Shown: piece after piece, positions 1 through 37,592 of the stretch
Layout: each line of letters begins with the position of its first letter
How positions within the stretch are numbered: the stretch's first letter is position 1
Origin: Acidobacteriota bacterium
GTDB lineage: Bacteria > Acidobacteriota > Terriglobia > Bryobacterales > JACQDG01
DNA length: 37,592 nucleotides
Assembly (NCBI GenBank): GCA_016201195.1
Contig: JACQDI010000021.1
Coordinates: 1 to 37,592 of the forward strand
Direction: 5' to 3'
The notes under the pieces: generated by a model
What the model saw: the letters and a program-made list of their open reading frames with translations, nothing else
The model's database searches: none
What the model was told of the DNA's origin: nothing
Position numbers and translations under genes: made by a program

Positions 1-2319
1 TTCTTCTTCGCCTCCTATCAAGGTTTCCGCAACCGCACGGCCGCCTTCGTCAACAGCGGCATCACGCCGACCGAGGGGCAGCGGGGCGGCGACTTCTCCT
101 CGTTCGCGGCCAACCAGCGGCCGGTCGATCCTTCCACCGGCAGCCAGTTCCCTGGCGGCTTGATTCCGGCGTCGCTGCTCGATCCGATGGCGCAGAACAT
201 TCTGAAACTCGTGCCGCTGCCGAACACGCCCGACGGGCGCTTCCAGGCTTCCGCCTCGTCGCAAAGCAATGACGACCAGGGGCTGTTGAAGATGGATCAC
301 CAGATCAGCGCCTCTCATAAGATCACCGGCAGCCTCTTTCTCGACCGCAACTCGGTCTTCGATCCGTTCGGCTCCGGCACGCAGATTCCTGATTACGCGC
401 GGGTAAACACCGCGTACGACCAGCGCAACGTAGTGGCAAATGAAGACTGGATCGTCACGCCGGCGTTGCTGAACCAGGTCCGGTTCAGCTACACCCTGAA
501 CAGTTACTCACAGGCGAGCCAGGTGCACACGAGCTGGTCCGACTTCGGCAGCAAGGTCACCCTCGGCGCCCTGCCGCCACGGCCGCCGCAGATCTTCGTG
601 AACGGCTTCTGGCAGATGGGAACTTTCGGCGACAACGCCATGGACCAGGCCAGCTACCGCGTGTCGGACACGCTGACCTGGATGCGCCGCGGCCACAGCA
701 TCCGCGCCGGCGGCGGCATTACCCATCACTCGTTTCTCGAACACGGCAACTGGCTCGGCGCCGGGCAGATCCGCTTCAGCGGTTCTTCCACCCGGAACGC
801 GCTGGCCGATTTCCTGCTGGGCCGCGCCAACACCTTCCGCCAGAACAACGGCCAGAACCGCGACTTCGCTTCCAAGGATTGGTTCGGTTTCTTCCAGGAC
901 GACTGGAAGGTCTCCCGCAAGTTCACGCTGAACCTCGGCCTGCGTTACGAAATCGACGAGCCGCTGGTGAGCGCCACCGATGAGTTGCAGACTTTCCGCT
1001 TCGGCGTCTCCTCGAAGGTGTTCCCCACGGCGCCCCTCGGGCTGCTGTTTCCCGGCGATCCCGGCATTCCGCGAGGCGTGATTCCGACCAGCAAGAAGAA
1101 CTTCGCCCCGCGGCTGGGCGTGGCCGTGGACCCGTTCGGCAACGGCAAGACCGCCATCCGCGCCGGCTGGGGCATCTTCTATGCGGCCACCATCGCCAAC
1201 ATCACCAGCAACCTGCAGGGCCAGCCTTTCTTGGTGGACACGACGGTGAACGTGACGCCTAACCTGAACACGCCGTATGCCAACGTACCCGGCGGGAGTC
1301 CGTTCCCGTACACGCTGGACCGCGCCAACCCGCGCTTTTCTCTTCCCATCACGGCGAGTTACATCGCCGAGAACCTGGGGATGCCGCACGTGATGCAGTA
1401 CAACTTCACCATCCAGCAGCAGTTGACGCCGCAGTGGAGCATTCAGGCCGGCTACGTGGGCAATGTGTCGCGGAAACTGTACCTGCAACGCGACGCTAAC
1501 GCGCCGGTGTACATTCCAGGGAGGTCGACCGCGGCCAATGTGAACAGCCGCCGCCCGTACCTGCCGGGAACCTTCGGCGAGATCGCCCAGACCCAGACGG
1601 CGGCCAACGCGCACTACGATTCGCTCCAGGTGAGCCTGAACCGCCGGTTCTCCCATGGCTTTACACTGATGGCCAACTTCACCTGGTCCAAGTCGATCGA
1701 CATCGCTTCCGATGACCAGCTCAATCCCACTGTGGTTTCCTTCGTCGACTCCAATAATCTGGCGCTCGACCGCGCGCCGTCGGATTTCGACACGCCGCGC
1801 CGGCTCGTGGTCTCGTACCTTTGGGAAGTGCCGGGTGTGAAACGTTGGGGCCTGGTGGGCAAGCAGCTTCTCAGCGGGTGGCAGATCAACGGCATCACCG
1901 ACCTCCGCAGCGGAAGCCCGTTCAACACCACCTCAAACATCGACAGCAATTTCGACGGCAACGGCACGGACCGTCCCGACCTGGTCGGCAATCCGAGGCT
2001 CGACACCGGCCGCAGCCGCCCGCAGCTCATCGCCCAATACTTCAATACGGCGGCATTTCGCGCCGCCTCCGGGCTGTATGGCACCGCCGGCAGGAACCTG
2101 GTTTACGGCCCGGGCGCGGTCAACTGGGACTTCTCCGCGTTCAAGAACTTCCCCATCCCGGAGAGCAGGAAGTTGCAGTTCCGAGCCGAATTCTTCAATC
2201 TGTTCAACCAGGTGAACTTCGGCAACCCGAACGCCACGCTCACCAGCCCCAACTTCGGCCGCATCCTCGGAGCGGGCGCTCCGCGGATCGTCCAGTTCAG
2301 CCTCAAGTTCTCATTTTGA
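1..2319 (+). CDS. TonB-dependent receptor, beta-barrel portion (5' end outside window)
   Basis: Frame 1 is open from nt 1 (FFFASYQGFRNRTAAF...), so the listed M at 160 is internal. The C-terminus ...LQFRAEFFNLFNQVNFGNPN...RIVQFSLKFSF is shared with the other receptor copies in the window. Confidence 0.9.
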   Translation, partial: FFFASYQGFRNRTAAFVNSGITPTEGQRGGDFSSFAANQRPVDPSTGSQFPGGLIPASLLDPMAQNILKLVPLPNTPDGRFQASASSQSNDDQGLLKMDHQISASHKITGSLFLDRNSVFDPFGSGTQIPDYARVNTAYDQRNVVANEDWIVTPALLNQVRFSYTLNSYSQASQVHTSWSDFGSKVTLGALPPRPPQIFVNGFWQMGTFGDNAMDQASYRVSDTLTWMRRGHSIRAGGGITHHSFLEHGNWLGAGQIRFSGSSTRNALADFLLGRANTFRQNNGQNRDFASKDWFGFFQDDWKVSRKFTLNLGLRYEIDEPLVSATDELQTFRFGVSSKVFPTAPLGLLFPGDPGIPRGVIPTSKKNFAPRLGVAVDPFGNGKTAIRAGWGIFYAATIANITSNLQGQPFLVDTTVNVTPNLNTPYANVPGGSPFPYTLDRANPRFSLPITASYIAENLGMPHVMQYNFTIQQQLTPQWSIQAGYVGNVSRKLYLQRDANAPVYIPGRSTAANVNSRRPYLPGTFGEIAQTQTAANAHYDSLQVSLNRRFSHGFTLMANFTWSKSIDIASDDQLNPTVVSFVDSNNLALDRAPSDFDTPRRLVVSYLWEVPGVKRWGLVGKQLLSGWQINGITDLRSGSPFNTTSNIDSNFDGNGTDRPDLVGNPRLDTGRSRPQLIAQYFNTAAFRAASGLYGTAGRNLVYGPGAVNWDFSAFKNFPIPESRKLQFRAEFFNLFNQVNFGNPNATLTSPNFGRILGAGAPRIVQFSLKFSF

Positions 2320-2348
2320 TTGCGACCGGATCCGCAGGAGAACAAGAA

Positions 2349-3308
2349 ATGAACAGCTCACGCCGTGATTTGGTTGGAAGCCTTGCAGCGCTCTGTTTGG
2401 CCGCTTTGCGGGCGCCGCTTATCGGCGCCCAGGCAGAGACCAGCACTGCTGGGCGGAAAATGAGAATCAGCCTGAGTTGCGGCGCCATCGGGGTGAAGGC
2501 CGACCAGCTCGAAGCCATCGACCTGGCGCACCGTTATGGCTTCGAGGCGGTTGAACCGCGCGCGGACTACCTCGCTTCGCTGTCGGAGGCAGAGTTGAGC
2601 AAGCTGCTCGATGACTTGGGAGCCAAGCGGCTTGTCTTTGGCGCAACCGGATTGCCCCTTGATTTTGGTATGGGCGAGACAGAATTCGCGGAAGGACTGA
2701 AACGATTGCCCGGATTCGCTAGTGCTCTTGAGCGGGCGGGGGCGACTCGCGTGGTGAAGTTCATCGCTCCAAGCCATGACTCGCTCACCTATTTGCAGAA
2801 TTTCCGGCGCCATGCGCGGCGGATTACCCAGGCGGCCGCAGTGCTTGACGACTGCGGTCTGCGGCTGGGCCTGGAGTACGTCGGCCCCAAGACATCGTGG
2901 ACTCGCCAGCGCTATCCCTTCATTCACACGATGGCCGAAACCAAAGAGCTGATCGCCGAGACTGGCAAGCGCAACGTCGGTCTGGTCCTCGATAGCTGGC
3001 ACTGGTACACGGCCGGCGAGACCGAGGCTGACCTGCTTTCCCTCAAGAACGAACAAATTGTCTCCGTGGACCTGAATGACGCTCCGGCCGGCATCCCGGT
3101 TGAGGAGCAGATGGACAATCGCCGAGAGCTGCCGACTGCCACAGGCGTCATCGACCTGAGGACCTTTCTGGGAGCCCTGAGCAAGGCGGGGTACGGCGGC
3201 CCAGTCCGCGCAGAACCCTTCAGCGCCAGTCTCCGCAAGCTGCCCAAAGAGGAAGCTGTGGCCGCAACCGCGCAGGCCATGAAAAAGGCTCTTGCTCTCC
3301 TGCGCTGA
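2349..3308 (+). CDS. Sugar phosphate isomerase/epimerase-like protein (xylose-isomerase-like TIM barrel), Tat-type signal
   Basis: ATG at 2349 is preceded by GGAG. The N-terminus MNSSRRDLVGSLAALCLAAL has a twin-arginine motif. The body (LEAIDLAHRYGFEAVE..., LGLEYV..., VLDSWHWY...) is typical of AP-endonuclease-2/xylose-isomerase-like TIM barrels. It lies 29 nt downstream of the receptor, so co-transcription is likely. Confidence 0.8.
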   Translation: MNSSRRDLVGSLAALCLAALRAPLIGAQAETSTAGRKMRISLSCGAIGVKADQLEAIDLAHRYGFEAVEPRADYLASLSEAELSKLLDDLGAKRLVFGATGLPLDFGMGETEFAEGLKRLPGFASALERAGATRVVKFIAPSHDSLTYLQNFRRHARRITQAAAVLDDCGLRLGLEYVGPKTSWTRQRYPFIHTMAETKELIAETGKRNVGLVLDSWHWYTAGETEADLLSLKNEQIVSVDLNDAPAGIPVEEQMDNRRELPTATGVIDLRTFLGALSKAGYGGPVRAEPFSASLRKLPKEEAVAATAQAMKKALALLR

Positions 3309-3484
3309 ACGTTACGCCAGAGGGAGACATACTCATCAGAGCGATGTGATTCTCCGTGCCGCTGACGCCCAGGCGGTGAAGTCGCGATCTGCTGCTGCCC
3401 GTAATCGCCGAGGTCGCCGGGGTGATCGGCAAGAAGGCAGACAATGTTGGGCCGGCGGGCCGCCCGGGCGACATCTACCGCTTA

Positions 3485-5359
3485 TCACTTCCAGGTCGAG
3501 AGCTTGAAAGACCGCGCGCCGATAATTTCCCCGTCCCCGCTGACGTAGGATTCCGTATCCGAAAAATTGACTACCACCGCCCAGCCCGAGGAAAACCGCG
3601 ACTCCTGCACCGAGCGATCGTCTGTCAACGCGCGGTGATCCACCAATTCATCCCACCCGGTTTTGGCGTTCCACTCCGAGCAGCGCCGGTAACTTTCGAC
3701 GATGCGGTCTCCGAACTGGTCCAGGTGCTCTCGGTTCACCAGGAAAATCGGCATGCTCCCCGCGATCATCAAAAGCAGGTCGTGCTTGTCCCACCATTTC
3801 ATCTCCGGATAACGATCCGGGGTGAAGTTCCATCGCCAAGTGGAGACCACCGCATCGTGGAACACAAGGTCCCAGAGCGGCACGCGGACGCGCTCGTTCA
3901 AATCAACCCGGATATACTCGTCATTGAAGTCAAACTTCTGAGGCCAGTTCCCAACCGTGACGCCGCGGATGTAGCCAAAGCGCCGCGGCATGGCCATGCC
4001 TTCCAGGTAGTGCAAGAAGGGCGCCGCCCACGCGTTACCGTCCTCGGAACCTACGACCACGCCGAGGCTGGATGTGTAACGGAGGATCGCCGCCCTCCAG
4101 CGCATGTCCTCGGTTCGGTCCAGCGGGTGACCGGTAGCATAACACTCGCGCGGGCCATCCGCGCTCACCACGTCCAGGAAGAGCGCTTCGTAGCCCTTTT
4201 CGCGCACCAGGGCTGGCACCAGATCCAGCATCAGCGGAACCTGCCGGAGCGAGCACCGATAGGTCGTCTTGCGCGCGTCTGAATACGCAAATCCCCGCAC
4301 CGGCGAGCCGTCCTGCTGGGTATAGGCATCGTCAGGGTATCCGCGCGCCAGCGCTTCCGCGAGCCCGGGTCTCGGCGGATGGATGTCCGTGTAGATCCTG
4401 TAAGCTCCCGCCAGGTGCCCGCGCTCCCGCATCCAGGCCAGTGTTTCCTTCGAGGCGCCGCTGTTAATGAGCATCCGCTTGACGCCTTTCGACTCCAGGG
4501 ACTTCACCACCTCGAGCTGCTCTGCATCGTTTCCCCGCAGATGCAGGTCCAGCGCGCCGATCAGTTTTTCTAGTTGCGGATGGACCTGCTGCTTTTCGCG
4601 CAGCGTTACGAAATCGCCGGCGGCGATCAGCTTGCTGCGATAGTGTTTCGCCATCGCCACGTAGCCGCCCTCCAGCAGCCGGTAGCGCAACTTGCGGGCA
4701 TAGCCGGCAGTTCCGCGCGAGGGCTGCCAGTAGACGTGCGGGGCAAAGACGCGGTCACCGCCCGATCCGCTCAGGCGCGCGTCCAAACCGGCATCGGCTG
4801 GCGTTTCGATCAGCACGAGCAAACCCCGCGCCAAGTTGGTCAGGCCGAACCAGGGCATGGAAAGACCAGGGGCAGCGTAGCAACCGTAGCGTCCGGGGAT
4901 TCTCTCCAGCGCCGCCGCATCCTCGACCCGGAACAGCAGGCCGGTTTTGTGAGGCAGCACGAGCCGGTACTCAGGGCCTGGGGCTCGCAACGCAAAGGGA
5001 TACTCGAGGTCGCTTTTCAGCGGCGTGCGCGCTGGAGCCGACAGCGAGAGACCTACTTCCGGATCCGAGTCGGCCAACTCCACCCGCAGGTTCCAGCAGG
5101 TTCCGTCAATTGCAGCCACCGATTCGAGGACGCGCCCTCTGTTGCGGATCGTGACGTCGTCCAGTTTCACAACCGGCTTTTCCGGAACCTCCGGAATCCA
5201 CCGATCGCCCGAAGCCTTTTCCAGAAGCGACAAAGCGCCATCGGGTTCCATGGTCACTCGGAGAGAGGCATTCTCCACAATCCACGGTTGCGCGCCGCCC
5301 GCCGACAGGGCCGCGAACAGAAACCCCACTGCCAGCGACGATGCCAGTTTCGCTGTCAT
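3485..5359 (-). CDS. Secreted glycoside-hydrolase-like protein (family not assignable by eye)
   Basis: 624-aa ORF with a cleavable-looking signal peptide (MTAKLASSLAVGFLFAALSAGGAQP). It starts 9 nt after the stop of the upstream receptor gene. The central region looks like a TIM barrel (FLDVVSA..., VVGSEDGN..., PLWDLVFHDAVV...). The family call is only an impression. Confidence 0.7.
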   Translation of the reverse strand: MTAKLASSLAVGFLFAALSAGGAQPWIVENASLRVTMEPDGALSLLEKASGDRWIPEVPEKPVVKLDDVTIRNRGRVLESVAAIDGTCWNLRVELADSDPEVGLSLSAPARTPLKSDLEYPFALRAPGPEYRLVLPHKTGLLFRVEDAAALERIPGRYGCYAAPGLSMPWFGLTNLARGLLVLIETPADAGLDARLSGSGGDRVFAPHVYWQPSRGTAGYARKLRYRLLEGGYVAMAKHYRSKLIAAGDFVTLREKQQVHPQLEKLIGALDLHLRGNDAEQLEVVKSLESKGVKRMLINSGASKETLAWMRERGHLAGAYRIYTDIHPPRPGLAEALARGYPDDAYTQQDGSPVRGFAYSDARKTTYRCSLRQVPLMLDLVPALVREKGYEALFLDVVSADGPRECYATGHPLDRTEDMRWRAAILRYTSSLGVVVGSEDGNAWAAPFLHYLEGMAMPRRFGYIRGVTVGNWPQKFDFNDEYIRVDLNERVRVPLWDLVFHDAVVSTWRWNFTPDRYPEMKWWDKHDLLLMIAGSMPIFLVNREHLDQFGDRIVESYRRCSEWNAKTGWDELVDHRALTDDRSVQESRFSSGWAVVVNFSDTESYVSGDGEIIGARSFKLSTWK

Positions 5360-5368
5360 CTGCGTTCC

Positions 5369-8300
5369 TTAGAAATAAAGCTTCAGGCCGAATTGTATCT
5401 GACGCGGAGCCGATACGGTGCTACTCACCACTCCAAAGTCGGGCGCGGTCAGGTTTGTGCCAGGCTGCTCGAATGTGGGAGTGTTGGTGAAATTGAAGAA
5501 CTCAGCCCGGAATTGCAGGCGAACCTTCTCGCGGACGCGGATGTTCTTCATCACCGAAAAGTCCCAGTTGAACAAGCCGTCCGTTCGGGTGCGGGGCAAA
5601 TTGCGGGGCGCGTTGCCGAATGTAAAGGGTGGAATCACGGCAAAGGCGTCGGTGTTGAACCAGCGGTCGATACTTGGGTTCGCCAAATTCGGCTCGCCCA
5701 CCACGTTTGGCCGGTTCCCACCGAAGGCCGGCGCTGGCGCCGTGATGGCGATAGGGTCTCCGCTCTCCAGCGTCAGAATGGAGTGGACTTGCCAGCCGCC
5801 CGCCAGATAGCGATAGACGGCATTCCCCGACTTTCCGAACGGCAGCTCCCAGCTCGGGCTGACCACCAGACGCATCGGCAGGTCGCTGGTCGAGATGGCG
5901 CGCTCGGCCCGCAGGTTGTCCCAATTCTGGACGCTGTTGCTGCCACCCTCGCTGAAGTTGTCATTCAGCCCGTTGCCCAGGTTGTCGTCGAGCAGCTTCG
6001 AATAGGTGTAGGCGAGAAGCACCGCCAGCCCGCGGGACATGCGCTTCTCCAGCCGCACGGTCATCGCGTGATAAATGGAATTGGCCCAGGAATCCAGACC
6101 CGAGGCGGCGGTGAACTGCGGGTACTTGCGCAGCAGAGTGGCGCGCGTCACTGTGGGCGTGCTCAAAGGCCCGACATTGATCAGCCCAGGGAAAGGATTG
6201 GGCACCAGTTCCTGAAGTTGGGCGCCTAGCGAAAGGTGAGCGGAGGGAAGGTAGGCGAACACGTGGTTGGCAGGCATGCTGACGCCGTGGTTGCCCAGGT
6301 AGCCCACCTCGAGCAGCCATCCCCCGGGCAAGTGGCGCTGGACATTGGCATTCCATTGTTCGCTGTACCCGCTGCGCATACGGCGGCTGTTTCCCGCGAT
6401 GCTGGTACCAAGGCCGGTCAGCCTTCCCTGGCTGCTGCCCGGGGGCGCCTGGATGCCTTCCGGGAAGGGACTGGTCAGGGTGTTGTAAGGGGTGAATCCG
6501 CCGTCCACCGATGTCACCATAGTGGTGAGCAGATCGAAGCCGGTTCTTCCCAATTGAACGAAAGTCCCGGTTCCCGGCAGGTAGAAGATTCCGAAACCGC
6601 CGCGGAACACCGTCTTGGGCAGCAGTTGGTAGGCGAAGCCCACACGGGGCCCGAAATCGTTGAACGAATTGTTTCGGGCGCCGCGGGACAGGCCTCCAGC
6701 ACCTGGAAAGACCAAGCCACCCTTCAAGGCCAGCCCACCGACGCTGGTCTCCACACTCGGATCGAAATTGCTAATGGCATTGAAGCGGTCGGTTATGGCA
6801 CCCTCGAATTCCCAGCGCAATCCAAGATTCAGAGTCAGTTTCGGCGAGACTTTCCAGTCGTCCTGGATAAACGCGCCGAAATTGGTCGCCGTGTAAGTAA
6901 CCGTGGTCCAGCGGCGAGCTTGTCCCGCACTCGGGGTTCCGAGAAGGAAGGTCGCCAGACCGTAACCGGCCGTGGCGCTGGCGACGTTCGGATCGGGGCC
7001 GCGCGTGAAGGTCGGGGCAAAGGTGAAGTCCAGGACGGGACCTCCCTGGCTGTTGTTGTACCGGTAGACGCGCTGCTCCGCTCCGAACTTGATCAGGTGA
7101 CCGCCCTGAATCTTCGTGAAGGCCCCGGCCGCCGACCAGGCCTCATGGGCCTGGCGGATGAGGTCGGTCTGGACGCCTCCGATTGGCGAGAGGCCGGTCA
7201 GGTTGAACCGGGGGAAAAGCGGGTACTGCATCTGGGCTCTGAGGTACGCGGGCAAGCCGAGTTCGGTTACATCGAAACCATAGCTTAGAGGAACCCGGAA
7301 GACGGTATAGCGGTTCATCCCGGCGCGGGCTTCCAGCAGCAGGTCCGGGCGGATGGTATCGGTGTAGTTGACGGCCACCGACCGGCGCGGAAAATCGGAA
7401 CCTCTGGTATTGGTCTCAGCGATGTTGCCGTAAATGTTGGCTGCGTCCCGCCTGGTCATGTCGTAGGTGAACCGGCCGGAAAGCCTCTTGGCAGGACTAA
7501 AGTTGTGGTCCACCTTGATACCGAGGACGTTCTTATCCACCGGGGAAGATCCCTGGCCAAAGAAGTTGTTGGCTTCCGTCAGAGGCGCGCCGGGGATGTT
7601 GGGAGAGGGAATGTATTTCAGCACCGCCTGCGTCACCGGGTGGATCCGGTTCGGCGGGATGATGTTGTTCGGGAAGGGATCGCGAATTCGCCTTGCCGGA
7701 TTGTTCGGGTCGGTGCGGGTCGAGTACGGGTCGTAGATTCGGATCAGGCTTCCGGAAGCGGTGAGCGTCTGGGAGAAGTTCCCTTGACGCTGGAGCAACA
7801 TGGGAACCGTGCGGAAGGTCCGGGTCTGGCCTCGTTGCGCCACCTGCTCCCAGTTGAAGAAGAAAAACGTCTTGTCCCGAACAAGGCGGCCTCCCAGAGT
7901 GCGCCGTACTGGTTGAAGGTGAGCGCAGGTCTGTCGTCGCGGCCGACCCGATTGGAGAAGAACCCGTTCGCGTTCAACACCCGGTTGCGCAGGAATTCAT
8001 ATGCGGAACCGTGAAATTCATTCGTACCGGACCTGCTGATCACATTGACCACGCCGCCTCCGGTTCGGCCATATTCGGCGCTGGCGTTGCGCGTGATGAC
8101 GCGAAACTCCTCGGTGGCATCAACCGAAGGAAAGAACAGAAAGCCGCCGGAGGTCGTCATCTCGGCCGCGATGCCATCCACCATGTAATTGTTGGCGGAA
8201 GGCGCGCCTCCGCCGATCGCCGCCCGGGAGGTCTGCCAACTGTCCACCGGCAATCCGGTGTAGGCGCCCATTCCGCGAACCCCGGGCACCAATTGGGCCA

Positions 8301-8770
8301 GTGAAAAGAAGTTGCGGCCTAGCATCGGCAGGTCCAGGATCTTCTGATTGGGCACGACAGTGCTCACGGCCGTGGTGGAGGTTTCAATCAGGGAAGGCGT
8401 GCCAGTCACCTGGATGCTCTCGGTGACCGCTCCGAGCTGGAGTACGAAATCCAGCCGCAGCACCTGCCCCTCATCCAGCAGGACGCCGGCGCATTCGATC
8501 GTCTTGAATCCCGCGTTGCGCACCCGCACCTGATAGTTGCCGCGCGGCAGCAGGGGCGCCGTGTAGTAACCGAGCTCATTCGAGGTCGCAGTGCGGGTCA
8601 TTCCGGTGTCGGTGTTAGTCACCGCGATCTCCGCGGATGGAACAACGGCGTCGCTCGAGTCCGTCACTCTTCCGGTGAGCTGGGCCGTCTGCGCAAAGGA
8701 AATGGTCGCGAAAGCTACGCACAGCAAAAAGCCCGGCCAAAAGATGCCGCGTCCAAATCTTTGAAGTCAT
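5369..8770 (-). pseudogene. TonB-dependent receptor with two reading-frame disruptions (pseudogene or assembly indels)
   Basis: ATG at 8770 has a GAGGAGG Shine-Dalgarno and encodes MTSKIWTRHLLAGLF. The frame then slips in an A5 run (8726-8730). With A4 it would read ...AGLLLCVAFATISFAQTAQLTGRVTD. A second slip lies at about 7898-7905: FNQYGA|LWEAAL should read FNQYGGTLGGRLVRDKTFFFFNWEQVAQRG, as in the paralogues. The ORF track shows this as overlapping ORFs 7744..8727 and 5369..7843. The C-terminus is IQFGLKLYF. Confidence 0.7.
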
Positions 8771-9504
8771 GGCTTACCTCCTCTCTTGAAAAGCGATGTC
8801 AGGAACTCCCGCGGATAAACGCGCCAGGCGCGCGCGGTGTGCGCGCCCGACGTCGCGTTGAAAGCATGCTGGATCTTCTTCTGATTCAGGAGCTCGGACA
8901 GCTTCCGGACCGGCTCGATCCACCAAACCGCGTGCCACAGCCGGGCCGCGCCCACTGCTGGCCTGCACCTGGCACCGGGGCCAGCGGCTGCCTGCGCTTC
9001 GGGCGCGTACAATCAAAAACCATGCCGGGGTCCGGCTCATGGGCGTCTCCGCAATGTCAGTACGCCTGCGTACTATTTTCAACTTTATTATAGCCGCCAG
9101 CCTTCCGCTGGTCAAGAAAGTTGCAGCATGCTTCGAGACGTAGTGGATCGGCGACGCCTTCCTGACCCGCTCTTCGTAGGTCGCCTCGTCTCCTGCCAGA
9201 AACCGCCGGTTACCTCCCTGGCGGGCGCGAGCCGGCAGCTTGGACATGTCGGACACTCCGGCCATCGAGATCACCGCGCGCACCCTGCTCGACACATCGG
9301 GGCATGGCGTTTCGCCTCGGAAGCCAGCCTCATCGGGAATCACGCCCAGGCACATCACCAGATGCCCGCCGGCGGGATGAACTCCTGGCGAGGCCCCTGC
9401 GCCGGAGGGCCCGGTTGAGGCGCTTGCGCCCAGACGTGGAGGGATGCGACGCTGAGCGCTGCCAGCGCCGCGCCGATACGTGCGCACACCAGGGTTGTTC
9501 GTAT
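8767..9504 (-). pseudogene. Alpha/beta-hydrolase (esterase-like) remnant in three frames
   Basis: One frame carries a signal-peptide-like stretch, (I)RTTLVCARIGAALAALSVASLHVWAQA. A second frame carries the nucleophile-elbow region with Pro where Ser is expected (GVHPAGGHLVMCLG...ASPIHYVSKHAATFL). Only about 45 codons separate the two, where about 100 would be expected. A third frame carries a C-terminal piece (EPVRKLSELLNQKKIQHAFNATSGAHT...REFLTSLFKRGGKP) whose TGA overlaps the receptor ATG as ATGA at 8767-8770. Confidence 0.5.
9061..9115 (-). promoter_or_regulatory. Promoter/operator module G (inside the hydrolase remnant, facing the frameshifted receptor)
   Basis: On the minus strand: TTGACC (9115-9110), N17, TATAAT (9092-9087), 14 nt, then the palindrome TACGCAGGCGTA (9072-9061). 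This is a symmetric variant of the TACGT-NN-ACGTA box. Confidence 0.5.
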
Positions 9505-9533
9505 GACTCCCCTCGCGGCCGTTCGGTTACAAA

Positions 9534-9589
9534 TACGTGAACGTACCGTCTATGCCTTCTATGGTATCTTTTTTTCTGCGGCCGGTCAA
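9534..9589 (-). promoter_or_regulatory. Promoter/operator module A (upstream of the hydrolase remnant)
   Basis: On the minus strand: TTGACC (9589-9584), N17, TACCAT (9566-9561), 15 nt, then TACGTTCACGTA (9545-9534). Confidence 0.6.
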
Positions 9590-9597
9590 GGGATCCG

Positions 9598-9642
9598 GAG
9601 ACGACTGAGACGACCCGGAGACGACAGGGACCCGGAGCCGAC
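9598..9642. repeat. Short direct repeats GAGACGAC x3 plus GAGCCGAC
   Basis: GAGACGAC occurs at 9598-9605, 9607-9614 and 9618-9625, and the variant GAGCCGAC at 9635-9642. The repeats lie immediately upstream of the -35 of module A, within the divergent A/B promoter region. Confidence 0.6.
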
Positions 9643-9774
9643 AGCCAGGCCCTGATCCACTCGCCGGGAAGGCGGCCCCACCGAGACCCGGACCTTGCCC
9701 TATCCGCGAGCGCCGGGCGGCGCTGGCCGCCTCCCGCTGCCGGTTGGCCGAGCGCCCGGCATGAGCGCCCGACG

Positions 9775-9804
9775 TTGATCCGGTACGTAGACGTATGGCA
9801 TAAT
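9775..9804 (+). promoter_or_regulatory. Promoter/operator module B (upstream of the 9861 hydrolase gene)
   Basis: TTGATC (9775-9780), N18, CATAAT (9799-9804). The palindrome TACGTAGACGTA (9784-9795) lies inside the spacer. Confidence 0.55.
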
Positions 9805-9860
9805 CGTTGACGCGATCTTGTAAGTGCGACGAGGAGCTCGTCGGGAAGGGATGAACAGCA

Positions 9861-10769
9861 ATGAAGCGTCTGAAGCGTCTGGCGCAACGCGCGTTGCCGT
9901 GGTGGCTGGGCGTGGTGTGTCTGTGCCCTGTGCCAGCGGCCGAGAACTGGGGTGTCGTGGGGCTGAATGTCAAAGAACTCGGCAGGCCGGAGACCGGATG
10001 GTGGCCTTCGAATCTGGAATACCACTCCTATTCTTACGAAAAAGGCGACGTAAAGATGTCCGGGGTGGTCGTCAAGCCTCAAGGAAAGGGCCCTTTTCCG
10101 GGGGTTGTCTTCAACCACGGCGGCGGCTCGACCGCAATGGCCGAGGGCATCGAGTACGGCGTTCAATTTGCGCTAGGCGGGTACGTTTCGATCACCTGCG
10201 ACGGCACACAATCCCGGCTGGAACGCATGGGCGAGTGGAGGAGGAAAGGGCAGCCGGACAGGACTGGACTGCACCCCCCAGCCAGCATTTGGGACAACGA
10301 TGAGAACCGCAAGAGGGCTCTGGCCAACATAGAGATTCTGCACAACCTTACCTTTGTCGATCCGGCCAAGATCGCCATGGCCGGCCTCAGCATGGGCGGG
10401 TACCTCACCATCGAGATGATCCAGATGACCGACCGGATCCGGGTCGCCGCCGTCATGGCCGCGGGCAGCCGGGCGGCGGACCGATTCCCCGGCCCCAGCG
10501 GGAGTTTCGAGAACATCCGGGCGCCGCTGCTGCTGGTCGCCGGGGAGGTGGATCCGGTGGTTCCTCTATCCGCCATCCTGGAGCTGAAGCGCACGCTCGA
10601 CAAACACGGCAAGAAATCGAAACTGCTCGTGTTTCCGGGCGAGTCGCACAACGTAATTCAGACCCGAATCAACACGGTCTTTGAGCACGTGCTGGAGTGG
10701 TTCGATCGGCACTTCGGCCGTCCAGGCCGACCCAACCGGTCCTTACTGCCTCCGACGGTGCAATACTGA
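9861..10769 (+). CDS. Dienelactone-hydrolase/S9-like alpha/beta hydrolase, secreted
   Basis: Signal peptide MKRLKRLAQRALPWWLGVVCLCPVPAAE. A catalytic triad is recognisable: GLSMGG (Ser), GEVDPVVP (Asp) and GESHNV (His). Confidence 0.85.
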   Translation: MKRLKRLAQRALPWWLGVVCLCPVPAAENWGVVGLNVKELGRPETGWWPSNLEYHSYSYEKGDVKMSGVVVKPQGKGPFPGVVFNHGGGSTAMAEGIEYGVQFALGGYVSITCDGTQSRLERMGEWRRKGQPDRTGLHPPASIWDNDENRKRALANIEILHNLTFVDPAKIAMAGLSMGGYLTIEMIQMTDRIRVAAVMAAGSRAADRFPGPSGSFENIRAPLLLVAGEVDPVVPLSAILELKRTLDKHGKKSKLLVFPGESHNVIQTRINTVFEHVLEWFDRHFGRPGRPNRSLLPPTVQY

Positions 10770-11596
10770 CCCTGCTGGGCCGCACGTAAACCGGCGATTA
10801 GTGGTCTGCGCCTGCGGTGAGATTTGCGGGCGGAGGCGAGACAGAGGATTATCTCTCCGCCACATGACTGTCCGATGAACTCCAAGGTCGCTTCCGGCGC
10901 CCGGCGATATCTTTCGCCGCCCGGGCGATTTGTGAAGCCGTGGTCTTCGCCCTCGAACAGCTCCAGCCGCGCCTCCTTGCCGGGCTGTTGGAACGTATCA
11001 CCCCTTTGGGCGATGGTTTCGGCGTCGTGCAGCGCGCCAGCCAGGATGGATACCACGCCGAACAGCTCCCGGTGCTTGAGTCCGATCTTGGCCGCTCCCG
11101 CCCCGCCCATGGAAAAGCCTTCAATCATCCGGCCCTCGCGCCGGGGAATGGTGCGGTACGTCTGGTCGATGTGCGGGATCAGGCCCTGAATGATGACACT
11201 CTGCACCGGCGTTTTGCCGTCGGCGGAATCGACGTAGCTGCTGTAGGGCAATCCGTTGACGCCGACCAGAATCATGGCCGGCGCCTTGCCCTCCCGAATC
11301 GCTTGGTCCAGCCGCCCGGCGACCCAGCCGCTGCCACGTTGATTCCCGCCCCGCCCATGCAGCCAGTAGAGCACCGGGAACCGCTGATCCGTGTGCTTCT
11401 CGTGTGCGGGCGGAAGATAGATCAGATAGCTGACCTCGGCATTGATGGTTTTGCTCCTGAAAGTGCGGTATTTCATGCCGGCGGGTTCGCTGGTGTCCGG
11501 GTCGGCCCAATGGCTGGGCCTGGGTGCGCTGCCACGTTGTTGGGCCGTCACCAGGGACGCGCACGCGGAGAACAACAACCGTAGCGCGCCGCGCAC
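10658..11596 (-). CDS. Putative esterase (PF00756-like alpha/beta hydrolase); both ends uncertain
   Basis: VSYLIYLPPAHEK...FPVLYWLHGRGG...IEGFSMGGAGAA...GEDHGF. A probable GTG start at 11596 gives the signal peptide (M)RGALRLLFSACASLVTAQQ. The open frame runs 112 nt into the 3' end of the convergent gene, and the Ser-to-His distance is unusually short. Confidence 0.6.
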   Translation of the reverse strand: MRGALRLLFSACASLVTAQQRGSAPRPSHWADPDTSEPAGMKYRTFRSKTINAEVSYLIYLPPAHEKHTDQRFPVLYWLHGRGGNQRGSGWVAGRLDQAIREGKAPAMILVGVNGLPYSSYVDSADGKTPVQSVIIQGLIPHIDQTYRTIPRREGRMIEGFSMGGAGAAKIGLKHRELFGVVSILAGALHDAETIAQRGDTFQQPGKEARLELFEGEDHGFTNRPGGERYRRAPEATLEFIGQSCGGEIILCLASARKSHRRRRPLIAGLRAAQQGQYCTVGGSKDRLGRPGRPKCRSNHSSTCSKTVLIRV

Positions 11597-11634
11597 ACGT
11601 GAGATTTCGCCCCAGCCGTACCTCCGTCTATGCG

Positions 11635-11886
11635 TCACTGTCCCCCTCCCTTCCACTGCCAGTCGGTGTCGAAATGGCCTGCCTGGGAGATTTTCCCGCC
11701 ACGAACGACCACGTAATCCGGCGGCAGGTTCACCGGCAGGATGAAGCCTGCACTGAGGCCGTTGTCCGGCAGGCTGAGCAGCCGGCCCGTCCAAACCACG
11801 ACATAGCGGTCCGGGTTTCCGGGATTGGGATGGATAAAGACTCGGTCCCGGTACCGGTTGTACATCACGTGGCGGTCGTTCTCCAC
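11635..11886 (-). CDS. Hypothetical small ORF (possibly a gene fragment)
   Basis: 83-aa ORF with a GTG start and no recognisable family. It is wedged between the receptor remnant and the esterase. The frame stays open upstream of the listed start. Confidence 0.2.
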   Translation of the reverse strand: MENDRHVMYNRYRDRVFIHPNPGNPDRYVVVWTGRLLSLPDNGLSAGFILPVNLPPDYVVVRGGKISQAGHFDTDWQWKGGGQ

Positions 11887-11894
11887 CCCCGGCG

Positions 11895-12409
11895 TCAGAA
11901 CCCGTACTTGAGGCCGAACTGGATCACCCTGGCCTGGCCGGCGCTCAGAATCCTGCCAAAATTCGCGCTGTTCAAGGTGCTGTTCGGATTGTTCAGGTTG
12001 ACCTGGTTGAAGAAGTTGAAGAACTCGGAACGGAACTGGAGACGGCGGCGCTCCCGCAGCCGGAGTGTCTTGAAAAACGAAACCGTCCAGCTCATCGAGC
12101 CCGGGCCGTAAAGGAGATTGCGGCCGGCGTTACCGGCGAAGCCGTCGGGCGCCGCCACAAACACGGCCGTGTTGAAGTACCCCGCGATCCGCTCGTCCCT
12201 GGGCCTGTCCTCCGAAAGACGGGGATTGCCGGTGAGGTTCGGGCGGTCATTGCTGCTGCCGTCCAGGTTCGTATCGCGGCCCGAGACGATGTTGAACGGG
12301 CTGCCGCTGTCGAACCGGGTGATTCCATTGAGCTGCCAGCCGCTTAGCACGTGCCGCCCGATCCGGCCCCAACGACGGATCTCGGGGATCTCCCACACCT
12401 CTTCTGAGC
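11895..12409 (-). pseudogene. C-terminal ~170-aa remnant of a TonB-dependent receptor
   Basis: WEIPEIRRWGRIGRHVLSGWQLNGITRFDSGSPFN...LQFRSEFFNFFNQVNLNNPN...RVIQFGLKYGF aligns with the last ~170 aa of receptor 1..2319. Homology begins within a few nt of the MarR stop codon (12410-12412). Plug, N-terminal domain and promoter are all absent. Confidence 0.75.
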
Positions 12410-12922
12410 CTACCTGAAGTTCTGCTCTTTGCTCTTTCCTGAACCTTCTTCTGGCCGACCCGTGCTTCTGGAATTCGTCATAACCTCGGCGACGCGCTCC
12501 AACGTGCCCAATACCGTCACTCGCACCGCCCGCGGGAAACATTCCTCCAGCTTCTGCCGGAGGTCCTCGCAGCTTTCGACCAGCAACCCAAGCAGCCGGC
12601 GCCCGGCAGCCGTCAGGTAAACGCGGCGCGACCGGCCATCCTGAGCGTGAATCTTCCGCCGGATGAGGTTCCGCTTCTCCAGCAGGGCGACCATGGCGGC
12701 AATCGTATTAGGGTCGGAAAACATCCGGCGCGCCAGTTCCTTCTGCGTGATGCCTCCCTGCTGGTTCAGCACCTTCAACAGGACGAACTGATCTGCGGTA
12801 GCGTCGAGTGGGGCAAAACGAAACTCAACTGTGCGGTGCATCGTCAGATAGGCGCCGCGAAGCCTCATAGCCGTAGACCAGGGAAACGCGCGGGGGTCCT
12901 TGCGAATCGATCTCTTCACCAT
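12410..12922 (-). CDS. MarR-family transcriptional regulator
   Basis: Winged-helix core: DQFVLLKVLNQQGGITQKELARRMFSDPNTIAAMVALLEKRNLIRRKIHAQDGRSRRVYLTAAGRRLL. I prefer the ATG at 12922 over the listed TTG at 12940. Confidence 0.85.
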   Translation of the reverse strand: MVKRSIRKDPRAFPWSTAMRLRGAYLTMHRTVEFRFAPLDATADQFVLLKVLNQQGGITQKELARRMFSDPNTIAAMVALLEKRNLIRRKIHAQDGRSRRVYLTAAGRRLLGLLVESCEDLRQKLEECFPRAVRVTVLGTLERVAEVMTNSRSTGRPEEGSGKSKEQNFR

Positions 12923-13226
12923 ACCCACAAGTCTATCCAATCCACCCAGTTTTCGTCACCTACCGAATGTTCACGGTAACGGTATTTACCCTGCCAGGCA
13001 TCGACTGTCAGGACGACGCCGGCTTCGCTACATGCAATCAGGCTGCCGGGCAGGCGGAGATTGGCCAGGACGAGGCCGGCCAGTTCGCGCTCAGGGCCTG
13101 GGCACAGCAACGCGCAATCCAAACGTTCACTGGGGCCCGGGGCCGTGAACGGTCCCGTAGGTCCTGTTGGATCTGCCCCGGCGCCAAAGGCCTGTGAATG
13201 CCTGTCATGCCTGTCAATGATTCGTA

Positions 13227-13278
13227 TTGACAGCTCGGCGGGAAAGGTCTACACTTCTTACGTCGGTACGTGTACGTA
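13227..13278 (+). promoter_or_regulatory. Promoter/operator module C (orphan; no gene downstream on this strand)
   Basis: TTGACA (13227-13232), N17, TACACT (13250-13255), 11 nt, then TACGTGTACGTA (13267-13278). Extra half-sites flank it: TACGT at 13259-13263 and TTACG at 13281-13285. The -35 is the right arm of the inverted repeat TGTCAAT-N7-ATTGACA (13212-13232). Confidence 0.55.
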
Positions 13279-13532
13279 CCTTACGGGCGGCGAAGCTGGC
13301 CGAAAAGGGGCCGCTGGTCACCCGGCTGCACCGCCCGGGAGGCAGGGTCGGCGGCGAAGGACCCGCGGCGGCTTCAGCCTGGGATGACGTTTTTCGTTCT
13401 GATCTGAGCGCCACGACGGCTCGATGAGGAAGCATGACGGAGGGTCAGCACGCAGTCGAACTCGCCGCGGGTGATTCCGTTCGGCTTGAAGTACGTCTTC
13501 TGACGCCACAATCGGAGTCACCAGTTAGCATG

Positions 13533-14210
13533 CTAGCGAGCTGGCGCCAACACCTTGACGGCGATGTTGCGGAAGCGGTGGTAGCCGTTCCATCGCTTTT
13601 CCATATGCACCTGCAGGGCGATCATCCCGTCCTCGGCGCCATCGGCCGTGCGGTTCGCCGTATCCTTCCAGTCGGTAATCTTGAGGCCGTTCAGCCACAC
13701 CGTGATGTGCGGCGGGCTGCCCTCGATCCGGGCGCGCAGCGTATTCCAGTCCTCCTTCCGCCAGACCTTTTCCCATCCCTCCGCTCGATGCAAGGGGATC
13801 CCCGGCCTGTCCAGGCCGTTGAGCTTTTCTCCAAAGATCCCGCCGATGTTACCACGTTCGAGGTAGTCGATCAGGACTTGGTAGGCCTGGCCCCTCTCGT
13901 TGGAGCGGAGAAACAGGCCGCCGTCACAGCCCCAATCCGGCTTGATTTCCAGGTAAACCTCGACGTCCTTATACCTTGTATCGGTCAGCAGGATGCCGCC
14001 GTTGCCCGGCCGGTCCTGGCTGGCGAACAGCACGCTGTCTTCGACACGCCACGCCTGCGTGTTCCCGTGATGGTTCGTTTGACTGATATGCCACCCGGAA
14101 AGGTCTTTCCCGTTGAAGATCGGTGTAAAGCCGGGGGGGATCTGGCCGGTCTGCCCGAACAGGGGCAGGGCCAGCAAACACGCAACAGCGAGATTCGGGC
14201 AGATGCGCAT
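13533..14210 (-). CDS. DUF1080 (3-keto-disaccharide-hydrolase-like) domain protein, secreted
   Basis: MRICPNLAVACLLALPLFGQ signal peptide, then FNGKDLSGWH...WRVEDSVL...ALQVH...FRNIAVKVL, the typical DUF1080 jelly-roll pattern. I prefer the ATG at 14210 (GGGAG 6 nt upstream) over the listed start at 14255. Confidence 0.85.
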   Translation of the reverse strand: MRICPNLAVACLLALPLFGQTGQIPPGFTPIFNGKDLSGWHISQTNHHGNTQAWRVEDSVLFASQDRPGNGGILLTDTRYKDVEVYLEIKPDWGCDGGLFLRSNERGQAYQVLIDYLERGNIGGIFGEKLNGLDRPGIPLHRAEGWEKVWRKEDWNTLRARIEGSPPHITVWLNGLKITDWKDTANRTADGAEDGMIALQVHMEKRWNGYHRFRNIAVKVLAPAR

Positions 14211-14225
14211 ATCGGGCTCCCATGG

Positions 14226-14245
14226 TTCCTTTGGTTTCCTTTGGT
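14226..14245. repeat. Perfect 10-nt tandem duplication TTCCTTTGGT x2
   Basis: Copies at 14226-14235 and 14236-14245, in the divergent DUF1080 / oxidoreductase intergenic region. Confidence 0.8.
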
Positions 14246-14319
14246 TGCCCAGCATAGCAGGTCGCCAGCGTCTGTGCTAGAATTCCGCCGAGAATCCGGA
14301 CCAACCAGGGAGGTGATTT

Positions 14320-15489
14320 GTGAGTGATCTGCGCACCGACAGAAGAGGGTTTCTGCTGGGCATGGCGGCGCCCTTGTTCGTCCCCAGCGCCGCGCGGGGG
14401 GCGAACGACCGAATTGTCTTTGGCCTGATCGGCTCAGGGCTTCGCGGGCCGTTTGTTTCGGAAGCTTTCATCGAGCTCGGCGCCAAGCTGGCCGCGATCT
14501 GCGACGTTTACGAGCTCCACGCCGCCAAGAAGATCAGCGCCGATGCCGCGGTCTATACCGATTACCGCCGCCTGCTGGAGCGCAAGGACATCGACGCCGT
14601 CCTCATCGCCACTCCCGATCACCACCATGCCCCGATGTTGAAGGCCGCGCTGGCCGCCGGCAAGGACGTTTATCTGGAAAAACCCATGTCCCACTCGATT
14701 ACCGAAGGCGTCGAGATGATCCGGGCGGCCCGCGCAACCAAGCAGATCGTCCAAATCGGCATGCAGCGGCGCAGCGCGCCATGGCTGATCGAGGCCAAGA
14801 AGCTGGTGGATGAAGGCCTTCTGGGCAAGGTTCACCTGGCGCGGGCGCAGTGGAAGGCAAATAATGCCAGGGCTCTGGATAACTCGCCCCTCCCCGGCAA
14901 GCTGGATTGGGACCAATTCCTCGGCCCGGCGCCCAAGCGTCCCTTCGAGCCGATGCGCTTCCGCCGCTGGCGCAACTTCTGGGATTACTCCGGGGGCAAC
15001 ATGACCGACCAGGGCACGCACGTCATGGACGTCGTTCAGTGGTTCACCAACTGCGGCGCCCCCCGATCCGCGGTCTGCCATGGCGGTATCTACGAGACGC
15101 CAGGATCGGAGGTTCCGGACTGCTTCACCGCCGTGTTTGAATACCCCGACATGATGGCCACCTGGACGCTGAACTACACCAATTCTTACGAGAACAATTG
15201 GAGCGTGCGCCTGGAAGGCCGCAAAGCCACGATGATTCTCGACACCACCGGCTACCGCGTCTACCAGGAGCCAGCCGCCAAAAATCCGGAACCCAGCCAC
15301 CGGGTGACCGCCAGATTGCAGAACGAGCCGCATGTGCAGAATTTCCTGGACTGCATCCGTTCGCGCCAGCAGCCCAACGCGCCGGTCGAGGTCGGCCACG
15401 GCGCCGTCTGCGGCCCGCACCTGGCCAACATTGCGTTCCTCACGAAACGCCAGGCCTTTCTGAACCCGCAGGCCACCGAGGTCTACTGA
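14320..15489 (+). CDS. Gfo/Idh/MocA-family oxidoreductase with Tat signal
   Basis: GTG start preceded by GGAGG. Tat motif DRRGFLLGMAAPLFVPSAARGA. Rossmann motif IVFGLIGSGLRG. EKP motif (YLEKPMS). Confidence 0.9.
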   Translation: MSDLRTDRRGFLLGMAAPLFVPSAARGANDRIVFGLIGSGLRGPFVSEAFIELGAKLAAICDVYELHAAKKISADAAVYTDYRRLLERKDIDAVLIATPDHHHAPMLKAALAAGKDVYLEKPMSHSITEGVEMIRAARATKQIVQIGMQRRSAPWLIEAKKLVDEGLLGKVHLARAQWKANNARALDNSPLPGKLDWDQFLGPAPKRPFEPMRFRRWRNFWDYSGGNMTDQGTHVMDVVQWFTNCGAPRSAVCHGGIYETPGSEVPDCFTAVFEYPDMMATWTLNYTNSYENNWSVRLEGRKATMILDTTGYRVYQEPAAKNPEPSHRVTARLQNEPHVQNFLDCIRSRQQPNAPVEVGHGAVCGPHLANIAFLTKRQAFLNPQATEVY

Positions 15490-15541
15490 GCAGAGGCCCG
15501 GCGACCGGGCACGCGGAGAATATCATTGGAGGAGAGCATCG

Positions 15542-17566
15542 ATGAGCCGTCGTCTTGCCACGTTGTTTGCTGTGACAGCAGCCCTATTAGCGGCTCCTCC
15601 CGTCAAACTCAGTTCGCCTAATGGACGCATCGTGGTTACGATCGGATTGAACGAGGAGTTGGCGCCATACTACAACATTTCCTACCGCGGAGCCCCTGTG
15701 GTGCTTGACTCCACCTTGGGGTTCGAGTTGGAACGTATGCCCGCTCTGAGCCGTGGATGGGAGTGGCAGGCGGAGGAGCGCCGCAGCAGGGATGAGACCT
15801 ACACCATGGTCTATGGGACCCGGGACAAGATCCGAGACCACTACCATGAGTGCACCGTCTCGGTGGTTGAAAAGTCGGCGCCCCGGCGAAAAATGAGGCT
15901 CGTTTTCCGCGCTTACGATGAGGGTGTCGCGTTTCGGTATGAGTTGCCCCGGCAGGAAGAGCTCCGCGAGTTCAGCATCGCCCAGGAGAACACCCGCTTC
16001 CGGTTCGCCGCCAACCATCCCGCGTATGCCATGAATCTCGGCAAGTTCACCAGCCCTCATGAGTCGGAGTTCAAGCGGATCACGCTGGCCGACATCCGGC
16101 CGGGTTCGGTCTGCGGAATGCCGGCGTTGATCGAGATTCCCGAACGGACCTGGGTTGCGCTGACCGAGGCCAATCTCGCCAACTACGCGGGCATGTACCT
16201 GACGGGCGTAGAGGGAGCGCCGCACACACTGGCCTCGAGCCTTTCGCCGCTGCCCGACCCGGACCCTCTGCCGGCCGAGCCCGGCAGCAGGCGGCGCACC
16301 ATCGAGCCGAATCCATCCAATCCCAAGGTCCGAGCGTCGACCCCACTGCTCACTCCCTGGCGTGTTGTGATGATCGGCGCAACCCCAGGCGAGCTGATCG
16401 AAAACAACTACCTAGTTTTGAATCTGAATGAGCCGTGCGCTATCCGCGATCCGTCGTGGATCAAGCCCGGGCGGGCGGCGTGGAATTGGTGGTCGGGAAG
16501 CATCGTCAAGGATGCGGGCTTCGAAGGCGGCATGAACACCGCGACGATGAAGTACTACATCGATTTCGCCGCCGATCACAACCTGGAGTACATGTTGATT
16601 GACGCCCGTTGGTCGCCGGTCGACGACATCACGCGGAGCGTTCCTGAAATCAACATCCCGGAGATTGTGGCGCATGCGAGCCGGCGCGGCGTGCGGGTTC
16701 TTCTGTGGGCGCATTGGTCCGCGGTAGACAGACAGATGGACGTAGCCTTTCCGCTCTATCGGAAGTGGGGAATTGCCGGGGTAAAGGTCGACTCGATGAA
16801 CCGCGACGACCAACAGATGGTGGACTTCTGCCAGCGCGTGGTGCGCCGGGCGGCCGAGAACCGCCTGTTGGTCAATTTTCACGGCACTTATAAGCCCGAT
16901 GGGATCCAACGCACCTGGCCCAATCTGGTTACACGAGAGGCCGTGCTGGGGCTGGAATACGACAAGTTCAGCGACCGCGCCACCCCCGAGCACGACGCGA
17001 CCATTCCGTTCACACGCATGCTGGCGGGGCCGATGGACTACACGCCCGGCGCTTTCCGCACGGTTTTCAAGAAAGACTTCAAGGCGACGCGAACCGAGCC
17101 GGTTGCCCTGGGCACACGTTGCCACCAACTGGCGCTGCTCGTGGTGTTGGAAAGCCCGTTGCTCGTGCTGGCGGACCATCCCGCCGCTTATCGTGGCCAG
17201 CCGGGGATCGAGTTTGTCAAGCAGGTGCCCACTACCTGGAACGAGACGCGGGTGATCCAGGGGCAAGTGGCCGACTACATCACGATCGCGCGCCGGCACG
17301 GCCGCGACTGGTATGTCGGCACCTTGACCGATTGGGACCCGCGGGAGCTGAAGATTCCGCTGAGCTTTCTTGGCGAGGGAAAGTACATGGCTGAGATTTA
17401 CTCCGATGCCCCGCCGGCTGACCGGTTGCCAACGCATGTCTCGATCGAGAAGAAGATTGTCACGGCCGCGGACACGATCCTCGCTCGGATGGGGCCCGGA
17501 GGAGGTCACGTGATGCGGCTGGCGCCCGCCCCGGACGGAGTGGCTCGCAGGAGGCAGAGTAGATGA
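15542..17566 (+). CDS. Glycoside hydrolase family 97 (alpha-glucosidase/alpha-galactosidase type)
   Basis: GH97-type N-terminal domain (SPNGRIVVTIGLNEELAPYYNISYRGAPVVLDSTLGFEL) and catalytic core (YMLIDARW..., YRKWGIAGVKVDSMNRDDQQMVDF..., NFHGTYKPDGIQRTWPNLVTREAVLGLEY). Confidence 0.9.
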   Translation: MSRRLATLFAVTAALLAAPPVKLSSPNGRIVVTIGLNEELAPYYNISYRGAPVVLDSTLGFELERMPALSRGWEWQAEERRSRDETYTMVYGTRDKIRDHYHECTVSVVEKSAPRRKMRLVFRAYDEGVAFRYELPRQEELREFSIAQENTRFRFAANHPAYAMNLGKFTSPHESEFKRITLADIRPGSVCGMPALIEIPERTWVALTEANLANYAGMYLTGVEGAPHTLASSLSPLPDPDPLPAEPGSRRRTIEPNPSNPKVRASTPLLTPWRVVMIGATPGELIENNYLVLNLNEPCAIRDPSWIKPGRAAWNWWSGSIVKDAGFEGGMNTATMKYYIDFAADHNLEYMLIDARWSPVDDITRSVPEINIPEIVAHASRRGVRVLLWAHWSAVDRQMDVAFPLYRKWGIAGVKVDSMNRDDQQMVDFCQRVVRRAAENRLLVNFHGTYKPDGIQRTWPNLVTREAVLGLEYDKFSDRATPEHDATIPFTRMLAGPMDYTPGAFRTVFKKDFKATRTEPVALGTRCHQLALLVVLESPLLVLADHPAAYRGQPGIEFVKQVPTTWNETRVIQGQVADYITIARRHGRDWYVGTLTDWDPRELKIPLSFLGEGKYMAEIYSDAPPADRLPTHVSIEKKIVTAADTILARMGPGGGHVMRLAPAPDGVARRRQSR

Positions 17567-20448
17567 AGCGTGCACAATTCCGGTGGTGGGCGGCCCTGGC
17601 CGGGGCCGCGGTCTCGGGATCCGCCTATCTATGGACTGCTTGGACTGCTCGAGCGGGCGACGCGCCGATTTCGGTCGCCGGATTAGAGAAAACGGTCTCC
17701 GCCAGGCTGATGTTTGGTCTTAAGCGCCTGACGCCACTGCGGTGGGATGGCGAGATCCGTGTCGACAAAGGGCGTGTGATACGTCTCAACGGGGTGCACT
17801 TCGAGGAACGGGACACCATCCTGGGTCCCAACCGCTGGCTGCTGACCACGCGCGTCACCAACTATGCGGACTCCAGCATGCCGCGCGGGTACGACCCGGT
17901 GCACACGCGGCCCTACGCGATGATTCCTAATGGTGTCGTGGCGACGATCGAGGCCGGGCCGGCAGCTCAGGCGGAGATCCGGACCGAGTCGGGCAGCTTT
18001 TCGTTCCGTTTGGGGGAACTGCAATTGGGACGGCCGAAAGCCTTCCTTGACGGCGAGGCCAGCGCCGAACTGATTCCCACGACCATCGATCTGACCAGGC
18101 AAGAAGGCGTCAGCGACTACCCGGCGCTGGCGGTGGACCGCAGCGGGGACGTTTGGGCTACGTGGATTACCTACGCGGATCGCAAAGATGCGGTATGGGT
18201 TGCCCGGCGATCCTCCAACGGCTGGGAGACGCCCGTTCAGGTGACTCCCCCCGAGCATGACGACAACTTCCGCACCGCCATCGCCGAAGACGCCGCCGGA
18301 CGCCTGTGGGTCGTCTGGTCAGGCAAACGGAACGGAAAGTGGGGCTTGCATTCCCGCTATTTCGCCGGCGGGAAATGGTCGGAGGCGGAGGTCCTGACCG
18401 GAGACAGCGGAGCGAATTTGTATCATGTGCTCGCGCGCGACGCCAGAGGGAGACTACACCTGGTTTGGCAGGGATTTCGGAATCGGAAGTCGGAAATCTT
18501 GTGGCGCGTGTGGGATGGCCAGAATTGGTCGCCGGAGACAAGGGTCAGCAACGGGGAAGGAGACAACTGGATACCCGCTGCCGCCGCCGACTCGAAAGGC
18601 AACCTCTGGATCGGGTGGGATGGCTATGAGACGGGCGATTTTAACGTTTATCTCCGGCGTGTGGACGCGGCGGGCAGGCTTGGCGAACGTATACAGGTTA
18701 CGCGGTCGCCGGTATTTGACGCCAACGTCTCGCTGGCGGTCGATCACCAGGACCGGCTGTGGATCTCCTGGGATCACGGCGAGGCAAACTGGGGCAAGGA
18801 CTGGACGAGCCAGCGCTTTAAGCCAGGCGGCGGCGCCGGGCTGTACCGCTGGCGCAAAGTTCGCGTCGCCTGCCTGGACGGCAACCGGCTCAAACAACCC
18901 GCCGGCGACATCATGGATGCCGTACCGCCCGAGTACAAGGACTATTTTCAGATGGCACGGTTGCAGCCCGACAGCCAGGGGCGTATCTGGGCACTGGGCC
19001 GCTCGCTGACGACCACGACCGTGCGTGTCAACAATAATTGGGGGGCCGGCGGGCGCTGGGAAGCGCTGCTGACCCGCCTGGATCAGAACGGTTGGATGCC
19101 GGCGATCCGACTCGACGCCACCGCCGGGCGCAACGATGTGCGCGTCCACAGCCTGATGGACCCGAGCGGAAAACTGTGGTTCGCCTGGTCGCGCGACGGC
19201 CGCCCTTTCGGAACCGACTCGCCGCGCAACCGGCGTCCGGAACCCGGGAAAACCGCGGTCAGCTACACCGTCATCGAACCCTCCCCAGGGCGGGAAAATG
19301 TGCGGCTTGTTCCGTTCGCCGAGCCCGCCATGTCAGTGAAGCCAGTACATCCTAACGAAGCCGAGGATGTTACAGCGATCCGATCTTATCGCTACCAGGT
19401 CGGCGGGAAGCGTTACCGGATCCTGCGAGGTGACCTGCACCGGCACACCGATATTTCCTTCGATGGCATCGGCGACGGTTCGCTGCTCGACTTTTTCCGC
19501 TATGCATTTTCCGCCGGCCAATACGATTTCATGATGGTCGCCGACCATCAGTACGGCGGAGCCAGCGGCATAGGTTTGGAATACAACTGGTGGCGGACCG
19601 AAAAATCCGAGGACATCTTTTTGGTGGAGGGGCGTTTTTGGCCGCTTTTCGGCACCGAGCGCAGCGTGCCGTATCCCAACGGACACCGGAACACCATTTT
19701 CGCAAACAGGGGCCACCGCGAGTTGCCCATTTCTCGCGAAGAGGCGGCGGGCAAATTGAATACCGGCCCGCTCCTCTACCCATACCTGCGGAGCAAGGGC
19801 GGCATAACGACCTCGCACACTCCGGCCACCGAGCAGGGCACTGACTGGCGGGACAATGACCCGGAGCTGGAACCGATAGTCGAGATCTACCAAGGCCTCC
19901 ACGCCTCCTATGAGTACGAAAACGCGCCGCGCGCCGAGACGCCGGACCGGCGCTATTTTCATCATGGGGAACCGTGGCGGCCGGCGGGTTTCGTGTGGAA
20001 CGCCTGGGCCAAAGGTTTGAAGTTGGGCGTCCAGGCCAGCGCCGACCACATCGCCACGCATGACGCCTACGCTTGCGTTCTGGTGGATGAGAATGCGTTG
20101 CACAGCCGCCAGGACATCATCGACGCAATGAAGGCCCGCCACACATACGCCGCCACCGATAACATCATTGTCGATTTCCGCATTGGTGATCATATTATGG
20201 GGGACATTCTGACAGCCTCCCAGCCGCCGGTCCTGAAGGTGAGAGTCATTGGCGCCGGCCCTCTGGCCCGGGTCGTGGTGATCAAGAATAACAGGCTGGT
20301 CCACGCAGTCGAACCCGGCCAGAAAGAAACTGCTTTCGACTTCCGGGATAACGATTTCCAGAAAGGCGAAAGTTACTATTACGTGCGCGTCGAGCAGGTC
20401 GATGGATCCCTGGCGTGGTCGAGCCCCATCTGGGTGAAGAACGAGTGA
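17563..20448 (+). CDS. Exported beta-propeller + PHP-superfamily (DUF3604/CehA-McbA-like) metallohydrolase fusion, paralogue 1
   Basis: The ATG overlaps the GH97 stop (ATGA). There are about six blade repeats of ~48 aa of the type D..G.LW..W...R.G.W.....Y..G.WS....V. The C-terminal domain has PHP-like metal motifs: GDLHRHTDISFDG, VADHQ, GHRN, TSHT and ASADH. The protein ends ...YYYVRVEQVDGSLAWSSPIWV. Confidence 0.85.
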   Translation: MKRAQFRWWAALAGAAVSGSAYLWTAWTARAGDAPISVAGLEKTVSARLMFGLKRLTPLRWDGEIRVDKGRVIRLNGVHFEERDTILGPNRWLLTTRVTNYADSSMPRGYDPVHTRPYAMIPNGVVATIEAGPAAQAEIRTESGSFSFRLGELQLGRPKAFLDGEASAELIPTTIDLTRQEGVSDYPALAVDRSGDVWATWITYADRKDAVWVARRSSNGWETPVQVTPPEHDDNFRTAIAEDAAGRLWVVWSGKRNGKWGLHSRYFAGGKWSEAEVLTGDSGANLYHVLARDARGRLHLVWQGFRNRKSEILWRVWDGQNWSPETRVSNGEGDNWIPAAAADSKGNLWIGWDGYETGDFNVYLRRVDAAGRLGERIQVTRSPVFDANVSLAVDHQDRLWISWDHGEANWGKDWTSQRFKPGGGAGLYRWRKVRVACLDGNRLKQPAGDIMDAVPPEYKDYFQMARLQPDSQGRIWALGRSLTTTTVRVNNNWGAGGRWEALLTRLDQNGWMPAIRLDATAGRNDVRVHSLMDPSGKLWFAWSRDGRPFGTDSPRNRRPEPGKTAVSYTVIEPSPGRENVRLVPFAEPAMSVKPVHPNEAEDVTAIRSYRYQVGGKRYRILRGDLHRHTDISFDGIGDGSLLDFFRYAFSAGQYDFMMVADHQYGGASGIGLEYNWWRTEKSEDIFLVEGRFWPLFGTERSVPYPNGHRNTIFANRGHRELPISREEAAGKLNTGPLLYPYLRSKGGITTSHTPATEQGTDWRDNDPELEPIVEIYQGLHASYEYENAPRAETPDRRYFHHGEPWRPAGFVWNAWAKGLKLGVQASADHIATHDAYACVLVDENALHSRQDIIDAMKARHTYAATDNIIVDFRIGDHIMGDILTASQPPVLKVRVIGAGPLARVVVIKNNRLVHAVEPGQKETAFDFRDNDFQKGESYYYVRVEQVDGSLAWSSPIWVKNE

Positions 20449-20675
20449 GAAGTTGTGCCGGAGGCGCCACAGGCGCTGGCGCGGGCCCAGCGCACAGCGC
20501 ATTTGACGTCCCGCGTCCGGCCGGGATTCCCCTTGCGATACGCGACATTCTCAACGACGGTCCTGTCAGGATGTGTCCCGGCGGCGGCTCCCTGTTGTGG
20601 CTTGGCGAAGGATTTCACTCCAGCTTTCTGAAGCCGTGGTCGAAATAGCGCATGCGCAGATTCACCTCCCAAATC

Positions 20676-23204
20676 CTATTTGTAATGGACGAACATCGGG
20701 CTTGACCAGGCGAGCATTTGATCGTCCTGCTGCAGGCGAATGTAGTAGTAATGATGGCCCTTCCTTGAGTCCCTGTCTGTAAATTCGAACTCCACATTCT
20801 GTTTCCCGGGTTCGGTCGAATAGATGACTTTGCTGTCTTTGATGACATCCACCTTGGCAATGGCGCGGGTGCCGCGCGCCTTGACCCGCAGCGGCAGGCT
20901 TCGGGTGAGCGTGAATTCGTCTCCCATGAAGTGATCGCCCATGCGGACCTCCAGAAGGATGTTGTCCATCGCCCCGTACGTGTGCCGCTTGCGGATGGCG
21001 TCCAGAACCCCGACTCGGGACAGGTCGTCTGTATAGACCATGGCATAGGAGATATGCGTCGAATTGTGGTCCGAACTGGCGATGATCCCAAGCTTGTACC
21101 CCTTGGCCCAAGCGTTGGAAACCATGCCTTCAGGCTGGTGCCCCACCCGCTGCATGAGACCCTCGTCTTGCGGCGCTACGTTGACCAGGGGCGCGCCAAG
21201 CTGTTCGTAGCTGCTCCGATTCCCCTGGTAGATCTCCACCACCGGCTCCAGATCCGGATCGTTGTCGCGCCAGTCGGTCCCCTGGTTGGTTCCCGAGGTA
21301 TGAGAGATGGCGATAGCGTTTCGACTTCGAATCTCTTCGTACAGCAATTTCGTGTCGTTAACCGCCAGTTCATTGCTGTAAGGAGGGTCCTCTGCTAGCC
21401 CCGGTGGTATTGGAAGGCCGAACCTTCGCACCCCGGCCTTCAAGAAAAATGGAGTAATCCTCGATTCCGAGCGCCTGGCGAAGAAGATGTTTCGGTGACC
21501 ATTCGGGAACTGCGCACTGCGTTCGTAGCCGAAGATCCCGGCATAGGCGCCGGGCACATGGTACATGTCCGTCAACTTCTGGGTGTACCACCACCAGTAC
21601 GGCCAGAGCCCGCCTTGGTGGTCGGTGGCAGCCCCGAAATCCATCGCCGCGACATCGATCATGTAGCGAAAGAAATCCTGCAGCGAACCGTCGCCCGAGC
21701 CCCCCAGATCGTAGCTCAATTCGGTGTGCCGGTGAAAGTCGCCGCGGAGGATCCGAAACTTCCGTCCCCCGAGTGTTGCCGTGTAGGAGCGAATCGCTCT
21801 CACATCGGCGGCCTCATCGGCGTGGCCTGTCTTTGCCTGAATGGATTCTGCCTCTGGCTCCCGGAGCGCTACGGATTCTTGGCGGGCCGGCGCGGAAAGC
21901 ATGCCAGCGTAAACCTGTTGCCGGATAGGGCGGTGGTAGTTAGCGGGCCGGCGGTTGTCGGTCGGCCATGCCAGCCATAAGCTGTTTTCAGCGCTCAGTG
22001 CTCCACTGATCCTCGTACTGGGTCGGCCCTTGCTGTTCGGCAACGGAATCGCCTTCAACCAGTCGTTTCCGGCCAATCGCGTGATCCAATACTCCCAGTA
22101 GTAGCGCGGCCTTCCTGCGCCGTCGCCCCCCGCCCCGCGAACTTTCGCGGCTACCCACACCGACCCGAGCCCATCGGAAAAAACGTGGGGATGAAAGGCA
22201 TACCCGGACTGGAAGGCCTCGGCCAATCGCGCCGCAGGCTCACGCCACTGCCCGCTCGCATAGCACTGGATCCGAGGCTCGCGAAATCCGCCGAGCTGAA
22301 CGCCGGGCGCCCGACCCCGAACTTTATACCCTTGATCCTTTCCCCAATTCGGTGCGCCCGCCTCCCAGGCCACCCAGACCCGATCCGACGAATCGACGGC
22401 CACAGTGGCCCTCGCTTCGAAGCGGGGCGTGCTCGCCACCGCTATCTCCGGGCCCTGAACTTCAACGTTTCGCACCTGGGAGAGGAACACATCGTAGTCG
22501 CCGTTCTTGTAGCTGTCGTAAACTACCCACGCTGTTCCCTTGCTGTCGATAGCCACCGCCGGCTCCCAATCATTCGCCGCGCGGTTGGTCACTCGCACCT
22601 CGGGCGACCATTTCTCGCCGTCGAAAGTCTTTAAGAAGATGTTGCTGTGCCGGCCGCGGAAACCCTGCCAAACCAGGGCGAACTGGCCCTTGCCATTCGA
22701 AGCGAGCCGCGGGTTGATGTCCGGCAGGGGATCAGATGTCAAACGCTCCACGGCGCTCCATTCCTGATTGCTCGGGTCGAAACGCCGGGCATAAAGATCC
22801 CAGTTGCCGTTCACCTGTTGGGACCACACGACCCACACCCGGTTGGAAGCGTCAACGGCCACCTGCGGGAGAAAGCTGTCTCCACTGGTGTTGGGGACCC
22901 ACTGGATGCTGTCCCACCTGTTCTCCCGGAAACGCCGGAGGGCAACATCGTCGCGATCACCCACAAAGCTGAGCCATGCGACCCACACTGAGCCGTCCGG
23001 CGCCGTGGCAATCGAGGGCAGGTCATCCTGTCGGAACTCGTGGCCGACAGCGGTGGCGGCAATCTGCGCCTCTCCAGCCGGTAGTTGCGAAGAGGCCGCC
23101 AGCGCCTCGCCAAAAACCCTCTCGGGCCTGCGCACCGCCCGCCAACCTGCAAGAGCGAGAACCACGGTGGCAGTTGCTAATGCCAAAAGGCGTCTCAGGG
23201 GCAT
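20676..23204 (-). CDS. Exported beta-propeller + PHP-superfamily metallohydrolase fusion, paralogue 2
   Basis: Same architecture as 17563..20448: GDFHRHTELSYD, TDHQ, GHRN, ISHTSGTNQGTDWRDNDPDLEPVVEIYQG, SSDH, and ...YYYIRLQQDDQMLAWSSPMFV. It lacks the extra ~120-aa N-terminal domain of paralogue 1. By eye it is roughly 40% identical over the PHP half. Confidence 0.85.
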   Translation of the reverse strand: MPLRRLLALATATVVLALAGWRAVRRPERVFGEALAASSQLPAGEAQIAATAVGHEFRQDDLPSIATAPDGSVWVAWLSFVGDRDDVALRRFRENRWDSIQWVPNTSGDSFLPQVAVDASNRVWVVWSQQVNGNWDLYARRFDPSNQEWSAVERLTSDPLPDINPRLASNGKGQFALVWQGFRGRHSNIFLKTFDGEKWSPEVRVTNRAANDWEPAVAIDSKGTAWVVYDSYKNGDYDVFLSQVRNVEVQGPEIAVASTPRFEARATVAVDSSDRVWVAWEAGAPNWGKDQGYKVRGRAPGVQLGGFREPRIQCYASGQWREPAARLAEAFQSGYAFHPHVFSDGLGSVWVAAKVRGAGGDGAGRPRYYWEYWITRLAGNDWLKAIPLPNSKGRPSTRISGALSAENSLWLAWPTDNRRPANYHRPIRQQVYAGMLSAPARQESVALREPEAESIQAKTGHADEAADVRAIRSYTATLGGRKFRILRGDFHRHTELSYDLGGSGDGSLQDFFRYMIDVAAMDFGAATDHQGGLWPYWWWYTQKLTDMYHVPGAYAGIFGYERSAQFPNGHRNIFFARRSESRITPFFLKAGVRRFGLPIPPGLAEDPPYSNELAVNDTKLLYEEIRSRNAIAISHTSGTNQGTDWRDNDPDLEPVVEIYQGNRSSYEQLGAPLVNVAPQDEGLMQRVGHQPEGMVSNAWAKGYKLGIIASSDHNSTHISYAMVYTDDLSRVGVLDAIRKRHTYGAMDNILLEVRMGDHFMGDEFTLTRSLPLRVKARGTRAIAKVDVIKDSKVIYSTEPGKQNVEFEFTDRDSRKGHHYYYIRLQQDDQMLAWSSPMFVHYK

Positions 23205-23290
23205 AACTCGTCTCCAGAAACGGCGCGAGGCCTATCCTGGGCCCCGGGGATCCAGGGCCGCTTTGAAATCGGGCGCAGGCGGCATGGGCC

Positions 23291-25066
23291 TCACTCGTCG
23301 AGCCATCGCAAAGAAACTTCCTTGAGATTCATCACCGCGGCGCCGGGTTTGCTGAGGGCTTTCACGGTCAGCGTCGATCTGCCGGCTTTCAGCGGGAACC
23401 GGCCGAGCCGAAGTCGCGCCCAATGCATTTCGGGGTAGACGTTCTCGGGAATGACGCATTTGCTCGGTTTGCGGGTCATCGGGGTGGGCTGTGTGATCGT
23501 GGCCTGGAGACTCTGGCCCGCCGCGCTGACAGCAATCTTTGCGCCAACGTCGCCTTGCGGGCAGAGATAGCTGAGCGTGACTTCGTACTGGCCGGCGCGA
23601 ACAACGTCGATGTCCCAATACACGGAGTCTTCGAGGCGGTTCCAACCGGTGATCCAGTCGTGCGCGTATCCCACCCCGCCGTGGAATCTTAGGGCGCCGT
23701 GAAAGTAACTCTGCGGGGCCGGCAGGATCACCGGGTTTTCTTCGGCGTAGCCGGCGGGAATCGGCCGGCGGTGGAAACCCCGCTCGCCGAGAGCCTCGCG
23801 ATACCAGGCTTCGTAGGCAGACCGCAACTCCGTTACCTTTTGCGGATGCTTACTGGCGATGTTGTTCTGCTCGACGGGGTCCACGATCATATCGTACAGC
23901 TCTTCTCCATTAACCAGATTGAAGCGTTGTGTTCGCACGGCGCCGGGATACATGGACGCGGGGTCCTCCAGGCTCTCGCGGTGCGTGAAGACCATGCGCT
24001 CAGGCCAGTTTTGCCGCTCGCCGAACAACAGCGGCCGCAGGCTGCAGCCATCAATCCGCAGCCCCTTCGGCTGGACGACGCCACATAGATCGAGAAGAGT
24101 CGGGAAGACGTCAATGTGAGCGGCGATTGTGTTGACGCGCTTGCCCGCTTCCAGACGCTCCGGCCAGCGGATGAAGAATGGCGCTCGCACGCCGCCTTCA
24201 TAAACGCTTCCCTTAGACCCGCGCAGGCCCGCGTTGAACCGCCGCCCATTGGGACCGTTATCGGTCAAGAAAATCACGATCGTGTTCTTGGAAAGACCGA
24301 ACTGATCCAGCCGGGCCAGCAACCGGCCGATGTTCTCATCCAGGTTGGTGACCATTGCGTAGACCGCGGCCGTGGTCCCCGGCAGTCTGGCTGCTTCAAA
24401 AGGGCGGAAATAGGATACTGGCACCTGGAAGGGAGAGTGGGGCGCGTTGTAGGCCAAATAAAGAAAGAAGCGCCTCTCGCGGTTGCCCTCCAGGAACCGG
24501 ATCGATTCGTCGGTGAGCGCGTCAGTGACATATCCCTTGGTCTGGACCGGCTTGCCGTTGCGCTCCAGCTCGGAATCGAAATAATTCATCCAGTGTCCGG
24601 TGCGGAATCCCACAAATTCATCGAATCCCTGGCCATGGGGGAGGTAGGGGTAATGCTCGCCGAGATGCCATTTCCCGAACAGCGCGGTACGGTATCCGGC
24701 GCCGCGGAGAGCTTCGGCGATAGTGGTCTCGCCGGTATGCATGGTTTCCCGGCCGTGGGTCACGCCATAGACGCCGCACCGCACGTTGTAACGTCCGGTC
24801 AACAGACTCGCGCGCGTCGGCGCGCAGACGGGGGAGACATAGAAGCGGGTGAACTCGACCCCCTGGCGGGCCAGCTTATCGAGGTTCGGCGTCTTCAGGT
24901 GCGGATTGCCGTGCAAAGAGAGATCGCCGTAGCCCTGATCGTCGCTCATGACGAGCAGGACGTTGGGCGGCCGGCGGGTTTGTCCCGAGCCGGGGGCTGA
25001 TAGAGCCATGGTCCCGCCTGCCAGGGCCGTCATCCATTCGCGTCGGGTGAGATTAGGACTCTTCAG
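23291..25066 (-). CDS. Cys-type (formylglycine) sulfatase, probable Tat substrate; start codon uncertain
   Basis: LLVMSDDQGYGDL...SPVCAPTRASLLTGRY (C-x-P-x-R). The first ATG (25033) falls inside a twin-arginine motif (LTRREW-M-TALAGG). The only plausible upstream in-frame start is CTG at 25066, which overlaps the preceding stop as CTGA. Confidence 0.85.
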   Translation of the reverse strand: MKSPNLTRREWMTALAGGTMALSAPGSGQTRRPPNVLLVMSDDQGYGDLSLHGNPHLKTPNLDKLARQGVEFTRFYVSPVCAPTRASLLTGRYNVRCGVYGVTHGRETMHTGETTIAEALRGAGYRTALFGKWHLGEHYPYLPHGQGFDEFVGFRTGHWMNYFDSELERNGKPVQTKGYVTDALTDESIRFLEGNRERRFFLYLAYNAPHSPFQVPVSYFRPFEAARLPGTTAAVYAMVTNLDENIGRLLARLDQFGLSKNTIVIFLTDNGPNGRRFNAGLRGSKGSVYEGGVRAPFFIRWPERLEAGKRVNTIAAHIDVFPTLLDLCGVVQPKGLRIDGCSLRPLLFGERQNWPERMVFTHRESLEDPASMYPGAVRTQRFNLVNGEELYDMIVDPVEQNNIASKHPQKVTELRSAYEAWYREALGERGFHRRPIPAGYAEENPVILPAPQSYFHGALRFHGGVGYAHDWITGWNRLEDSVYWDIDVVRAGQYEVTLSYLCPQGDVGAKIAVSAAGQSLQATITQPTPMTRKPSKCVIPENVYPEMHWARLRLGRFPLKAGRSTLTVKALSKPGAAVMNLKEVSLRWLDE

Positions 25067-26250
25067 CGTTGGCCGTCCGGGCGCCGCTTCAGAAGCTCTT
25101 CGGCCGCGCGGACTTGTCCTTCCGAGCCTGCCGCGCGGCGGGCCGCGGCTCCACCGTCAGGGTCGACTTCCCAACGCACGACATACTCCTGCGTGACCGG
25201 CTTGCACCACTTCTCCGAGCAGGCAAAGTAGCGGAAGACGATCCGCGCGGGCTCCTTCGAGTTGCCGCGGTCGGCGTCCACGAGAAACTCCCGCGGGTCC
25301 GCGTCGGCCTCCGCCTCCACTTTCGGTCCCTGTCCTTTGCTGGGCGAAATCTGGACGCCCTCGGGGGGATGGAACTCGTACTGCACGGGGGCTACCAGAT
25401 TGTTCCAGTGCACGCCATACAGCGGGTCAAGATGAAAACCGAGGTAGAGCTTCCCTTTGCCGGAGCGAAGGAAATTCCCATCAGCCTCGACACGCGGCTT
25501 AACGTAGAATGGCTCCTTGCTCTTTTGAAGCTGGGGCTCGATCCTCAGCGCCAGGTACCGCTCCGGGAGCTTGACCCGCGGGACGATGCCCGTAGGAGCA
25601 TGCTTCGGCGGCGGCTCCACCTTCAGGTTGAGGTCCGACACCTTGGTCGGGTTCTCCACTGGCCCCACCAGCTTTTCCAAGTCCTTGCGCAGGGCGTCCG
25701 GATCGCTCCAGCCGCGCTTGCGAACGATTTTGCCCTCCGGATCGAGCAGGTATTCCGAGTTGGGAGCATCACCAGTGGCGTGCTTGAGCTCGTTAGACAT
25801 GGTGTCGCAGACCCAGGGAATCTCCGTGCCGAGCGTGCGCCGGGCTTCCTTGATCTGCATCAGGCGCTCCTCGAGGGTGACCGGCGTGACGTAGCCGTGG
25901 AGCTCAGGGTGCGCCAGCGCCTTATACAAGTAGAAGAATTGAACGCCCTTCGGCGCGTAATCTCGATAGACCGTCTCCAAACTGGGGACGTTTTTCCGGA
26001 AGGGCGGTCAAGTCAGGCAGCCGTTGACGATGACTGTGTACTTCCCCTTGAGGCTTCTGGTGTTGAACCGCTTGCCCTCGGCATCGTGAATGTCTACCTC
26101 GGGGAAGTGGTCACCCACTTTCAGGCGGAACGCCTGAAACCGGTCCTCCAAAGCCTCCCGTGCGGACTTGCCCTGCGTGGGTTGAGCCAAGGCCACGCAT
26201 ATCGTGGAAAGGGCTGCAAGGAGCGCCGCTGCAGTTTGCGAGAATCTCAT
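25063..26250 (-). CDS. Secreted iodothyronine-deiodinase-like thioredoxin-fold protein with in-frame UGA (candidate Sec at codon 26010..26008) fused to a DsbD-alpha-like domain
   Basis: ATG at 26250 lies 7 nt after AGGAGG and gives the signal peptide MRFSQTAAALLAALSTICVALAQP. The frame reads ...KGKYTVIVNGCLT-TGA-PPFRKNVPSLETVYRDYAPKGVQFFYLYKALAHPE...LEERL...PWVCDTMSN...EYLLDPEGKIVRKRGW...LRKDLEKL. TGA is the only interruption: it is followed by nine sense codons, then the TTG at 25980 listed as the start of the next ORF, in the same frame. The C-terminal ~200 aa end in FRYFACSEKWCKP, which resembles the DsbD N-terminal domain. Confidence 0.7.
25969..26010 (-). promoter_or_regulatory. Candidate bacterial SECIS hairpin starting within the UGA
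   Basis: mRNA U-GACCG-CCCU-UCCGGA-AAAACGUCCCCAG-UUUGGA-GA-CGGUC. Lower stem: 26009-26005 pairs with 25973-25969 (5 Watson-Crick bp). Upper stem: 26000-25995 pairs with 25981-25976 (4 Watson-Crick bp plus 2 G.U). The 13-nt apical loop contains GU at +22/+23 from the U of UGA. Confidence 0.4.
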
Positions 26251-26252
26251 GT

Positions 26253-26660
26253 TCACCTCCTGTATTTCTGTCTGTTCCTACCTCTCGGGCCTGCTCGCCA
26301 GAGTTCTGTGTTTGCAAGACGCCACACTACCCAGCCGCGCCGCAGCCCCGCCGACTCGATCCGATCTTTGATCCGGCGGATCTCCGCTTCCGTCCATGGG
26401 CCCGGGGAGCGGCCGACATCGCTCGAGCGCGGGATGACGCGGCCCGCCGGCGACCAGGTGGGAGCACCAGGGCCGACCATCGTCACCCACTCCACCCCCA
26501 TTTGCCGAATGAATGCCAGCGAGGCATCGGAAAGGTCGAGCGCCCGCAGTGTGAGCTTGAGCTCGCCCTCCAGAGTCGCCGCCGCCCGCAACACTAGCCT
26601 GCTACCGGTCGCGGCGCCGATGCTTTGCAACAACCGTCGTCGGGACACTTGCGCTGGCAT
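26253..26660 (-). pseudogene. 5' fragment of a Tat-exported TIM-barrel enzyme gene (UxuA / xylose-isomerase-like)
   Basis: MPAQVSRRRLLQSIGAATG (Tat motif) followed by LDLSDASLAFIRQMGVEWVTMV...WTEAEIRRIKDRIESAGL. The sequence then degenerates and stops after about 135 codons, directly on the RBS of the next gene. Full-length relatives have about 350 aa or more. Confidence 0.4.
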
Positions 26661-26744
26661 GGCAGTATCTGAGCACCCACCCCTTAGCCGCTTGGAAGGT
26701 CCTCTCAAGCATGGGTTAGCTTCCTTCCTGCGGTTCCAAGCCTC

Positions 26745-29700
26745 TCAACGGAGGAGCTTCAACCCGAACTGCACGATCCGGGGCTGGTTGGCTTGCGCGC
26801 TCACCACCCCAAACAACGGACTGCCGAAACTGGTGTTCGGCACGCCGAATTTCGGCGTGTTCGTTAGGTTGAAGAACTCCGCCCGGAATTGCAACTTCAG
26901 CTTCTCGGTCAGGCGGGTGGCTTTAGCCAGGGTAAGGTTCAGCCCAATCTCGCCGTCCGACCGGCTGTCGGAGAACGTGCGAGGCGCATTGCCGAACCGG
27001 AACGGCTCGGGATTGCTGAATTGAGAGGTATCAAACCACTGGGTCGGCGCGGGGTTGGATAGTTTCGTCTTCACGCCAGACCAGTTGGGTCGCTGGCCGC
27101 CGCCTTGCGAAAACGTGGTGTTCACAGCCGAGGCTACGCCGAGCGGACCGCCGCTGAAAGCCGAAAAGATCGCGGCCACCTCCCAACCCGTCAGCAACTT
27201 CTCGCTCACTCCCCGGAGGTTCTTGCCGACGGGCAACTCGTAGACCGGGTTGATCACCAGGCGGTGAGTCTGATTGAGCGACGACACCGCCCACTCCGAG
27301 CGAAGGTCGTTCCAGTTTTGGATGTTCCCGCCGCCCAGCGCCTCGCCAGCCCACGCGCCGGTTCCCATATCCATGAGCTTCGAGAAGGTGTAAGCACCAT
27401 GGAGCAAGAAACCCTGGCTGTAACGTTTTTCAACCTTGACTTGAAGCGAATGGTACGAAGACGAGCCCCAATTTGCGTTGGTGGAAGTGGCGGCGTCGAA
27501 GTGAGGGAACGGTCGCAGCAGTTGTGCGCGAGAAACGGTTCTTTGCGAGAGGGGCCCAGACGCAATCTGCCCGAAGAACGGGTTAGGCGCCTGCGCCCGA
27601 AGCTCCTGTCCAAGCGCGAGAGCGGCATCGGGAAGCTGGTTCAGCGTCCGGCTGAGTGGATACTTCAAGCCGCGGCTGCCGGCATATGCCACGTCGAAGA
27701 GGATGCCGCCGCGCAGTTGCTGCTGGATGTTGAAGTTCCACTGGCCGGAGTAAGGCTTGCGGTTGCCGCGATCATAAAACGAAACCCCCTGTCCGAGGAG
27801 CGTGGCCGGCCCGAGCTTGCTGCCCGTGGGTTGGGTGATCCCATCCGGGTAGGGATTACTTAACGTGTTGAGCGGGGTCACTCCATCCAGACTGGTAACC
27901 AGCGTCGTGGTGGCCGAGAATCCGCTGGTCCCGAAGCCAATGTCCGTCGTCGAACCAACGAAGATCCCGGCGCCCGCTCGCAACACCGTGTGCGGGGTGG
28001 CTTTGAAGGCGAATCCGACCCGGGGCGCGAGATTGTTGCGGTCCGGTTCGGCCTGGGACCGGGAGGCGCCGTTGACGCCGACGAACGTCAGCGCGCCGCG
28101 CAGATCGAGCCCCGGAGCATTCAGCGGCGGCCTGAGACGGTAGTCGAAGTTAGTAAGCTGGTTGAACCGGTCCGTGAGGGGCGTCTCGTAGTCGTAGCGG
28201 AGCCCGAGATTGAGGGTCAGCCGCGGCGTGACCTTGAAGTCGTCTTGCAGGAACAGGCCGTAGTAGATGACCTGCTGGGCCGGCGCAGGGGTTATGTTCA
28301 CCGAGCCGCTGCCCACACCGAGCAGAAACGAGGCAAGCGCTAAGCCCGCTGTGGCGCTGGCCCGGCTCGGGTCCGGTCCTTGCGTCCACTCATTGCTGAA
28401 GGAAAACAGCCTGCCCACATCCGGGAACTGGTAGGGATTTAGCCGGACGCACCAATACTCAAAGCCCGTCCTCAGGTTGTGTCGGGCCAGCGATTTTCTC
28501 AGGTTTGATTGCCAGGCCCAGGTGTCCGACCCGGAACGAATCACCCCGGTGTGACCGAGATCGCCGAAACCGGTGACGCGGATGCCCGGAAAGGCGAACG
28601 GCTCTCCCATTTGCCGCGCCAGTCCCGCGGGAAACCCCAGGGTCGTGATGTCAAAGCCATTGCTGTACGGCGTGCGGAAGTTCGTCACGCGGGAGTAAGA
28701 GGCGCGCCAGGTGGCCAGCAGAGTGGGAGTAAAGGTATAGACATCTTCTACGACGACGTTGCGCCGGCCGAAGGACTGGGGCCCCGAGGTTGGCGTCGAG
28801 ATCGTGTACTCACGGCCATATGCGGGAGCCACAAGCGTTGGCGTGTCGTCGTAGGAAAAACGTGCGAAAAATCGGTGCCGCTCGGGAAAGTAGTGGTCCA
28901 CCCGGAAGCTGACCGTGTCTTTTCGGATGCGATCGGCGTCGCTGCTGCGGGAAAAGTTCTGGACGCCGGTGACCGGATCACCAGAGGTGTTTGGTGGAGG
29001 ATAGAATCGCGAGATACTGCGCGCCACCGGGTCGATTCGACTCACCGGGATGACGTTGCCGGGAAAAGGTGTGCGGATGAAGCCGGAGCCGGCCGGGTTG
29101 GGTCGGGTCGAGAAGGGATCGAAGATCTGGATCACCTGGTCGGCGGCATTCCGCGTGGCGCTGAAGTCGCCGGCCAGTTGCGCGGCGGTCGGCATCGTGG
29201 TGGTCACGGTAACGCCGGTGGCGAGGCGCACAAACTCGGCGTTGCCGAAAAAGAAGGTCTTGTTGCGGCCGTCGTAAGCCCGCGGGATGACCACCGGGCC
29301 GCCCGCTGAGCCGCCGAACTGGTTCATCCGAAAGGGCGGCCGGCGGGTTCCGGCGCGGTTAGCGAACCAGTTGTTCGCGTTGAGCTTGTCATTCCGAAGG
29401 AACTCGTAGAGAACAAAGTGCGGATCATTGCTACCAGCCCGCGTCACCACGTTGAAGACTCCCCCGGCGGCCCGGCCATACTCGGCGCTGAAGCTGTTGG
29501 TCTCAATCTTGAACTCTTGGAAGAAATCCGGGTTCGGGAACAACACCGGGCCGTTCGATGCCGAGTCGGTATTGGGCGCCCCGTCCAGCAGGAACAGATT
29601 CTGGTTAGCCCGCGCGCCATTGATGGAGGCAAACTGGGTATTGGCCAGATTGACCGGCAGGTTGTTCCAGCTGGCCGGGGCTCGAACCCCCGGAACGAGA

Positions 29701-30173
29701 TTGGCCAACGCGTAAGGGTTGCGGCCCAGCAGCGGCAGCTCGGTGATTTGCTTGCCGCCTACAATCTGGCCAAGCGTGGAGGTTTCGCTGTCCAGCAGCA
29801 CGGCTTGCGCGGAGACCTCCACGGATTGGGTGATGCTGCCCACTTGCAGGGTGACGTCCAGCCGCGCCACCTGTTGCACGGCGAGCCGCAAGTCCAAGTG
29901 CCGGACGGGCGTAAAGCCCTCCTTTGTGATCCAGACGTTGTAGGTCCCCGGCGGAACCGAGGGGAAGTGGTAGTAACCTTCCTGATTCGTTTGGTTTCGG
30001 GTCTCAACGCCGCTCTCAGCGGACTTCACGCTGACGGTCACTGCAGGAACAACCGCGCCACTGGGATCGGTGACCCTGCCGGTTAGCTGCGCGGTCTGGG
30101 CGTTCACAAGCAGCACATTGACGGAAACAAACGCCGCCGTCGAAAGTATGCGGGAAAGAATTCTGTGGTTCAT
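26745..30173 (-). CDS. TonB-dependent receptor (CarboxypepD_reg N-domain + plug + barrel), intact
   Basis: ATG at 30173 follows AGGAGGAG. Signal peptide MNHRILSRILSTAAFVSVNVLLVNAQTAQ, then LTGRVTDPSGAVVPAVTV... The C-terminus is ...LQFRAEFFNLTNTPKFG...RIVQFGLKLLR. Confidence 0.92.
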   Translation of the reverse strand: MNHRILSRILSTAAFVSVNVLLVNAQTAQLTGRVTDPSGAVVPAVTVSVKSAESGVETRNQTNQEGYYHFPSVPPGTYNVWITKEGFTPVRHLDLRLAVQQVARLDVTLQVGSITQSVEVSAQAVLLDSETSTLGQIVGGKQITELPLLGRNPYALANLVPGVRAPASWNNLPVNLANTQFASINGARANQNLFLLDGAPNTDSASNGPVLFPNPDFFQEFKIETNSFSAEYGRAAGGVFNVVTRAGSNDPHFVLYEFLRNDKLNANNWFANRAGTRRPPFRMNQFGGSAGGPVVIPRAYDGRNKTFFFGNAEFVRLATGVTVTTTMPTAAQLAGDFSATRNAADQVIQIFDPFSTRPNPAGSGFIRTPFPGNVIPVSRIDPVARSISRFYPPPNTSGDPVTGVQNFSRSSDADRIRKDTVSFRVDHYFPERHRFFARFSYDDTPTLVAPAYGREYTISTPTSGPQSFGRRNVVVEDVYTFTPTLLATWRASYSRVTNFRTPYSNGFDITTLGFPAGLARQMGEPFAFPGIRVTGFGDLGHTGVIRSGSDTWAWQSNLRKSLARHNLRTGFEYWCVRLNPYQFPDVGRLFSFSNEWTQGPDPSRASATAGLALASFLLGVGSGSVNITPAPAQQVIYYGLFLQDDFKVTPRLTLNLGLRYDYETPLTDRFNQLTNFDYRLRPPLNAPGLDLRGALTFVGVNGASRSQAEPDRNNLAPRVGFAFKATPHTVLRAGAGIFVGSTTDIGFGTSGFSATTTLVTSLDGVTPLNTLSNPYPDGITQPTGSKLGPATLLGQGVSFYDRGNRKPYSGQWNFNIQQQLRGGILFDVAYAGSRGLKYPLSRTLNQLPDAALALGQELRAQAPNPFFGQIASGPLSQRTVSRAQLLRPFPHFDAATSTNANWGSSSYHSLQVKVEKRYSQGFLLHGAYTFSKLMDMGTGAWAGEALGGGNIQNWNDLRSEWAVSSLNQTHRLVINPVYELPVGKNLRGVSEKLLTGWEVAAIFSAFSGGPLGVASAVNTTFSQGGGQRPNWSGVKTKLSNPAPTQWFDTSQFSNPEPFRFGNAPRTFSDSRSDGEIGLNLTLAKATRLTEKLKLQFRAEFFNLTNTPKFGVPNTSFGSPLFGVVSAQANQPRIVQFGLKLLR

Positions 30174-30208
30174 GCCCTTCTCCTCCTGGGCGCCCGCCCC
30201 GGGGGAAG

Positions 30209-30403
30209 TCATACGTACACGTAACCCTTGGGAATAGTACCTCCCTGTCCCCTTCCGGTCAAGGGGATCTCGCTGGGGGCGCTGGGGGGGCGCGACATGG
30301 AAGATCCCTGCCCGCCGCAGGGTGGTCTCTGGGCTGGAAGTGAGGATGCGAGCCCGAGCAATAACGCGACCAGACAGGGTATGCGTCGAAGCCCTTTCAC
30401 CAT
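30209..30403 (-). CDS. Doubtful small ORF (64 aa) with signal-peptide-like N-terminus
   Basis: ATG at 30403 is preceded by AAGGGGG. It encodes MVKGLRRIPCLVALLLGLASSLPAQ... The ORF lies between modules E and D, and its last ~18 codons are encoded by promoter/operator D itself. GC3 is only about two thirds by my count. Confidence 0.2.
   Translation of the reverse strand: MVKGLRRIPCLVALLLGLASSLPAQRPPCGGQGSSMSRPPSAPSEIPLTGRGQGGTIPKGYVYV
30212..30262 (-). promoter_or_regulatory. Promoter/operator module D (receptor 26745..30173)
   Basis: On the minus strand: TTGACC (30262-30257), N17, TACTAT (30239-30234), 10 nt, then TACGTGTACGTA (30223-30212). The receptor ATG is 39 nt further on. Confidence 0.7.
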
Positions 30404-30553
30404 TGTGCGGCCCCCTTCAATTCTTGGCGCACCACCTGGTGTGGTAAGCCCGGGCACCCTGATGAAGTTGCTGATTTTCTGGTGAATCGCATCCCGGCGG
30501 CGTTCACGGCCAACCTCCTGCTCCCGGCGAGCTGGTACCCACCGCAAAATTGA

Positions 30554-30603
30554 TACGTCTACGTATTCTCTGGAATTGTACACCTTAGCTTAGGGGATGT
30601 CAA
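30554..30603 (-). promoter_or_regulatory. Promoter/operator module E (tandem, ~340 bp upstream of D)
   Basis: On the minus strand: TTGACA (30603-30598), N17, TACAAT (30580-30575), 9 nt, then TACGTAGACGTA (30565-30554). Confidence 0.65.
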
Positions 30604-30752
30604 TTATAAAAGTTGACCGACTGGCCCAGGAACGTGTCGAGGCCCAGCGTGTTGCCAACCGGCTGGAGAATGCCGCCGGGAAACGGGTTGCTTAACGTAG
30701 CCGCAGGCGTCAGAACCGGGCTCAACAAAGCGCACGTAAGTCCTCCGTCGCT
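30603..30752 (-). pseudogene. Internal ~50-aa fragment of a TonB-dependent receptor barrel
   Basis: LLSPVLTPAATLSNPFPGGILQPVGNTLGLDTFLGQSVNFYN aligns with SLDGVTPLNTLSNPYPDGITQPTGSKLGPATLLGQGVSFYD of receptor 26745..30173. It ends abruptly at the -35 hexamer of module E (TATAATTGACA). Confidence 0.6.
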
Positions 30753-30784
30753 CTGGCACTGCTCGGAACGACGCGCGGCTGGCG

Positions 30785-31798
30785 CTACAGTGCCACGGAG
30801 CAGCCGGGCACCGCCGGGACGTCGCCCAGCCCCGGCGTCGTAAGCATAGCCGTGGGCCGCAGCGGGACCTGGTGAACCAGGGTGGCGTCGACTGGCTTGG
30901 GCTTGGTTTTCAGGCGGGTTTCCAGGTATTTCTGCACTTTGGCGAAGACGGCTGCGGCCTCTTCGGTGCGGTGGTCGCCCCAAAAGGCGAAGCAGTGCGG
31001 CTGGCTGGGAACCGCAAACTCTTGCACGTCTTTGCTGGCCGCCTTCAGCTCCGGAACCAGGATCTGCTCGTTGACGCGGTTGATCAAGTGCTGGTCACTG
31101 TGGACGATCAGGATGGGGCAGCGGATCTTGCGGACCTTCGCACGGGTGAATTGCTGCAGCTCGGGTGTGTAGTATTTCTTCGGCTCGACCCAAATCGGCC
31201 GTGCGTCGGCGGGCGTGTGCAGCGGTCCGGACTTCGGCGTGCTCTTGTTCATCATGCCGGCGAACAGATCCCCCGCGGGTTCTTCGGCCACAATGGCGGC
31301 CAGCGTCTCCTCGCCGGCGACCTCGAGCGCCAGGCTGCCGCCGCCGCTGCAGCCGTACACGACGACACTGGCCGGATCCACGCCCGCAAGCTTTTTCGCA
31401 TAGCGCACCATGGCCAGGCAGTCCACCAGGGCATCGGTCGACTGCGGATCCTCATCCCGCCTCCGAAACGTGGGGGCCAGGATCACGTACCCCGCCGCCA
31501 GAGCCCGGCACTGAGTGGGCGCGGCCAGCGACCACTGTTTCAGCGAACTGACCGGACGAGGCGTGAGGCCGCCGTGCAGGAAAATCATCACCGGAAGCTT
31601 CCCTGCTCCCGGCGGCCGCCGCAGGATGGCGGTGGCTTTGTTTCCATCCGGCGTCTCCACCCAGATCTGCTCGGCCGGGCTGGTCTGCTCTGAAATCTCG
31701 GGACTGGTGATCCCCGCGCCCGCGCGGCACAGCCCGGGTATCGCGGCCGCAGCCGCGGCCAGCAGTTCTCGTCTCGTCATCGATTCTCGTATCCGCAT
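30785..31798 (-). CDS. Alpha/beta hydrolase (dienelactone hydrolase/S9-like), Tat signal
   Basis: ATG at 31798 follows GGGAGGAAGG. Tat motif MRIRESMTRRELLAAAAAAIPG. Other features: PVMIFLHGG, the nucleophile elbow GCSGGG, and PILIVHSDQ. Confidence 0.85.
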   Translation of the reverse strand: MRIRESMTRRELLAAAAAAIPGLCRAGAGITSPEISEQTSPAEQIWVETPDGNKATAILRRPPGAGKLPVMIFLHGGLTPRPVSSLKQWSLAAPTQCRALAAGYVILAPTFRRRDEDPQSTDALVDCLAMVRYAKKLAGVDPASVVVYGCSGGGSLALEVAGEETLAAIVAEEPAGDLFAGMMNKSTPKSGPLHTPADARPIWVEPKKYYTPELQQFTRAKVRKIRCPILIVHSDQHLINRVNEQILVPELKAASKDVQEFAVPSQPHCFAFWGDHRTEEAAAVFAKVQKYLETRLKTKPKPVDATLVHQVPLRPTAMLTTPGLGDVPAVPGCSVAL

Positions 31799-31873
31799 CA
31801 CACCTTCCTCCCTTCTGGTTTTCAAAGTCAATGCTGTTGCCTGAAGATTGCTCACGGCGCATCAAAGACGAAG

Positions 31874-33889
31874 CTACTGCACGAGACTCATCCATACCGT
31901 CATGTGCGAGACGCCGCGATTGGCCCAAGCGTAATAGGGGATCAGCCGGATACGCAGCGGGTGATACCGCGCCGGGCTCAAGAATCGGTACAGCAGGCCA
32001 GCCCAGTTGCCGTCCTGCCAGTACCGCGCCTCTCCTTCCAGCACGGTGATGCCCCCAAGCAAAGAGGGCTCGTGGCGCGGCTCGAGGCGGATATCGGCAG
32101 GCAACGCCACGTGCTCGACGCGCACTCCTTCGGGCAAGTCTGGCGATTCTAGGCAGTAGACAATCGGCCCGCGCTCCACAGCCGCCTGTCCCCGCAACTC
32201 TTCCACGAGCGGGTTGGCCACAACGAGCCTCGGCTTCATCGGTAGAGCAAGGTCGATCCGGTCGCCCGCCCTCCACAGTCGGCTGACTCTGCAATACGTG
32301 CCTGGCCGCGGCGCGGAGTCGGCGACGGGCTGACCGTTGACCTGGACCGTGGCGCCGTCGGCCCAAGCCGGGATGCGAAGCATGATATCCAGAGGTTCAC
32401 TGCCCGCCTCCTGGACGGTAACACCGATTTTGCCGTCCCACGGATAGTCGGTCCGCTGGGCCAGCACGACACTCGTTCCCCCCGGCAGCCTCGTCTTGAG
32501 AAGGTTGCTGCCATACAAGTTGACCCACACGGCGTTTCGAGAGACGCTATAAGCCCACTCGTGCACCTTGGCAATTGTGCGCACGACGCTCGGAGGGCAG
32601 CAAAAACCGTACGGGGTTTTCGTGTTGTCCGTCCATCGCTGCAGGCTGTCGTTGCGCATCATGGGCATCTCCGCCCCGTAGCGGCGCAGCACGTTGGTGT
32701 AGAAGAACTCGGTTCCGTTGACGCCGACTCCAGAGAGCATGCTGTTGTAGAGGACGCGCTCCATTACATCGGCATAGCTCGCGTCGCCAGTCACCCCGAG
32801 CAGCCGCCAGTTCCACATCGCGTTGGCGATGTTGGCGCAGGTCTCGTTGTAAGCCAGGCGGTTCGGCAATTGATACTCCGTGCCGAAAGCCTCATGCACC
32901 GGATCCTGGCGTGACGAGCGGCCGTAATGGATCGCGCCGACGCCGCCGGTGATGCACATCTTCTGCGCGGTCACGTCCCGCCAGATGCGCTCGAGCGCAT
33001 CCCACAACGCCTGCTCGCCCGTCTCCCCGTAGACGTCCGTGGCACCGGCGTAGAGATATATTCCGGTCACCGCGTGGCCTACCGATTCGGTCTCCTTACG
33101 TAGAGGAACGCGGGCCTGGTTCAGATCACTGCCTCCCGGAGCTGATCCCCGCATGTCCACGAAGATGCCTGCCAGCTCGAGATACTTCGGATTCCGTGTG
33201 GTCCGATACAGGTCCGCCACCCCCATGATGTTGGATGGGTTGAAGCCGAAGTGGGCCAATTCCACCGGGCGCGGTTGGAAGACGTTGTAAAGGTAGTCGG
33301 CCAGTCGGATGGCGATCTCCAGGAAGTTGCGCTTGCCGGTGGCGCGGTGATGGACGCAGGCCGCTGTCATCAGGTGGCCCATGTTGTACAACTCGTGGTT
33401 ACCGGGTCTCTCCCATCTCTTCCGCCCGGTCAGTTGGATTTGCGTCGAGATGTAGCCATCCGGAGCCTGCGCCTTGCCAATCACGGCGATCACGTCATCC
33501 ATGAGCCGGTCAAGCTTTTCCTCACGGGTGATCGCATATACGTGTGCGACCGCCTCCAGCCACTTGTACACGTCCCCGTCGCTCCAGTTCTTGCCCTGAA
33601 ACTCTCCTTTCTGCAGGCCGGCGGCGATGCGAAGATTCGTGAACAGGGCTCCGTTGCCCGGCCTTTGCAGCACCTCCCACATCCGGTGGACCATCACGTT
33701 ACGGCAGAGTTCGAATTTGTTGAACCAGAATCCCCGGGTCCACCGCGCGTCACCCAGGTCGACGCTCTTCAGCTTAACGAAAGGGCTGTAAGACGTCGCC
33801 GTGTCACCGCGGTTCTGGGGCCAAAGGCTGCCGGGAACGCTCAGCAGCCAAAAAAGAGCGATGGGAATGCGTACGCCTTGCTTCGTCAT
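31874..33889 (-). CDS. Glycoside hydrolase family 127 (DUF1680, beta-L-arabinofuranosidase-type)
   Basis: AGGAGG RBS and a signal peptide. Motifs: NWSDGDVYKWLEAVAHVY, YNETCANIANAMW and FCCPPSVVRTIA. The last is the Cys-rich site typical of GH127. Confidence 0.9.
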   Translation of the reverse strand: MTKQGVRIPIALFWLLSVPGSLWPQNRGDTATSYSPFVKLKSVDLGDARWTRGFWFNKFELCRNVMVHRMWEVLQRPGNGALFTNLRIAAGLQKGEFQGKNWSDGDVYKWLEAVAHVYAITREEKLDRLMDDVIAVIGKAQAPDGYISTQIQLTGRKRWERPGNHELYNMGHLMTAACVHHRATGKRNFLEIAIRLADYLYNVFQPRPVELAHFGFNPSNIMGVADLYRTTRNPKYLELAGIFVDMRGSAPGGSDLNQARVPLRKETESVGHAVTGIYLYAGATDVYGETGEQALWDALERIWRDVTAQKMCITGGVGAIHYGRSSRQDPVHEAFGTEYQLPNRLAYNETCANIANAMWNWRLLGVTGDASYADVMERVLYNSMLSGVGVNGTEFFYTNVLRRYGAEMPMMRNDSLQRWTDNTKTPYGFCCPPSVVRTIAKVHEWAYSVSRNAVWVNLYGSNLLKTRLPGGTSVVLAQRTDYPWDGKIGVTVQEAGSEPLDIMLRIPAWADGATVQVNGQPVADSAPRPGTYCRVSRLWRAGDRIDLALPMKPRLVVANPLVEELRGQAAVERGPIVYCLESPDLPEGVRVEHVALPADIRLEPRHEPSLLGGITVLEGEARYWQDGNWAGLLYRFLSPARYHPLRIRLIPYYAWANRGVSHMTVWMSLVQ

Positions 33890-33913
33890 GCGTGGATTCG
33901 CCTCCTGCTCAAG

Positions 33914-36900
33914 TCAGAACGACCACTTCAGCGCGAGCTGCACAATGCGGGCTGCCCTCGCCGACGTAATTGCGCCAAAACCCGGCGCGCCGAATACCGT
34001 GTTGGGGCCGCCAAAATTTGGGTGGTTGAAAACATTGAACGCCTCGGCCCGAAATTGAAGACGGTGGTGTTCCAGGAGCGTCGTGTTCTTGACGATGGAG
34101 AAGTCGAAATTGGCCACCCCCGGTGTCCGCACATCCGGGAGCGTTCGGGCCGTGTTGCCGAATTTCCACGGTTCCGGCTGCGAGAAGACGGATGTGTCGA
34201 AGTATCGATTCAGCCGCTGGGCGACAGAACCGTCGAGCTTGGCGCTCCGGCCGTTGTTGTCCGGGCGCAAGTTGCCGCTGCCCACGCGACCAAGGGTGGG
34301 GTTGCTCGCCGTGGTCAGCGCCAATGGAAAACCCGCCAGGAAACTGGTGATCCCGTTCACTTGCCAGCCGCCTAACAACAGAGGGCCCCAGCCGCTGGCC
34401 GCGCTCAGGAACGGCTTCCCTGGCCCGATGGGAAGTTCGTAGACGTAGCTGAACACCAGCGTCTGGGAAACTTCCTGAGAAGAGATGGACCGCTCAGAGC
34501 GGCGGTTGTTATGGTTTTGATAAGCGGGAACTGAGCCGAGGAACCCGAACCTGCCGGGCGCGCCGTCGTCGATCAGCTTGCCGTTGGTGTAGGCGGCGAG
34601 GACCGTCAATCCGTTGGCGAATTGCCGCTCCGCGCGCACCTGCAGCGAGTGGTAGACCGAGGAACCGTACGTAGACTGGCTGCTGGCAAAGCCCGTGAAT
34701 TGCGGGTAAGGCCGCAACAGCTGACCTTGTGCTATCGTGCTCTGGCCAAGCGACGTATTGGCAGGAATGCCGCCGAAAAATGGATTGGGCACCTGCCGCA
34801 GCAGTTCGTTGCCCACATTCAGGAATTGATCAGGGATCTGGTTCCACTGAAGGTCGCCCGCAAGGCGGGTACCCTTACTGCCGGCGTAGGCGGCTTCAAT
34901 GGCAACCAGGCCGGGCAGGCTCTTCTGAATCGCGAAGTTCCACTGCTGCAGGTAGGAGGCTTGTTGACCGCGGTCCATCGAGGCGACGCCGAGGCCTACG
35001 TTGGTCAGGAGCCCTTGGGTGCTTCGCACCGATTGAATGAACCCGCTCGGAAAGGGATCCCGGAGGAAACCGATCGGAATGAATCCGTCGATCGAAGCGA
35101 CGTGCGGCGTGGTGGACGAGAATCCCTCCTGTCCGTTATAGACCCCCTGTTGCCCAGTTCGCGGCGTGTAGAAGATGCCGTAGCCGCCGCGCACAACCAG
35201 GGTGCGCGCCATCTGGTAGGCGAACCCAAACCGCGGGGCCCACCGGTTGAGGGCCATTCCCGCAAGCGTGCGCGAAGCGCCGCCGACTCCAACGAAACCC
35301 ACCCCGCCCCGCCCCTGACGCCCCAGTGCCGGCGACTGCAGCGGACTCGGGGAATCGAAGTCGAGGAAACTTAGACGGTTATAGCGGTCCGTGAGCGAGC
35401 TCTCCGCATCCCACCGCAAACCGAGATTGAGCGTCAGACGAGAACTGGCGCGGATGTCGTCCTGCACAAAAAACGCCAAGTAATAACTCTGGTAATCCTG
35501 TGAGTCGCGGAACTCGATCGATCCGCTCGCCACCGTGCCAACCAAAAAAGAGGCGAACGCGTTGCCAGCGGCCGGGCCCCCACGATTCGGGTCCGGCCCT
35601 TGCGTGAAGTCGGACGTAAACGAGAATATTCCGCCTCCGTTCACCGGCCGCAGGCCGTGGTAGCGAAACAGCCGCGCGTCGGCACCCAGCTTGACAACGT
35701 GCCTGCCGCGCACAAGCGTTGTGTCCCCCGCGGCTGTGTACGTGTTGGCCACATTGTTCAGCAAGGCCGAGCCGACGGCCCCGATGCTGCTCGAGCCGAA
35801 TCCGATATTTGACACCACCATGCCGGTCACGGTCATCTGTGGAAACACCCTCACTTTCTGCGCGGCCGCATAGGCGGCGGGAAAGCCGAGCTGGGTGATG
35901 TCGAAACCAAGGCCCAGAGGTTCGCCTTTGTCGCGAAGGCGCGTGAACCCTAAGCGGAAGGTGGCGATCGTCACCGGCGTGATCGTCCAGGTATCGTGCA
36001 CGCCCGTATTCCATTGAGTGAATCCCTGCGGTCCCGAGGCCGGGTTTGCGACGTTCCCGAATAGGTTAGGCGGCACGACAAAGGTCGCGTTTCGCGACAG
36101 TCGCCCGAAGAACTGGTGAGAGGAGGCAAAGTTGTGATCAATGCGGACGTTCGCCTGATTCGTGGAGAACTTCTCGGGTTCGGTGCTGATGAAGTTGTTG
36201 GCTCCGGTGCGGGGATCGCCGGGCAGATTGGGCGGCGGCCAGTACTCAAGCATCTTCACCGCCACCGGGTCCATACGGCTGCGCGGGATGCGATTGCCCG
36301 GAAACTGGTCGCGGACGCGGCCCCTGCCGTCCGGAGTAACCAGGGTTGTTAAGGGATCAAACACCTCCGCGAGCTGCCCGGTGCTTGTCTGAAGTCTGGA
36401 GAAATCGCCCTGTCGCAGGTCCTCCCTGGGCACCGTGAACAAGAAGGTCTTGCCTGTTCTTTGTCGTAGACCCTCATAACTGACGAAGAAGAACGTCTTG
36501 TCCCGAACGATCCGCCCGCCAAGGGTTCCGCCGAATTGGTTGTAGCGAAAAGGGGGCCTCGCTCTGCCCGTCTGGTTGTTGAACCAGTTGTTGGCGTCCA
36601 GCTTGTCGTTTCGCAAAAAGTCGTACACGGTCCCATGGAACTGATTACTTCCGGACCTCAGGCTCACGTTGACCACGCCGCCGCCAGTCCTGCCGAACTC
36701 TGCCGCGACGCTGTTAGACTGCACCTTGAATTCCTGGGTTGCGTCAATCGAGGGGATGATGGCTAGTTGGTTAAATTGGCCGACCGTGTTTGGGATACCG
36801 TCGAGCAGTACCTCGTTGCTCAGAGAGGGTCCGCCGTTGGTCGAGAAGTTGGTCAGTGGAATGTTGTTGCCCGGCAGGCTCGGACGTCCGTAGAACACCG

Positions 36901-37393
36901 AGCCAGGTGTGAGTGCGACCAGGTCGAAGGGGTTGCGGCCGTTGAGGGGTAGATCGGCAATCTTGCGGTTATCTACAACGGCTCCTAGCGAGGCCTCGGT
37001 TGTTTGCAGCAGGGGGACGTTGGCGGTCACCACAACAGCCTCCTTCACCTCGCCCAGCTCAAGGAAGAAGTCGATTTGGGCCCTCTGATTGACATGGAGC
37101 ACGATGCCAGAGCGGGTGATTGGCTTAAACCCGGACGCCTGAACGCTGGCCTGGTAATTCCCCGGTGGCAAAACGGGGACCGTGTAGTAGCCCAGGTTGT
37201 TGGAAGTCGCTTCCCGCTTGGCGCCCGTATCCACGTTCAACAGGGTCACCCGTGCGCCCGGTACGACGGCCCCGTTAGGATCGATGATTCTACCCATCAC
37301 TTCTCCGGCGGGCGTCTGCGCGAGAGCGCCGAGCGCCCATGCCAGGGACGCAAGAAACACTCTTCCGGTCGAGCGCAGATTACACTTGGGCAT
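33914..37393 (-). CDS. TonB-dependent receptor (CarboxypepD_reg N-domain + plug + barrel), intact
   Basis: ATG at 37393 follows GAGGAGGGGAGG. N-terminus: MPKCNLRSTGRVFLASLAWALGALAQTPAGEVMGRIIDPNGAVVPGARV... The C-terminus is ...LQFRAEAFNVFNHPNFG...RIVQLALKWSF. Confidence 0.92.
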   Translation of the reverse strand: MPKCNLRSTGRVFLASLAWALGALAQTPAGEVMGRIIDPNGAVVPGARVTLLNVDTGAKREATSNNLGYYTVPVLPPGNYQASVQASGFKPITRSGIVLHVNQRAQIDFFLELGEVKEAVVVTANVPLLQTTEASLGAVVDNRKIADLPLNGRNPFDLVALTPGSVFYGRPSLPGNNIPLTNFSTNGGPSLSNEVLLDGIPNTVGQFNQLAIIPSIDATQEFKVQSNSVAAEFGRTGGGVVNVSLRSGSNQFHGTVYDFLRNDKLDANNWFNNQTGRARPPFRYNQFGGTLGGRIVRDKTFFFVSYEGLRQRTGKTFLFTVPREDLRQGDFSRLQTSTGQLAEVFDPLTTLVTPDGRGRVRDQFPGNRIPRSRMDPVAVKMLEYWPPPNLPGDPRTGANNFISTEPEKFSTNQANVRIDHNFASSHQFFGRLSRNATFVVPPNLFGNVANPASGPQGFTQWNTGVHDTWTITPVTIATFRLGFTRLRDKGEPLGLGFDITQLGFPAAYAAAQKVRVFPQMTVTGMVVSNIGFGSSSIGAVGSALLNNVANTYTAAGDTTLVRGRHVVKLGADARLFRYHGLRPVNGGGIFSFTSDFTQGPDPNRGGPAAGNAFASFLVGTVASGSIEFRDSQDYQSYYLAFFVQDDIRASSRLTLNLGLRWDAESSLTDRYNRLSFLDFDSPSPLQSPALGRQGRGGVGFVGVGGASRTLAGMALNRWAPRFGFAYQMARTLVVRGGYGIFYTPRTGQQGVYNGQEGFSSTTPHVASIDGFIPIGFLRDPFPSGFIQSVRSTQGLLTNVGLGVASMDRGQQASYLQQWNFAIQKSLPGLVAIEAAYAGSKGTRLAGDLQWNQIPDQFLNVGNELLRQVPNPFFGGIPANTSLGQSTIAQGQLLRPYPQFTGFASSQSTYGSSVYHSLQVRAERQFANGLTVLAAYTNGKLIDDGAPGRFGFLGSVPAYQNHNNRRSERSISSQEVSQTLVFSYVYELPIGPGKPFLSAASGWGPLLLGGWQVNGITSFLAGFPLALTTASNPTLGRVGSGNLRPDNNGRSAKLDGSVAQRLNRYFDTSVFSQPEPWKFGNTARTLPDVRTPGVANFDFSIVKNTTLLEHHRLQFRAEAFNVFNHPNFGGPNTVFGAPGFGAITSARAARIVQLALKWSF

Positions 37394-37420
37394 AGCAACC
37401 TCCCCTCCTCAATCGCCGTG

Positions 37421-37470
37421 TTACGTATACGTAACGACCGAATTATATCAGCCTTGGTTGGCAAGTTCAA
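37421..37470 (-). promoter_or_regulatory. Promoter/operator module F (receptor 33914..37393)
   Basis: On the minus strand: TTGAAC (37470-37465), N17 ending in TGA, TATAAT (37447-37442; an extended -10, TGnTATAAT), 8 nt, then TACGTATACGTA (37433-37422; the 14-bp perfect palindrome TTACGTATACGTAA spans 37434-37421). The ATG is 28 nt downstream. Confidence 0.75.
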
Positions 37471-37493
37471 GTCAAAGTCTTGTCTCATGCAAG

Positions 37494-37532
37494 ATGAGCC
37501 TGAAGAAGGAGTTTGTTTCTCACACAGAATGA
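37494..37532 (+). CDS. Possible 12-codon upstream ORF (MSLKKEFVSHTE)
   Basis: ATGAGCCTGAAG at 37494-37505 is repeated exactly at 37529-37540. The stop of the mini-ORF overlaps the second ATG as ATGA. Confidence 0.2.
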   Translation: MSLKKEFVSHTE

Positions 37533-37592
37533 GCCTGAAGGGGGAGAGGTCGTGGATGCTGGGGATTGACCATCCACGTGCAAGCAGGAAAG
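37529..37592 (+). CDS. 5' end of an unidentified gene divergent from the receptor operon (runs off the window)
   Basis: MSLKGERSWMLGIDHPRASRK... stays open to the window edge. Only 21 codons are visible. Confidence 0.3.
   Translation, partial: MSLKGERSWMLGIDHPRASRK

Follow-up and report, generated by a model that had tools for sequence, protein, structure and literature searches.

A 12-bp Palindrome in Acidobacterial Receptor and Hydrolase Promoters as a Candidate Operator of a MarR-Family Repressor

Seven copies of a 12-base palindrome with the consensus TACG(T/C)NN(A/G)CGTA occur at predicted promoters in the window, i.e., the whole 37,592-bp stretch of DNA analyzed here. All seven sites were counted on this single contig, which the window spans in full and which is one piece of a MAG. 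The GH127 and receptor F proteins of the window have no exact match on record; a lone 6.3-kb Logan contig duplicates part of the window, and its sequence is also present in sample SRR12113413. It is likely that a homodimeric repressor of the MarR family uses these palindromes as its operators, and the winged-helix regulator encoded at 12410..12922 on the minus strand (Pfam PF01047) is the most probable candidate. Their placement over the predicted start, or in the spacer, of strong promoters supports an operator role under a symmetric (dimeric) repressor, with receptor and hydrolase operons tied into one predicted regulon. This is in keeping with the co-regulation by a dimeric repressor that was originally predicted for this DNA.

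Palindromes, Promoters and Target Genes

A pattern search for TACGYNNRCGTA returned exactly seven matches on the contig, at 9061, 9534, 9784, 13267, 30212, 30554 and 37422, which bears out the original prediction that they are the only complete palindromes in the window. Six are perfect copies of TACGT-NN-ACGTA, and the seventh is a symmetric C/G variant (9061..9072). The symmetry previously ascribed to this variant stands, but its reported AG center is the minus-strand (promoter-oriented) reading, and the plus strand reads TACGC-CT-GCGTA. Dinucleotide-preserving shuffles of the window gave a mean of 0.01 matches to the 12-mer, of the same order as the earlier rough chance estimate, and seven matches were reached in 0 of 100 shuffles. 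In a relaxed scan (two or fewer mismatches), the sole one-mismatch site was found at 34436, within the coding sequence of receptor F, and two-mismatch sites were confined to coding DNA of the window at a number equal to shuffle background. Since intergenic DNA holds no sites of intermediate quality, those of the window are either perfect or background. The agreement of the six perfect copies (10/10 positions in each) is tighter than is usual for a transcription-factor regulon, and was counted against the MarR model.

Promoters were defined by consensus matching, with transcription starts predicted from the -10 elements. A consensus scan of the whole window yielded 10 sigma70-like sites, the seven best-placed of which are the palindrome-bearing promoters G and A–F (scores of 9/12 to 11/12); all of the near-consensus promoters first noted by eye were recovered in this way. 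The remaining three matches score 9/12, have spacers of 16 nt and lie inside coding DNA. Spacers at the seven sites are 17–18 nt long, and every palindrome falls either in the spacer or 8–15 nt past the -10 element, confirming the geometry described at the outset. Relative to the predicted start, six of the seven operators extend from about +2 to +20, and the seventh (B) sits between the -35 and -10 elements.

The variant site, operator G (minus strand; TACGC-NN-GCGTA), is 14 nt beyond the -10 of an 11/12 promoter at 9115..9087, and its targets are a split receptor gene (8727..5369) and then a GH129-like gene (5359..3485). Operator A (9534..9545, minus strand; promoter 9589..9561, 9/12, gap of 15 nt) precedes a decayed BD-FAE-like esterase ORF at 9487..8774. 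Operator B (9784..9795, plus strand) lies within the 18-nt spacer of a 9/12 promoter at 9775..9804 that faces an alpha/beta-hydrolase gene (9861..10769). On the minus strand, operator D (30212..30223; promoter 30262..30234, 9/12, gap of 10 nt) is followed by the gene for TonB-dependent receptor D (30173..26745). Further upstream, operator E (30554..30565, minus strand; promoter 30603..30575, 11/12, gap of 9 nt) precedes a leader with an orphan signal-peptide ORF and then module D, which would make E a second promoter of receptor D, in tandem with the first and upstream of it. Operator F (37422..37433, minus strand; promoter 37470..37442, 10/12, gap of 8 nt) heads a series of genes for receptor F (37393..33914), a GH127 enzyme (33889..31874) and an alpha/beta-hydrolase (31855..30785). 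Finally, operator C (13267..13278, plus strand; promoter 13227..13255, 10/12, gap of 11 nt) lacks a sense target, because the downstream gene, encoding a 3-keto-disaccharide hydrolase (13533..14255; Pfam 96 bits), runs on the minus strand with its 3′ end facing C. No hidden gene 3′ of C was revealed by tblastx. These targets, including the absence of one for C, are as originally described. Several receptor fragments and orphan leaders are also present on the contig.

The MarR Gene and the Distribution of Its Putative Operator

The recorded gene model for MarR spans 12410..12868 (152 aa), and the ATG at 12922 would give a protein of 170 aa. Its Pfam scores are 52.7 bits for PF01047 (cutoff 24.6) and 37.3 bits for PF12802 (cutoff 27). 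Forty-six solved MarR-family structures match it at E <= 1e-3, with HosA (best, 5e-9), MepR and MexR at the top; no curated NCBIfam equivalog was reached by the protein. Across its subfamily, the recognition-helix region S-D-x-N-T-I/V is kept. Downstream of the MarR gene, in the same direction, is a PF00756 “putative esterase” gene (10658..11794, minus strand), with a receptor C-terminal fragment (11895..12398) between the two. The conserved partner of the subfamily is a CBM48/PF00756 esterase, which comes next after MarR in five lineages, a pairing also seen in the window; this order is seen in homologue contexts L082, L185, L116, L165, L179 and L211.

There is a distant likeness to HpaR, which in E. 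coli W and Yersinia represses the homoprotocatechuate operon. HpaR also binds over its promoter, and in lineage P0002 an hpaB–glyoxalase operon ends with the MarR homologue, recalling HpaR. The window MarR was rejected as an HpaR, its TIGR02337 score of 41.8 bits being far under the cutoff of 121.2. The operators differ as well, footprinted HpaR sites being TTAA-N4-TTAA (PMC7180172) versus TACGT-NN-ACGTA in the window.

When metagenomes were searched for the promoter plus palindrome, without any protein information, 120 loci with 131 modules were obtained. The first downstream gene was a homologue of the window MarR (39–50% identical) in 12 of the 120 loci, and a MarR homologue was the second gene of the operon in three more (L099, L118 and L160). 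In these three, the MarR operon adjoins a divergent receptor and BD-FAE esterase. The contigs in which the motif recurs with the same MarR family are unrelated and range from 40 to 67% GC. A complementary, protein-first search found the motif (perfect, C/G variant or one mismatch) in the operon promoter of four of nine MarR homologue lineages. A perfect site lies ~100 nt upstream of a MarR–GH129 operon in P0004, TACGCATGCGTA precedes a MarR–BD-FAE–sulfatase operon by 28 nt in P0003, and TACGTATGCGTA directly follows TTGACC..TATACT in P0009. P0015 has two one-mismatch sites, one 5′ of MarR and one 5′ of the esterase gene. The C/G variant seen at site G is found 28 nt 5′ of a MarR homologue in L207/L208. 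No site with one or fewer mismatches was found in the other five lineages, with P0002 showing a two-mismatch site at best and P0011, P0012, P0019 and P0020 none. The regulator gene had been deemed not identifiable, and the MarR a merely positional candidate; the 12 plus three motif-first loci and the four of nine lineages favor the MarR instead.

The MarR subfamily stands behind the motif at 15 of 120 loci, but in metagenomes the same 12-mer also precedes MerR-like, isovaleryl-CoA dehydrogenase, ETF and ParA-like genes as well as operons of other MarR clades. As unrelated systems use the same 12-mer, it does not by itself name the protein, and the sites could be operators for another DNA-binding protein whose gene lies elsewhere in the genome (a MarR paralogue or a MerR/LiuR-like or BlaI/CopY-type regulator), with the contig MarR a bystander. 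We regard this as unlikely, yet the most serious of the alternatives. It gains from the good site being found in just four of nine homologue lineages, and from the contig being part of a MAG, such that a paralogous regulator may sit elsewhere in the genome. It also gains from the window MarR having no proximal operator: none of the seven sites lies at its own promoter, the nearest (C) is 345 nt upstream of its start with a promoter that points away, and no minus-strand promoter beyond C that could make C the MarR operator matched better than 7/12. Against it are the 15 motif-first loci with this very subfamily right behind the motif, and the lack of any BlaI/Penicillinase_R, BlaR1/M56 or MerR family among the 28 window ORFs scanned, a set covering small ORFs non-exhaustively.

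Two variants of this alternative fit poorly. MerR-type control requires a palindrome within an over-long -35/-10 spacer of 19–20 nt. A MerR/LiuR-type activator site was rejected, since the spacers in the window are 17–18 nt and six of the seven sites come after the -10. The box of BlaI, MecI and CopY, TACAnnTGTA (versus TACGTnnACGTA in the window), resembles the window sites in its 5-2-5 palindrome of the form TAC...GTA, its winged-helix dimer and its repressor positions, but the half-site differs (TACA versus TACGT). The analogy to this family that had been drawn earlier is not sustained, as the scanned ORFs contain no such protein and motif co-occurrence points to MarR.

Other features recall known MarR-family repressors (MarR, SlyA, OhrR, MepR and HosA), which are likewise winged-helix proteins with a palindromic operator over the core promoter or start. 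A 12-bp palindrome is within the usual range of the family, the SlyA operator being TTAGCAAGCTAA. The family habit of placing the regulator behind its own operator is seen among homologues of the window MarR; the promoter of the window MarR itself lacks a site. Unlike in classic MarR systems, the predicted targets are acidobacterial TonB-dependent receptor, CAZyme and esterase operons, with seven operators in 37.6 kb.

Another related system is AmnR, a MarR-type regulator of 2-aminophenol meta-cleavage operons, the operator of which is given as TAG(G/T)ACGTATACGTACTA, itself a bioinformatic prediction (PMC3790839). Its core, ACGTATACGT / (T)ACGTATACGTA, is common to the window sites, and G further shares the extended AG...CT flank of the AmnR-type predicted operator. 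The novelty implied by the term “uncharacterised repressor regulon” was therefore overstated, since the same core had already been predicted for AmnR (PMC3790839). That prediction was all that a literature search on the motif, on MarR in connection with acidobacterial TonB-dependent receptors, and on MarR with feruloyl esterases retrieved. In 11 high-GC metagenomic contigs, the core lies between divergent genes for a MarR and a 2-hydroxymuconic-semialdehyde dehydrogenase. The two systems differ in other respects. The AmnR-like MarR of L200, through which the comparison with AmnR was made, is only ~35% identical to the window MarR over 65 residues, and the AmnR context is aromatic ring cleavage, whereas the window has receptors and esterases and no ring-cleavage genes among its scanned ORFs. 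A search for a plasmid-borne AmnR as a close homologue gave plasmid matches only to MarRs of Bacillus and Niallia.

Control DNA was taken from 80 loci (1.6 Mb) of GTDB species around receptors 32–56% identical to those of the window. In these loci TACGTNNACGTA was found 0 times, with only two chance-like C/G variants, and the background per kb was 0 for perfect sites and 0.016 for sites with one mismatch; this 1.6 Mb of acidobacterial receptor loci also held no MarR homologue. Because the palindrome is absent from all 80 receptor-homologue loci, it is no general acidobacterial receptor signal. Such a lack of conservation, here at the receptor homologues of other members of the phylum, had been named at the outset as a refuting outcome, and it speaks against a broad “receptor regulon”; the predicted regulon is lineage-specific.

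RNA Structure, Recombination and Chance

An RNA-level role, in which the palindrome forms a hairpin in the 5′ leader that acts on stability, translation or termination, seems very improbable. Six of the sites would be transcribed close to the 5′ end, their 24-nt segments fold into hairpins of 4–7 bp (-2.7 to -8.3 kcal/mol), and variant G retains complementarity at positions 5/8. Yet z is below -2 relative to shuffles in just one of the seven folds, and the predicted folds place positions 5–8 in the loop, where a 5–8 pair would leave an impossible loop of 2 nt. With these positions in the loop, a hairpin fails to explain the strict T5/A8 or the C5/G8 variant. Moreover, B is located in a non-transcribed spacer, C has no downstream gene, covariance models at gathering score gave 0 Rfam matches in the window, and co-occurrence with a gene for a DNA-binding protein already accounts for the data.

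Equally hard to credit is the notion that the sites are crossovers of a site-specific recombinase (2-bp core, serine-invertase-like) that shuffles promoters and receptor segments. The 5-2-5 geometry with a variable central dinucleotide would suit such an enzyme, as would the receptor fragments and orphan leaders, and the 12-mers of pairs B/E and C/D are exact mutual reverse complements. Matching pairs are expected by chance with seven sites over 10 dinucleotide classes, however, and the closest pair, A and B, has incompatible central dinucleotides. No recombinase family was detected among the ORFs scanned with Pfam, and other lineages hold one stable copy between promoter and MarR gene, which is operator behavior.

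An origin by chance, or as a side effect of recent promoter-cassette duplication, has only the small sample size in its favor and can be dismissed almost entirely: seven sites were observed versus 0.01 expected, and the motif recurs together with this protein family in contigs that are unrelated and differ in GC content. Flanking 60-mers are 17–42% identical in ungapped comparison, which is the random level, so the modules did not arise by recent copying from one another.

Proposed Mechanism and Its Meaning

Returning to the MarR protein as the probable regulator, we infer that it binds the sites and represses, rather than activates, the promoters. A MarR dimer would bind the 12-bp site TACG(T/C)-NN-(A/G)CGTA. 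In six modules, repressor lying over +2 to +20 would keep polymerase from forming an open complex or from escaping the promoter, and in module B, where the site fills the -35/-10 spacer, it would block polymerase binding. A small-molecule effector would then release MarR and switch the targets on. The derepressed set would comprise two TonB-dependent receptor operons with GH127 and alpha/beta-hydrolases, one hydrolase gene and two decayed units. It would possibly include a sulfatase gene and an unannotated 842-aa ORF (20676..23204) downstream on the same strand. As the pairing of MarR and esterase is conserved, our guess at the effector is a phenolic or hydroxycinnamic acid freed by the esterases.

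The ancestral unit appears to have been the operator, then MarR, then the CBM48/PF00756 esterase, and the operator appears to have spread to further promoters on the window contig. Tentatively, and with somewhat more doubt than belief, a MarR-type sensor that was ancestrally an autoregulated switch for a CBM48/PF00756 (feruloyl-/acetyl-xylan-type) esterase may have had its 12-bp operator spread to several TonB-dependent-receptor and CAZyme operons of a Bryobacterales-like acidobacterium, and so have been recruited there as their local master repressor.

The type of regulon is a known one, a MarR repressor on a promoter or start being a textbook gene switch, and all that stands out here is that it has spread locally to operons of TonB-dependent receptors. 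The value of the finding is practical (annotation, biosensor parts) and not conceptual. To our knowledge, almost nothing is known of the regulation of TonB-dependent receptors and carbohydrate-active enzymes in Acidobacteriota, which have both in very large sets. Three items on the contig lend themselves to testing: the MarR protein encoded at 12410..12922, the 12-bp palindrome, and the seven promoters, whose starts are predicted. These could lead to definition of a regulon and its inducer in uncultured soil bacteria. If the recruited-MarR reading is true, it would give the polysaccharide-utilisation-like loci of Acidobacteriota a first regulatory code that can be read. Under this logic a phenolic side-group released by an esterase would derepress glycan uptake, unlike in the Bacteroidota schemes built on SusR, hybrid two-component systems or ECF sigma factors.

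Palindromes, promoters and transcription units

Searching the whole 37,592-bp window for TACG(T/C)NN(A/G)CGTA yields exactly seven matches, which are the identical seven sites of the original prediction and no more. Dinucleotide-preserving shuffled windows average 0.01 matches, with none of 100 reaching seven. The symmetric variant at 9061 was correctly placed, but its central "AG" is the minus-strand reading; the plus strand reads TACGC-CT-GCGTA. Sites added by allowing up to two mismatches across the window all lie in coding DNA and occur at the shuffle background rate, the sole single-mismatch site (34436) being within a receptor gene. The distribution is thus bimodal, with perfect sites at promoters and noise elsewhere, and such strictness, six perfect sites out of six, is unusual in a regulon.

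A consensus scan of the whole window detects ten sigma70-like sites. The seven promoters predicted earlier are among them and include every match of at least 10/12, while the remaining three score 9/12, have 16-nt spacers and lie inside coding DNA. Each of the seven promoter-plus-palindrome modules is designated by a letter (A–G). The palindrome starts 8–15 nt after the -10 in six modules and, if transcription of these consensus-matched promoters begins 7 nt after the -10, would span approximately +2 to +20. In module B, it occupies the 18-nt spacer. Compared without gaps, the 60-nt flanks of different modules are 17–42% identical, no more than random sequences would be, so a single copied cassette does not account for the modules. 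The seven sites are very likely operators of some dimeric DNA-binding protein.

The contig, from an acidobacterium, is a cluster for carbohydrate and esterase utilisation, with genes for long TonB-dependent receptors (CarboxypepD_reg and OMP_b-brl_4 domains), glycoside hydrolases (GH127, GH97 and GH129-like), a sulfatase, several alpha/beta-hydrolases and esterases, a 3-keto-disaccharide hydrolase and a MarR-family regulator (12410..12922, minus strand). The closest receptor homologues occur in Bryobacteraceae and Bryobacterales MAGs, with a best identity of 56%. Module F precedes receptor F (37393..33914), the GH127 gene and a hydrolase; tandem modules E and D precede receptor D (30173..26745) and possibly genes downstream of it. 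Module B serves a hydrolase (9861..10769), module A a decayed BD-FAE-like ORF, and module G a receptor split over two frames (5369-8727, minus strand) plus the GH129-like gene. No sense-strand gene follows module C, which points towards the 3' end of the 3-keto-disaccharide hydrolase gene on the minus strand. A receptor C-terminal barrel fragment (11895-12398, minus strand) lies between the MarR and esterase genes, and an internal receptor-like fragment (30603-30790) just upstream of promoter E. An orphan signal-peptide ORF (MVKGLRRIPCLVALLLGLASSLPAQ...; ~30260-30402, minus strand) is situated between operators E and D. Such scattered debris, the split receptor included, suggests repeated rearrangement or decay, or MAG assembly errors.

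Co-occurrence with MarR genes

Metagenome contigs were scanned for TTGAC-N18-TANNNT-N(8-15)-TACGTNNACGTA, a pattern containing no protein information, which gave at least 120 loci. When sixteen window proteins were compared by tblastn with the 120 loci listed, the outstanding result was the MarR protein, with homologues of 39–50% identity in 15 loci among the matches listed. Other window proteins match only a handful of the listed loci: the receptors match three operon loci (L099, L118 and L160), and the esterase, sulfatase and oxidoreductase one or two each. In 12 listed loci, MarR directly follows the module, its start codon only ~17–40 nt from the palindrome. In L099, L118 and L160, the operon behind the module has MarR as its second gene and is transcribed divergently from a gene pair encoding a receptor and a BD-FAE esterase. 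The divergent pair has a TTGACA-N16-TATAAT promoter followed by a degenerate copy of the operator, TACGTATACACA (L160 5590-5660, plus strand; also L118 and L099), linking MarR to a receptor in a second lineage.

Control DNA consisted of 80 loci (1.6 Mb) from GTDB species around receptor homologues of 32–56% identity. Conservation of the motif upstream of such homologues, as expected from the original prediction, was not borne out: TACGTNNACGTA occurs 0 times, the C/G variant twice in chance-like places, and one-mismatch sites at 0.016 per kb. No homologue of the window's MarR was found in the same 80 loci. The palindrome is no general receptor signal.

A protein search with the window's MarR returned 19 homologues, and contigs of nine lineages were examined for an upstream site. 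P0004 (49% identity) has a perfect TACGTATACGTA ~100 nt upstream of a MarR-GH129 operon. In P0003 (53%), a MarR-BD-FAE-sulfatase operon is preceded at 28 nt by TACGCATGCGTA, the symmetric variant seen at site G, and in P0009 (50%) TACGTATGCGTA immediately follows TTGACC...TATACT and precedes a nitroreductase-MarR operon. Two one-mismatch sites occur in P0015 (45%), one before MarR and one before the next esterase gene. P0002 (55%) has only a two-mismatch site, in a promoter spacer, and no site was found in P0012, P0020, P0019 or P0011 (39–49%). A good site in four of nine lineages, where the control rate predicts ~0.04 for ~2.7 kb of upstream DNA, indicates that the association is real, yet not shared by the whole subfamily. 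Sequence in the recognition-helix region, S-D-x-N-T-I/V...L-L-E, is strongly conserved among subfamily members. The seven modules are best explained as a MarR-type repressor regulon.

Other users of the 12-mer and alternative readings

The window's MarR falls short of every curated NCBIfam equivalog, with 41.8 bits for the HpaR profile (cutoff 121.2); footprinted HpaR sites are TTAA-N4-TTAA (PMC7180172). Among published motifs, the nearest is TAG(G/T)ACGTATACGTACTA, predicted as the operator of AmnR, a MarR-type regulator of 2-aminophenol operons (PMC3790839). At least 11 high-GC metagenomic contigs (L086, L120, L129, L130, L139, L142, L162, L169, L190, L191 and L200) carry a promoter and TACGTATACGTA before a 2-hydroxymuconic-semialdehyde dehydrogenase gene (TIGR03216, 829 bits; e.g., L200 11843-13933). 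A divergent 183-aa MarR is a confirmed ORF in L200 and only a weak MarR-like tblastn match in five others; the site between the two genes is consistent with the AmnR-type prediction.

Low-GC (~44%) contigs L145, L126, L108, L170 and L192 have 3–4 copies of TACGT(A/G)(T/C)ACGTA at divergent promoters (L145: 2730, 11321, 11444 and 13177). Flanking genes in L145 and L126 include a thioredoxin-reductase-like gene, UGSC-family genes and a HadA-like dehydratase; the other three show similar dehydratase-like or reductase-like N-termini, and L145 also encodes an unrelated MarR_2 regulator. These contigs represent a separate regulon using the identical 12-mer. TACGT(A/T)(A/T)ACGTA modules (L093, L096, L131, L177; L113, L136; L153, L199) precede MerR-like regulators (L093 alone checked, against NCBIfam), as well as genes with ETF-beta-like and isovaleryl-CoA-dehydrogenase-like N-termini, presumably resembling a LiuR-type regulon for branched-chain catabolism. 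An 18-bp perfect palindrome, TACGTTTACGTAAACGTA, lies 60–106 nt upstream of a conserved ~277-aa protein (MALKDILVHID...; no NCBIfam match) at L091 3343-3360, L115 2513-2530, L121 784-801, L149 2970-2987, L159 9763-9780 and L187 1995-2012. Since unrelated systems share the identical 12-mer, sequence alone does not name the protein; co-occurrence does.

That co-occurrence with MarR also weighs against the BlaI/CopY likeness suggested originally, as do the different half-site and the absence of that family among 28 window ORFs scanned. A MerR-type mechanism is not compatible with spacers of 17–18 nt. Recombination sites were rejected given no recombinase match among the ORFs scanned and single stable copies before MarR genes elsewhere. 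An RNA-level element was dismissed: no Rfam family matches the window, most of the 4–7-bp hairpins do not outperform shuffled sequences, the invariant positions 5 and 8 would fall in the loop, and site B is not transcribed.

The MarR gene and its esterase partner

The cognate regulator is probably the MarR encoded on the contig, going by the co-occurring homologues, or it may be a paralogue elsewhere in the MAG. No operator was found at the window MarR's own promoter. The sole candidate promoter, a weak GTGACG-N18-TAGACT (12930-12959, minus strand), ends 7 nt before the ATG (12922), and an mRNA started from it would have little or no leader. Directly next to its -35 is a TACCG-N8-CGGTA palindrome (12961-12978). 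The promoter of site C, 345 nt upstream of MarR, faces away from the gene, and no usable minus-strand promoter was found beyond the site, which may be left over from rearrangement, act as a roadblock or mark an antisense or small-RNA promoter. A perfect 8-bp inverted repeat, CTGTCAAT-N7-ATTGACAG (13211-13218 and 13226-13233), overlaps the -35 of module C, is preceded by two copies of the short direct repeat GCCTGTCA, and may offer a further place for a protein to bind upstream of MarR.

In L082, L185, L116, L165 and L179, the gene after MarR encodes a CBM48 and/or PF00756 esterase; L211 has a PF00756 esterase, then a glucuronoyl-esterase-like gene and a LigB gene. The window order is MarR, receptor fragment, PF00756 esterase (10658..11794). 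Because this pairing is common to the homologue loci and the window, the ancestral unit was apparently operator-MarR-esterase. Phenolic acids are common ligands of MarR proteins, and the pairing therefore prompts a guess that the inducer is an esterase product, such as a hydroxycinnamate. A MarR-type repressor regulon is a known type of which this member is new, and its value is modest: a testable entry point to the regulation of receptor and CAZyme loci in acidobacteria.

Follow-up and report, generated by a model that had tools for sequence, protein, structure and literature searches.

The window, the whole 37,592-nucleotide stretch of Acidobacteriota DNA that was analyzed, carries a convergent pair of genes encoding large multidomain proteins, referred to here as paralog 1 and paralog 2. 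They lie among genes for glycan use, in which the window is rich: GH97, GH127, a GH129-like gene, esterases, a sulfatase and TonB-dependent receptors. The features of interest, with the basis for each assignment, are as follows.

14320..15489, plus strand: Gfo/Idh/MocA oxidoreductase, first gene of the plus-strand run (Pfam)
15542..17566, plus strand: GH97 glycoside hydrolase (Pfam Glyco_hydro_97, 1.6e-100)
17563..20448, plus strand: paralog 1, 961 aa, ATG start (ORF list and ortholog lengths)
17563..17652, plus strand: paralog 1 predicted signal peptide or membrane anchor, residues 1-30 (AF2 helix 2-30; hydrophobic MKRAQFRWWAALAGAAVSGSAYLWTAWTARA)
17695..18075, plus strand: paralog 1 extra N-terminal beta-sandwich, residues ~45-171 (AF2 strands 45-171, pLDDT >90)
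18109..19317, plus strand: paralog 1 seven-bladed beta-propeller, residues ~183-585 (AF2, Foldseek, Reg_prop)
19390..20160, plus strand: paralog 1 PHP-like metallohydrolase barrel, residues ~610-866 (limits transferred by alignment from the modelled domain of paralog 2)
20161..20445, plus strand: paralog 1 C-terminal Ig-like beta-sandwich, residues ~867-961, ending AWSSPIWV (alignment to the paralog 2 sandwich)
20449..20675, no strand: 227-bp spacer separating the convergent stop codons of the two paralogs
20676..23204, minus strand: paralog 2, 842 aa, ATG start (ORF list)
23130..23204, minus strand: paralog 2 predicted signal peptide or anchor, residues 1-25 (hydrophobic MPLRRLLALATATVVLALAGW)
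21855..23042, minus strand: paralog 2 beta-propeller, residues ~55-450, seven blade motifs (motifs and alignment to the paralog 1 propeller)
20958..21782, minus strand: paralog 2 PHP-like metallohydrolase barrel, residues ~475-749 (AF2, Foldseek, hhalign)
20679..20957, minus strand: paralog 2 C-terminal Ig-like beta-sandwich, residues 750-842, ending AWSSPMFV (AF2)
23291..25033, minus strand: S1 (formylglycine-type) sulfatase, on the strand of paralog 2 and 86 nt upstream of it (Pfam Sulfatase, 6e-65)

Architecture of the two paralogs

The initial annotation described two convergent ORFs with a common architecture, and its coordinates proved exact. The two proteins are 38% identical over 807 aa in a BLASTP comparison (534 bits, E 0.0), a similarity that rules out chance and establishes them as paralogs. 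The alignment begins at residue 185 of paralog 1, which has about 180 additional N-terminal residues relative to paralog 2. The gene caller had placed the start of paralog 1 so as to give an 890-aa protein, but the ATG at position 17563 is favored because orthologs of this protein are 945-965 aa long. This ATG overlaps the TGA stop codon of the GH97 gene as ATGA, as the initial annotation had noted, and is preceded, 9 nt upstream, by GGAGG. The GH97, Gfo/Idh/MocA and sulfatase assignments agree with Pfam. A scan of the 227-bp spacer for terminator-like and promoter-like sites found none.

Paralog 1 consists, in order, of a signal or anchor segment, a beta-sandwich, a seven-bladed propeller, a PHP-like barrel and an Ig-like beta-sandwich; paralog 2 has the same order of domains, without the N-terminal beta-sandwich. 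The original domain list was incomplete, as it overlooked both the N-terminal sandwich of paralog 1 and the C-terminal Ig-like domain. Its proposal of an N-terminal signal or anchor in each protein is supported by the hydrophobic N-termini of both (for paralog 2, a mean Kyte-Doolittle hydropathy of 2.45 in the best 12-residue window) and by the presence of a hydrophobic segment within the first 45 residues of 191 of 224 homologs. The shared AWSSP(I/M)(W/F)V ending is indeed present, but it closes the separate Ig-like sandwich rather than the PHP domain, in which it had been placed. In the AF2 model of the paralog 2 fragment, this sandwich (strands 296-387 of the fragment) has a pLDDT of 95-98, and its Foldseek matches are Fn3-like, CARDB and RhoGDI beta-sandwiches.

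The assignment of the N-terminal half to a repeat propeller holds, both in the AF2 model of paralog 1 (pLDDT 93) and in Foldseek searches. W-x-W blade motifs recur every ~50 aa in both paralogs, and Pfam Reg_prop matches paralog 1 (2.9e-11, 42.6 bits against a cut-off of 20.4). This model has no match in paralog 2, yet the alignment of paralog 2 to paralog 1 spans the whole propeller. The repeats themselves had been recognized correctly, but their number, given as about six blades of ~48 aa, is corrected to seven, because the model of paralog 1 has seven four-stranded blades, five of them regular and two longer, starting near residues 183, 235, 285, 335, 386, 461 and 529. The blade motifs of paralog 2 lie near residues 74, 124, 176, 226, 277, ~350 and 410.

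When searched against the PDB with Foldseek, the propeller model gave 545 matches at E ≤ 1e-3, mostly to six- and seven-bladed propellers, including CylK, PLL/PHL lectins, GH145, PL42, PL25 and sialidases (E 1e-8 to 1e-12). The PLL/PHL lectins, GH145 BT3686, PL42 and PL25, propellers that bind or cleave carbohydrates, have the same fold and blade number (seven) as the paralog 1 propeller, with target-normalized TM-scores of 0.6-0.69 and sequence identities of 10-15%; they all lack a fused PHP-like domain, and no common catalytic or sugar-binding motif has been demonstrated. Matches to GH145 BT3686, PL42 rhamnose-glucuronate lyase, PL25 ulvan lyase and sialidases, at E values of ~1e-8 to 1e-9, raise the question of whether the propeller is itself catalytic, in the manner of GH145, PL42, PL25 or GH33, which would make the protein bifunctional or chiefly a glycanase with an accessory PHP-like module. 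Eight polar propeller residues (D185, D353, Y355, K412, D413, R431, R523 and D545 in paralog 1 numbering) are invariant in both paralog types, as such a role would lead one to expect, but the invariant residues of the propeller are mostly structural tryptophans. Identity to the enzymes is as low as noted above, the scores of lectin propellers without catalytic activity are as good or higher, no Pfam model of a CAZy family matched, and the candidate ligands of the PHP-like domain are conserved as strictly as any residues in the protein. A catalytic propeller therefore seems very unlikely.

The PHP-like barrel and its relatives

The analysis supports a PHP-type (polymerase and histidinol phosphatase) fold, a distorted (beta/alpha)7 barrel, for the C-terminal half of both proteins, as predicted for the paralog 2 domain by an AF2 model with a pLDDT of 85 and a pTM of 0.89. 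The top PDB match of this model in Foldseek was 3E38 (E 9.4e-10, probability 1.00, TM 0.42/0.46); the remaining matches of the fragment concerned only the appended beta-sandwich. 3E38 (BVU_3505 from Bacteroides vulgatus) belongs with its characterized homologs Sb-PDE and No-PDE among the PHP phosphodiesterases that have a trinuclear zinc site (PMC11656708). These proteins resemble the window proteins in having a two-domain module, with a PHP barrel followed by a C-terminal beta-sandwich. The order of their ligands (H-x-H, D, H, E, H, H, D, H, the third being Asp and not His) is also that of the candidate ligands in the window proteins. They differ in that 3E38 and Sb-PDE are ~340 aa long and lack a beta-propeller. 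Sequence similarity to 3E38 was undetectable, as phmmer and profile searches of PDB sequences found no relative.

The His/Asp motifs quoted in the initial annotation were all found, and the motifs GDxHRHT, DHQ, ERS, GHRN, SHT, VEIYQG and S(A/S)DH are invariant. The candidate metal ligands are H491, H493, D499, H529, E561, H570, H635, D712 and H713/H717 in paralog 2 (positions 37, 39, 45, 75, 107, 116, 181, 258 and 259/263 of the domain fragment) and H626, H628, D634, H662, E699, H708, H752, D828 and H829/H833 in paralog 1. Each of these nine His/Asp/Glu residues is retained by 231-232 of 232 homologs, in proteins just 30-40% identical overall. At eight of the positions, the residues are invariant, follow the PHP order and have a spacing similar to that of the No-PDE ligands (61, 63, 68, 93, 135, 142, 203, 260 and 262; PMC11656708). 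The last motif is different, D712-H713...H717 (D-H-x3-H) in the window family as opposed to D-x-H in 3E38, Sb-PDE and No-PDE. Arginines adjoin several candidate ligands: R492 and R562 are invariant, and R571 is present in 224 of 232 homologs (paralog 2 numbering).

In some lineages the PHP domain is no longer catalytic, as in E. coli DnaE, and the window proteins could, in principle, be non-enzymatic surface proteins with a glycan-binding or structural role, combining the lectin-like propeller seen with Foldseek with a degenerate PHP-like fold. This is highly improbable given the invariance of all the candidate ligands at such low overall identity, a pattern typical of an active enzyme.

PF02811 (PHP), one of the models suggested earlier as a check, gave no match at E ≤ 1 in the full proteins or at E ≤ 0.1 in 30 isolated domains, and there were weak matches among these 30 domains to PHP_C (4/30, best E 0.0046) and PRK07945 (9/30, best E 0.0057). 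A comparison of the domain profile with E. coli YcdX and RNase AM was too weak to count as evidence, as hhalign aligned motifs I-II (H-x-H...DH) alone, with a probability below 1%. The two other models suggested as checks, PF12228 and CehA/McbA, gave a mixed result: homology was clear in hhalign comparisons, but the scores of the window proteins were marginal or below the cut-off. The comparison with a haloarchaeal DUF3604 protein (WP_276256034.1) gave a probability of 99.67% (E 1.7e-25, 308 aligned columns), indicating that DUF3604 (PF12228) is homologous to the window family over the barrel and beta-sandwich; the haloarchaeal protein also has the closing motif, as AW(A/S)SP(V/I)W. The Pfam DUF3604 model matched 29 of 30 aligned members at E ≤ 0.1 (best E 2e-12). 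Against the gathering threshold of 20.4 bits, paralog 2 scored 20.7 (residues 537-588 only) and paralog 1 scored 9.2, and the matches of the window proteins extend over just 30-55 residues of a model with 591 positions. Where the window family has H-R-H, the examined DUF3604 proteins show H-x-Q.

For the CehA/McbA family, compared through an annotated member, hhalign against WP_044517855.1 gave 98.65% (E 4.5e-16, 327 columns), indicating that the PHP-like and beta-sandwich module is homologous. NF038032 (CehA_McbA_metalo) matched 27 of 30 members (best E 2.9e-23). On the isolated paralog 2 domain it scored 47.6 bits against a cut-off of 80 (E 1.5e-12, model positions 163-314 only), and the full-length NCBIfam scan missed it. 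The match arises from fragment residues 244-385, corresponding to the late barrel and the C-terminal beta-sandwich. The terminal sandwich is an integral part of the DUF3604/CehA-McbA module.

CehA and McbA, which are carbaryl/carbofuran hydrolases and the only characterized relatives of this module, hydrolyze a carbamate ester rather than a phosphoester (PMC8292978). They are 769 to ~794 aa long, and their catalytic histidines lie in a PHP-like domain (PMC8292978, PMC5141477). In this respect, as in their size, multidomain build and export, they match what is predicted for the window proteins (PMC8292978). Position 152 of CehA, which is N-terminal to the PHP-like domain, tunes specificity (PMC8292978, PMC5141477). 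The characterized members act on xenobiotic carbamates and are encoded on mobile elements, and a Hymenobacter member of the family has N-terminal TIG, Fn3 and PhoD_N-like domains and no propeller. The window proteins could, by analogy, be hydrolases of carboxyl, carbamoyl or amide bonds, acting on natural small molecules or on glycan-borne carbamate or acyl groups rather than on phosphate or sulfate. The NF038032 and hhalign matches, the similar size, the esterase-type chemistry and the influence of a residue outside the PHP-like domain on specificity all point in this direction. However, the paralog 2 domain falls well short of the NCBIfam cut-off, and the window already contains several alpha/beta-hydrolase esterases for acyl groups. 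This possibility is thus considered unlikely.

PHP enzymes characterized to date are mostly phosphoesterases, and a phosphomonoesterase or phosphodiesterase that works outside the cell and frees the phosphate of phosphorylated glycans or of other phosphorus-containing organic compounds, the leading suggestion of the initial annotation, is possible, if somewhat doubtful. The top structural match lies in the Sb-PDE/No-PDE phosphodiesterase group (PMC11656708), and invariant arginines adjoin the candidate ligands. Conversely, the nearest named sequence relatives are the uncharacterized DUF3604 family and the CehA/McbA carbamate hydrolases, none of the known phosphatase family models scores above noise, and phosphate-regulon or phosphate-transport genes do not recur among the neighbors of the family.

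Family distribution and gene neighborhood

The propeller-PHP fusion is neither rare nor a one-off occurrence, but a very large uncharacterized subfamily, with ~1,600 clusters at 50% identity (E ≤ 1e-30), in which Bryobacterales predominate. It is present in many copies in Bryobacterales and related soil and freshwater bacteria, and its sequence clusters in public data number in the thousands, labelled hypothetical throughout. Paralog 2 has more than 1,200 homologs, every one annotated as hypothetical; one homolog is named 'DUF3604 domain-containing protein' by NCBI. No characterized member or solved structure was found in PDB searches or in the literature on DUF3604/PF12228, BVU_3505 and PHP-propeller polysaccharide utilization, which bears out the earlier statement that no characterized protein with this fusion was known. 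An 849-aa gene with no Pfam match, adjoining an ortholog of paralog 2, was tested as a third paralog and is not one.

Gene context is for the most part not conserved in this family. The description of the two genes as closing two glycan operons fits the window, but does not extend to other loci: GH97 adjoins a family member at 0 of 81 of them, and orthologs with 71-74% identity have neighbors different from those in the window. Adjacent genes are mostly heterogeneous or reflect housekeeping synteny. Clustering of the neighbors (~1,150 ORFs, 83 loci) led to the rejection of a conserved operon, as the frequent RelA, RecN, inositol monophosphatase and ExbB genes correspond to the housekeeping synteny of a single ortholog group and not to function.

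The commonest functionally suggestive adjacent neighbor is an S1 sulfatase, found at 8 of 162 flanking positions, as against 11 of 857 other genes (odds ratio 4.0, p = 0.005). The enrichment of sulfatases beside family members is modest; the statistic carries no phylogenetic correction, ORF calling was crude, and the background consists of the other genes at the examined loci. The sulfatase-flanked members have just 37-59% mutual identity. TonB-dependent receptors are adjacent at 6 of 162 positions, which is not significant, and the further neighbors include AP_endonuc_2, GFO/IDH/MocA, SDR, BNR_2 and aldo-keto reductase genes. In Cetobacterium, the gene of a distant, cytoplasmic homolog follows that of a glycoside-pentoside-hexuronide symporter, 24 nt further downstream.

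Proposed function and significance

Each of the two genes would encode a multidomain enzyme that is exported or anchored in the membrane, with catalysis probably residing in a PHP-type barrel of the DUF3604/CehA-McbA kind. By analogy with 3E38, Sb-PDE and No-PDE, this barrel is expected to hold a bi- or trinuclear center of divalent metals. In paralog 2 numbering, the alpha metal would be bound by H491, H493 and D712, the beta metal by H570 and H635, with E561 as the bridging ligand, and the gamma metal by D499, H529 and either H713 or H717. Such a center would activate water for the hydrolysis of an ester-type bond. The arginines beside the candidate ligands (R492, R562 and, in most homologs, R571) suggest that the substrate is anionic, for example through a phosphate or sulfate ester, and the seven-bladed propeller most likely binds or gates this substrate. 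The occurrence of multiple copies in glycan-degrading phyla, together with the nature of the neighbors (S1 sulfatases, TonB-dependent receptors, sugar oxidoreductases and TIM-barrel enzymes), points to a decorated, carbohydrate-derived substrate.

The analysis itself shows the architecture of domains, the fold, the homology, the conservation of the candidate ligands, the size of the family and the statistics of its neighborhoods. We infer the metal binding, chemistry, propeller role and substrate class from these features, and consider the paralogs to be, on balance, probable exported metal-dependent ester hydrolases acting on a decorated, probably anionic, carbohydrate-derived substrate. It is plausible that the enzymes of the window remove an ester, phosphate or other, from a glycan, as suggested in the initial annotation. 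A more specific and rather improbable version would have the family constitute a new class of exported metal-dependent glycan de-esterases, such as formylglycine-independent sulfatases, or phosphatases or carbamoyl-esterases specific for decorated sugars. In Acidobacteriota and Planctomycetota, these would act together with S1 sulfatases and TonB-dependent uptake, and the propeller would serve as a glycan-recognition platform.

At present, the propeller-PHP family represents a well-defined target for biochemistry rather than a demonstrated new function. The fusion of a PHP-type metal center with a propeller would add a new architecture to the enzymes that degrade complex organic matter. Should these proteins act on sulfate, phosphate or carbamoyl groups that decorate glycans, they would fill a gap in the stripping of heavily decorated polysaccharides ahead of glycoside hydrolases, and would extend the chemistry of the PHP superfamily.

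The two genes and their propeller half

Two large open reading frames lie tail to tail in the window, exactly where the initial annotation had placed them, and no terminator-like site was found in the 227 bp separating them.

17563..20448, + strand: long paralog (paralog 1), 961 aa, ATG start
20449-20675: convergent spacer, 227 bp, between the long and short paralog genes
20676..23204, - strand: short paralog (paralog 2), 842 aa, ATG start

The two proteins can be aligned over 807 residues by BLASTP (534 bits, 38% identity, 54% positives) and are clearly paralogs, as first proposed; the long paralog has about 180 additional N-terminal residues. Its start codon and the TGA stop of the GH97 gene before it share an ATGA, as had been noticed earlier; the ATG is preceded at 9 nt by a GGAGG. 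In the database, this protein is called as 890 aa (P0121), from a start 71 codons further on (17776 rather than 17563), which leaves out the hydrophobic N-terminus. The 961-aa reading is favoured because orthologs of 945-965 aa have this N-terminal region in common, and because of the ATGA/GGAGG arrangement.

Residues 1-589 of the long paralog were modelled with a 68-sequence alignment (pLDDT 93, pTM 0.91). A helix predicted at residues 2-30, which would be a signal peptide or anchor, is followed by a beta-sandwich (residues ~45-171) and by seven four-stranded blades (starting near residues 183, 235, 285, 335, 386, 461 and 529), five of which are regular and two longer. All seven blade motifs recur in the short paralog. 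The initial annotation had thus recognized the propeller, but its count of about six ~48-aa blades must be raised to seven. Foldseek returned 545 PDB matches to this model at E<=1e-3, led by CylK, the seven-bladed Photorhabdus PLL/PHL lectins, the GH145 enzyme BT3686, a PL42 lyase, a PL25 ulvan lyase and sialidases. The propeller is of a generic type, resembling sugar-binding and sugar-cleaving propellers at 10-15% identity. A catalytic propeller is a rival to the reading preferred here, in which the propeller would bind or gate the substrate.

The metallohydrolase half

For the short paralog, a model of the last 388 residues (the domain fragment, numbered separately from the full-length protein) was built with a 30-sequence alignment (pLDDT 85, pTM 0.89). 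An alpha/beta barrel occupies fragment residues ~21-291 and a very confident all-beta domain residues 296-387. The AWSSPxxV ending, previously assigned to the PHP domain, is present but belongs to this separate Ig-like sandwich after the barrel. The anatomy first described is confirmed, with these corrections: the blades number seven, there are two further beta-sandwich domains, and the AWSSP motif is outside the barrel. The top PDB match was 3E38 (E 9.4e-10, probability 1.00; Foldseek), a two-domain 'PHP-like metal-dependent phosphoesterase' from Bacteroides vulgatus; all other significant matches covered the beta-sandwich only. According to a 2024 paper, 3E38 is the one homolog with a solved structure of the PHP-family phosphodiesterases Sb-PDE and No-PDE (PMC11656708). 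The trinuclear site of these enzymes (No-PDE numbering) has alpha ligands H61, H63 and D260, beta ligands H142 and H203, a bridging E135, and gamma ligands D68, H93 and H262 (PMC11656708). The residues invariant in the domain fragment (H37, H39, D45, H75, E107, H116, H181, D258 and H259 or H263) occur in the same order and with similar spacing; the final motif, in contrast, reads D-H...H instead of D-x-H. These positions are kept in 231-232 of 232 homologs, and a non-enzymatic binder is unlikely because the candidate ligands are invariant.

Candidate metal ligands of the two paralogs
Short paralog: H491, H493, D499, H529, E561, H570, H635, D712, H713/H717
Long paralog: H626, H628, D634, H662, E699, H708, H752, D828, H829/H833

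The Pfam scan found no match to PF02811, the PDB sequence and profile searches returned nothing, and hhalign against E. coli YcdX and RNase AM aligned motifs I-II alone (probability <1%). DUF3604 (Pfam) matched 29 of the 30 aligned family members (best E 2e-12) and, against a cut-off of 20.4 bits, was marginal for the short paralog (20.7 bits) and too low for the long one (9.2). NF038032 (NCBIfam, CehA/McbA family metallohydrolase) matched 27 of the 30 (best E 2.9e-23), the short paralog scoring 47.6 bits, under the 80-bit cut-off. By these curated thresholds, the window proteins would count as sub-threshold or marginal members of both families. With hhalign, the domain profile aligned to a haloarchaeal DUF3604-annotated protein at 99.67% probability over 308 columns, including the latter's terminal AWASPVWF, and to an annotated Hymenobacter CehA/McbA-family member at 98.65%. 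CehA and McbA, 769 to ~794 aa long, hydrolyse carbamate esters and have catalytic histidines in a predicted PHP-like domain (PMC8292978; PMC5141477), and a CehA/McbA-like carbamoyl or acyl hydrolase is accordingly one rival reading of the chemistry. The model matches, the DUF3604 and NF038032 results and the hhalign alignments identify the C-terminal half as the barrel-plus-sandwich module common to DUF3604, CehA/McbA and 3E38-type proteins. Fold, homology and ligand conservation thus bear out the proposed fusion of a PHP-type metallohydrolase to a propeller, which forms a propeller-fused subfamily within the DUF3604 / CehA-McbA / PHP-like metallohydrolases rather than a categorically new system.

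Distribution and gene neighbourhoods

When 1.84 billion cluster representatives were searched with a profile, 8,344 proteins matched at E<=1e-3, of which 1,600 reached E<=1e-30. Among the 150 best matches, most are 800-1,080 aa long with the domain C-terminal (shorter entries are fragment-like), which shows the propeller fusion to be the standard architecture of the subfamily. Species-representative genomes contain at least 515 loci, mainly in Bryobacterales and other Acidobacteriota, and also in Planctomycetota, Sumerlaeota and Thermoanaerobaculia. Single genomes often have several copies: three lie within ~60 kb of contig CBDFLD010000022.1 (450-508 kb; loci L049, L076 and L058), and pairs lie side by side in tandem (L020) or convergently (L023). 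The convergent pair of L023 resembles the layout of the window, with an adjoining sulfatase and TonB-dependent receptor. Every annotated member is labelled 'hypothetical' or 'DUF3604 domain-containing' and a literature search found no paper on the family, in line with the earlier remark that no characterized member with this fusion was known.

The window is rich in genes for glycan use, encoding a GH97, a GH127, a GH129-like protein, a 3-keto-disaccharide hydrolase, a Gfo/Idh/MocA oxidoreductase, several esterases, a sulfatase and several TonB-dependent receptors; Pfam matches confirmed the GH97, Gfo/Idh/MocA and sulfatase neighbours named initially. The description of the paralogs as closing two glycan operons holds in the window but not elsewhere. 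No GH97 was found near the family gene at any of 81 other loci, and the closest orthologs adjoin other genes: upstream, a 327-aa gene of unassigned family for the long paralog (74% identity, L093), and AP_endonuc_2 and a FlK-like thioesterase downstream for the short one (71% identity). The gene context of the family is not conserved. A 65%-identical ortholog of the long paralog (L086:1-15281 and L087) sits in a co-directional run: TonB-dependent receptor, 996-aa unknown, aldo-keto reductase (the same length as the 327-aa gene of L093), ortholog, D-serine-dehydratase-like, BNR_2 (sialidase-like) and 1004-aa unknown.

Clustering of about 1,150 crudely called neighbouring ORFs gave TonB-dependent receptors (19 loci) and S1 sulfatases (15 loci) as recurring neighbours. 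The RelA, RecN, inositol monophosphatase and ExbB blocks were rejected as functional neighbours, their recurrence being synteny of one ortholog group. Sulfatases account for 8 of 162 adjacent genes and 11 of 857 others (odds ratio 4.0, Fisher p=0.005, with phylogeny ignored and a background that is not whole-genome). The adjacent sulfatase often shares the strand of the family gene, the two overlapping or being separated by very little. The members of the family adjoining these sulfatases are only 37-59% identical to one another and all nearer the short than the long paralog; this concentration at the adjacent position hints at a functional link to sulfatase for the short-paralog clade. Other adjacent genes are mixed (SDR 4, AP_endonuc_2 3, GFO/IDH/MocA 2, BNR_2 2, lactonase 2).

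Several further genes of the window were recorded.

160-2319, + strand: partial TonB-dependent receptor, coding from barrel position 114 on, close to the window edge
5369-7843 and 7744-8727, - strand: TonB-dependent receptor divided between two overlapping ORFs, which are in different frames, the one with CarboxypepD_reg, Plug and barrel positions 2-45, the other with barrel 69-838
11895-12542, - strand: partial TonB-dependent receptor, a 215-aa remnant with barrel positions 674-838 only
13533-14255, - strand: 3-keto-disaccharide hydrolase, divergent from the next two genes
14320-15489, + strand: Gfo/Idh/MocA
15542-17566, + strand: GH97
25063-26250, - strand: deiodinase-like gene upstream of the sulfatase, in-frame TGA at 26008-26010

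The split receptor is a frameshift, pseudogene or assembly error. The 3-keto-disaccharide hydrolase and the Gfo/Idh/MocA-GH97 set are reminiscent of oxidative (3-keto) glycoside cleavage pathways. The full reading of the deiodinase-like gene is MRFSQTAAALLAALSTICVALAQP...VNGCLT-TGA-PPFRKN..., in which C-x-T-U-P-P-F matches the deiodinase active site, and its 395-aa protein (Cys at the TGA) matches AhpC-TSA (7.5e-7), Redoxin (1.3e-6) and T4_deiodinase (0.0014). It probably encodes an exported selenoprotein, and could be a pseudogene; no SECIS element was demonstrated, as folding of the 61 nt that begin at the TGA was no better than for shuffled sequences (z-score 0.41).

Proposed function

The two paralogs are most likely exported metal-dependent hydrolases, for which we infer the metal binding, the chemistry, the role of the propeller and the substrate class. 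A PHP-type bi- or tri-nuclear centre would activate water, leading to cleavage of an ester-type bond. Invariant arginines flank the candidate ligands (R492 between the two histidines, R562 after E561, the candidate bridging glutamate), and R571, after H570, is present in 224 of 232 sequences; such residues would fit an anionic group, for example a phosphate or a sulfate ester. A strict phosphoesterase, the idea put forward in the initial annotation, is a rival to this broader ester-type reading. Taxonomic distribution, copy number and neighbours point to decorated carbohydrate-derived substrates.

A distant homolog is encoded in Cetobacterium somerae, with 23.5% identity over 93% of the short paralog.

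L091:8935-11175, plasmid p1, NZ_CP143320.1: Cetobacterium somerae homolog, 746 aa, full-length

It has no signal peptide, and H-G-Q where the propeller-PHP family has H-R-H; its gene lies 24 nt downstream of a glycoside-pentoside-hexuronide (GPH):cation symporter gene, with a Crp/Fnr regulator nearby. This cultured Fusobacterium is tractable for functional tests of the family. The propeller-PHP enzyme architecture is very abundant and uncharacterized, with a clear experimental path.

What the first reader, a model, noticed from the sequence alone, without database searches (positions are those of the whole stretch)
25063..26250. Candidate selenoprotein: deiodinase-like thioredoxin fold with UGA at the catalytic position, split into two ORFs by the ORF track
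Seen in sequence: ORFs 26008..26256 and 25063..25980 are in the same frame and are separated only by TGA (26010-26008) plus nine sense codons. Joined, they read KGKYTVIVNGCLT-[TGA]-PPFRKNVPSLETVYRDYAPKGVQFFYLYKALAHPE...VTLEERLMQIKEARRTLGTEIPWVCDTMSNELKHATGDAPNSEYLLDPEGKIVRKRGWSDPDALRKDLEKLVG. Established knowledge: vertebrate iodothyronine deiodinases have the active site FGS(C/A)T-U-P(S/P)F. Downstream they carry ...YIEEAH..DGW, ...L(Q/E)DRL..., ...P(V)VVDTM.N..., ...ERLYII.EG.I.YKG..GP... and ...LEKL. Every one of these blocks has a counterpart here in the same order, and the TGA falls exactly on the Sec position, giving a C-x-x-U redox motif. The protein has a Sec-type signal peptide. Its ~200-aa C-terminal domain ends in FRYFAC-SEKW-CKP, which resembles the Cys pair of the DsbD N-terminal (alpha) domain that hands electrons to periplasmic thioredoxin folds. 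Inference: this is a periplasmic CxxU reductase carrying its own electron-relay domain. No deiodinase-like protein of this architecture has a described function in bacteria, as far as I know. A standard gene caller would report two hypothetical proteins.
Basis: partly seen in the sequence, partly recalled or inferred. Interest (0 to 1): 0.9.

Follow-up and report, generated by a model that had tools for sequence, protein, structure and literature searches.

The report
Exported deiodinase-like selenoprotein gene, mis-annotated
The two "hypothetical proteins" are one gene for an exported selenocysteine-containing redox enzyme, distantly related to thyroid-hormone deiodinases; the same gene carries the same UGA in at least 80 bacterial species, is split by gene callers wherever I looked, and has no known function.

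Summary
On the minus strand, one reading frame runs from ATG 26250 to the stop at 25065-25063 and is interrupted only by TGA 26010-26008. GenBank splits it into HY238_00580 (80 aa) and HY238_00575 (305 aa).

This is not a nonsense mutation. All 80 related loci retrieved from GTDB species genomes carry TGA at this codon. They come from Acidobacteriota, Planctomycetota, Verrucomicrobiota, Latescibacterota, Krumholzibacteriia and Poribacteria. Protein sequence is conserved on both sides of the TGA. Full-length homologues read GCLT-C-PxF at the same position.

A hairpin 17 nt downstream is conserved at the RNA level. Its loop G is invariant although the codon encodes Ser, Arg or Gly. Stem wobble positions are frozen, and the basal pair covaries.

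The N-domain is a redoxin fold. It matches ResA/TlpA and deiodinase Dio3 about equally well, and U aligns with Dio3 Sec170. It scores below the Pfam deiodinase threshold.

The C-domain is a beta-sandwich weakly related to DsbD-alpha. Its Cys pair is kept in 29 of 29 homologues with Cys at the U position and lost in 9 of 9 without it.

The best reading is an exported Sec oxidoreductase with a built-in disulfide relay. The substrate is unknown, and Sec machinery could not be checked in this genome.

The parts
25063..26250 (-). Complete selenoprotein gene: 395 codons plus stop, with one in-frame UGA. GenBank splits it into HY238_00580 and HY238_00575.
   Evidence: sequence, translation; the two annotated halves P0001 and P0270.
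26256..26261 (-). Shine-Dalgarno AGGAGG, 5 nt before the ATG at 26250.
   Evidence: Read directly. The 80-aa GenBank product P0270 uses this ATG.
26185..26250 (-). Predicted Sec-type signal peptide (residues 1-22, MRFSQTAAALLAALSTICVALA|QP).
   Evidence: By inspection: basic n-region, hydrophobic core, A-x-A before Q23, no twin arginine. Most orthologues start with a similar hydrophobic leader. No signal-peptide predictor was available.
25657..26133 (-). Redoxin / deiodinase-like thioredoxin-fold domain (residues ~40-198).
   Evidence: Pfam AhpC-TSA 7.5e-7 and Redoxin 1.3e-6, both above cut-off; T4_deiodinase 1.4e-3, below cut-off. NCBIfam deiodinase_rel 3.8e-13, below cut-off. PDB profile hits ResA 1.8e-6 and Dio3 2.2e-5. 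AF2 model of Cys homologue P0087 and Foldseek.
26017..26019 (-). Cys78 codon (TGC), 3 residues before Sec; candidate resolving cysteine.
   Evidence: Present in all 80 Sec-form loci, read from the motif G-C-[LI]-[TS]-U-P. Invariant in the 30-sequence N-domain alignment A5.
26008..26010 (-). UGA decoded as selenocysteine (Sec81).
   Evidence: TGA in 80/80 related loci. Cys at this column in full-length homologues. Aligns with Sec170 (Cys in the crystallised construct) of Dio3 4tr3 and with the first Cys of ResA CxxC.
25972..25990 (-). Bacterial SECIS-like hairpin CGUCCCCA-GUU-UGGAGACG. The stem starts 17 nt after UGA and the loop 25 nt after it. Loop is 25980-25982.
   Evidence: fold, -7.8 kcal/mol; 80-sequence alignment; 88% of cells paired vs 26-52% for shifted controls; basal pair CG47/GC14/UA2/AU1; RNAalifold finds the same helix; third-position entropy 0.54 bits inside vs 1.40 outside; loop G invariant although the codon is AGT, AGG or GGT.
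25909..25911 (-). His114 codon of the invariant L-A-H-P motif; aligns with the AHP motif of Dio3.
   Evidence: Invariant in A1, A3 and A5. Aligned with the AHP of Dio3. Retained even in redox-dead homologues.
25165..25557 (-). C-terminal beta-sandwich domain (residues ~232-362), a distant DsbD-alpha-like fold.
   Evidence: AF2 of window residues 199-395, pLDDT 87.7. Foldseek: only weak hits, with DsbD N-terminal domains recurring. Pfam DsbD_N in 17/55 homologues, best 1.2e-5.
25204..25221 (-). Cys344 (25219-25221) and Cys349 (25204-25206), motif Y-F-A-C-x4-C-K-P; proposed relay disulfide.
   Evidence: Invariant in A3, A4 and A7. Both kept in 29/29 homologues with Cys at the Sec position and both lost in 9/9 homologues with E/A/T/D there.
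23291..25066 (-). Downstream sulfatase gene on the same strand. It abuts or overlaps the stop codon and is probably co-transcribed. It is context, not a conserved partner.
   Evidence: Pfam Sulfatase 6e-65. A Tat-like leader lies in frame from CTG 25066. A sulfatase lies within ~7 kb in only 18 of 81 loci, mostly one clade.

Best explanation
Window 26250-25063 (minus strand) is a single gene for an exported, selenocysteine-containing oxidoreductase.

Shown: UGA 26010-26008 is conserved at this codon in every orthologue examined. Cys replaces it in full-length homologues. It is followed by a hairpin conserved at the RNA level, with the spacing and loop G of a bacterial SECIS element. So the ribosome most likely inserts Sec81 with SelB and tRNA-Sec.

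Shown: the N-domain is a redoxin-type thioredoxin fold on the deiodinase/TlpA branch. Sec occupies the nucleophile position, which is the same as the Dio Sec, the Prx peroxidatic Cys and the first Cys of ResA.

Inferred mechanism: after Sec-pathway export, Sec81 attacks an oxidised substrate, such as a disulfide, a peroxide or another electrophile. The resulting selenenyl intermediate is resolved by the invariant Cys78 to a selenenylsulfide. That bond is then reduced by the Cys344/Cys349 pair of the fused DsbD-alpha-like beta-sandwich. The pair is in turn recharged by a membrane DsbD/CcdA/ScsB-type electron transporter.

The substrate is unknown.
For: One ORF with a single TGA and a good SD. 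TGA in 80/80 loci from at least six phyla, with conserved flanks. Cys homologues read GCLTCPxF.

Hairpin: 8 bp; 88% of cells paired vs 26-52% for shifted controls; compensatory CG/GC/UA/AU at the base; found independently by RNAalifold. Wobble positions in the stem are frozen: CCC or TCC 80/80; a third-position G in the Leu/Met codon 80/80; GAG 79/80. The same amino acids elsewhere use many codons. The loop G is invariant across Ser/Arg/Gly codons.

TGA is an ordinary stop in this genome: the selenoprotein gene itself ends in TGA, and the two upstream TonB-dependent receptor ORFs end at TGA 26747-26745 and 33916-33914.

Fold: Pfam AhpC-TSA and Redoxin above cut-off. Profile hits to ResA (1.8e-6) and Dio3 (2.2e-5), with U on Sec170. 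AF2 and Foldseek give ResA TM 0.82-0.85, Dio2 TM 0.72, and the two-domain DipZ C-terminal region as top hit.

Relay: the C-domain Cys pair co-occurs perfectly with a Cys at the Sec site, 29/29 kept and 9/9 lost. DsbD_N Pfam hits in 17/55 homologues. The Cys pair aligns to DsbD-alpha Cys103/109.

Gene callers split or truncate it wherever I looked: nearly all of the 120 best hits lack the N-terminal ~90 aa, and all 21 hits to the N-terminal piece are 58-122 aa.
Against: No selA, selB, selC or selD, and no tRNA-Sec, in the window or in about 0.9 Mb of related loci. The rest of the MAG could not be searched.

For single sequences the hairpin is only modestly stable (-5.8 to -12.3 kcal/mol; z -0.5 to -2.8). 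No Rfam family matches.

C-domain homology to DsbD-alpha is weak: no Pfam hit for the window protein itself, Foldseek E >= 0.02 among generic Ig-like folds, a sequence profile finds no PDB relative, and hhalign probability is 22%.

No DsbD/CcdA gene or other partner is conserved next to the gene.

The nine redox-dead homologues may stem from only two or three loss events. There is no experimental evidence of any kind.
Confidence: 0.8

Rival explanations
1. A pseudogene: an ordinary Cys codon (TGC/TGT) mutated to TGA in this decaying region of the MAG. Nothing functional is made past codon 80.
For: The window does contain damaged genes: a TonB-dependent receptor split by a frameshift at ~7744-7843, and receptor fragments at 160-2319 and 11895-12542. 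TGC to TGA is a single transversion.
Against: The same TGA is present in 80/80 loci from different species and phyla. Both flanks are under purifying selection (A5). A structured RNA follows it. The downstream 314 codons are intact.
Confidence: 0.01
2. Two real genes, or programmed termination. An 80-aa secreted peptide ends at UGA, and a separate 305-aa protein starts at the L/M-E-T codon. The hairpin would serve termination or re-initiation rather than Sec insertion.
For: Gene callers model it this way. The codon they use is TTG or ATG in most loci.
Against: The break falls in the middle of a thioredoxin fold, right at its active site. Full-length Cys homologues are one polypeptide. In 14 of 80 loci the supposed start codon is CTG. 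No SD precedes it. The two pieces are always in frame, with exactly nine codons between them.
Confidence: 0.02
3. UGA is read through, but not as Sec. It would be decoded as Cys, Trp or Gly by near-cognate decoding or a variant code.
For: The Sec machinery could not be shown in this genome. Cys works at this position in homologues.
Against: Neighbouring genes end in TGA, so the codon is a normal stop here. No TGA-recoding genetic code is known to me in these phyla. The conserved hairpin with a loop G at the right distance is the SelB-type signal (PMC1088965 describes the small apical loop with a guanosine). Acidobacteria and Planctomycetes are known Sec users (PMC1794560, PMC4807772).
Confidence: 0.03
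4. It is a selenoprotein, but the function is metal handling rather than catalytic reduction. Cys78, Sec81 and His114 would form a Sco/SenC-like site for Cu or another soft metal in the cell envelope, and the C-domain cysteines and EF-hands would be further metal sites.
For: JGI names some N-terminal fragments SCO1/SenC/PrrC family (P0274, P0287). A Sco1/SenC structure (4hde) is among the weak PDB hits. His114 is invariant and is kept even when the Cys/Sec residues are lost. EF-hand calcium-binding modules are attached in 32/55 homologues. The 2026 review notes that several bacterial selenoproteins are thought to bind metals (PMC13188914).
Against: Sequence and structure similarity is higher to ResA/TlpA and to deiodinases than to Sco. 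The spacing is C-x-x-U, not Sco's C-x-x-x-C. The coupled retention and loss of a distant Cys pair fits disulfide exchange better.
Confidence: 0.12

Closest known systems
Vertebrate iodothyronine deiodinases Dio1-3 (Pfam PF00837; structures 4TR3 Dio3, 9H48 Dio2)
   Same: Thioredoxin/peroxiredoxin-like fold. Sec at the same structural position within G-x-x-T-U-P-P-F. A downstream Y...A-H-P motif, the L-E-(E/D)-R helix of the deiodinase-specific insertion, and D-T-M-x-N all align. The Dio2 core superposes on the model of a Cys homologue (TM 0.72, 22% identity).
   Different: Scores below the Pfam gathering threshold. Has a cleavable signal peptide instead of an N-terminal membrane anchor. Cys is at -3 rather than -2. 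By my reading of the alignment and my recollection of Dio3 numbering, Glu200 and Cys239 of Dio3 are not conserved. It carries an extra beta-sandwich domain with a Cys pair. It occurs in bacteria, where thyroid hormones are not expected (PMC1088965).
Bacterial 'deiodinase-like' selenoproteins of the Sargasso Sea / GOS surveys (PMC1088965, PMC2398784; listed in PMC13188914 as PF00837, motif UxxC)
   Same: Bacterial, Sec-containing, PF00837-related, with Cys homologues and a bacterial SECIS. Function unknown.
   Different: The listed motif is UxxC; here it is C-x-x-U-P-P-F. No DsbD_N-like or EF-hand domain is mentioned for that family. The related NCBIfam model NF038285 matches only at 49.6 bits against a cut-off of 250, and only over its C-terminal half. 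I could not retrieve those sequences to compare them directly.
ResA / TlpA / CcmG extracytoplasmic thiol-disulfide oxidoreductases (PF08534, PF00578)
   Same: These are the best Pfam and PDB sequence matches and the best structural matches. They are exported and have a redoxin fold with an N-terminal beta-hairpin.
   Different: Those proteins use W-C-x-x-C. Here the first Cys is Sec and the second Cys position is Phe. This family has the deiodinase-type insertion and a fused second domain.
DsbD (alpha and gamma periplasmic domains) and M. tuberculosis DipZ C-terminal region (2HYX, 5CYY)
   Same: A thioredoxin-fold domain is combined with a beta-sandwich domain in the cell envelope. DipZ is the top Foldseek hit over ~340-350 columns. 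The Cys pair on the beta-sandwich aligns with DsbD-alpha Cys103/Cys109. Pfam DsbD_N matches 17/55 homologues.
   Different: No membrane (beta/CcdA) domain. Domain order is Trx then sandwich. Homology of the sandwich is weak. To my knowledge the DipZ sandwich is a carbohydrate-binding-module-like domain. Sec is not known in DsbD.

Membership tests
Bacterial selenoprotein (Sec-decoded UGA) | In-frame UGA conserved at the same codon in orthologues, with conservation on both sides. | tested here: met
   TGA in 80/80 loci. Flanks conserved (A5; A2).
Bacterial selenoprotein (Sec-decoded UGA) | Homologues with Cys aligned to the UGA. | tested here: met
   GCLTCPxF in P0004, P0055, P0087, P0099 and 25 further cluster representatives.
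Bacterial selenoprotein (Sec-decoded UGA) | bSECIS: a stem-loop shortly 3' of UGA with a small apical loop containing G. The 16-37 nt UGA-to-loop distance of the bSECISearch model is quoted from memory; the loop G is described in PMC1088965. | tested here: met
   8-bp hairpin; loop 25 nt after UGA; loop G invariant; covariation and frozen wobble sites.
Bacterial selenoprotein (Sec-decoded UGA) | selA, selB, selC (tRNA-Sec) and selD present in the same genome. | not testable with these tools
   None in the window or in the 80 loci. Other contigs of the MAG and the carrier chromosomes could not be read.
Bacterial selenoprotein (Sec-decoded UGA) | Selenium incorporated into the protein (75Se labelling or mass spectrometry). 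| not testable with these tools
   Requires an experiment.
Iodothyronine deiodinase family (Pfam PF00837) | Score at or above Pfam's gathering threshold (27 bits). | tested here: not met
   18.4 bits, E 1.4e-3 for the joined protein. Best of the full-length homologues E 4.9e-5; P0087 19.5 bits.
Iodothyronine deiodinase family (Pfam PF00837) | Sec in the motif G-x-x-T-U-P-(P/S)-F at the active-site position. | tested here: met
   The HMM alignment to Dio3 4tr3 puts U81 on Sec170 (Cys in the construct), with G, T, P, P and F identical.
Iodothyronine deiodinase family (Pfam PF00837) | Deiodinase-specific insertion with the A-H-P histidine and the L-E-D-R helix, and D-T-M-x-N. | tested here: met
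   Aligned. H114, E128, R129, D149, M151 and N153 are invariant or nearly so.
Iodothyronine deiodinase family (Pfam PF00837) | Reductive deiodination of iodothyronines; N-terminal membrane anchor. | not tested
   No activity data. The N-terminus looks like a cleavable signal peptide, not an anchor (by eye).
NCBIfam NF038285 'deiodinase family protein' | Score at or above the curated cut-off (250 bits) over the whole 347-position model. | tested here: not met
   49.6 bits, covering model positions 177-325 only.
Redoxin / AhpC-TSA (PF08534, PF00578; ResA/TlpA-like) | Score at or above Pfam's gathering thresholds. | tested here: met
   AhpC-TSA 29.6 bits (cut-off 26) and Redoxin 28.7 bits (cut-off 26.6).
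Redoxin / AhpC-TSA (PF08534, PF00578; ResA/TlpA-like) | C-x-x-C dithiol at the N-terminus of helix 1 (ResA/TlpA type). | tested here: not met
   U aligns with the first Cys. The second Cys position is Phe. The other Cys lies at -3.
DsbD N-terminal (alpha) domain (Pfam PF11412) | Pfam match at or above the gathering threshold (25 bits). | tested here: not met
   No hit for the window protein at E <= 1. P0087 scores 17.6 bits. 17/55 homologues match at E <= 0.01, best 1.2e-5.
DsbD N-terminal (alpha) domain (Pfam PF11412) | Ig-like beta-sandwich similar to solved DsbD-alpha structures. | tested here: inconclusive
   A confident beta-sandwich model (pLDDT 87.7). DsbD-alpha entries recur (1l6p, 1jpe, 3pfu TM 0.54, 6dps), but all at E >= 0.02 and mixed with unrelated Ig-like folds.
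DsbD N-terminal (alpha) domain (Pfam PF11412) | Redox-active Cys pair equivalent to Cys103/Cys109. | tested here: inconclusive
Co-retention and co-loss with the active site supports a redox role. No biochemical test.

The most novel reading that the evidence does not exclude
The family is a bacterial envelope counterpart of the thyroid-hormone deiodinases in function as well as in fold. It would be a Sec-dependent reductive dehalogenase acting on natural organohalogens, or on another Se-X chemistry substrate, outside the cytoplasm. A built-in DsbD-alpha-like disulfide relay would recharge it, and calcium would regulate it through the EF-hand modules found in most members. It would then be the ancestral type of deiodinase chemistry. 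It would also be a widespread, entirely unannotated selenoenzyme of soil and marine Acidobacteriota, Planctomycetota and sponge symbionts.
Probability: 0.08. Interest if true: 0.85.

Novelty: new variant of a known kind. Interest (0 to 1): 0.6.

Why it matters
Three reasons.

(1) Annotation. In every database entry I saw, the gene is split or truncated into 'hypothetical' or 'EF-hand domain-containing' proteins. No NCBIfam model captures it. So the selenoproteomes of Acidobacteriota, Planctomycetota and their relatives are undercounted, and the active-site half of the enzyme is missing from protein databases.

(2) Biology. What bacterial deiodinase-like proteins do has been an open question since 2005. 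This family keeps the Sec and the deiodinase-specific motifs, and it adds a domain whose cysteines track the active site. That gives a concrete, testable catalytic scheme, with mutants to make: U81C, C78S, C344S and C349S.

(3) Evolution. Sec forms, Cys forms and redox-dead forms all exist within one family. This makes a natural series for asking why Sec is kept so strictly; all 80 best-matching species carry it.

Tried and rejected
- The Rfam scan at gathering thresholds found nothing in the window.
- ARAGORN found no tRNA-Sec in the window or in 60 loci.
This says little, because only ~13 kb per genome is held.
- The look-up of encoding contigs did not know P0001, so the rest of the MAG stayed out of reach.
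I therefore modelled a full-length Cys homologue (P0087) and the window's own C-domain instead.
- A sequence profile of the C-domain against PDB sequences gave only noise.
- Folding the single window sequence over 86 nt was not significant (z -0.63). The case for the hairpin rests on comparison, not on energy.
- Gene-neighbourhood clustering of 81 loci found no partner conserved across phyla.
- I considered a functional link to sulfatases, because the window gene abuts one. I set it aside. A sulfatase lies within ~7 kb in only 18/81 loci, mostly through synteny within Bryobacterales and in convergent orientation. These lineages are sulfatase-rich, so that rate is near what chance would give; this last point is my estimate, not a computed value.
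- A scan of the window for other in-frame TGAs with coding-like flanks found no second selenoprotein candidate. The split TonB-dependent receptor is a frameshift, not a TGA.
- The terminator-like call at 25972-25990 on the + strand is the reverse complement of the SECIS hairpin plus a non-conserved A-run.

Full report
**1. The observation**

The minus strand of 25063-26250 is one continuous reading frame. The ATG at 26250 is preceded at 5 nt by AGGAGG (26261-26256). Eighty sense codons follow, then TGA at 26010-26008, then 314 sense codons, then the stop at 25065-25063.

The mechanical ORF list shows the two pieces in the same frame. GenBank annotates them as two hypothetical proteins: HY238_00580 (80 aa, P0270) and HY238_00575 (305 aa, P0001), in a MAG labelled Acidobacteria bacterium.

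**2. Is the TGA a lesion or a codon?**

A protein search with the joined sequence (U written as C) returned 1352 relatives. Nearly all of the best 120 cover only the last 67-77% of the query, so they start just after the TGA. A search with the N-terminal 94 residues returned only 58-122-aa fragments that stop at it. Gene callers therefore break this gene the same way wherever I looked.

I fetched DNA for relatives from one genome per GTDB species. Of the stretches that matched, 468 encode a relative, and the best 80 were kept. They come from Bryobacterales, Solibacteraceae and other Acidobacteriota, from Planctomycetota (Pirellulaceae, Planctomycetaceae), and from Verrucomicrobiota, Latescibacterota, Krumholzibacteriia, Poribacteria and 'Marinacidobacterales'. 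Identity to the window protein is 51-70%.

In all 80, the codon aligned with 26010-26008 is TGA, inside the motif G-C-(L/I)-(T/S)-TGA-P-P-F. The roughly 40 residues before the TGA are as well conserved as those after it (A5).

Four of the 120 close relatives, and about 25 more cluster representatives from the exhaustive search, are full length and read G-C-L-T-C-P-x-F. TGA is an ordinary stop in this genome. It ends the selenoprotein gene itself and the two upstream TonB-dependent receptor ORFs, at 26747-26745 and 33916-33914.

Conserved UGA, conserved flanks and Cys homologues are the standard comparative signature of a selenoprotein. They exclude a private nonsense mutation.

**3. The SECIS element**

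In a gap-free alignment of 80 sequences (12 nt before the TGA to 69 nt after it, A2), the most conserved stretch is (C/G)GUC(C/U)CC(A/G)-G(U/G)(U/C/A)-UGGAGAC(G/C). This is window 25990-25972.

It forms an 8-bp hairpin whose stem starts 17 nt after UGA and whose loop starts 25 nt after it.
- For the helix as I specified it, 88% of cells are paired, against 26-52% when the 3' arm is slid by 1-3 columns.
- The basal pair is CG in 47 sequences, GC in 14, UA in 2 and AU in 1.
- Another pair shows CG, UG and UA.
- RNAalifold predicts the same helix without being told.

The constraint is on the RNA, not the protein:
- The Pro/Ser codon in the stem is CCC or TCC in 80/80, while the two Pro codons right after the TGA use all four synonyms.
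- The Leu/Met codon always ends in G, and Glu is GAG in 79/80.
- Mean third-position entropy is 0.54 bits inside the hairpin and 1.40 outside.
- The loop G is invariant although its codon encodes Ser (AGT), Arg (AGG) or Gly (GGT).

A small apical loop with a guanosine is the described hallmark of bacterial SECIS elements (PMC1088965). The distance also fits the bSECISearch model as I remember it. On its own the hairpin is only moderately stable, at -7.8 kcal/mol in the window and -5.8 to -12.3 elsewhere. No Rfam model matches. The evidence here is therefore comparative.

**4. What could not be shown**

The window has no sel genes and no tRNA-Sec. It is a polysaccharide-utilisation-like stretch with TonB-dependent receptors, GH97, GH127 and GH129-like enzymes, esterases and a sulfatase. 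The 80 loci have none either. I had no access to the rest of the MAG or to the carrier chromosomes. Acidobacteria and Planctomycetes are documented Sec users (PMC1794560, PMC4807772), but this genome's machinery remains untested.

**5. The N-domain**

With U replaced by C, Pfam gives:
- AhpC-TSA at 29.6 bits and Redoxin at 28.7 bits, both just above their cut-offs;
- T4_deiodinase at 18.4 bits, below its cut-off of 27.

NCBIfam's 'deiodinase family protein' model NF038285 matches at E 3.8e-13, but at 49.6 bits against a cut-off of 250, and only over its C-terminal half.

A profile of 30 orthologous N-domains finds ResA (4nmu, 1.8e-6) and mouse Dio3 (4tr3, 2.2e-5) in the PDB. The Dio3 alignment is the longer one, covering 103 of 164 positions.
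- ...VLvFGcLT-U-PPF... on ...VLNFGSCT-U(C)-PPF...;
- F.yiY...AHP on FLIIYIEEAHP;
- LEeR on LEDR;
- DTM.N on DTMAN.

U81 falls on Sec170. In the ResA alignments U falls on the first, nucleophilic Cys of C-x-x-C, and the second Cys position is the Phe of U-P-P-F. So the 'CxxU' is not a thioredoxin-type dithiol. Sec sits where Dio has Sec and peroxiredoxins have the peroxidatic Cys, and the invariant Cys78 sits three residues upstream.

An AlphaFold model of the Cys homologue P0087 (pLDDT 82) superposes on ResA (TM 0.82-0.85) and on the Dio2 core (TM 0.72, 22% identity). Its top Foldseek hit is the two-domain C-terminal region of M. tuberculosis DipZ, a DsbD-like protein.

My reading is that this is a redoxin of the deiodinase/TlpA branch. 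It is deiodinase-related, but by the curated thresholds it is not a member of PF00837.

**6. The C-domain**

The window's own residues 199-395 fold with confidence into a beta-sandwich (pLDDT 87.7). Foldseek finds nothing at E <= 1e-3. DsbD N-terminal domains recur among the weak hits (1l6p, 1jpe, 3pfu with TM 0.54, 1jzd, 6dps, 1z5y, 2k0r), mixed with unrelated Ig-like folds.

Pfam DsbD_N matches 17 of 55 homologues at E <= 0.01, best 1.2e-5, but does not match the window protein. hhalign against E. coli DsbD-alpha places C344 and C349 on the two cysteines of that sequence, which I take to be Cys103 and Cys109. Homology is therefore plausible but weak.

Independent evidence for a redox role comes from co-evolution. 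Among 38 read-through homologues, all 29 with Cys at the U position keep both C-domain cysteines. All 9 with E, A, T or D at that position have lost both. The L-x-H-P and W..D.M motifs persist in those nine. The nine may represent only a few loss events, but the association has no exception.

**7. Architecture and localisation**

The N-terminus looks like a Sec-type signal peptide (R2, hydrophobic core, A-L-A|Q; by eye). Most orthologues have similar leaders. EF-hand pairs are attached C-terminally in 32/55 homologues, and N-terminally in others. The window protein has none.

Other variants exist: a tandem duplication of the whole module (P0121), and 240-500-residue N-terminal extensions. At 50% clustering, 258 representatives match the family profile at E <= 1e-30.

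**8. Mechanism (inferred)**

After export, Sec81 attacks an oxidised substrate. Cys78 resolves the selenenyl intermediate to a selenenylsulfide. The C344/C349 pair of the fused domain reduces that bond, as DsbD-alpha reduces its thioredoxin-fold clients. A membrane DsbD/CcdA/ScsB-type transporter then re-reduces the pair.

Shown: the single gene, the Sec codon and its signal, the fold, the position of Sec, and the coupling of the two cysteine/selenocysteine sites.

Inferred: the order of electron transfer, the donor and the substrate.

No partner gene is conserved nearby. A metal-handling role (Sco-like, using C78, U81 and H114) is the main functional rival. A deiodinase-like dehalogenase is the most novel possibility.

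**9. Comparison with what is known**

Bacterial 'deiodinase-like' selenoproteins were reported from the Sargasso Sea and GOS surveys, with no function assigned (PMC1088965, PMC2398784). A 2026 inventory of 119 prokaryotic selenoprotein families lists them as PF00837 with motif UxxC. It lists no redoxin/deiodinase-like family with C-x-x-U, a DsbD_N-like domain or EF-hands (PMC13188914). No NCBIfam selenoprotein model matches, and no database entry I saw is annotated with Sec. I could not retrieve the survey sequences, so overlap with that older family cannot be excluded.

I therefore class this as a new variant of a known kind.

**10. Verdict**

This is a real selenoprotein gene that annotation has split, and it belongs to a large family whose members were split or truncated in every database entry I saw. 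Interest is moderate to high. New computational selenoprotein families are found regularly. This one, however, is widespread and tied to the unresolved question of what bacterial deiodinase relatives do, and it offers a specific, testable relay mechanism.

Noticed in passing
window 25031-25066 (minus strand): In the frame of the downstream sulfatase, the sequence upstream of the ATG at 25033 reads L-K-S-P-N-L-T-R-R-E-W-M-T-A-L-A-G-G-T-M-A-L-S-A-P-G. This is a twin-arginine (Tat)-like signal. The only possible start before the RR is CTG 25066-25064, which overlaps the selenoprotein stop (C-TGA-A). That suggests translational coupling with a non-canonical start, or a base change from ATGA.
   Followed up: partly
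window 5369-8727 (minus strand); also 160-2319 (+) and 11895-12542 (-): A TonB-dependent receptor (CarboxypepD_reg plus OMP_b-brl_4) is split into two overlapping ORFs in different frames (7744-8727 and 5369-7843). This is a frameshift or an assembly error, not an in-frame TGA. Two further receptor pieces lack their N-terminal parts; one of them runs to the window edge.
   Followed up: partly
window 25972-25990 (+ strand): The terminator scan flags the reverse complement of the SECIS hairpin followed by TTTTTCC. The T-run comes from the window's CGG-AAA-AAC codons and is not conserved in other loci, so it is probably coincidental.
   Followed up: yes
L021:1394 and L031:1382; L035 and L036: Some genomes carry a second copy of the gene. 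The extra copies about 4.7 kb upstream in two Bryobacterales loci also have TGA and the hairpin, but they are truncated: the one in L021 stops after 103 codons, apparently because of a frameshift. Genome OY760074.1 has two copies; the 84 nt around the TGA are identical in both.
   Followed up: partly
P0215, P0217, P0222, P0227, P0237, P0245, P0246, P0250, P0252 (homologues, not in the window): These 'redox-dead' relatives have E, A, T or D at the Sec position and have lost both C-domain cysteines. They keep the L-x-H-P and W..D.M motifs. Most carry N-terminal extensions of 250-480 residues, which suggests a non-redox (binding?) function for the scaffold.
   Followed up: partly
P0121, P0135, P0202, P0132, P0150 (homologues): Architectural variants of the Cys form: a tandem duplication of the whole two-domain module (P0121), large N-terminal domains of other kinds (P0135, P0202), and N-terminal EF-hand arrays (P0132, P0150). 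Several TGA-containing loci also have EF-hands upstream of the redoxin domain (L035, L038, L040, L045, L050, L059, L062, L065, L076).
   Followed up: no
window 26253-26708 (minus strand): The 494-nt gap between the upstream TonB-dependent receptor and the selenoprotein gene contains a 151-aa ORF with no Pfam match and atypical codon-position GC (0.62/0.61/0.72). It is probably non-coding. No promoter-like site was found by the sigma-70 scan.
   Followed up: partly
P0274, P0287 (N-terminal fragments of homologues): JGI names these fragments 'cytochrome oxidase Cu insertion factor (SCO1/SenC/PrrC family)'. This annotation was transferred to a truncated active-site half, but it points to the metal-binding alternative.
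   Followed up: no

Follow-up and report, generated by a model that had tools for sequence, protein, structure and literature searches.

A short conserved hairpin as the probable SECIS element of an exported thioredoxin-fold selenoprotein gene from an Acidobacteriota bacterium

The gene and its product

The window, i.e. the whole stretch of 37,592 nucleotides that was analysed, carries on its minus strand a gene that is interrupted by an in-frame TGA. On comparison of the open reading frames of this strand, 26008..26256 and 25063..25980 were found to lie in the same frame, with the TGA between them. The features of the locus are as follows; positions marked with a plus sign are counted along the mRNA from the U of the UGA (+1).

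25063..26250, minus strand: selenoprotein gene; start ATG at 26250 with AGGAGG just upstream, stop TGA at 25065-25063
26008..26010, minus strand: in-frame UGA of the CxxU active site, almost certainly read as selenocysteine
25991..26007, minus strand: spacer of 17 nt (+4 to +20) from the UGA to the hairpin base; coding only, without conserved pairing
25983..25990, minus strand: 5' arm of the candidate SECIS, C21 G22 U23 C24 (C25) C26 C27 A28
25980..25982, minus strand: apical loop, G29 U30 U31; A-G-U-U-U (5 nt) when A28-U32 is open
25972..25979, minus strand: 3' arm of the candidate SECIS, U32 G33 G34 (A35) G36 A37 C38 G39
25969..26010, minus strand: stem-loop proposed earlier; possible in one sequence, unconserved and disfavoured in context

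The product begins with a signal peptide, which is followed by a thioredoxin-fold domain bearing GCLT-U-PPF and, at the C-terminus, by a beta-sandwich of about 200 residues with a conserved Cys pair (C-x4-C). In Pfam, it scores above the cut-offs of AhpC-TSA (PF00578; 29.3 against 26) and Redoxin (PF08534; 28.7 against 26.6). The profile scores for iodothyronine deiodinase (PF00837; 18.4 bits, cut-off 27) and for the NCBIfam model deiodinase_rel (NF038285; 49.6, cut-off 250) lie under the respective cut-offs. The AF2 model of the product has a pLDDT of 84.4. When it was searched with Foldseek, it matched oxidoreductases of the ResA/TlpA type (TM 0.8-0.85 by target length) as well as DipZ C-terminal domains, and it also resembled the core of mouse DIO2 (TM 0.75 by target length). 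Most homologues possess EF-hands, which are absent from the product of the window gene.

The in-frame UGA and its decoding

Related loci were collected in different ways. A single-protein scan of genome contigs gave 6 loci, and the remainder came from an order-wide genome search and an alignment-based metagenome scan. In 113 of the 119 related loci, from at least two phyla, TGA stands at one and the same column, and in the other 6 this column holds Cys (TGT/TGC). Thirty-one full-length orthologues from the same order carry exactly one TGA, and three are Cys forms. The codons around the UGA evolve as coding sequence. For the stretch from the UGA to the next possible start, the gene tree gives 0-5 changes at the first and second positions of the first three codons, up to 22 at those of the two amino-acid-variable codons, and 19-33 at the wobble positions. 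Purifying selection in frame is seen both upstream and downstream of the TGA.

The source genome also encodes selA, selB and selD, with scores of 552.8, 336 and 174 bits, each above its curated cut-off. A tRNA-Sec was not found in the source MAG, which is 81.5% complete and in which ARAGORN, run on the whole genome, lists 32 tRNAs; the best RF01852 matches in the MAG are tRNA-Ser, tRNA-Met and tRNA-Trp, none of them a tRNA-Sec. A malformed 'tRNA-???' that ARAGORN places on one contig (C608) was likewise considered and is not a tRNA-Sec. In all five complete relatives, tRNA-Sec is present at 66-76 bits; four of these have a Sec orthologue and one (G037) has a Cys form. The first-pass annotation had treated the UGA as one with a SECIS-like context, and in kind this is supported by the conservation in frame, the Cys at the same column, the thioredoxin-fold gene, and selA, selB and selD in the genome. 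On sequence comparison, this UGA almost certainly specifies selenocysteine.

A conserved hairpin downstream of the UGA

A 19-nt hairpin is formed by the mRNA at +21 to +39 (window 25990-25972), with the sequence CGUC-C-CCA / GUU / UGG-A-GACG. The stem has 7 bp and one C.A mismatch, in which C25 lies opposite A35. In the RNA of the window, its pair probabilities are 0.88-1.0 in contexts of 30 to 160 nt. The hairpin has an energy of -7.8 kcal/mol (+16 to +45, and also +19 to +41), with a z-score of -1.89, which is modest on the window sequence alone, as 11 of 200 shuffles match this energy. The bare 19-mer folds at -6.2 kcal/mol, and the mean MFE of the hairpin over the 98 distinct Sec forms is -8.3 kcal/mol.

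RNAalifold returned this hairpin as the sole consensus structure, both in an alignment of 75 columns with the 98 distinct Sec forms and in one of 135 columns with 102 sequences, and predicted no pairs in the spacer at +4 to +20. Over the 98 sequences, 87.6% of the cells in the hairpin are paired, the C.A column included. None of 500 shuffles reached the observed pairing or covariation, and sliding the partner strand by 1-3 columns lowered the paired share to 27-51%. Each of the core pairs (22-38, 23-37, 24-36, 26-34 and 27-33) is retained in 96-98 of the 98 sequences. The covariation lies mostly in the outermost pair, 21-39, which is CG in 60, GC in 10, UA in 4, GU in 2, and AU and UG in one sequence each, and is unpaired in 20 of the 98. 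Here, C-G has changed to G-C, U-A or A-U with the pairing kept. Further in, the U-A pair at 23-37 is replaced by U-G in 5 sequences and by C-G in 1, and the C.A column at 25-35 becomes a U-A pair in 26 of the 98 orthologues.

A phylogenetically independent-pairs test of 21-39 never ran in the wrong direction, but with only 2-6 contrasts on branches with support it did not reach significance. As this test was short of contrasts, the changes at wobble sites were counted on the same tree. The wobble sites within the stem (+24, +27, +33 and +36) show 1, 0, 0 and 1 changes, whereas all the remaining wobble sites from -30 to +90 show 11-33 changes each; those of the spacer (+6, +9, +12, +15 and +18) show 20-33. 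G29 of the loop has changed once on the tree (97 sequences), though its codon can be S, R or G. The loop codons are AGT in 48 of 48, AGG in 30 of 33 and GGT in 16 of 16 cases, against background shares, taken from the same genes, of 0.09, 0.07 and 0.17. In the stem, GTC is used in 96 of 97 cases (background 0.40), CCC in 72 of 72 (0.28), TCC in 26 of 26 (0.19) and GAG in 97 of 98 (0.58), and the Leu codon is exclusively TTG or CTG (90 of 90). The rare codons AGU, AGG and UUG are fixed within and adjoining the loop. From Acidobacteriota to Planctomycetota, the stem sequence GUC[C/U]CC...GGAGAC hardly varies.

The hairpin goes with the UGA. The five core pairs all occur in the MFE structure of 93 of the 98 Sec forms, as against none of the 10 Cys forms. 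One Cys form (locus L162) encodes N-V-R-S-L-E-A via GTG CGC AGC CTA, without a hairpin, and therefore the peptide does not force the structure. The first-pass annotation had placed a SECIS-type hairpin within 25969-26010. Such a hairpin is indeed present there, although the structure that was drawn is wrong and the conserved element is 25990-25972. The GU at +22/+23, earlier assigned to the apical loop, belongs to the 5' arm of the conserved stem, and the conserved G of the loop is G29. The stem was also described as beginning inside the UGA, but no conserved pairing involves the UGA.

Comparison with known SECIS elements and selenoproteins

In E. coli fdhF, the SECIS has a GGUC loop at +22 to +25, a bulged U17 and a minimal hairpin about 11 nt past the UGA, and a dispensable lower helix takes in the UGA itself. 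The hairpin of the window resembles it in its small apical loop with a G ahead of U/G, in the G/C-rich stem downstream of the UGA, and in the presumed tethering of SelB. It differs in the position of the loop (+28 to +32) and of the stem base (+21), in the spacer of 17 nt against about 11 nt, in the internal C.A mismatch, and in having neither a bulged U nor a conserved lower helix that contains the UGA. Thus, the marks of the fdhF type (bulged U, GGUC at +22 to +25, spacing of about 11 nt) are not those of the window hairpin.

The more general bacterial consensus is the bSECISearch model (Zhang and Gladyshev), a summary of which is given in the legend of Fig. 2 of PMC13188914. There, the loop counts 3-9 nt and the upper stem 4-16 bp. 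One of the first two loop nucleotides is a G, usually in the pattern N1-G-[G/U]-N-N2 (N1 and N2 paired). The UGA and the loop are 16-37 nt apart, and the MFE is at most -7.5 kcal/mol (PMC13188914). The hairpin at +21 to +39 has a loop of 3 nt (GUU) or 5 nt (AGUUU) on 7 pairs plus the C.A mismatch, and A-G-U-U-U fits the loop pattern. Its spacing is 24 nt (+4 to +27), or 25 nt with A28-U32 closed, and it lies just 3' of an in-frame UGA for which homologues carry Cys. In energy, it passes marginally, at -7.8 against -7.5 kcal/mol, and the bare 19-mer is weaker than this threshold unless dangling ends are counted. There is no essential difference from the consensus; the stem adds a conserved C.A mismatch, and its sequence is more conserved than the model demands. 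A search of Rfam gave no SECIS family, either at gathering thresholds over the whole window or at E up to 10 over 25900-26080. The sole Rfam match, SAM-SAH at 10 bits, was put down to chance.

The same genome has a paralogous selenoprotein gene (contig C613, locus L014) of a deiodinase-related family, with GSYT-U-PPFRREVPALN. In both genes, a hairpin follows U-P-P-F and bears an apical loop of the A-GGU-U type on a G/C stem. As the two share this loop type, one SelB would presumably read both. Unlike that of the window gene, the loop of the paralogue lies at +21 to +23, eight nucleotides nearer the UGA, and its stem, GCCGGGA/UCCCGCGC with a bulge, is unrelated in sequence.

Animal deiodinases carry the motif C-T-U-P-P-F, and the window protein shares T-U-P-P-F with them. 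Its motif is, however, C-x-x-U, comparable to the CxxC of ResA/TlpA, and it has an extra C-terminal beta-sandwich. Deiodinase-like and Prx/TlpA-like thioredoxin-fold proteins are among the bacterial selenoproteins named in the Sargasso Sea selenoproteome (PMC1088965) and in a review (PMC13188914). The present protein is like them in its thioredoxin fold, in the Sec of a redox motif, in its Cys-form homologues and in the conserved G of the SECIS loop.

Alternative explanations

One alternative is that the 42-nt stem-loop drawn in the first-pass annotation (lower stem from the UGA, upper stem UCCGGA/UUUGGA, 13-nt loop) is the functional SECIS. The minus-strand RNA of 26010-25969 reads UGACCGCCCUUCCGGAAAAACGUCCCCAGUUUGGAGACGGUC, as quoted in the first-pass annotation, and the pairings drawn there are feasible: GACCG (26009-26005) can pair with CGGUC (25973-25969), and UCCGGA (26000-25995) with UUUGGA (25981-25976), four of the six pairs being Watson-Crick and two G.U, which closes a 13-nt loop with G22 and U23 in it. 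These two nucleotides coincide in number with loop positions of E. coli fdhF. Moreover, when the 42-mer is folded by itself in RNAfold, the MFE structure (-10.3 kcal/mol) is this fold plus one further pair; as drawn, the fold has -8.8 kcal/mol, while the conserved hairpin has -7.8 in the same 42-mer. However, shuffled sequences average -9.78 kcal/mol (z = -0.22), and 73 of 200 fold equally well. Folding of 25950-26020 gives another structure as the MFE (z = +0.32), and with flanks (contexts of 60, 102 and 160 nt) the pairs have a probability of at most 0.08. Across the 98 distinct TGA-carrying orthologue sequences, 65.2% of the cells are paired against 65.6% after shuffling, with no excess covariation; three of the six upper-helix pairs are often lost (14-32 in 87, 15-31 in 60 and 16-30 in 57 of the 98), and the arms sit on freely varying wobble sites. 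An energy at chance level and a lack of conservation were the two outcomes named in advance as speaking against this fold, and both were therefore found. It also departs from three of the four consensus constraints, as its loop of 13 nt (AAAACGUCCCCAG) is too large and begins with AA without an early G, and its spacing is 13 nt. Further, C38 and G39 are contested between it and the conserved hairpin, and its 5' half would be covered by a ribosome bound at the UGA. We regard it as very unlikely to be the signal. A composite element, in which the conserved hairpin is joined by a lineage-specific lower helix, is slightly less improbable than that. The helix would be either CGCCCUUC/GAAGGGCG, an 8-bp pairing in the window of +5 to +12 with +60 to +67, or G2-A3-C4/G40-U41-C42. 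In contexts of 101-160 nt, the MFE structure of the window RNA does contain the long-range helix, and the dispensable lower helix of fdhF offers a precedent. Against this, its wobble pairs occur at chance (9-63 in 45, 12-60 in 38 and 6-66 in 66 of 102 sequences), its invariant pairs are fixed by the codons of P-P-F and P-K-G, and it is absent from the RNAalifold prediction; it was rejected as unconserved in the 102 orthologue sequences. The pairs 2-42 and 4-40 of the shorter helix show no covariation.

The hairpin at +21 to +39 may instead have been selected for a role apart from SelB, such as a translational pause, stabilisation of the mRNA, or regulation of an internal start (UUG/AUG of L/M-E-T-V). 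The start of the truncated ORF chosen by gene callers is indeed the UUG/AUG at +31 to +33, within the hairpin, whose stem includes GGAG. This GGAG, however, lies downstream and not upstream of the putative start, and nothing like a Shine-Dalgarno sequence is found at +18 to +25; the nine codons from the UGA to that start evolve as coding sequence of the same frame. The limitation of the hairpin to UGA forms also speaks against such a role, as the Cys forms would equally need pausing or stability, and so does the SelB-type G[G/U] loop pattern, found both here and in the paralogue of the same genome. This explanation is improbable, though not to the degree of the two other structures. The least credible of all is that the TGA is a true stop, of a split gene, a pseudogene or two neighbours, with the hairpin as a by-product of amino-acid and codon constraints. 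Public annotation, in which nearly all of the 120 best entries start after the TGA, and the tRNA-Sec missing from the 81.5%-complete MAG would agree with it. It is countered by the conservation of the TGA column (113 loci, at least two phyla) in alignment with the Cys of a CxxC-type motif, by the in-frame purifying selection on both flanks, by selA, selB and selD in the genome, and by tRNA-Sec in the relatives. The fixed rare codons also speak against it, and the frozen wobble sites of the stem cannot be accounted for by amino-acid constraint.

Proposed decoding of the UGA

Taken together, the gene very probably encodes an exported C-L-T-U thioredoxin-fold protein in which the UGA specifies Sec and the cis signal is the short SECIS at +21 to +39. 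Judged by comparative sequence evidence, this hairpin is an ordinary bacterial SECIS, in a CxxU selenoprotein family of the deiodinase-like/TlpA-like kind. A ribosome at the UGA would have melted about +1 to +13, including the 5' halves of both stems drawn earlier. With the UGA in the ribosomal A site, the hairpin would lie just outside the mRNA entry channel, where SelB, with GTP and Sec-tRNA(Sec), may bind the upper stem and, in the apical loop, G29 with the nucleotide next to it. SelB would then deliver the Sec-tRNA in competition with release factor 2.

Significance for the family and its annotation

More than 1,000 related database proteins were returned by the search, and among the best 120 nearly all begin past the UGA. 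No dedicated NCBIfam model was found for the family of the window gene, and in the literature on Acidobacteria and Planctomycetes nothing specific to this exact protein family was found. It is conceivable, but doubtful, that the exported TlpA/deiodinase-like proteins with C-L-T-U-P-P-F and a C-x4-C beta-sandwich, usually with EF-hands, form an unnamed selenoprotein family. The near-frozen SECIS stem across Acidobacteriota and Planctomycetota would point either to a gene that has moved horizontally along with its signal or to a SelB contact of unusual sequence specificity.

The biology itself is ordinary, with a bacterial SECIS of the consensus type. A fold drawn from a single sequence is replaced by an element that has been kept in evolution, namely the stem 22-27/33-38 and the loop G29. 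As judged from the best 120 of the more than 1,000 entries, a large family of exported redox proteins, found in Acidobacteriota and Planctomycetota of soil and sea, has entries that are systematically truncated, and the called start of these entries falls inside the SECIS. The corrected annotation brings back the full thioredoxin-fold catalytic domain with its CxxU site.

A Sec-specific hairpin 3' of an in-frame UGA

A hairpin specific to the Sec forms, and under selection at the nucleotide level, lies 17 nt 3' of a conserved in-frame UGA on the minus strand; selA, selB and selD are present in the same genome. Redrawn here, the element is genuine, though as a bacterial SECIS it is ordinary. 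RNA positions count from the U of UGA (+1); the window coordinate is 26011 minus the position. The ORFs 26008..26256 and 25063..25980 (-) stand in one frame and are joined across the TGA. The gene has the following features.

Features of the selenoprotein gene
26250 (-): start codon ATG, with AGGAGG just 5' of it
25990-25972 (-): conserved hairpin, C21 G22 U23 C24. C26 C27 A28 / G29 U30 U31 / U32 G33 G34. G36 A37 C38 G39
25063-25700 (-): C-terminal beta-sandwich domain, residues ~230-370; motifs DPLY.VHWNN and DADPREF invariant, Cys pair YFAC..WC conserved

Translated from the ATG at 26250, the protein begins with a signal peptide and goes on as ...VIVNGCLT-U-PPFRKNVPSLETVYRDY... In Pfam it clears the cut-offs for AhpC-TSA at 29.3 bits and for Redoxin at 28.7 bits; for the deiodinase model PF00837 (18.4, cut-off 27) and for NCBIfam NF038285 (49.6, cut-off 250) it stays below. 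Its AlphaFold model (pLDDT 84.4) resembles ResA/TlpA-type thiol-disulfide oxidoreductases, with TM 0.8-0.85 by target length; it also matches DipZ over that protein's two-domain C-terminal part, and mouse DIO2 over the catalytic core (TM 0.75 by target length). On these family and structure matches, Sec occupies a CxxC-type position, as C-L-T-U. The conserved Cys pair, the precomputed PF11412 (DsbD N-terminal-like) matches on some homologues and the alignment of the whole model with 2HYX, the DipZ C-terminal structure, suggest that the beta-sandwich domain may be an electron-relay partner of the CxxU site.

In most homologues (P0003, P0006, P0026, P0033 and others; alignment A1), one to several EF-hand motifs follow the beta-sandwich; the window protein is devoid of them and ends in a short, low-confidence tail. 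A sulfatase gene lies directly downstream (23291-25033, -). The Cys-form homologue P0005 (loci L163/L164), itself fused to an esterase/lipase domain, also adjoins a sulfatase gene. This neighbourhood may be a functional link or a mere effect of sulfatase-rich genomes.

Structure of the hairpin

The first-pass annotation had drawn a SECIS-like stem-loop at 25969-26010 (-), beginning inside the UGA. The minus-strand RNA from 26010 to 25969 indeed reads UGACCGCCCUUCCGGAAAAACGUCCCCAGUUUGGAGACGGUC, and the lower stem (G2-C42, A3-U41, C4-G40, C5-G39, G6-C38), the upper stem (U11-A35, C12-G34, C13-G33, G14-U32, G15-U31, A16-U30) and the 13-nt loop (A17-G29, with G22 U23 inside) can all form. For the isolated 42-mer, the RNAfold MFE is this fold with one extra pair, at -10.3 kcal/mol. 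Dinucleotide shuffles, however, average -9.78 (z = -0.22; 73 of 200 as good), folding of 25950-26020 gives z = +0.32 with another fold as the MFE, and in contexts of 60, 102 and 160 nt the partition function assigns the drawn pairs a probability of at most 0.08. So they exist, but chance alone offers as much.

In alignment A2, made of 98 distinct Sec-form sequences, the drawn fold has 65.2% of its cells paired; shuffling gives 65.6% on average, 425 of 500 shuffles are at least equal, and covariation is without excess. The upper-stem pairs 14-32, 15-31 and 16-30 fail in 87, 60 and 57 of the 98 sequences, and the lower-stem pairs in 29-42; UUC-CGG-AAA of the window is replaced in most orthologues by UUC-AUU-CGU or UUC-CUN-CGN. 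Both observations that the annotation had named as refuting its fold, a shuffle-level energy and absence from other TGA-bearing orthologues, were thus made. Its reading of the UGA as Sec, with a SECIS within 25969-26010, stands; the conserved structure is a different one.

RNAalifold on A2 returns one structure only (columns 36-54), the conserved hairpin, and a 135-column alignment of 102 sequences yields the same hairpin and nothing else. With the C25.A35 column counted in (C.A in the window, a U-A pair in 26 of 98), 87.6% of its cells are paired, and the core pairs 22-38, 23-37, 24-36, 26-34 and 27-33 persist in 96-98 of the 98. Not one shuffle in 500 matches the observed pairing or covariation score, and sliding the 3' partner by 1-3 columns lowers the pairing to 27-51%. 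Compensatory changes fall mostly in the outermost pair 21-39 (CG 60, GC 10, UA 4, GU 2, AU 1, UG 1; unpaired in 20 of 98), while pair 23-37 is UA in 92, UG in 5 and CG in 1. A tree-based independent-pairs test never went in the wrong direction, its contrasts being too few for significance. The case therefore rests mainly on the freezing of wobble sites, the contrast between Sec and Cys forms, and the consensus fold.

In the window itself, +16..+45 folds at -7.8 kcal/mol (z = -1.89; 11 of 200 shuffles as good), and the pair probabilities are 0.88-1.0 at each context length between 30 and 160 nt. The window MFE also encloses the SECIS in an 8-bp perfect complement of CGCCCUUC (+5..+12) with GAAGGGCG (+60..+67), at 25944-26006. 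This long-range helix originates from P-P-F and P-K-G codons and was rejected because, in the 102 orthologue sequences, pairing at its wobble sites is no better than chance.

Hairpin and peptide constraint

Full-length orthologues with exactly one TGA number 31 in 301 genomes of the same order, beside three Cys forms. A metagenome scan gave 491 relatives, 80 of which were taken for sequence collection. Among the 119 motif-bearing loci from both sources, 113 carry TGA and six Cys; with further Cys forms from database matches and from a somewhat broader motif, the Cys set reached 10 distinct sequences.

Codon choice, tree changes and the Cys forms show that the hairpin is not the mere shadow of the peptide N-V-P-S-L-E-T. 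Relative to codon usage of the same genes, the hairpin codons are fixed: GTC 96/97 (background 0.40), CCC 72/72 (0.28), TCC 26/26 (0.19), AGT 48/48 (0.09), AGG 30/33 (0.07), GGT 16/16 (0.17) and GAG 97/98 (0.58), with Leu spelled TTG in 70 and CTG in 20 of 90. On either side of it, codons for Pro, Phe, Arg, Val/Ile and Tyr vary at roughly background level. On a gene tree built from the downstream protein with the hairpin excluded, the stem wobble sites +24, +27, +33 and +36 require a minimum of 1, 0, 0 and 1 changes, against 11-33 at all remaining wobble sites between -30 and +90; G29 changed once, though its codon encodes S, R or G. All five core pairs appear in the MFE of 93 of 98 Sec forms, and none of the five in any of the 10 distinct Cys sequences. 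The Cys form L162 even keeps N-V-R-S-L-E-A, spelled GTG CGC AGC CTA, without the hairpin. The same tree table also speaks for read-through of the UGA: between it and the hairpin, codons change as coding sequence does, in the frame of the upstream part.

Comparison with known SECIS elements and decoding

According to the review PMC13188914 (Fig. 2 legend), the bacterial SECIS consensus is a stem 4-16 bp long with a 3-9-nt loop. One of the first two loop bases is G, most often within N1-G-[G|U]-N-N2 where N1 pairs with N2; the UGA-to-loop spacing is 16-37 nt and the MFE <= -7.5 kcal/mol. The conserved hairpin agrees on all four points (loop A-G-U-U-U, stem 7 bp, spacing 24 nt, MFE -7.8), marginally for the MFE, the bare 19-mer being at -6.2 kcal/mol. 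The fold drawn earlier departs from it in loop length (13 nt), loop start (AA) and spacing (13 nt). Rfam holds no family matching the conserved hairpin. Since the Sargasso Sea study (PMC1088965), bacteria have been known to have selenoproteins of deiodinase-like and other thioredoxin-fold types in which the SECIS shows a conserved loop G.

Outside the window, the same genome has a paralogous selenoprotein gene of a deiodinase-related, thioredoxin-fold family (L014, G000:C613:1715-2188; VLVFGSYT-U-PPFRREVPALN). Its in-frame TGA is accompanied by the hairpin GC-CGGGA-GGU-UCCCG-(C)GC, whose loop A-GGU-U at +21..+23 is reported as the same as that of the conserved hairpin. Such a shared loop fits one SelB reading both genes. 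Eleven relatives (L037-L047) have this arrangement of TGA and hairpin too.

The genome is a MAG (81.5% complete, 1,026 contigs) in which selB (336 bits), selA (552.8 bits) and selD (174 bits) all exceed curated cut-offs. tRNA-Sec was not found in this 81.5%-complete MAG, with only 32 tRNAs assembled; it scores 66-76 bits in five of five complete relatives, four with a Sec orthologue and one (G037) with a Cys form. A 96-nt ARAGORN 'tRNA-?(Arg|Pro)' at G000:C608:5065-5160 has a two-base anticodon and a malformed fold, and is no tRNA-Sec. By analogy with E. coli, SelB loaded with GTP and Sec-tRNA(Sec) would bind the hairpin by its loop and upper stem, at the mRNA entrance of a ribosome with the UGA in its A site, and would out-compete release factor 2 there. 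A ribosome so placed would cover the 5' halves of both stems of the earlier fold.

Annotation of the family

Some relatives have a second, shorter gene copy a few kb from the intact gene, or a fragment of the gene, with extra TAG stops (G133:C3:5157414-5158025, G093:C1:5470979-5471551, G131:C4:70183-70893); these are probably decaying duplicates.

More than 1,000 related database proteins were found, and among the matches listed most begin 3' of the UGA. Almost all of P0003-P0121, the database proteins collected, start at the L/M of (L/M)ETV.... In nearly all public gene calls of the family the start codon is the UUG/AUG at +31..+33, within the SECIS hairpin (25972-25982, L/M-E-T codons), and the entire thioredoxin-fold domain, CxxU site included, is therefore absent from the annotated proteins. 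The shortened entries are labelled 'hypothetical protein' or 'EF-hand domain-containing protein'. Of the by-products of the analysis, the most interesting is this family-level picture, with its misplaced starts and a SECIS stem sequence that is nearly invariant in two phyla.
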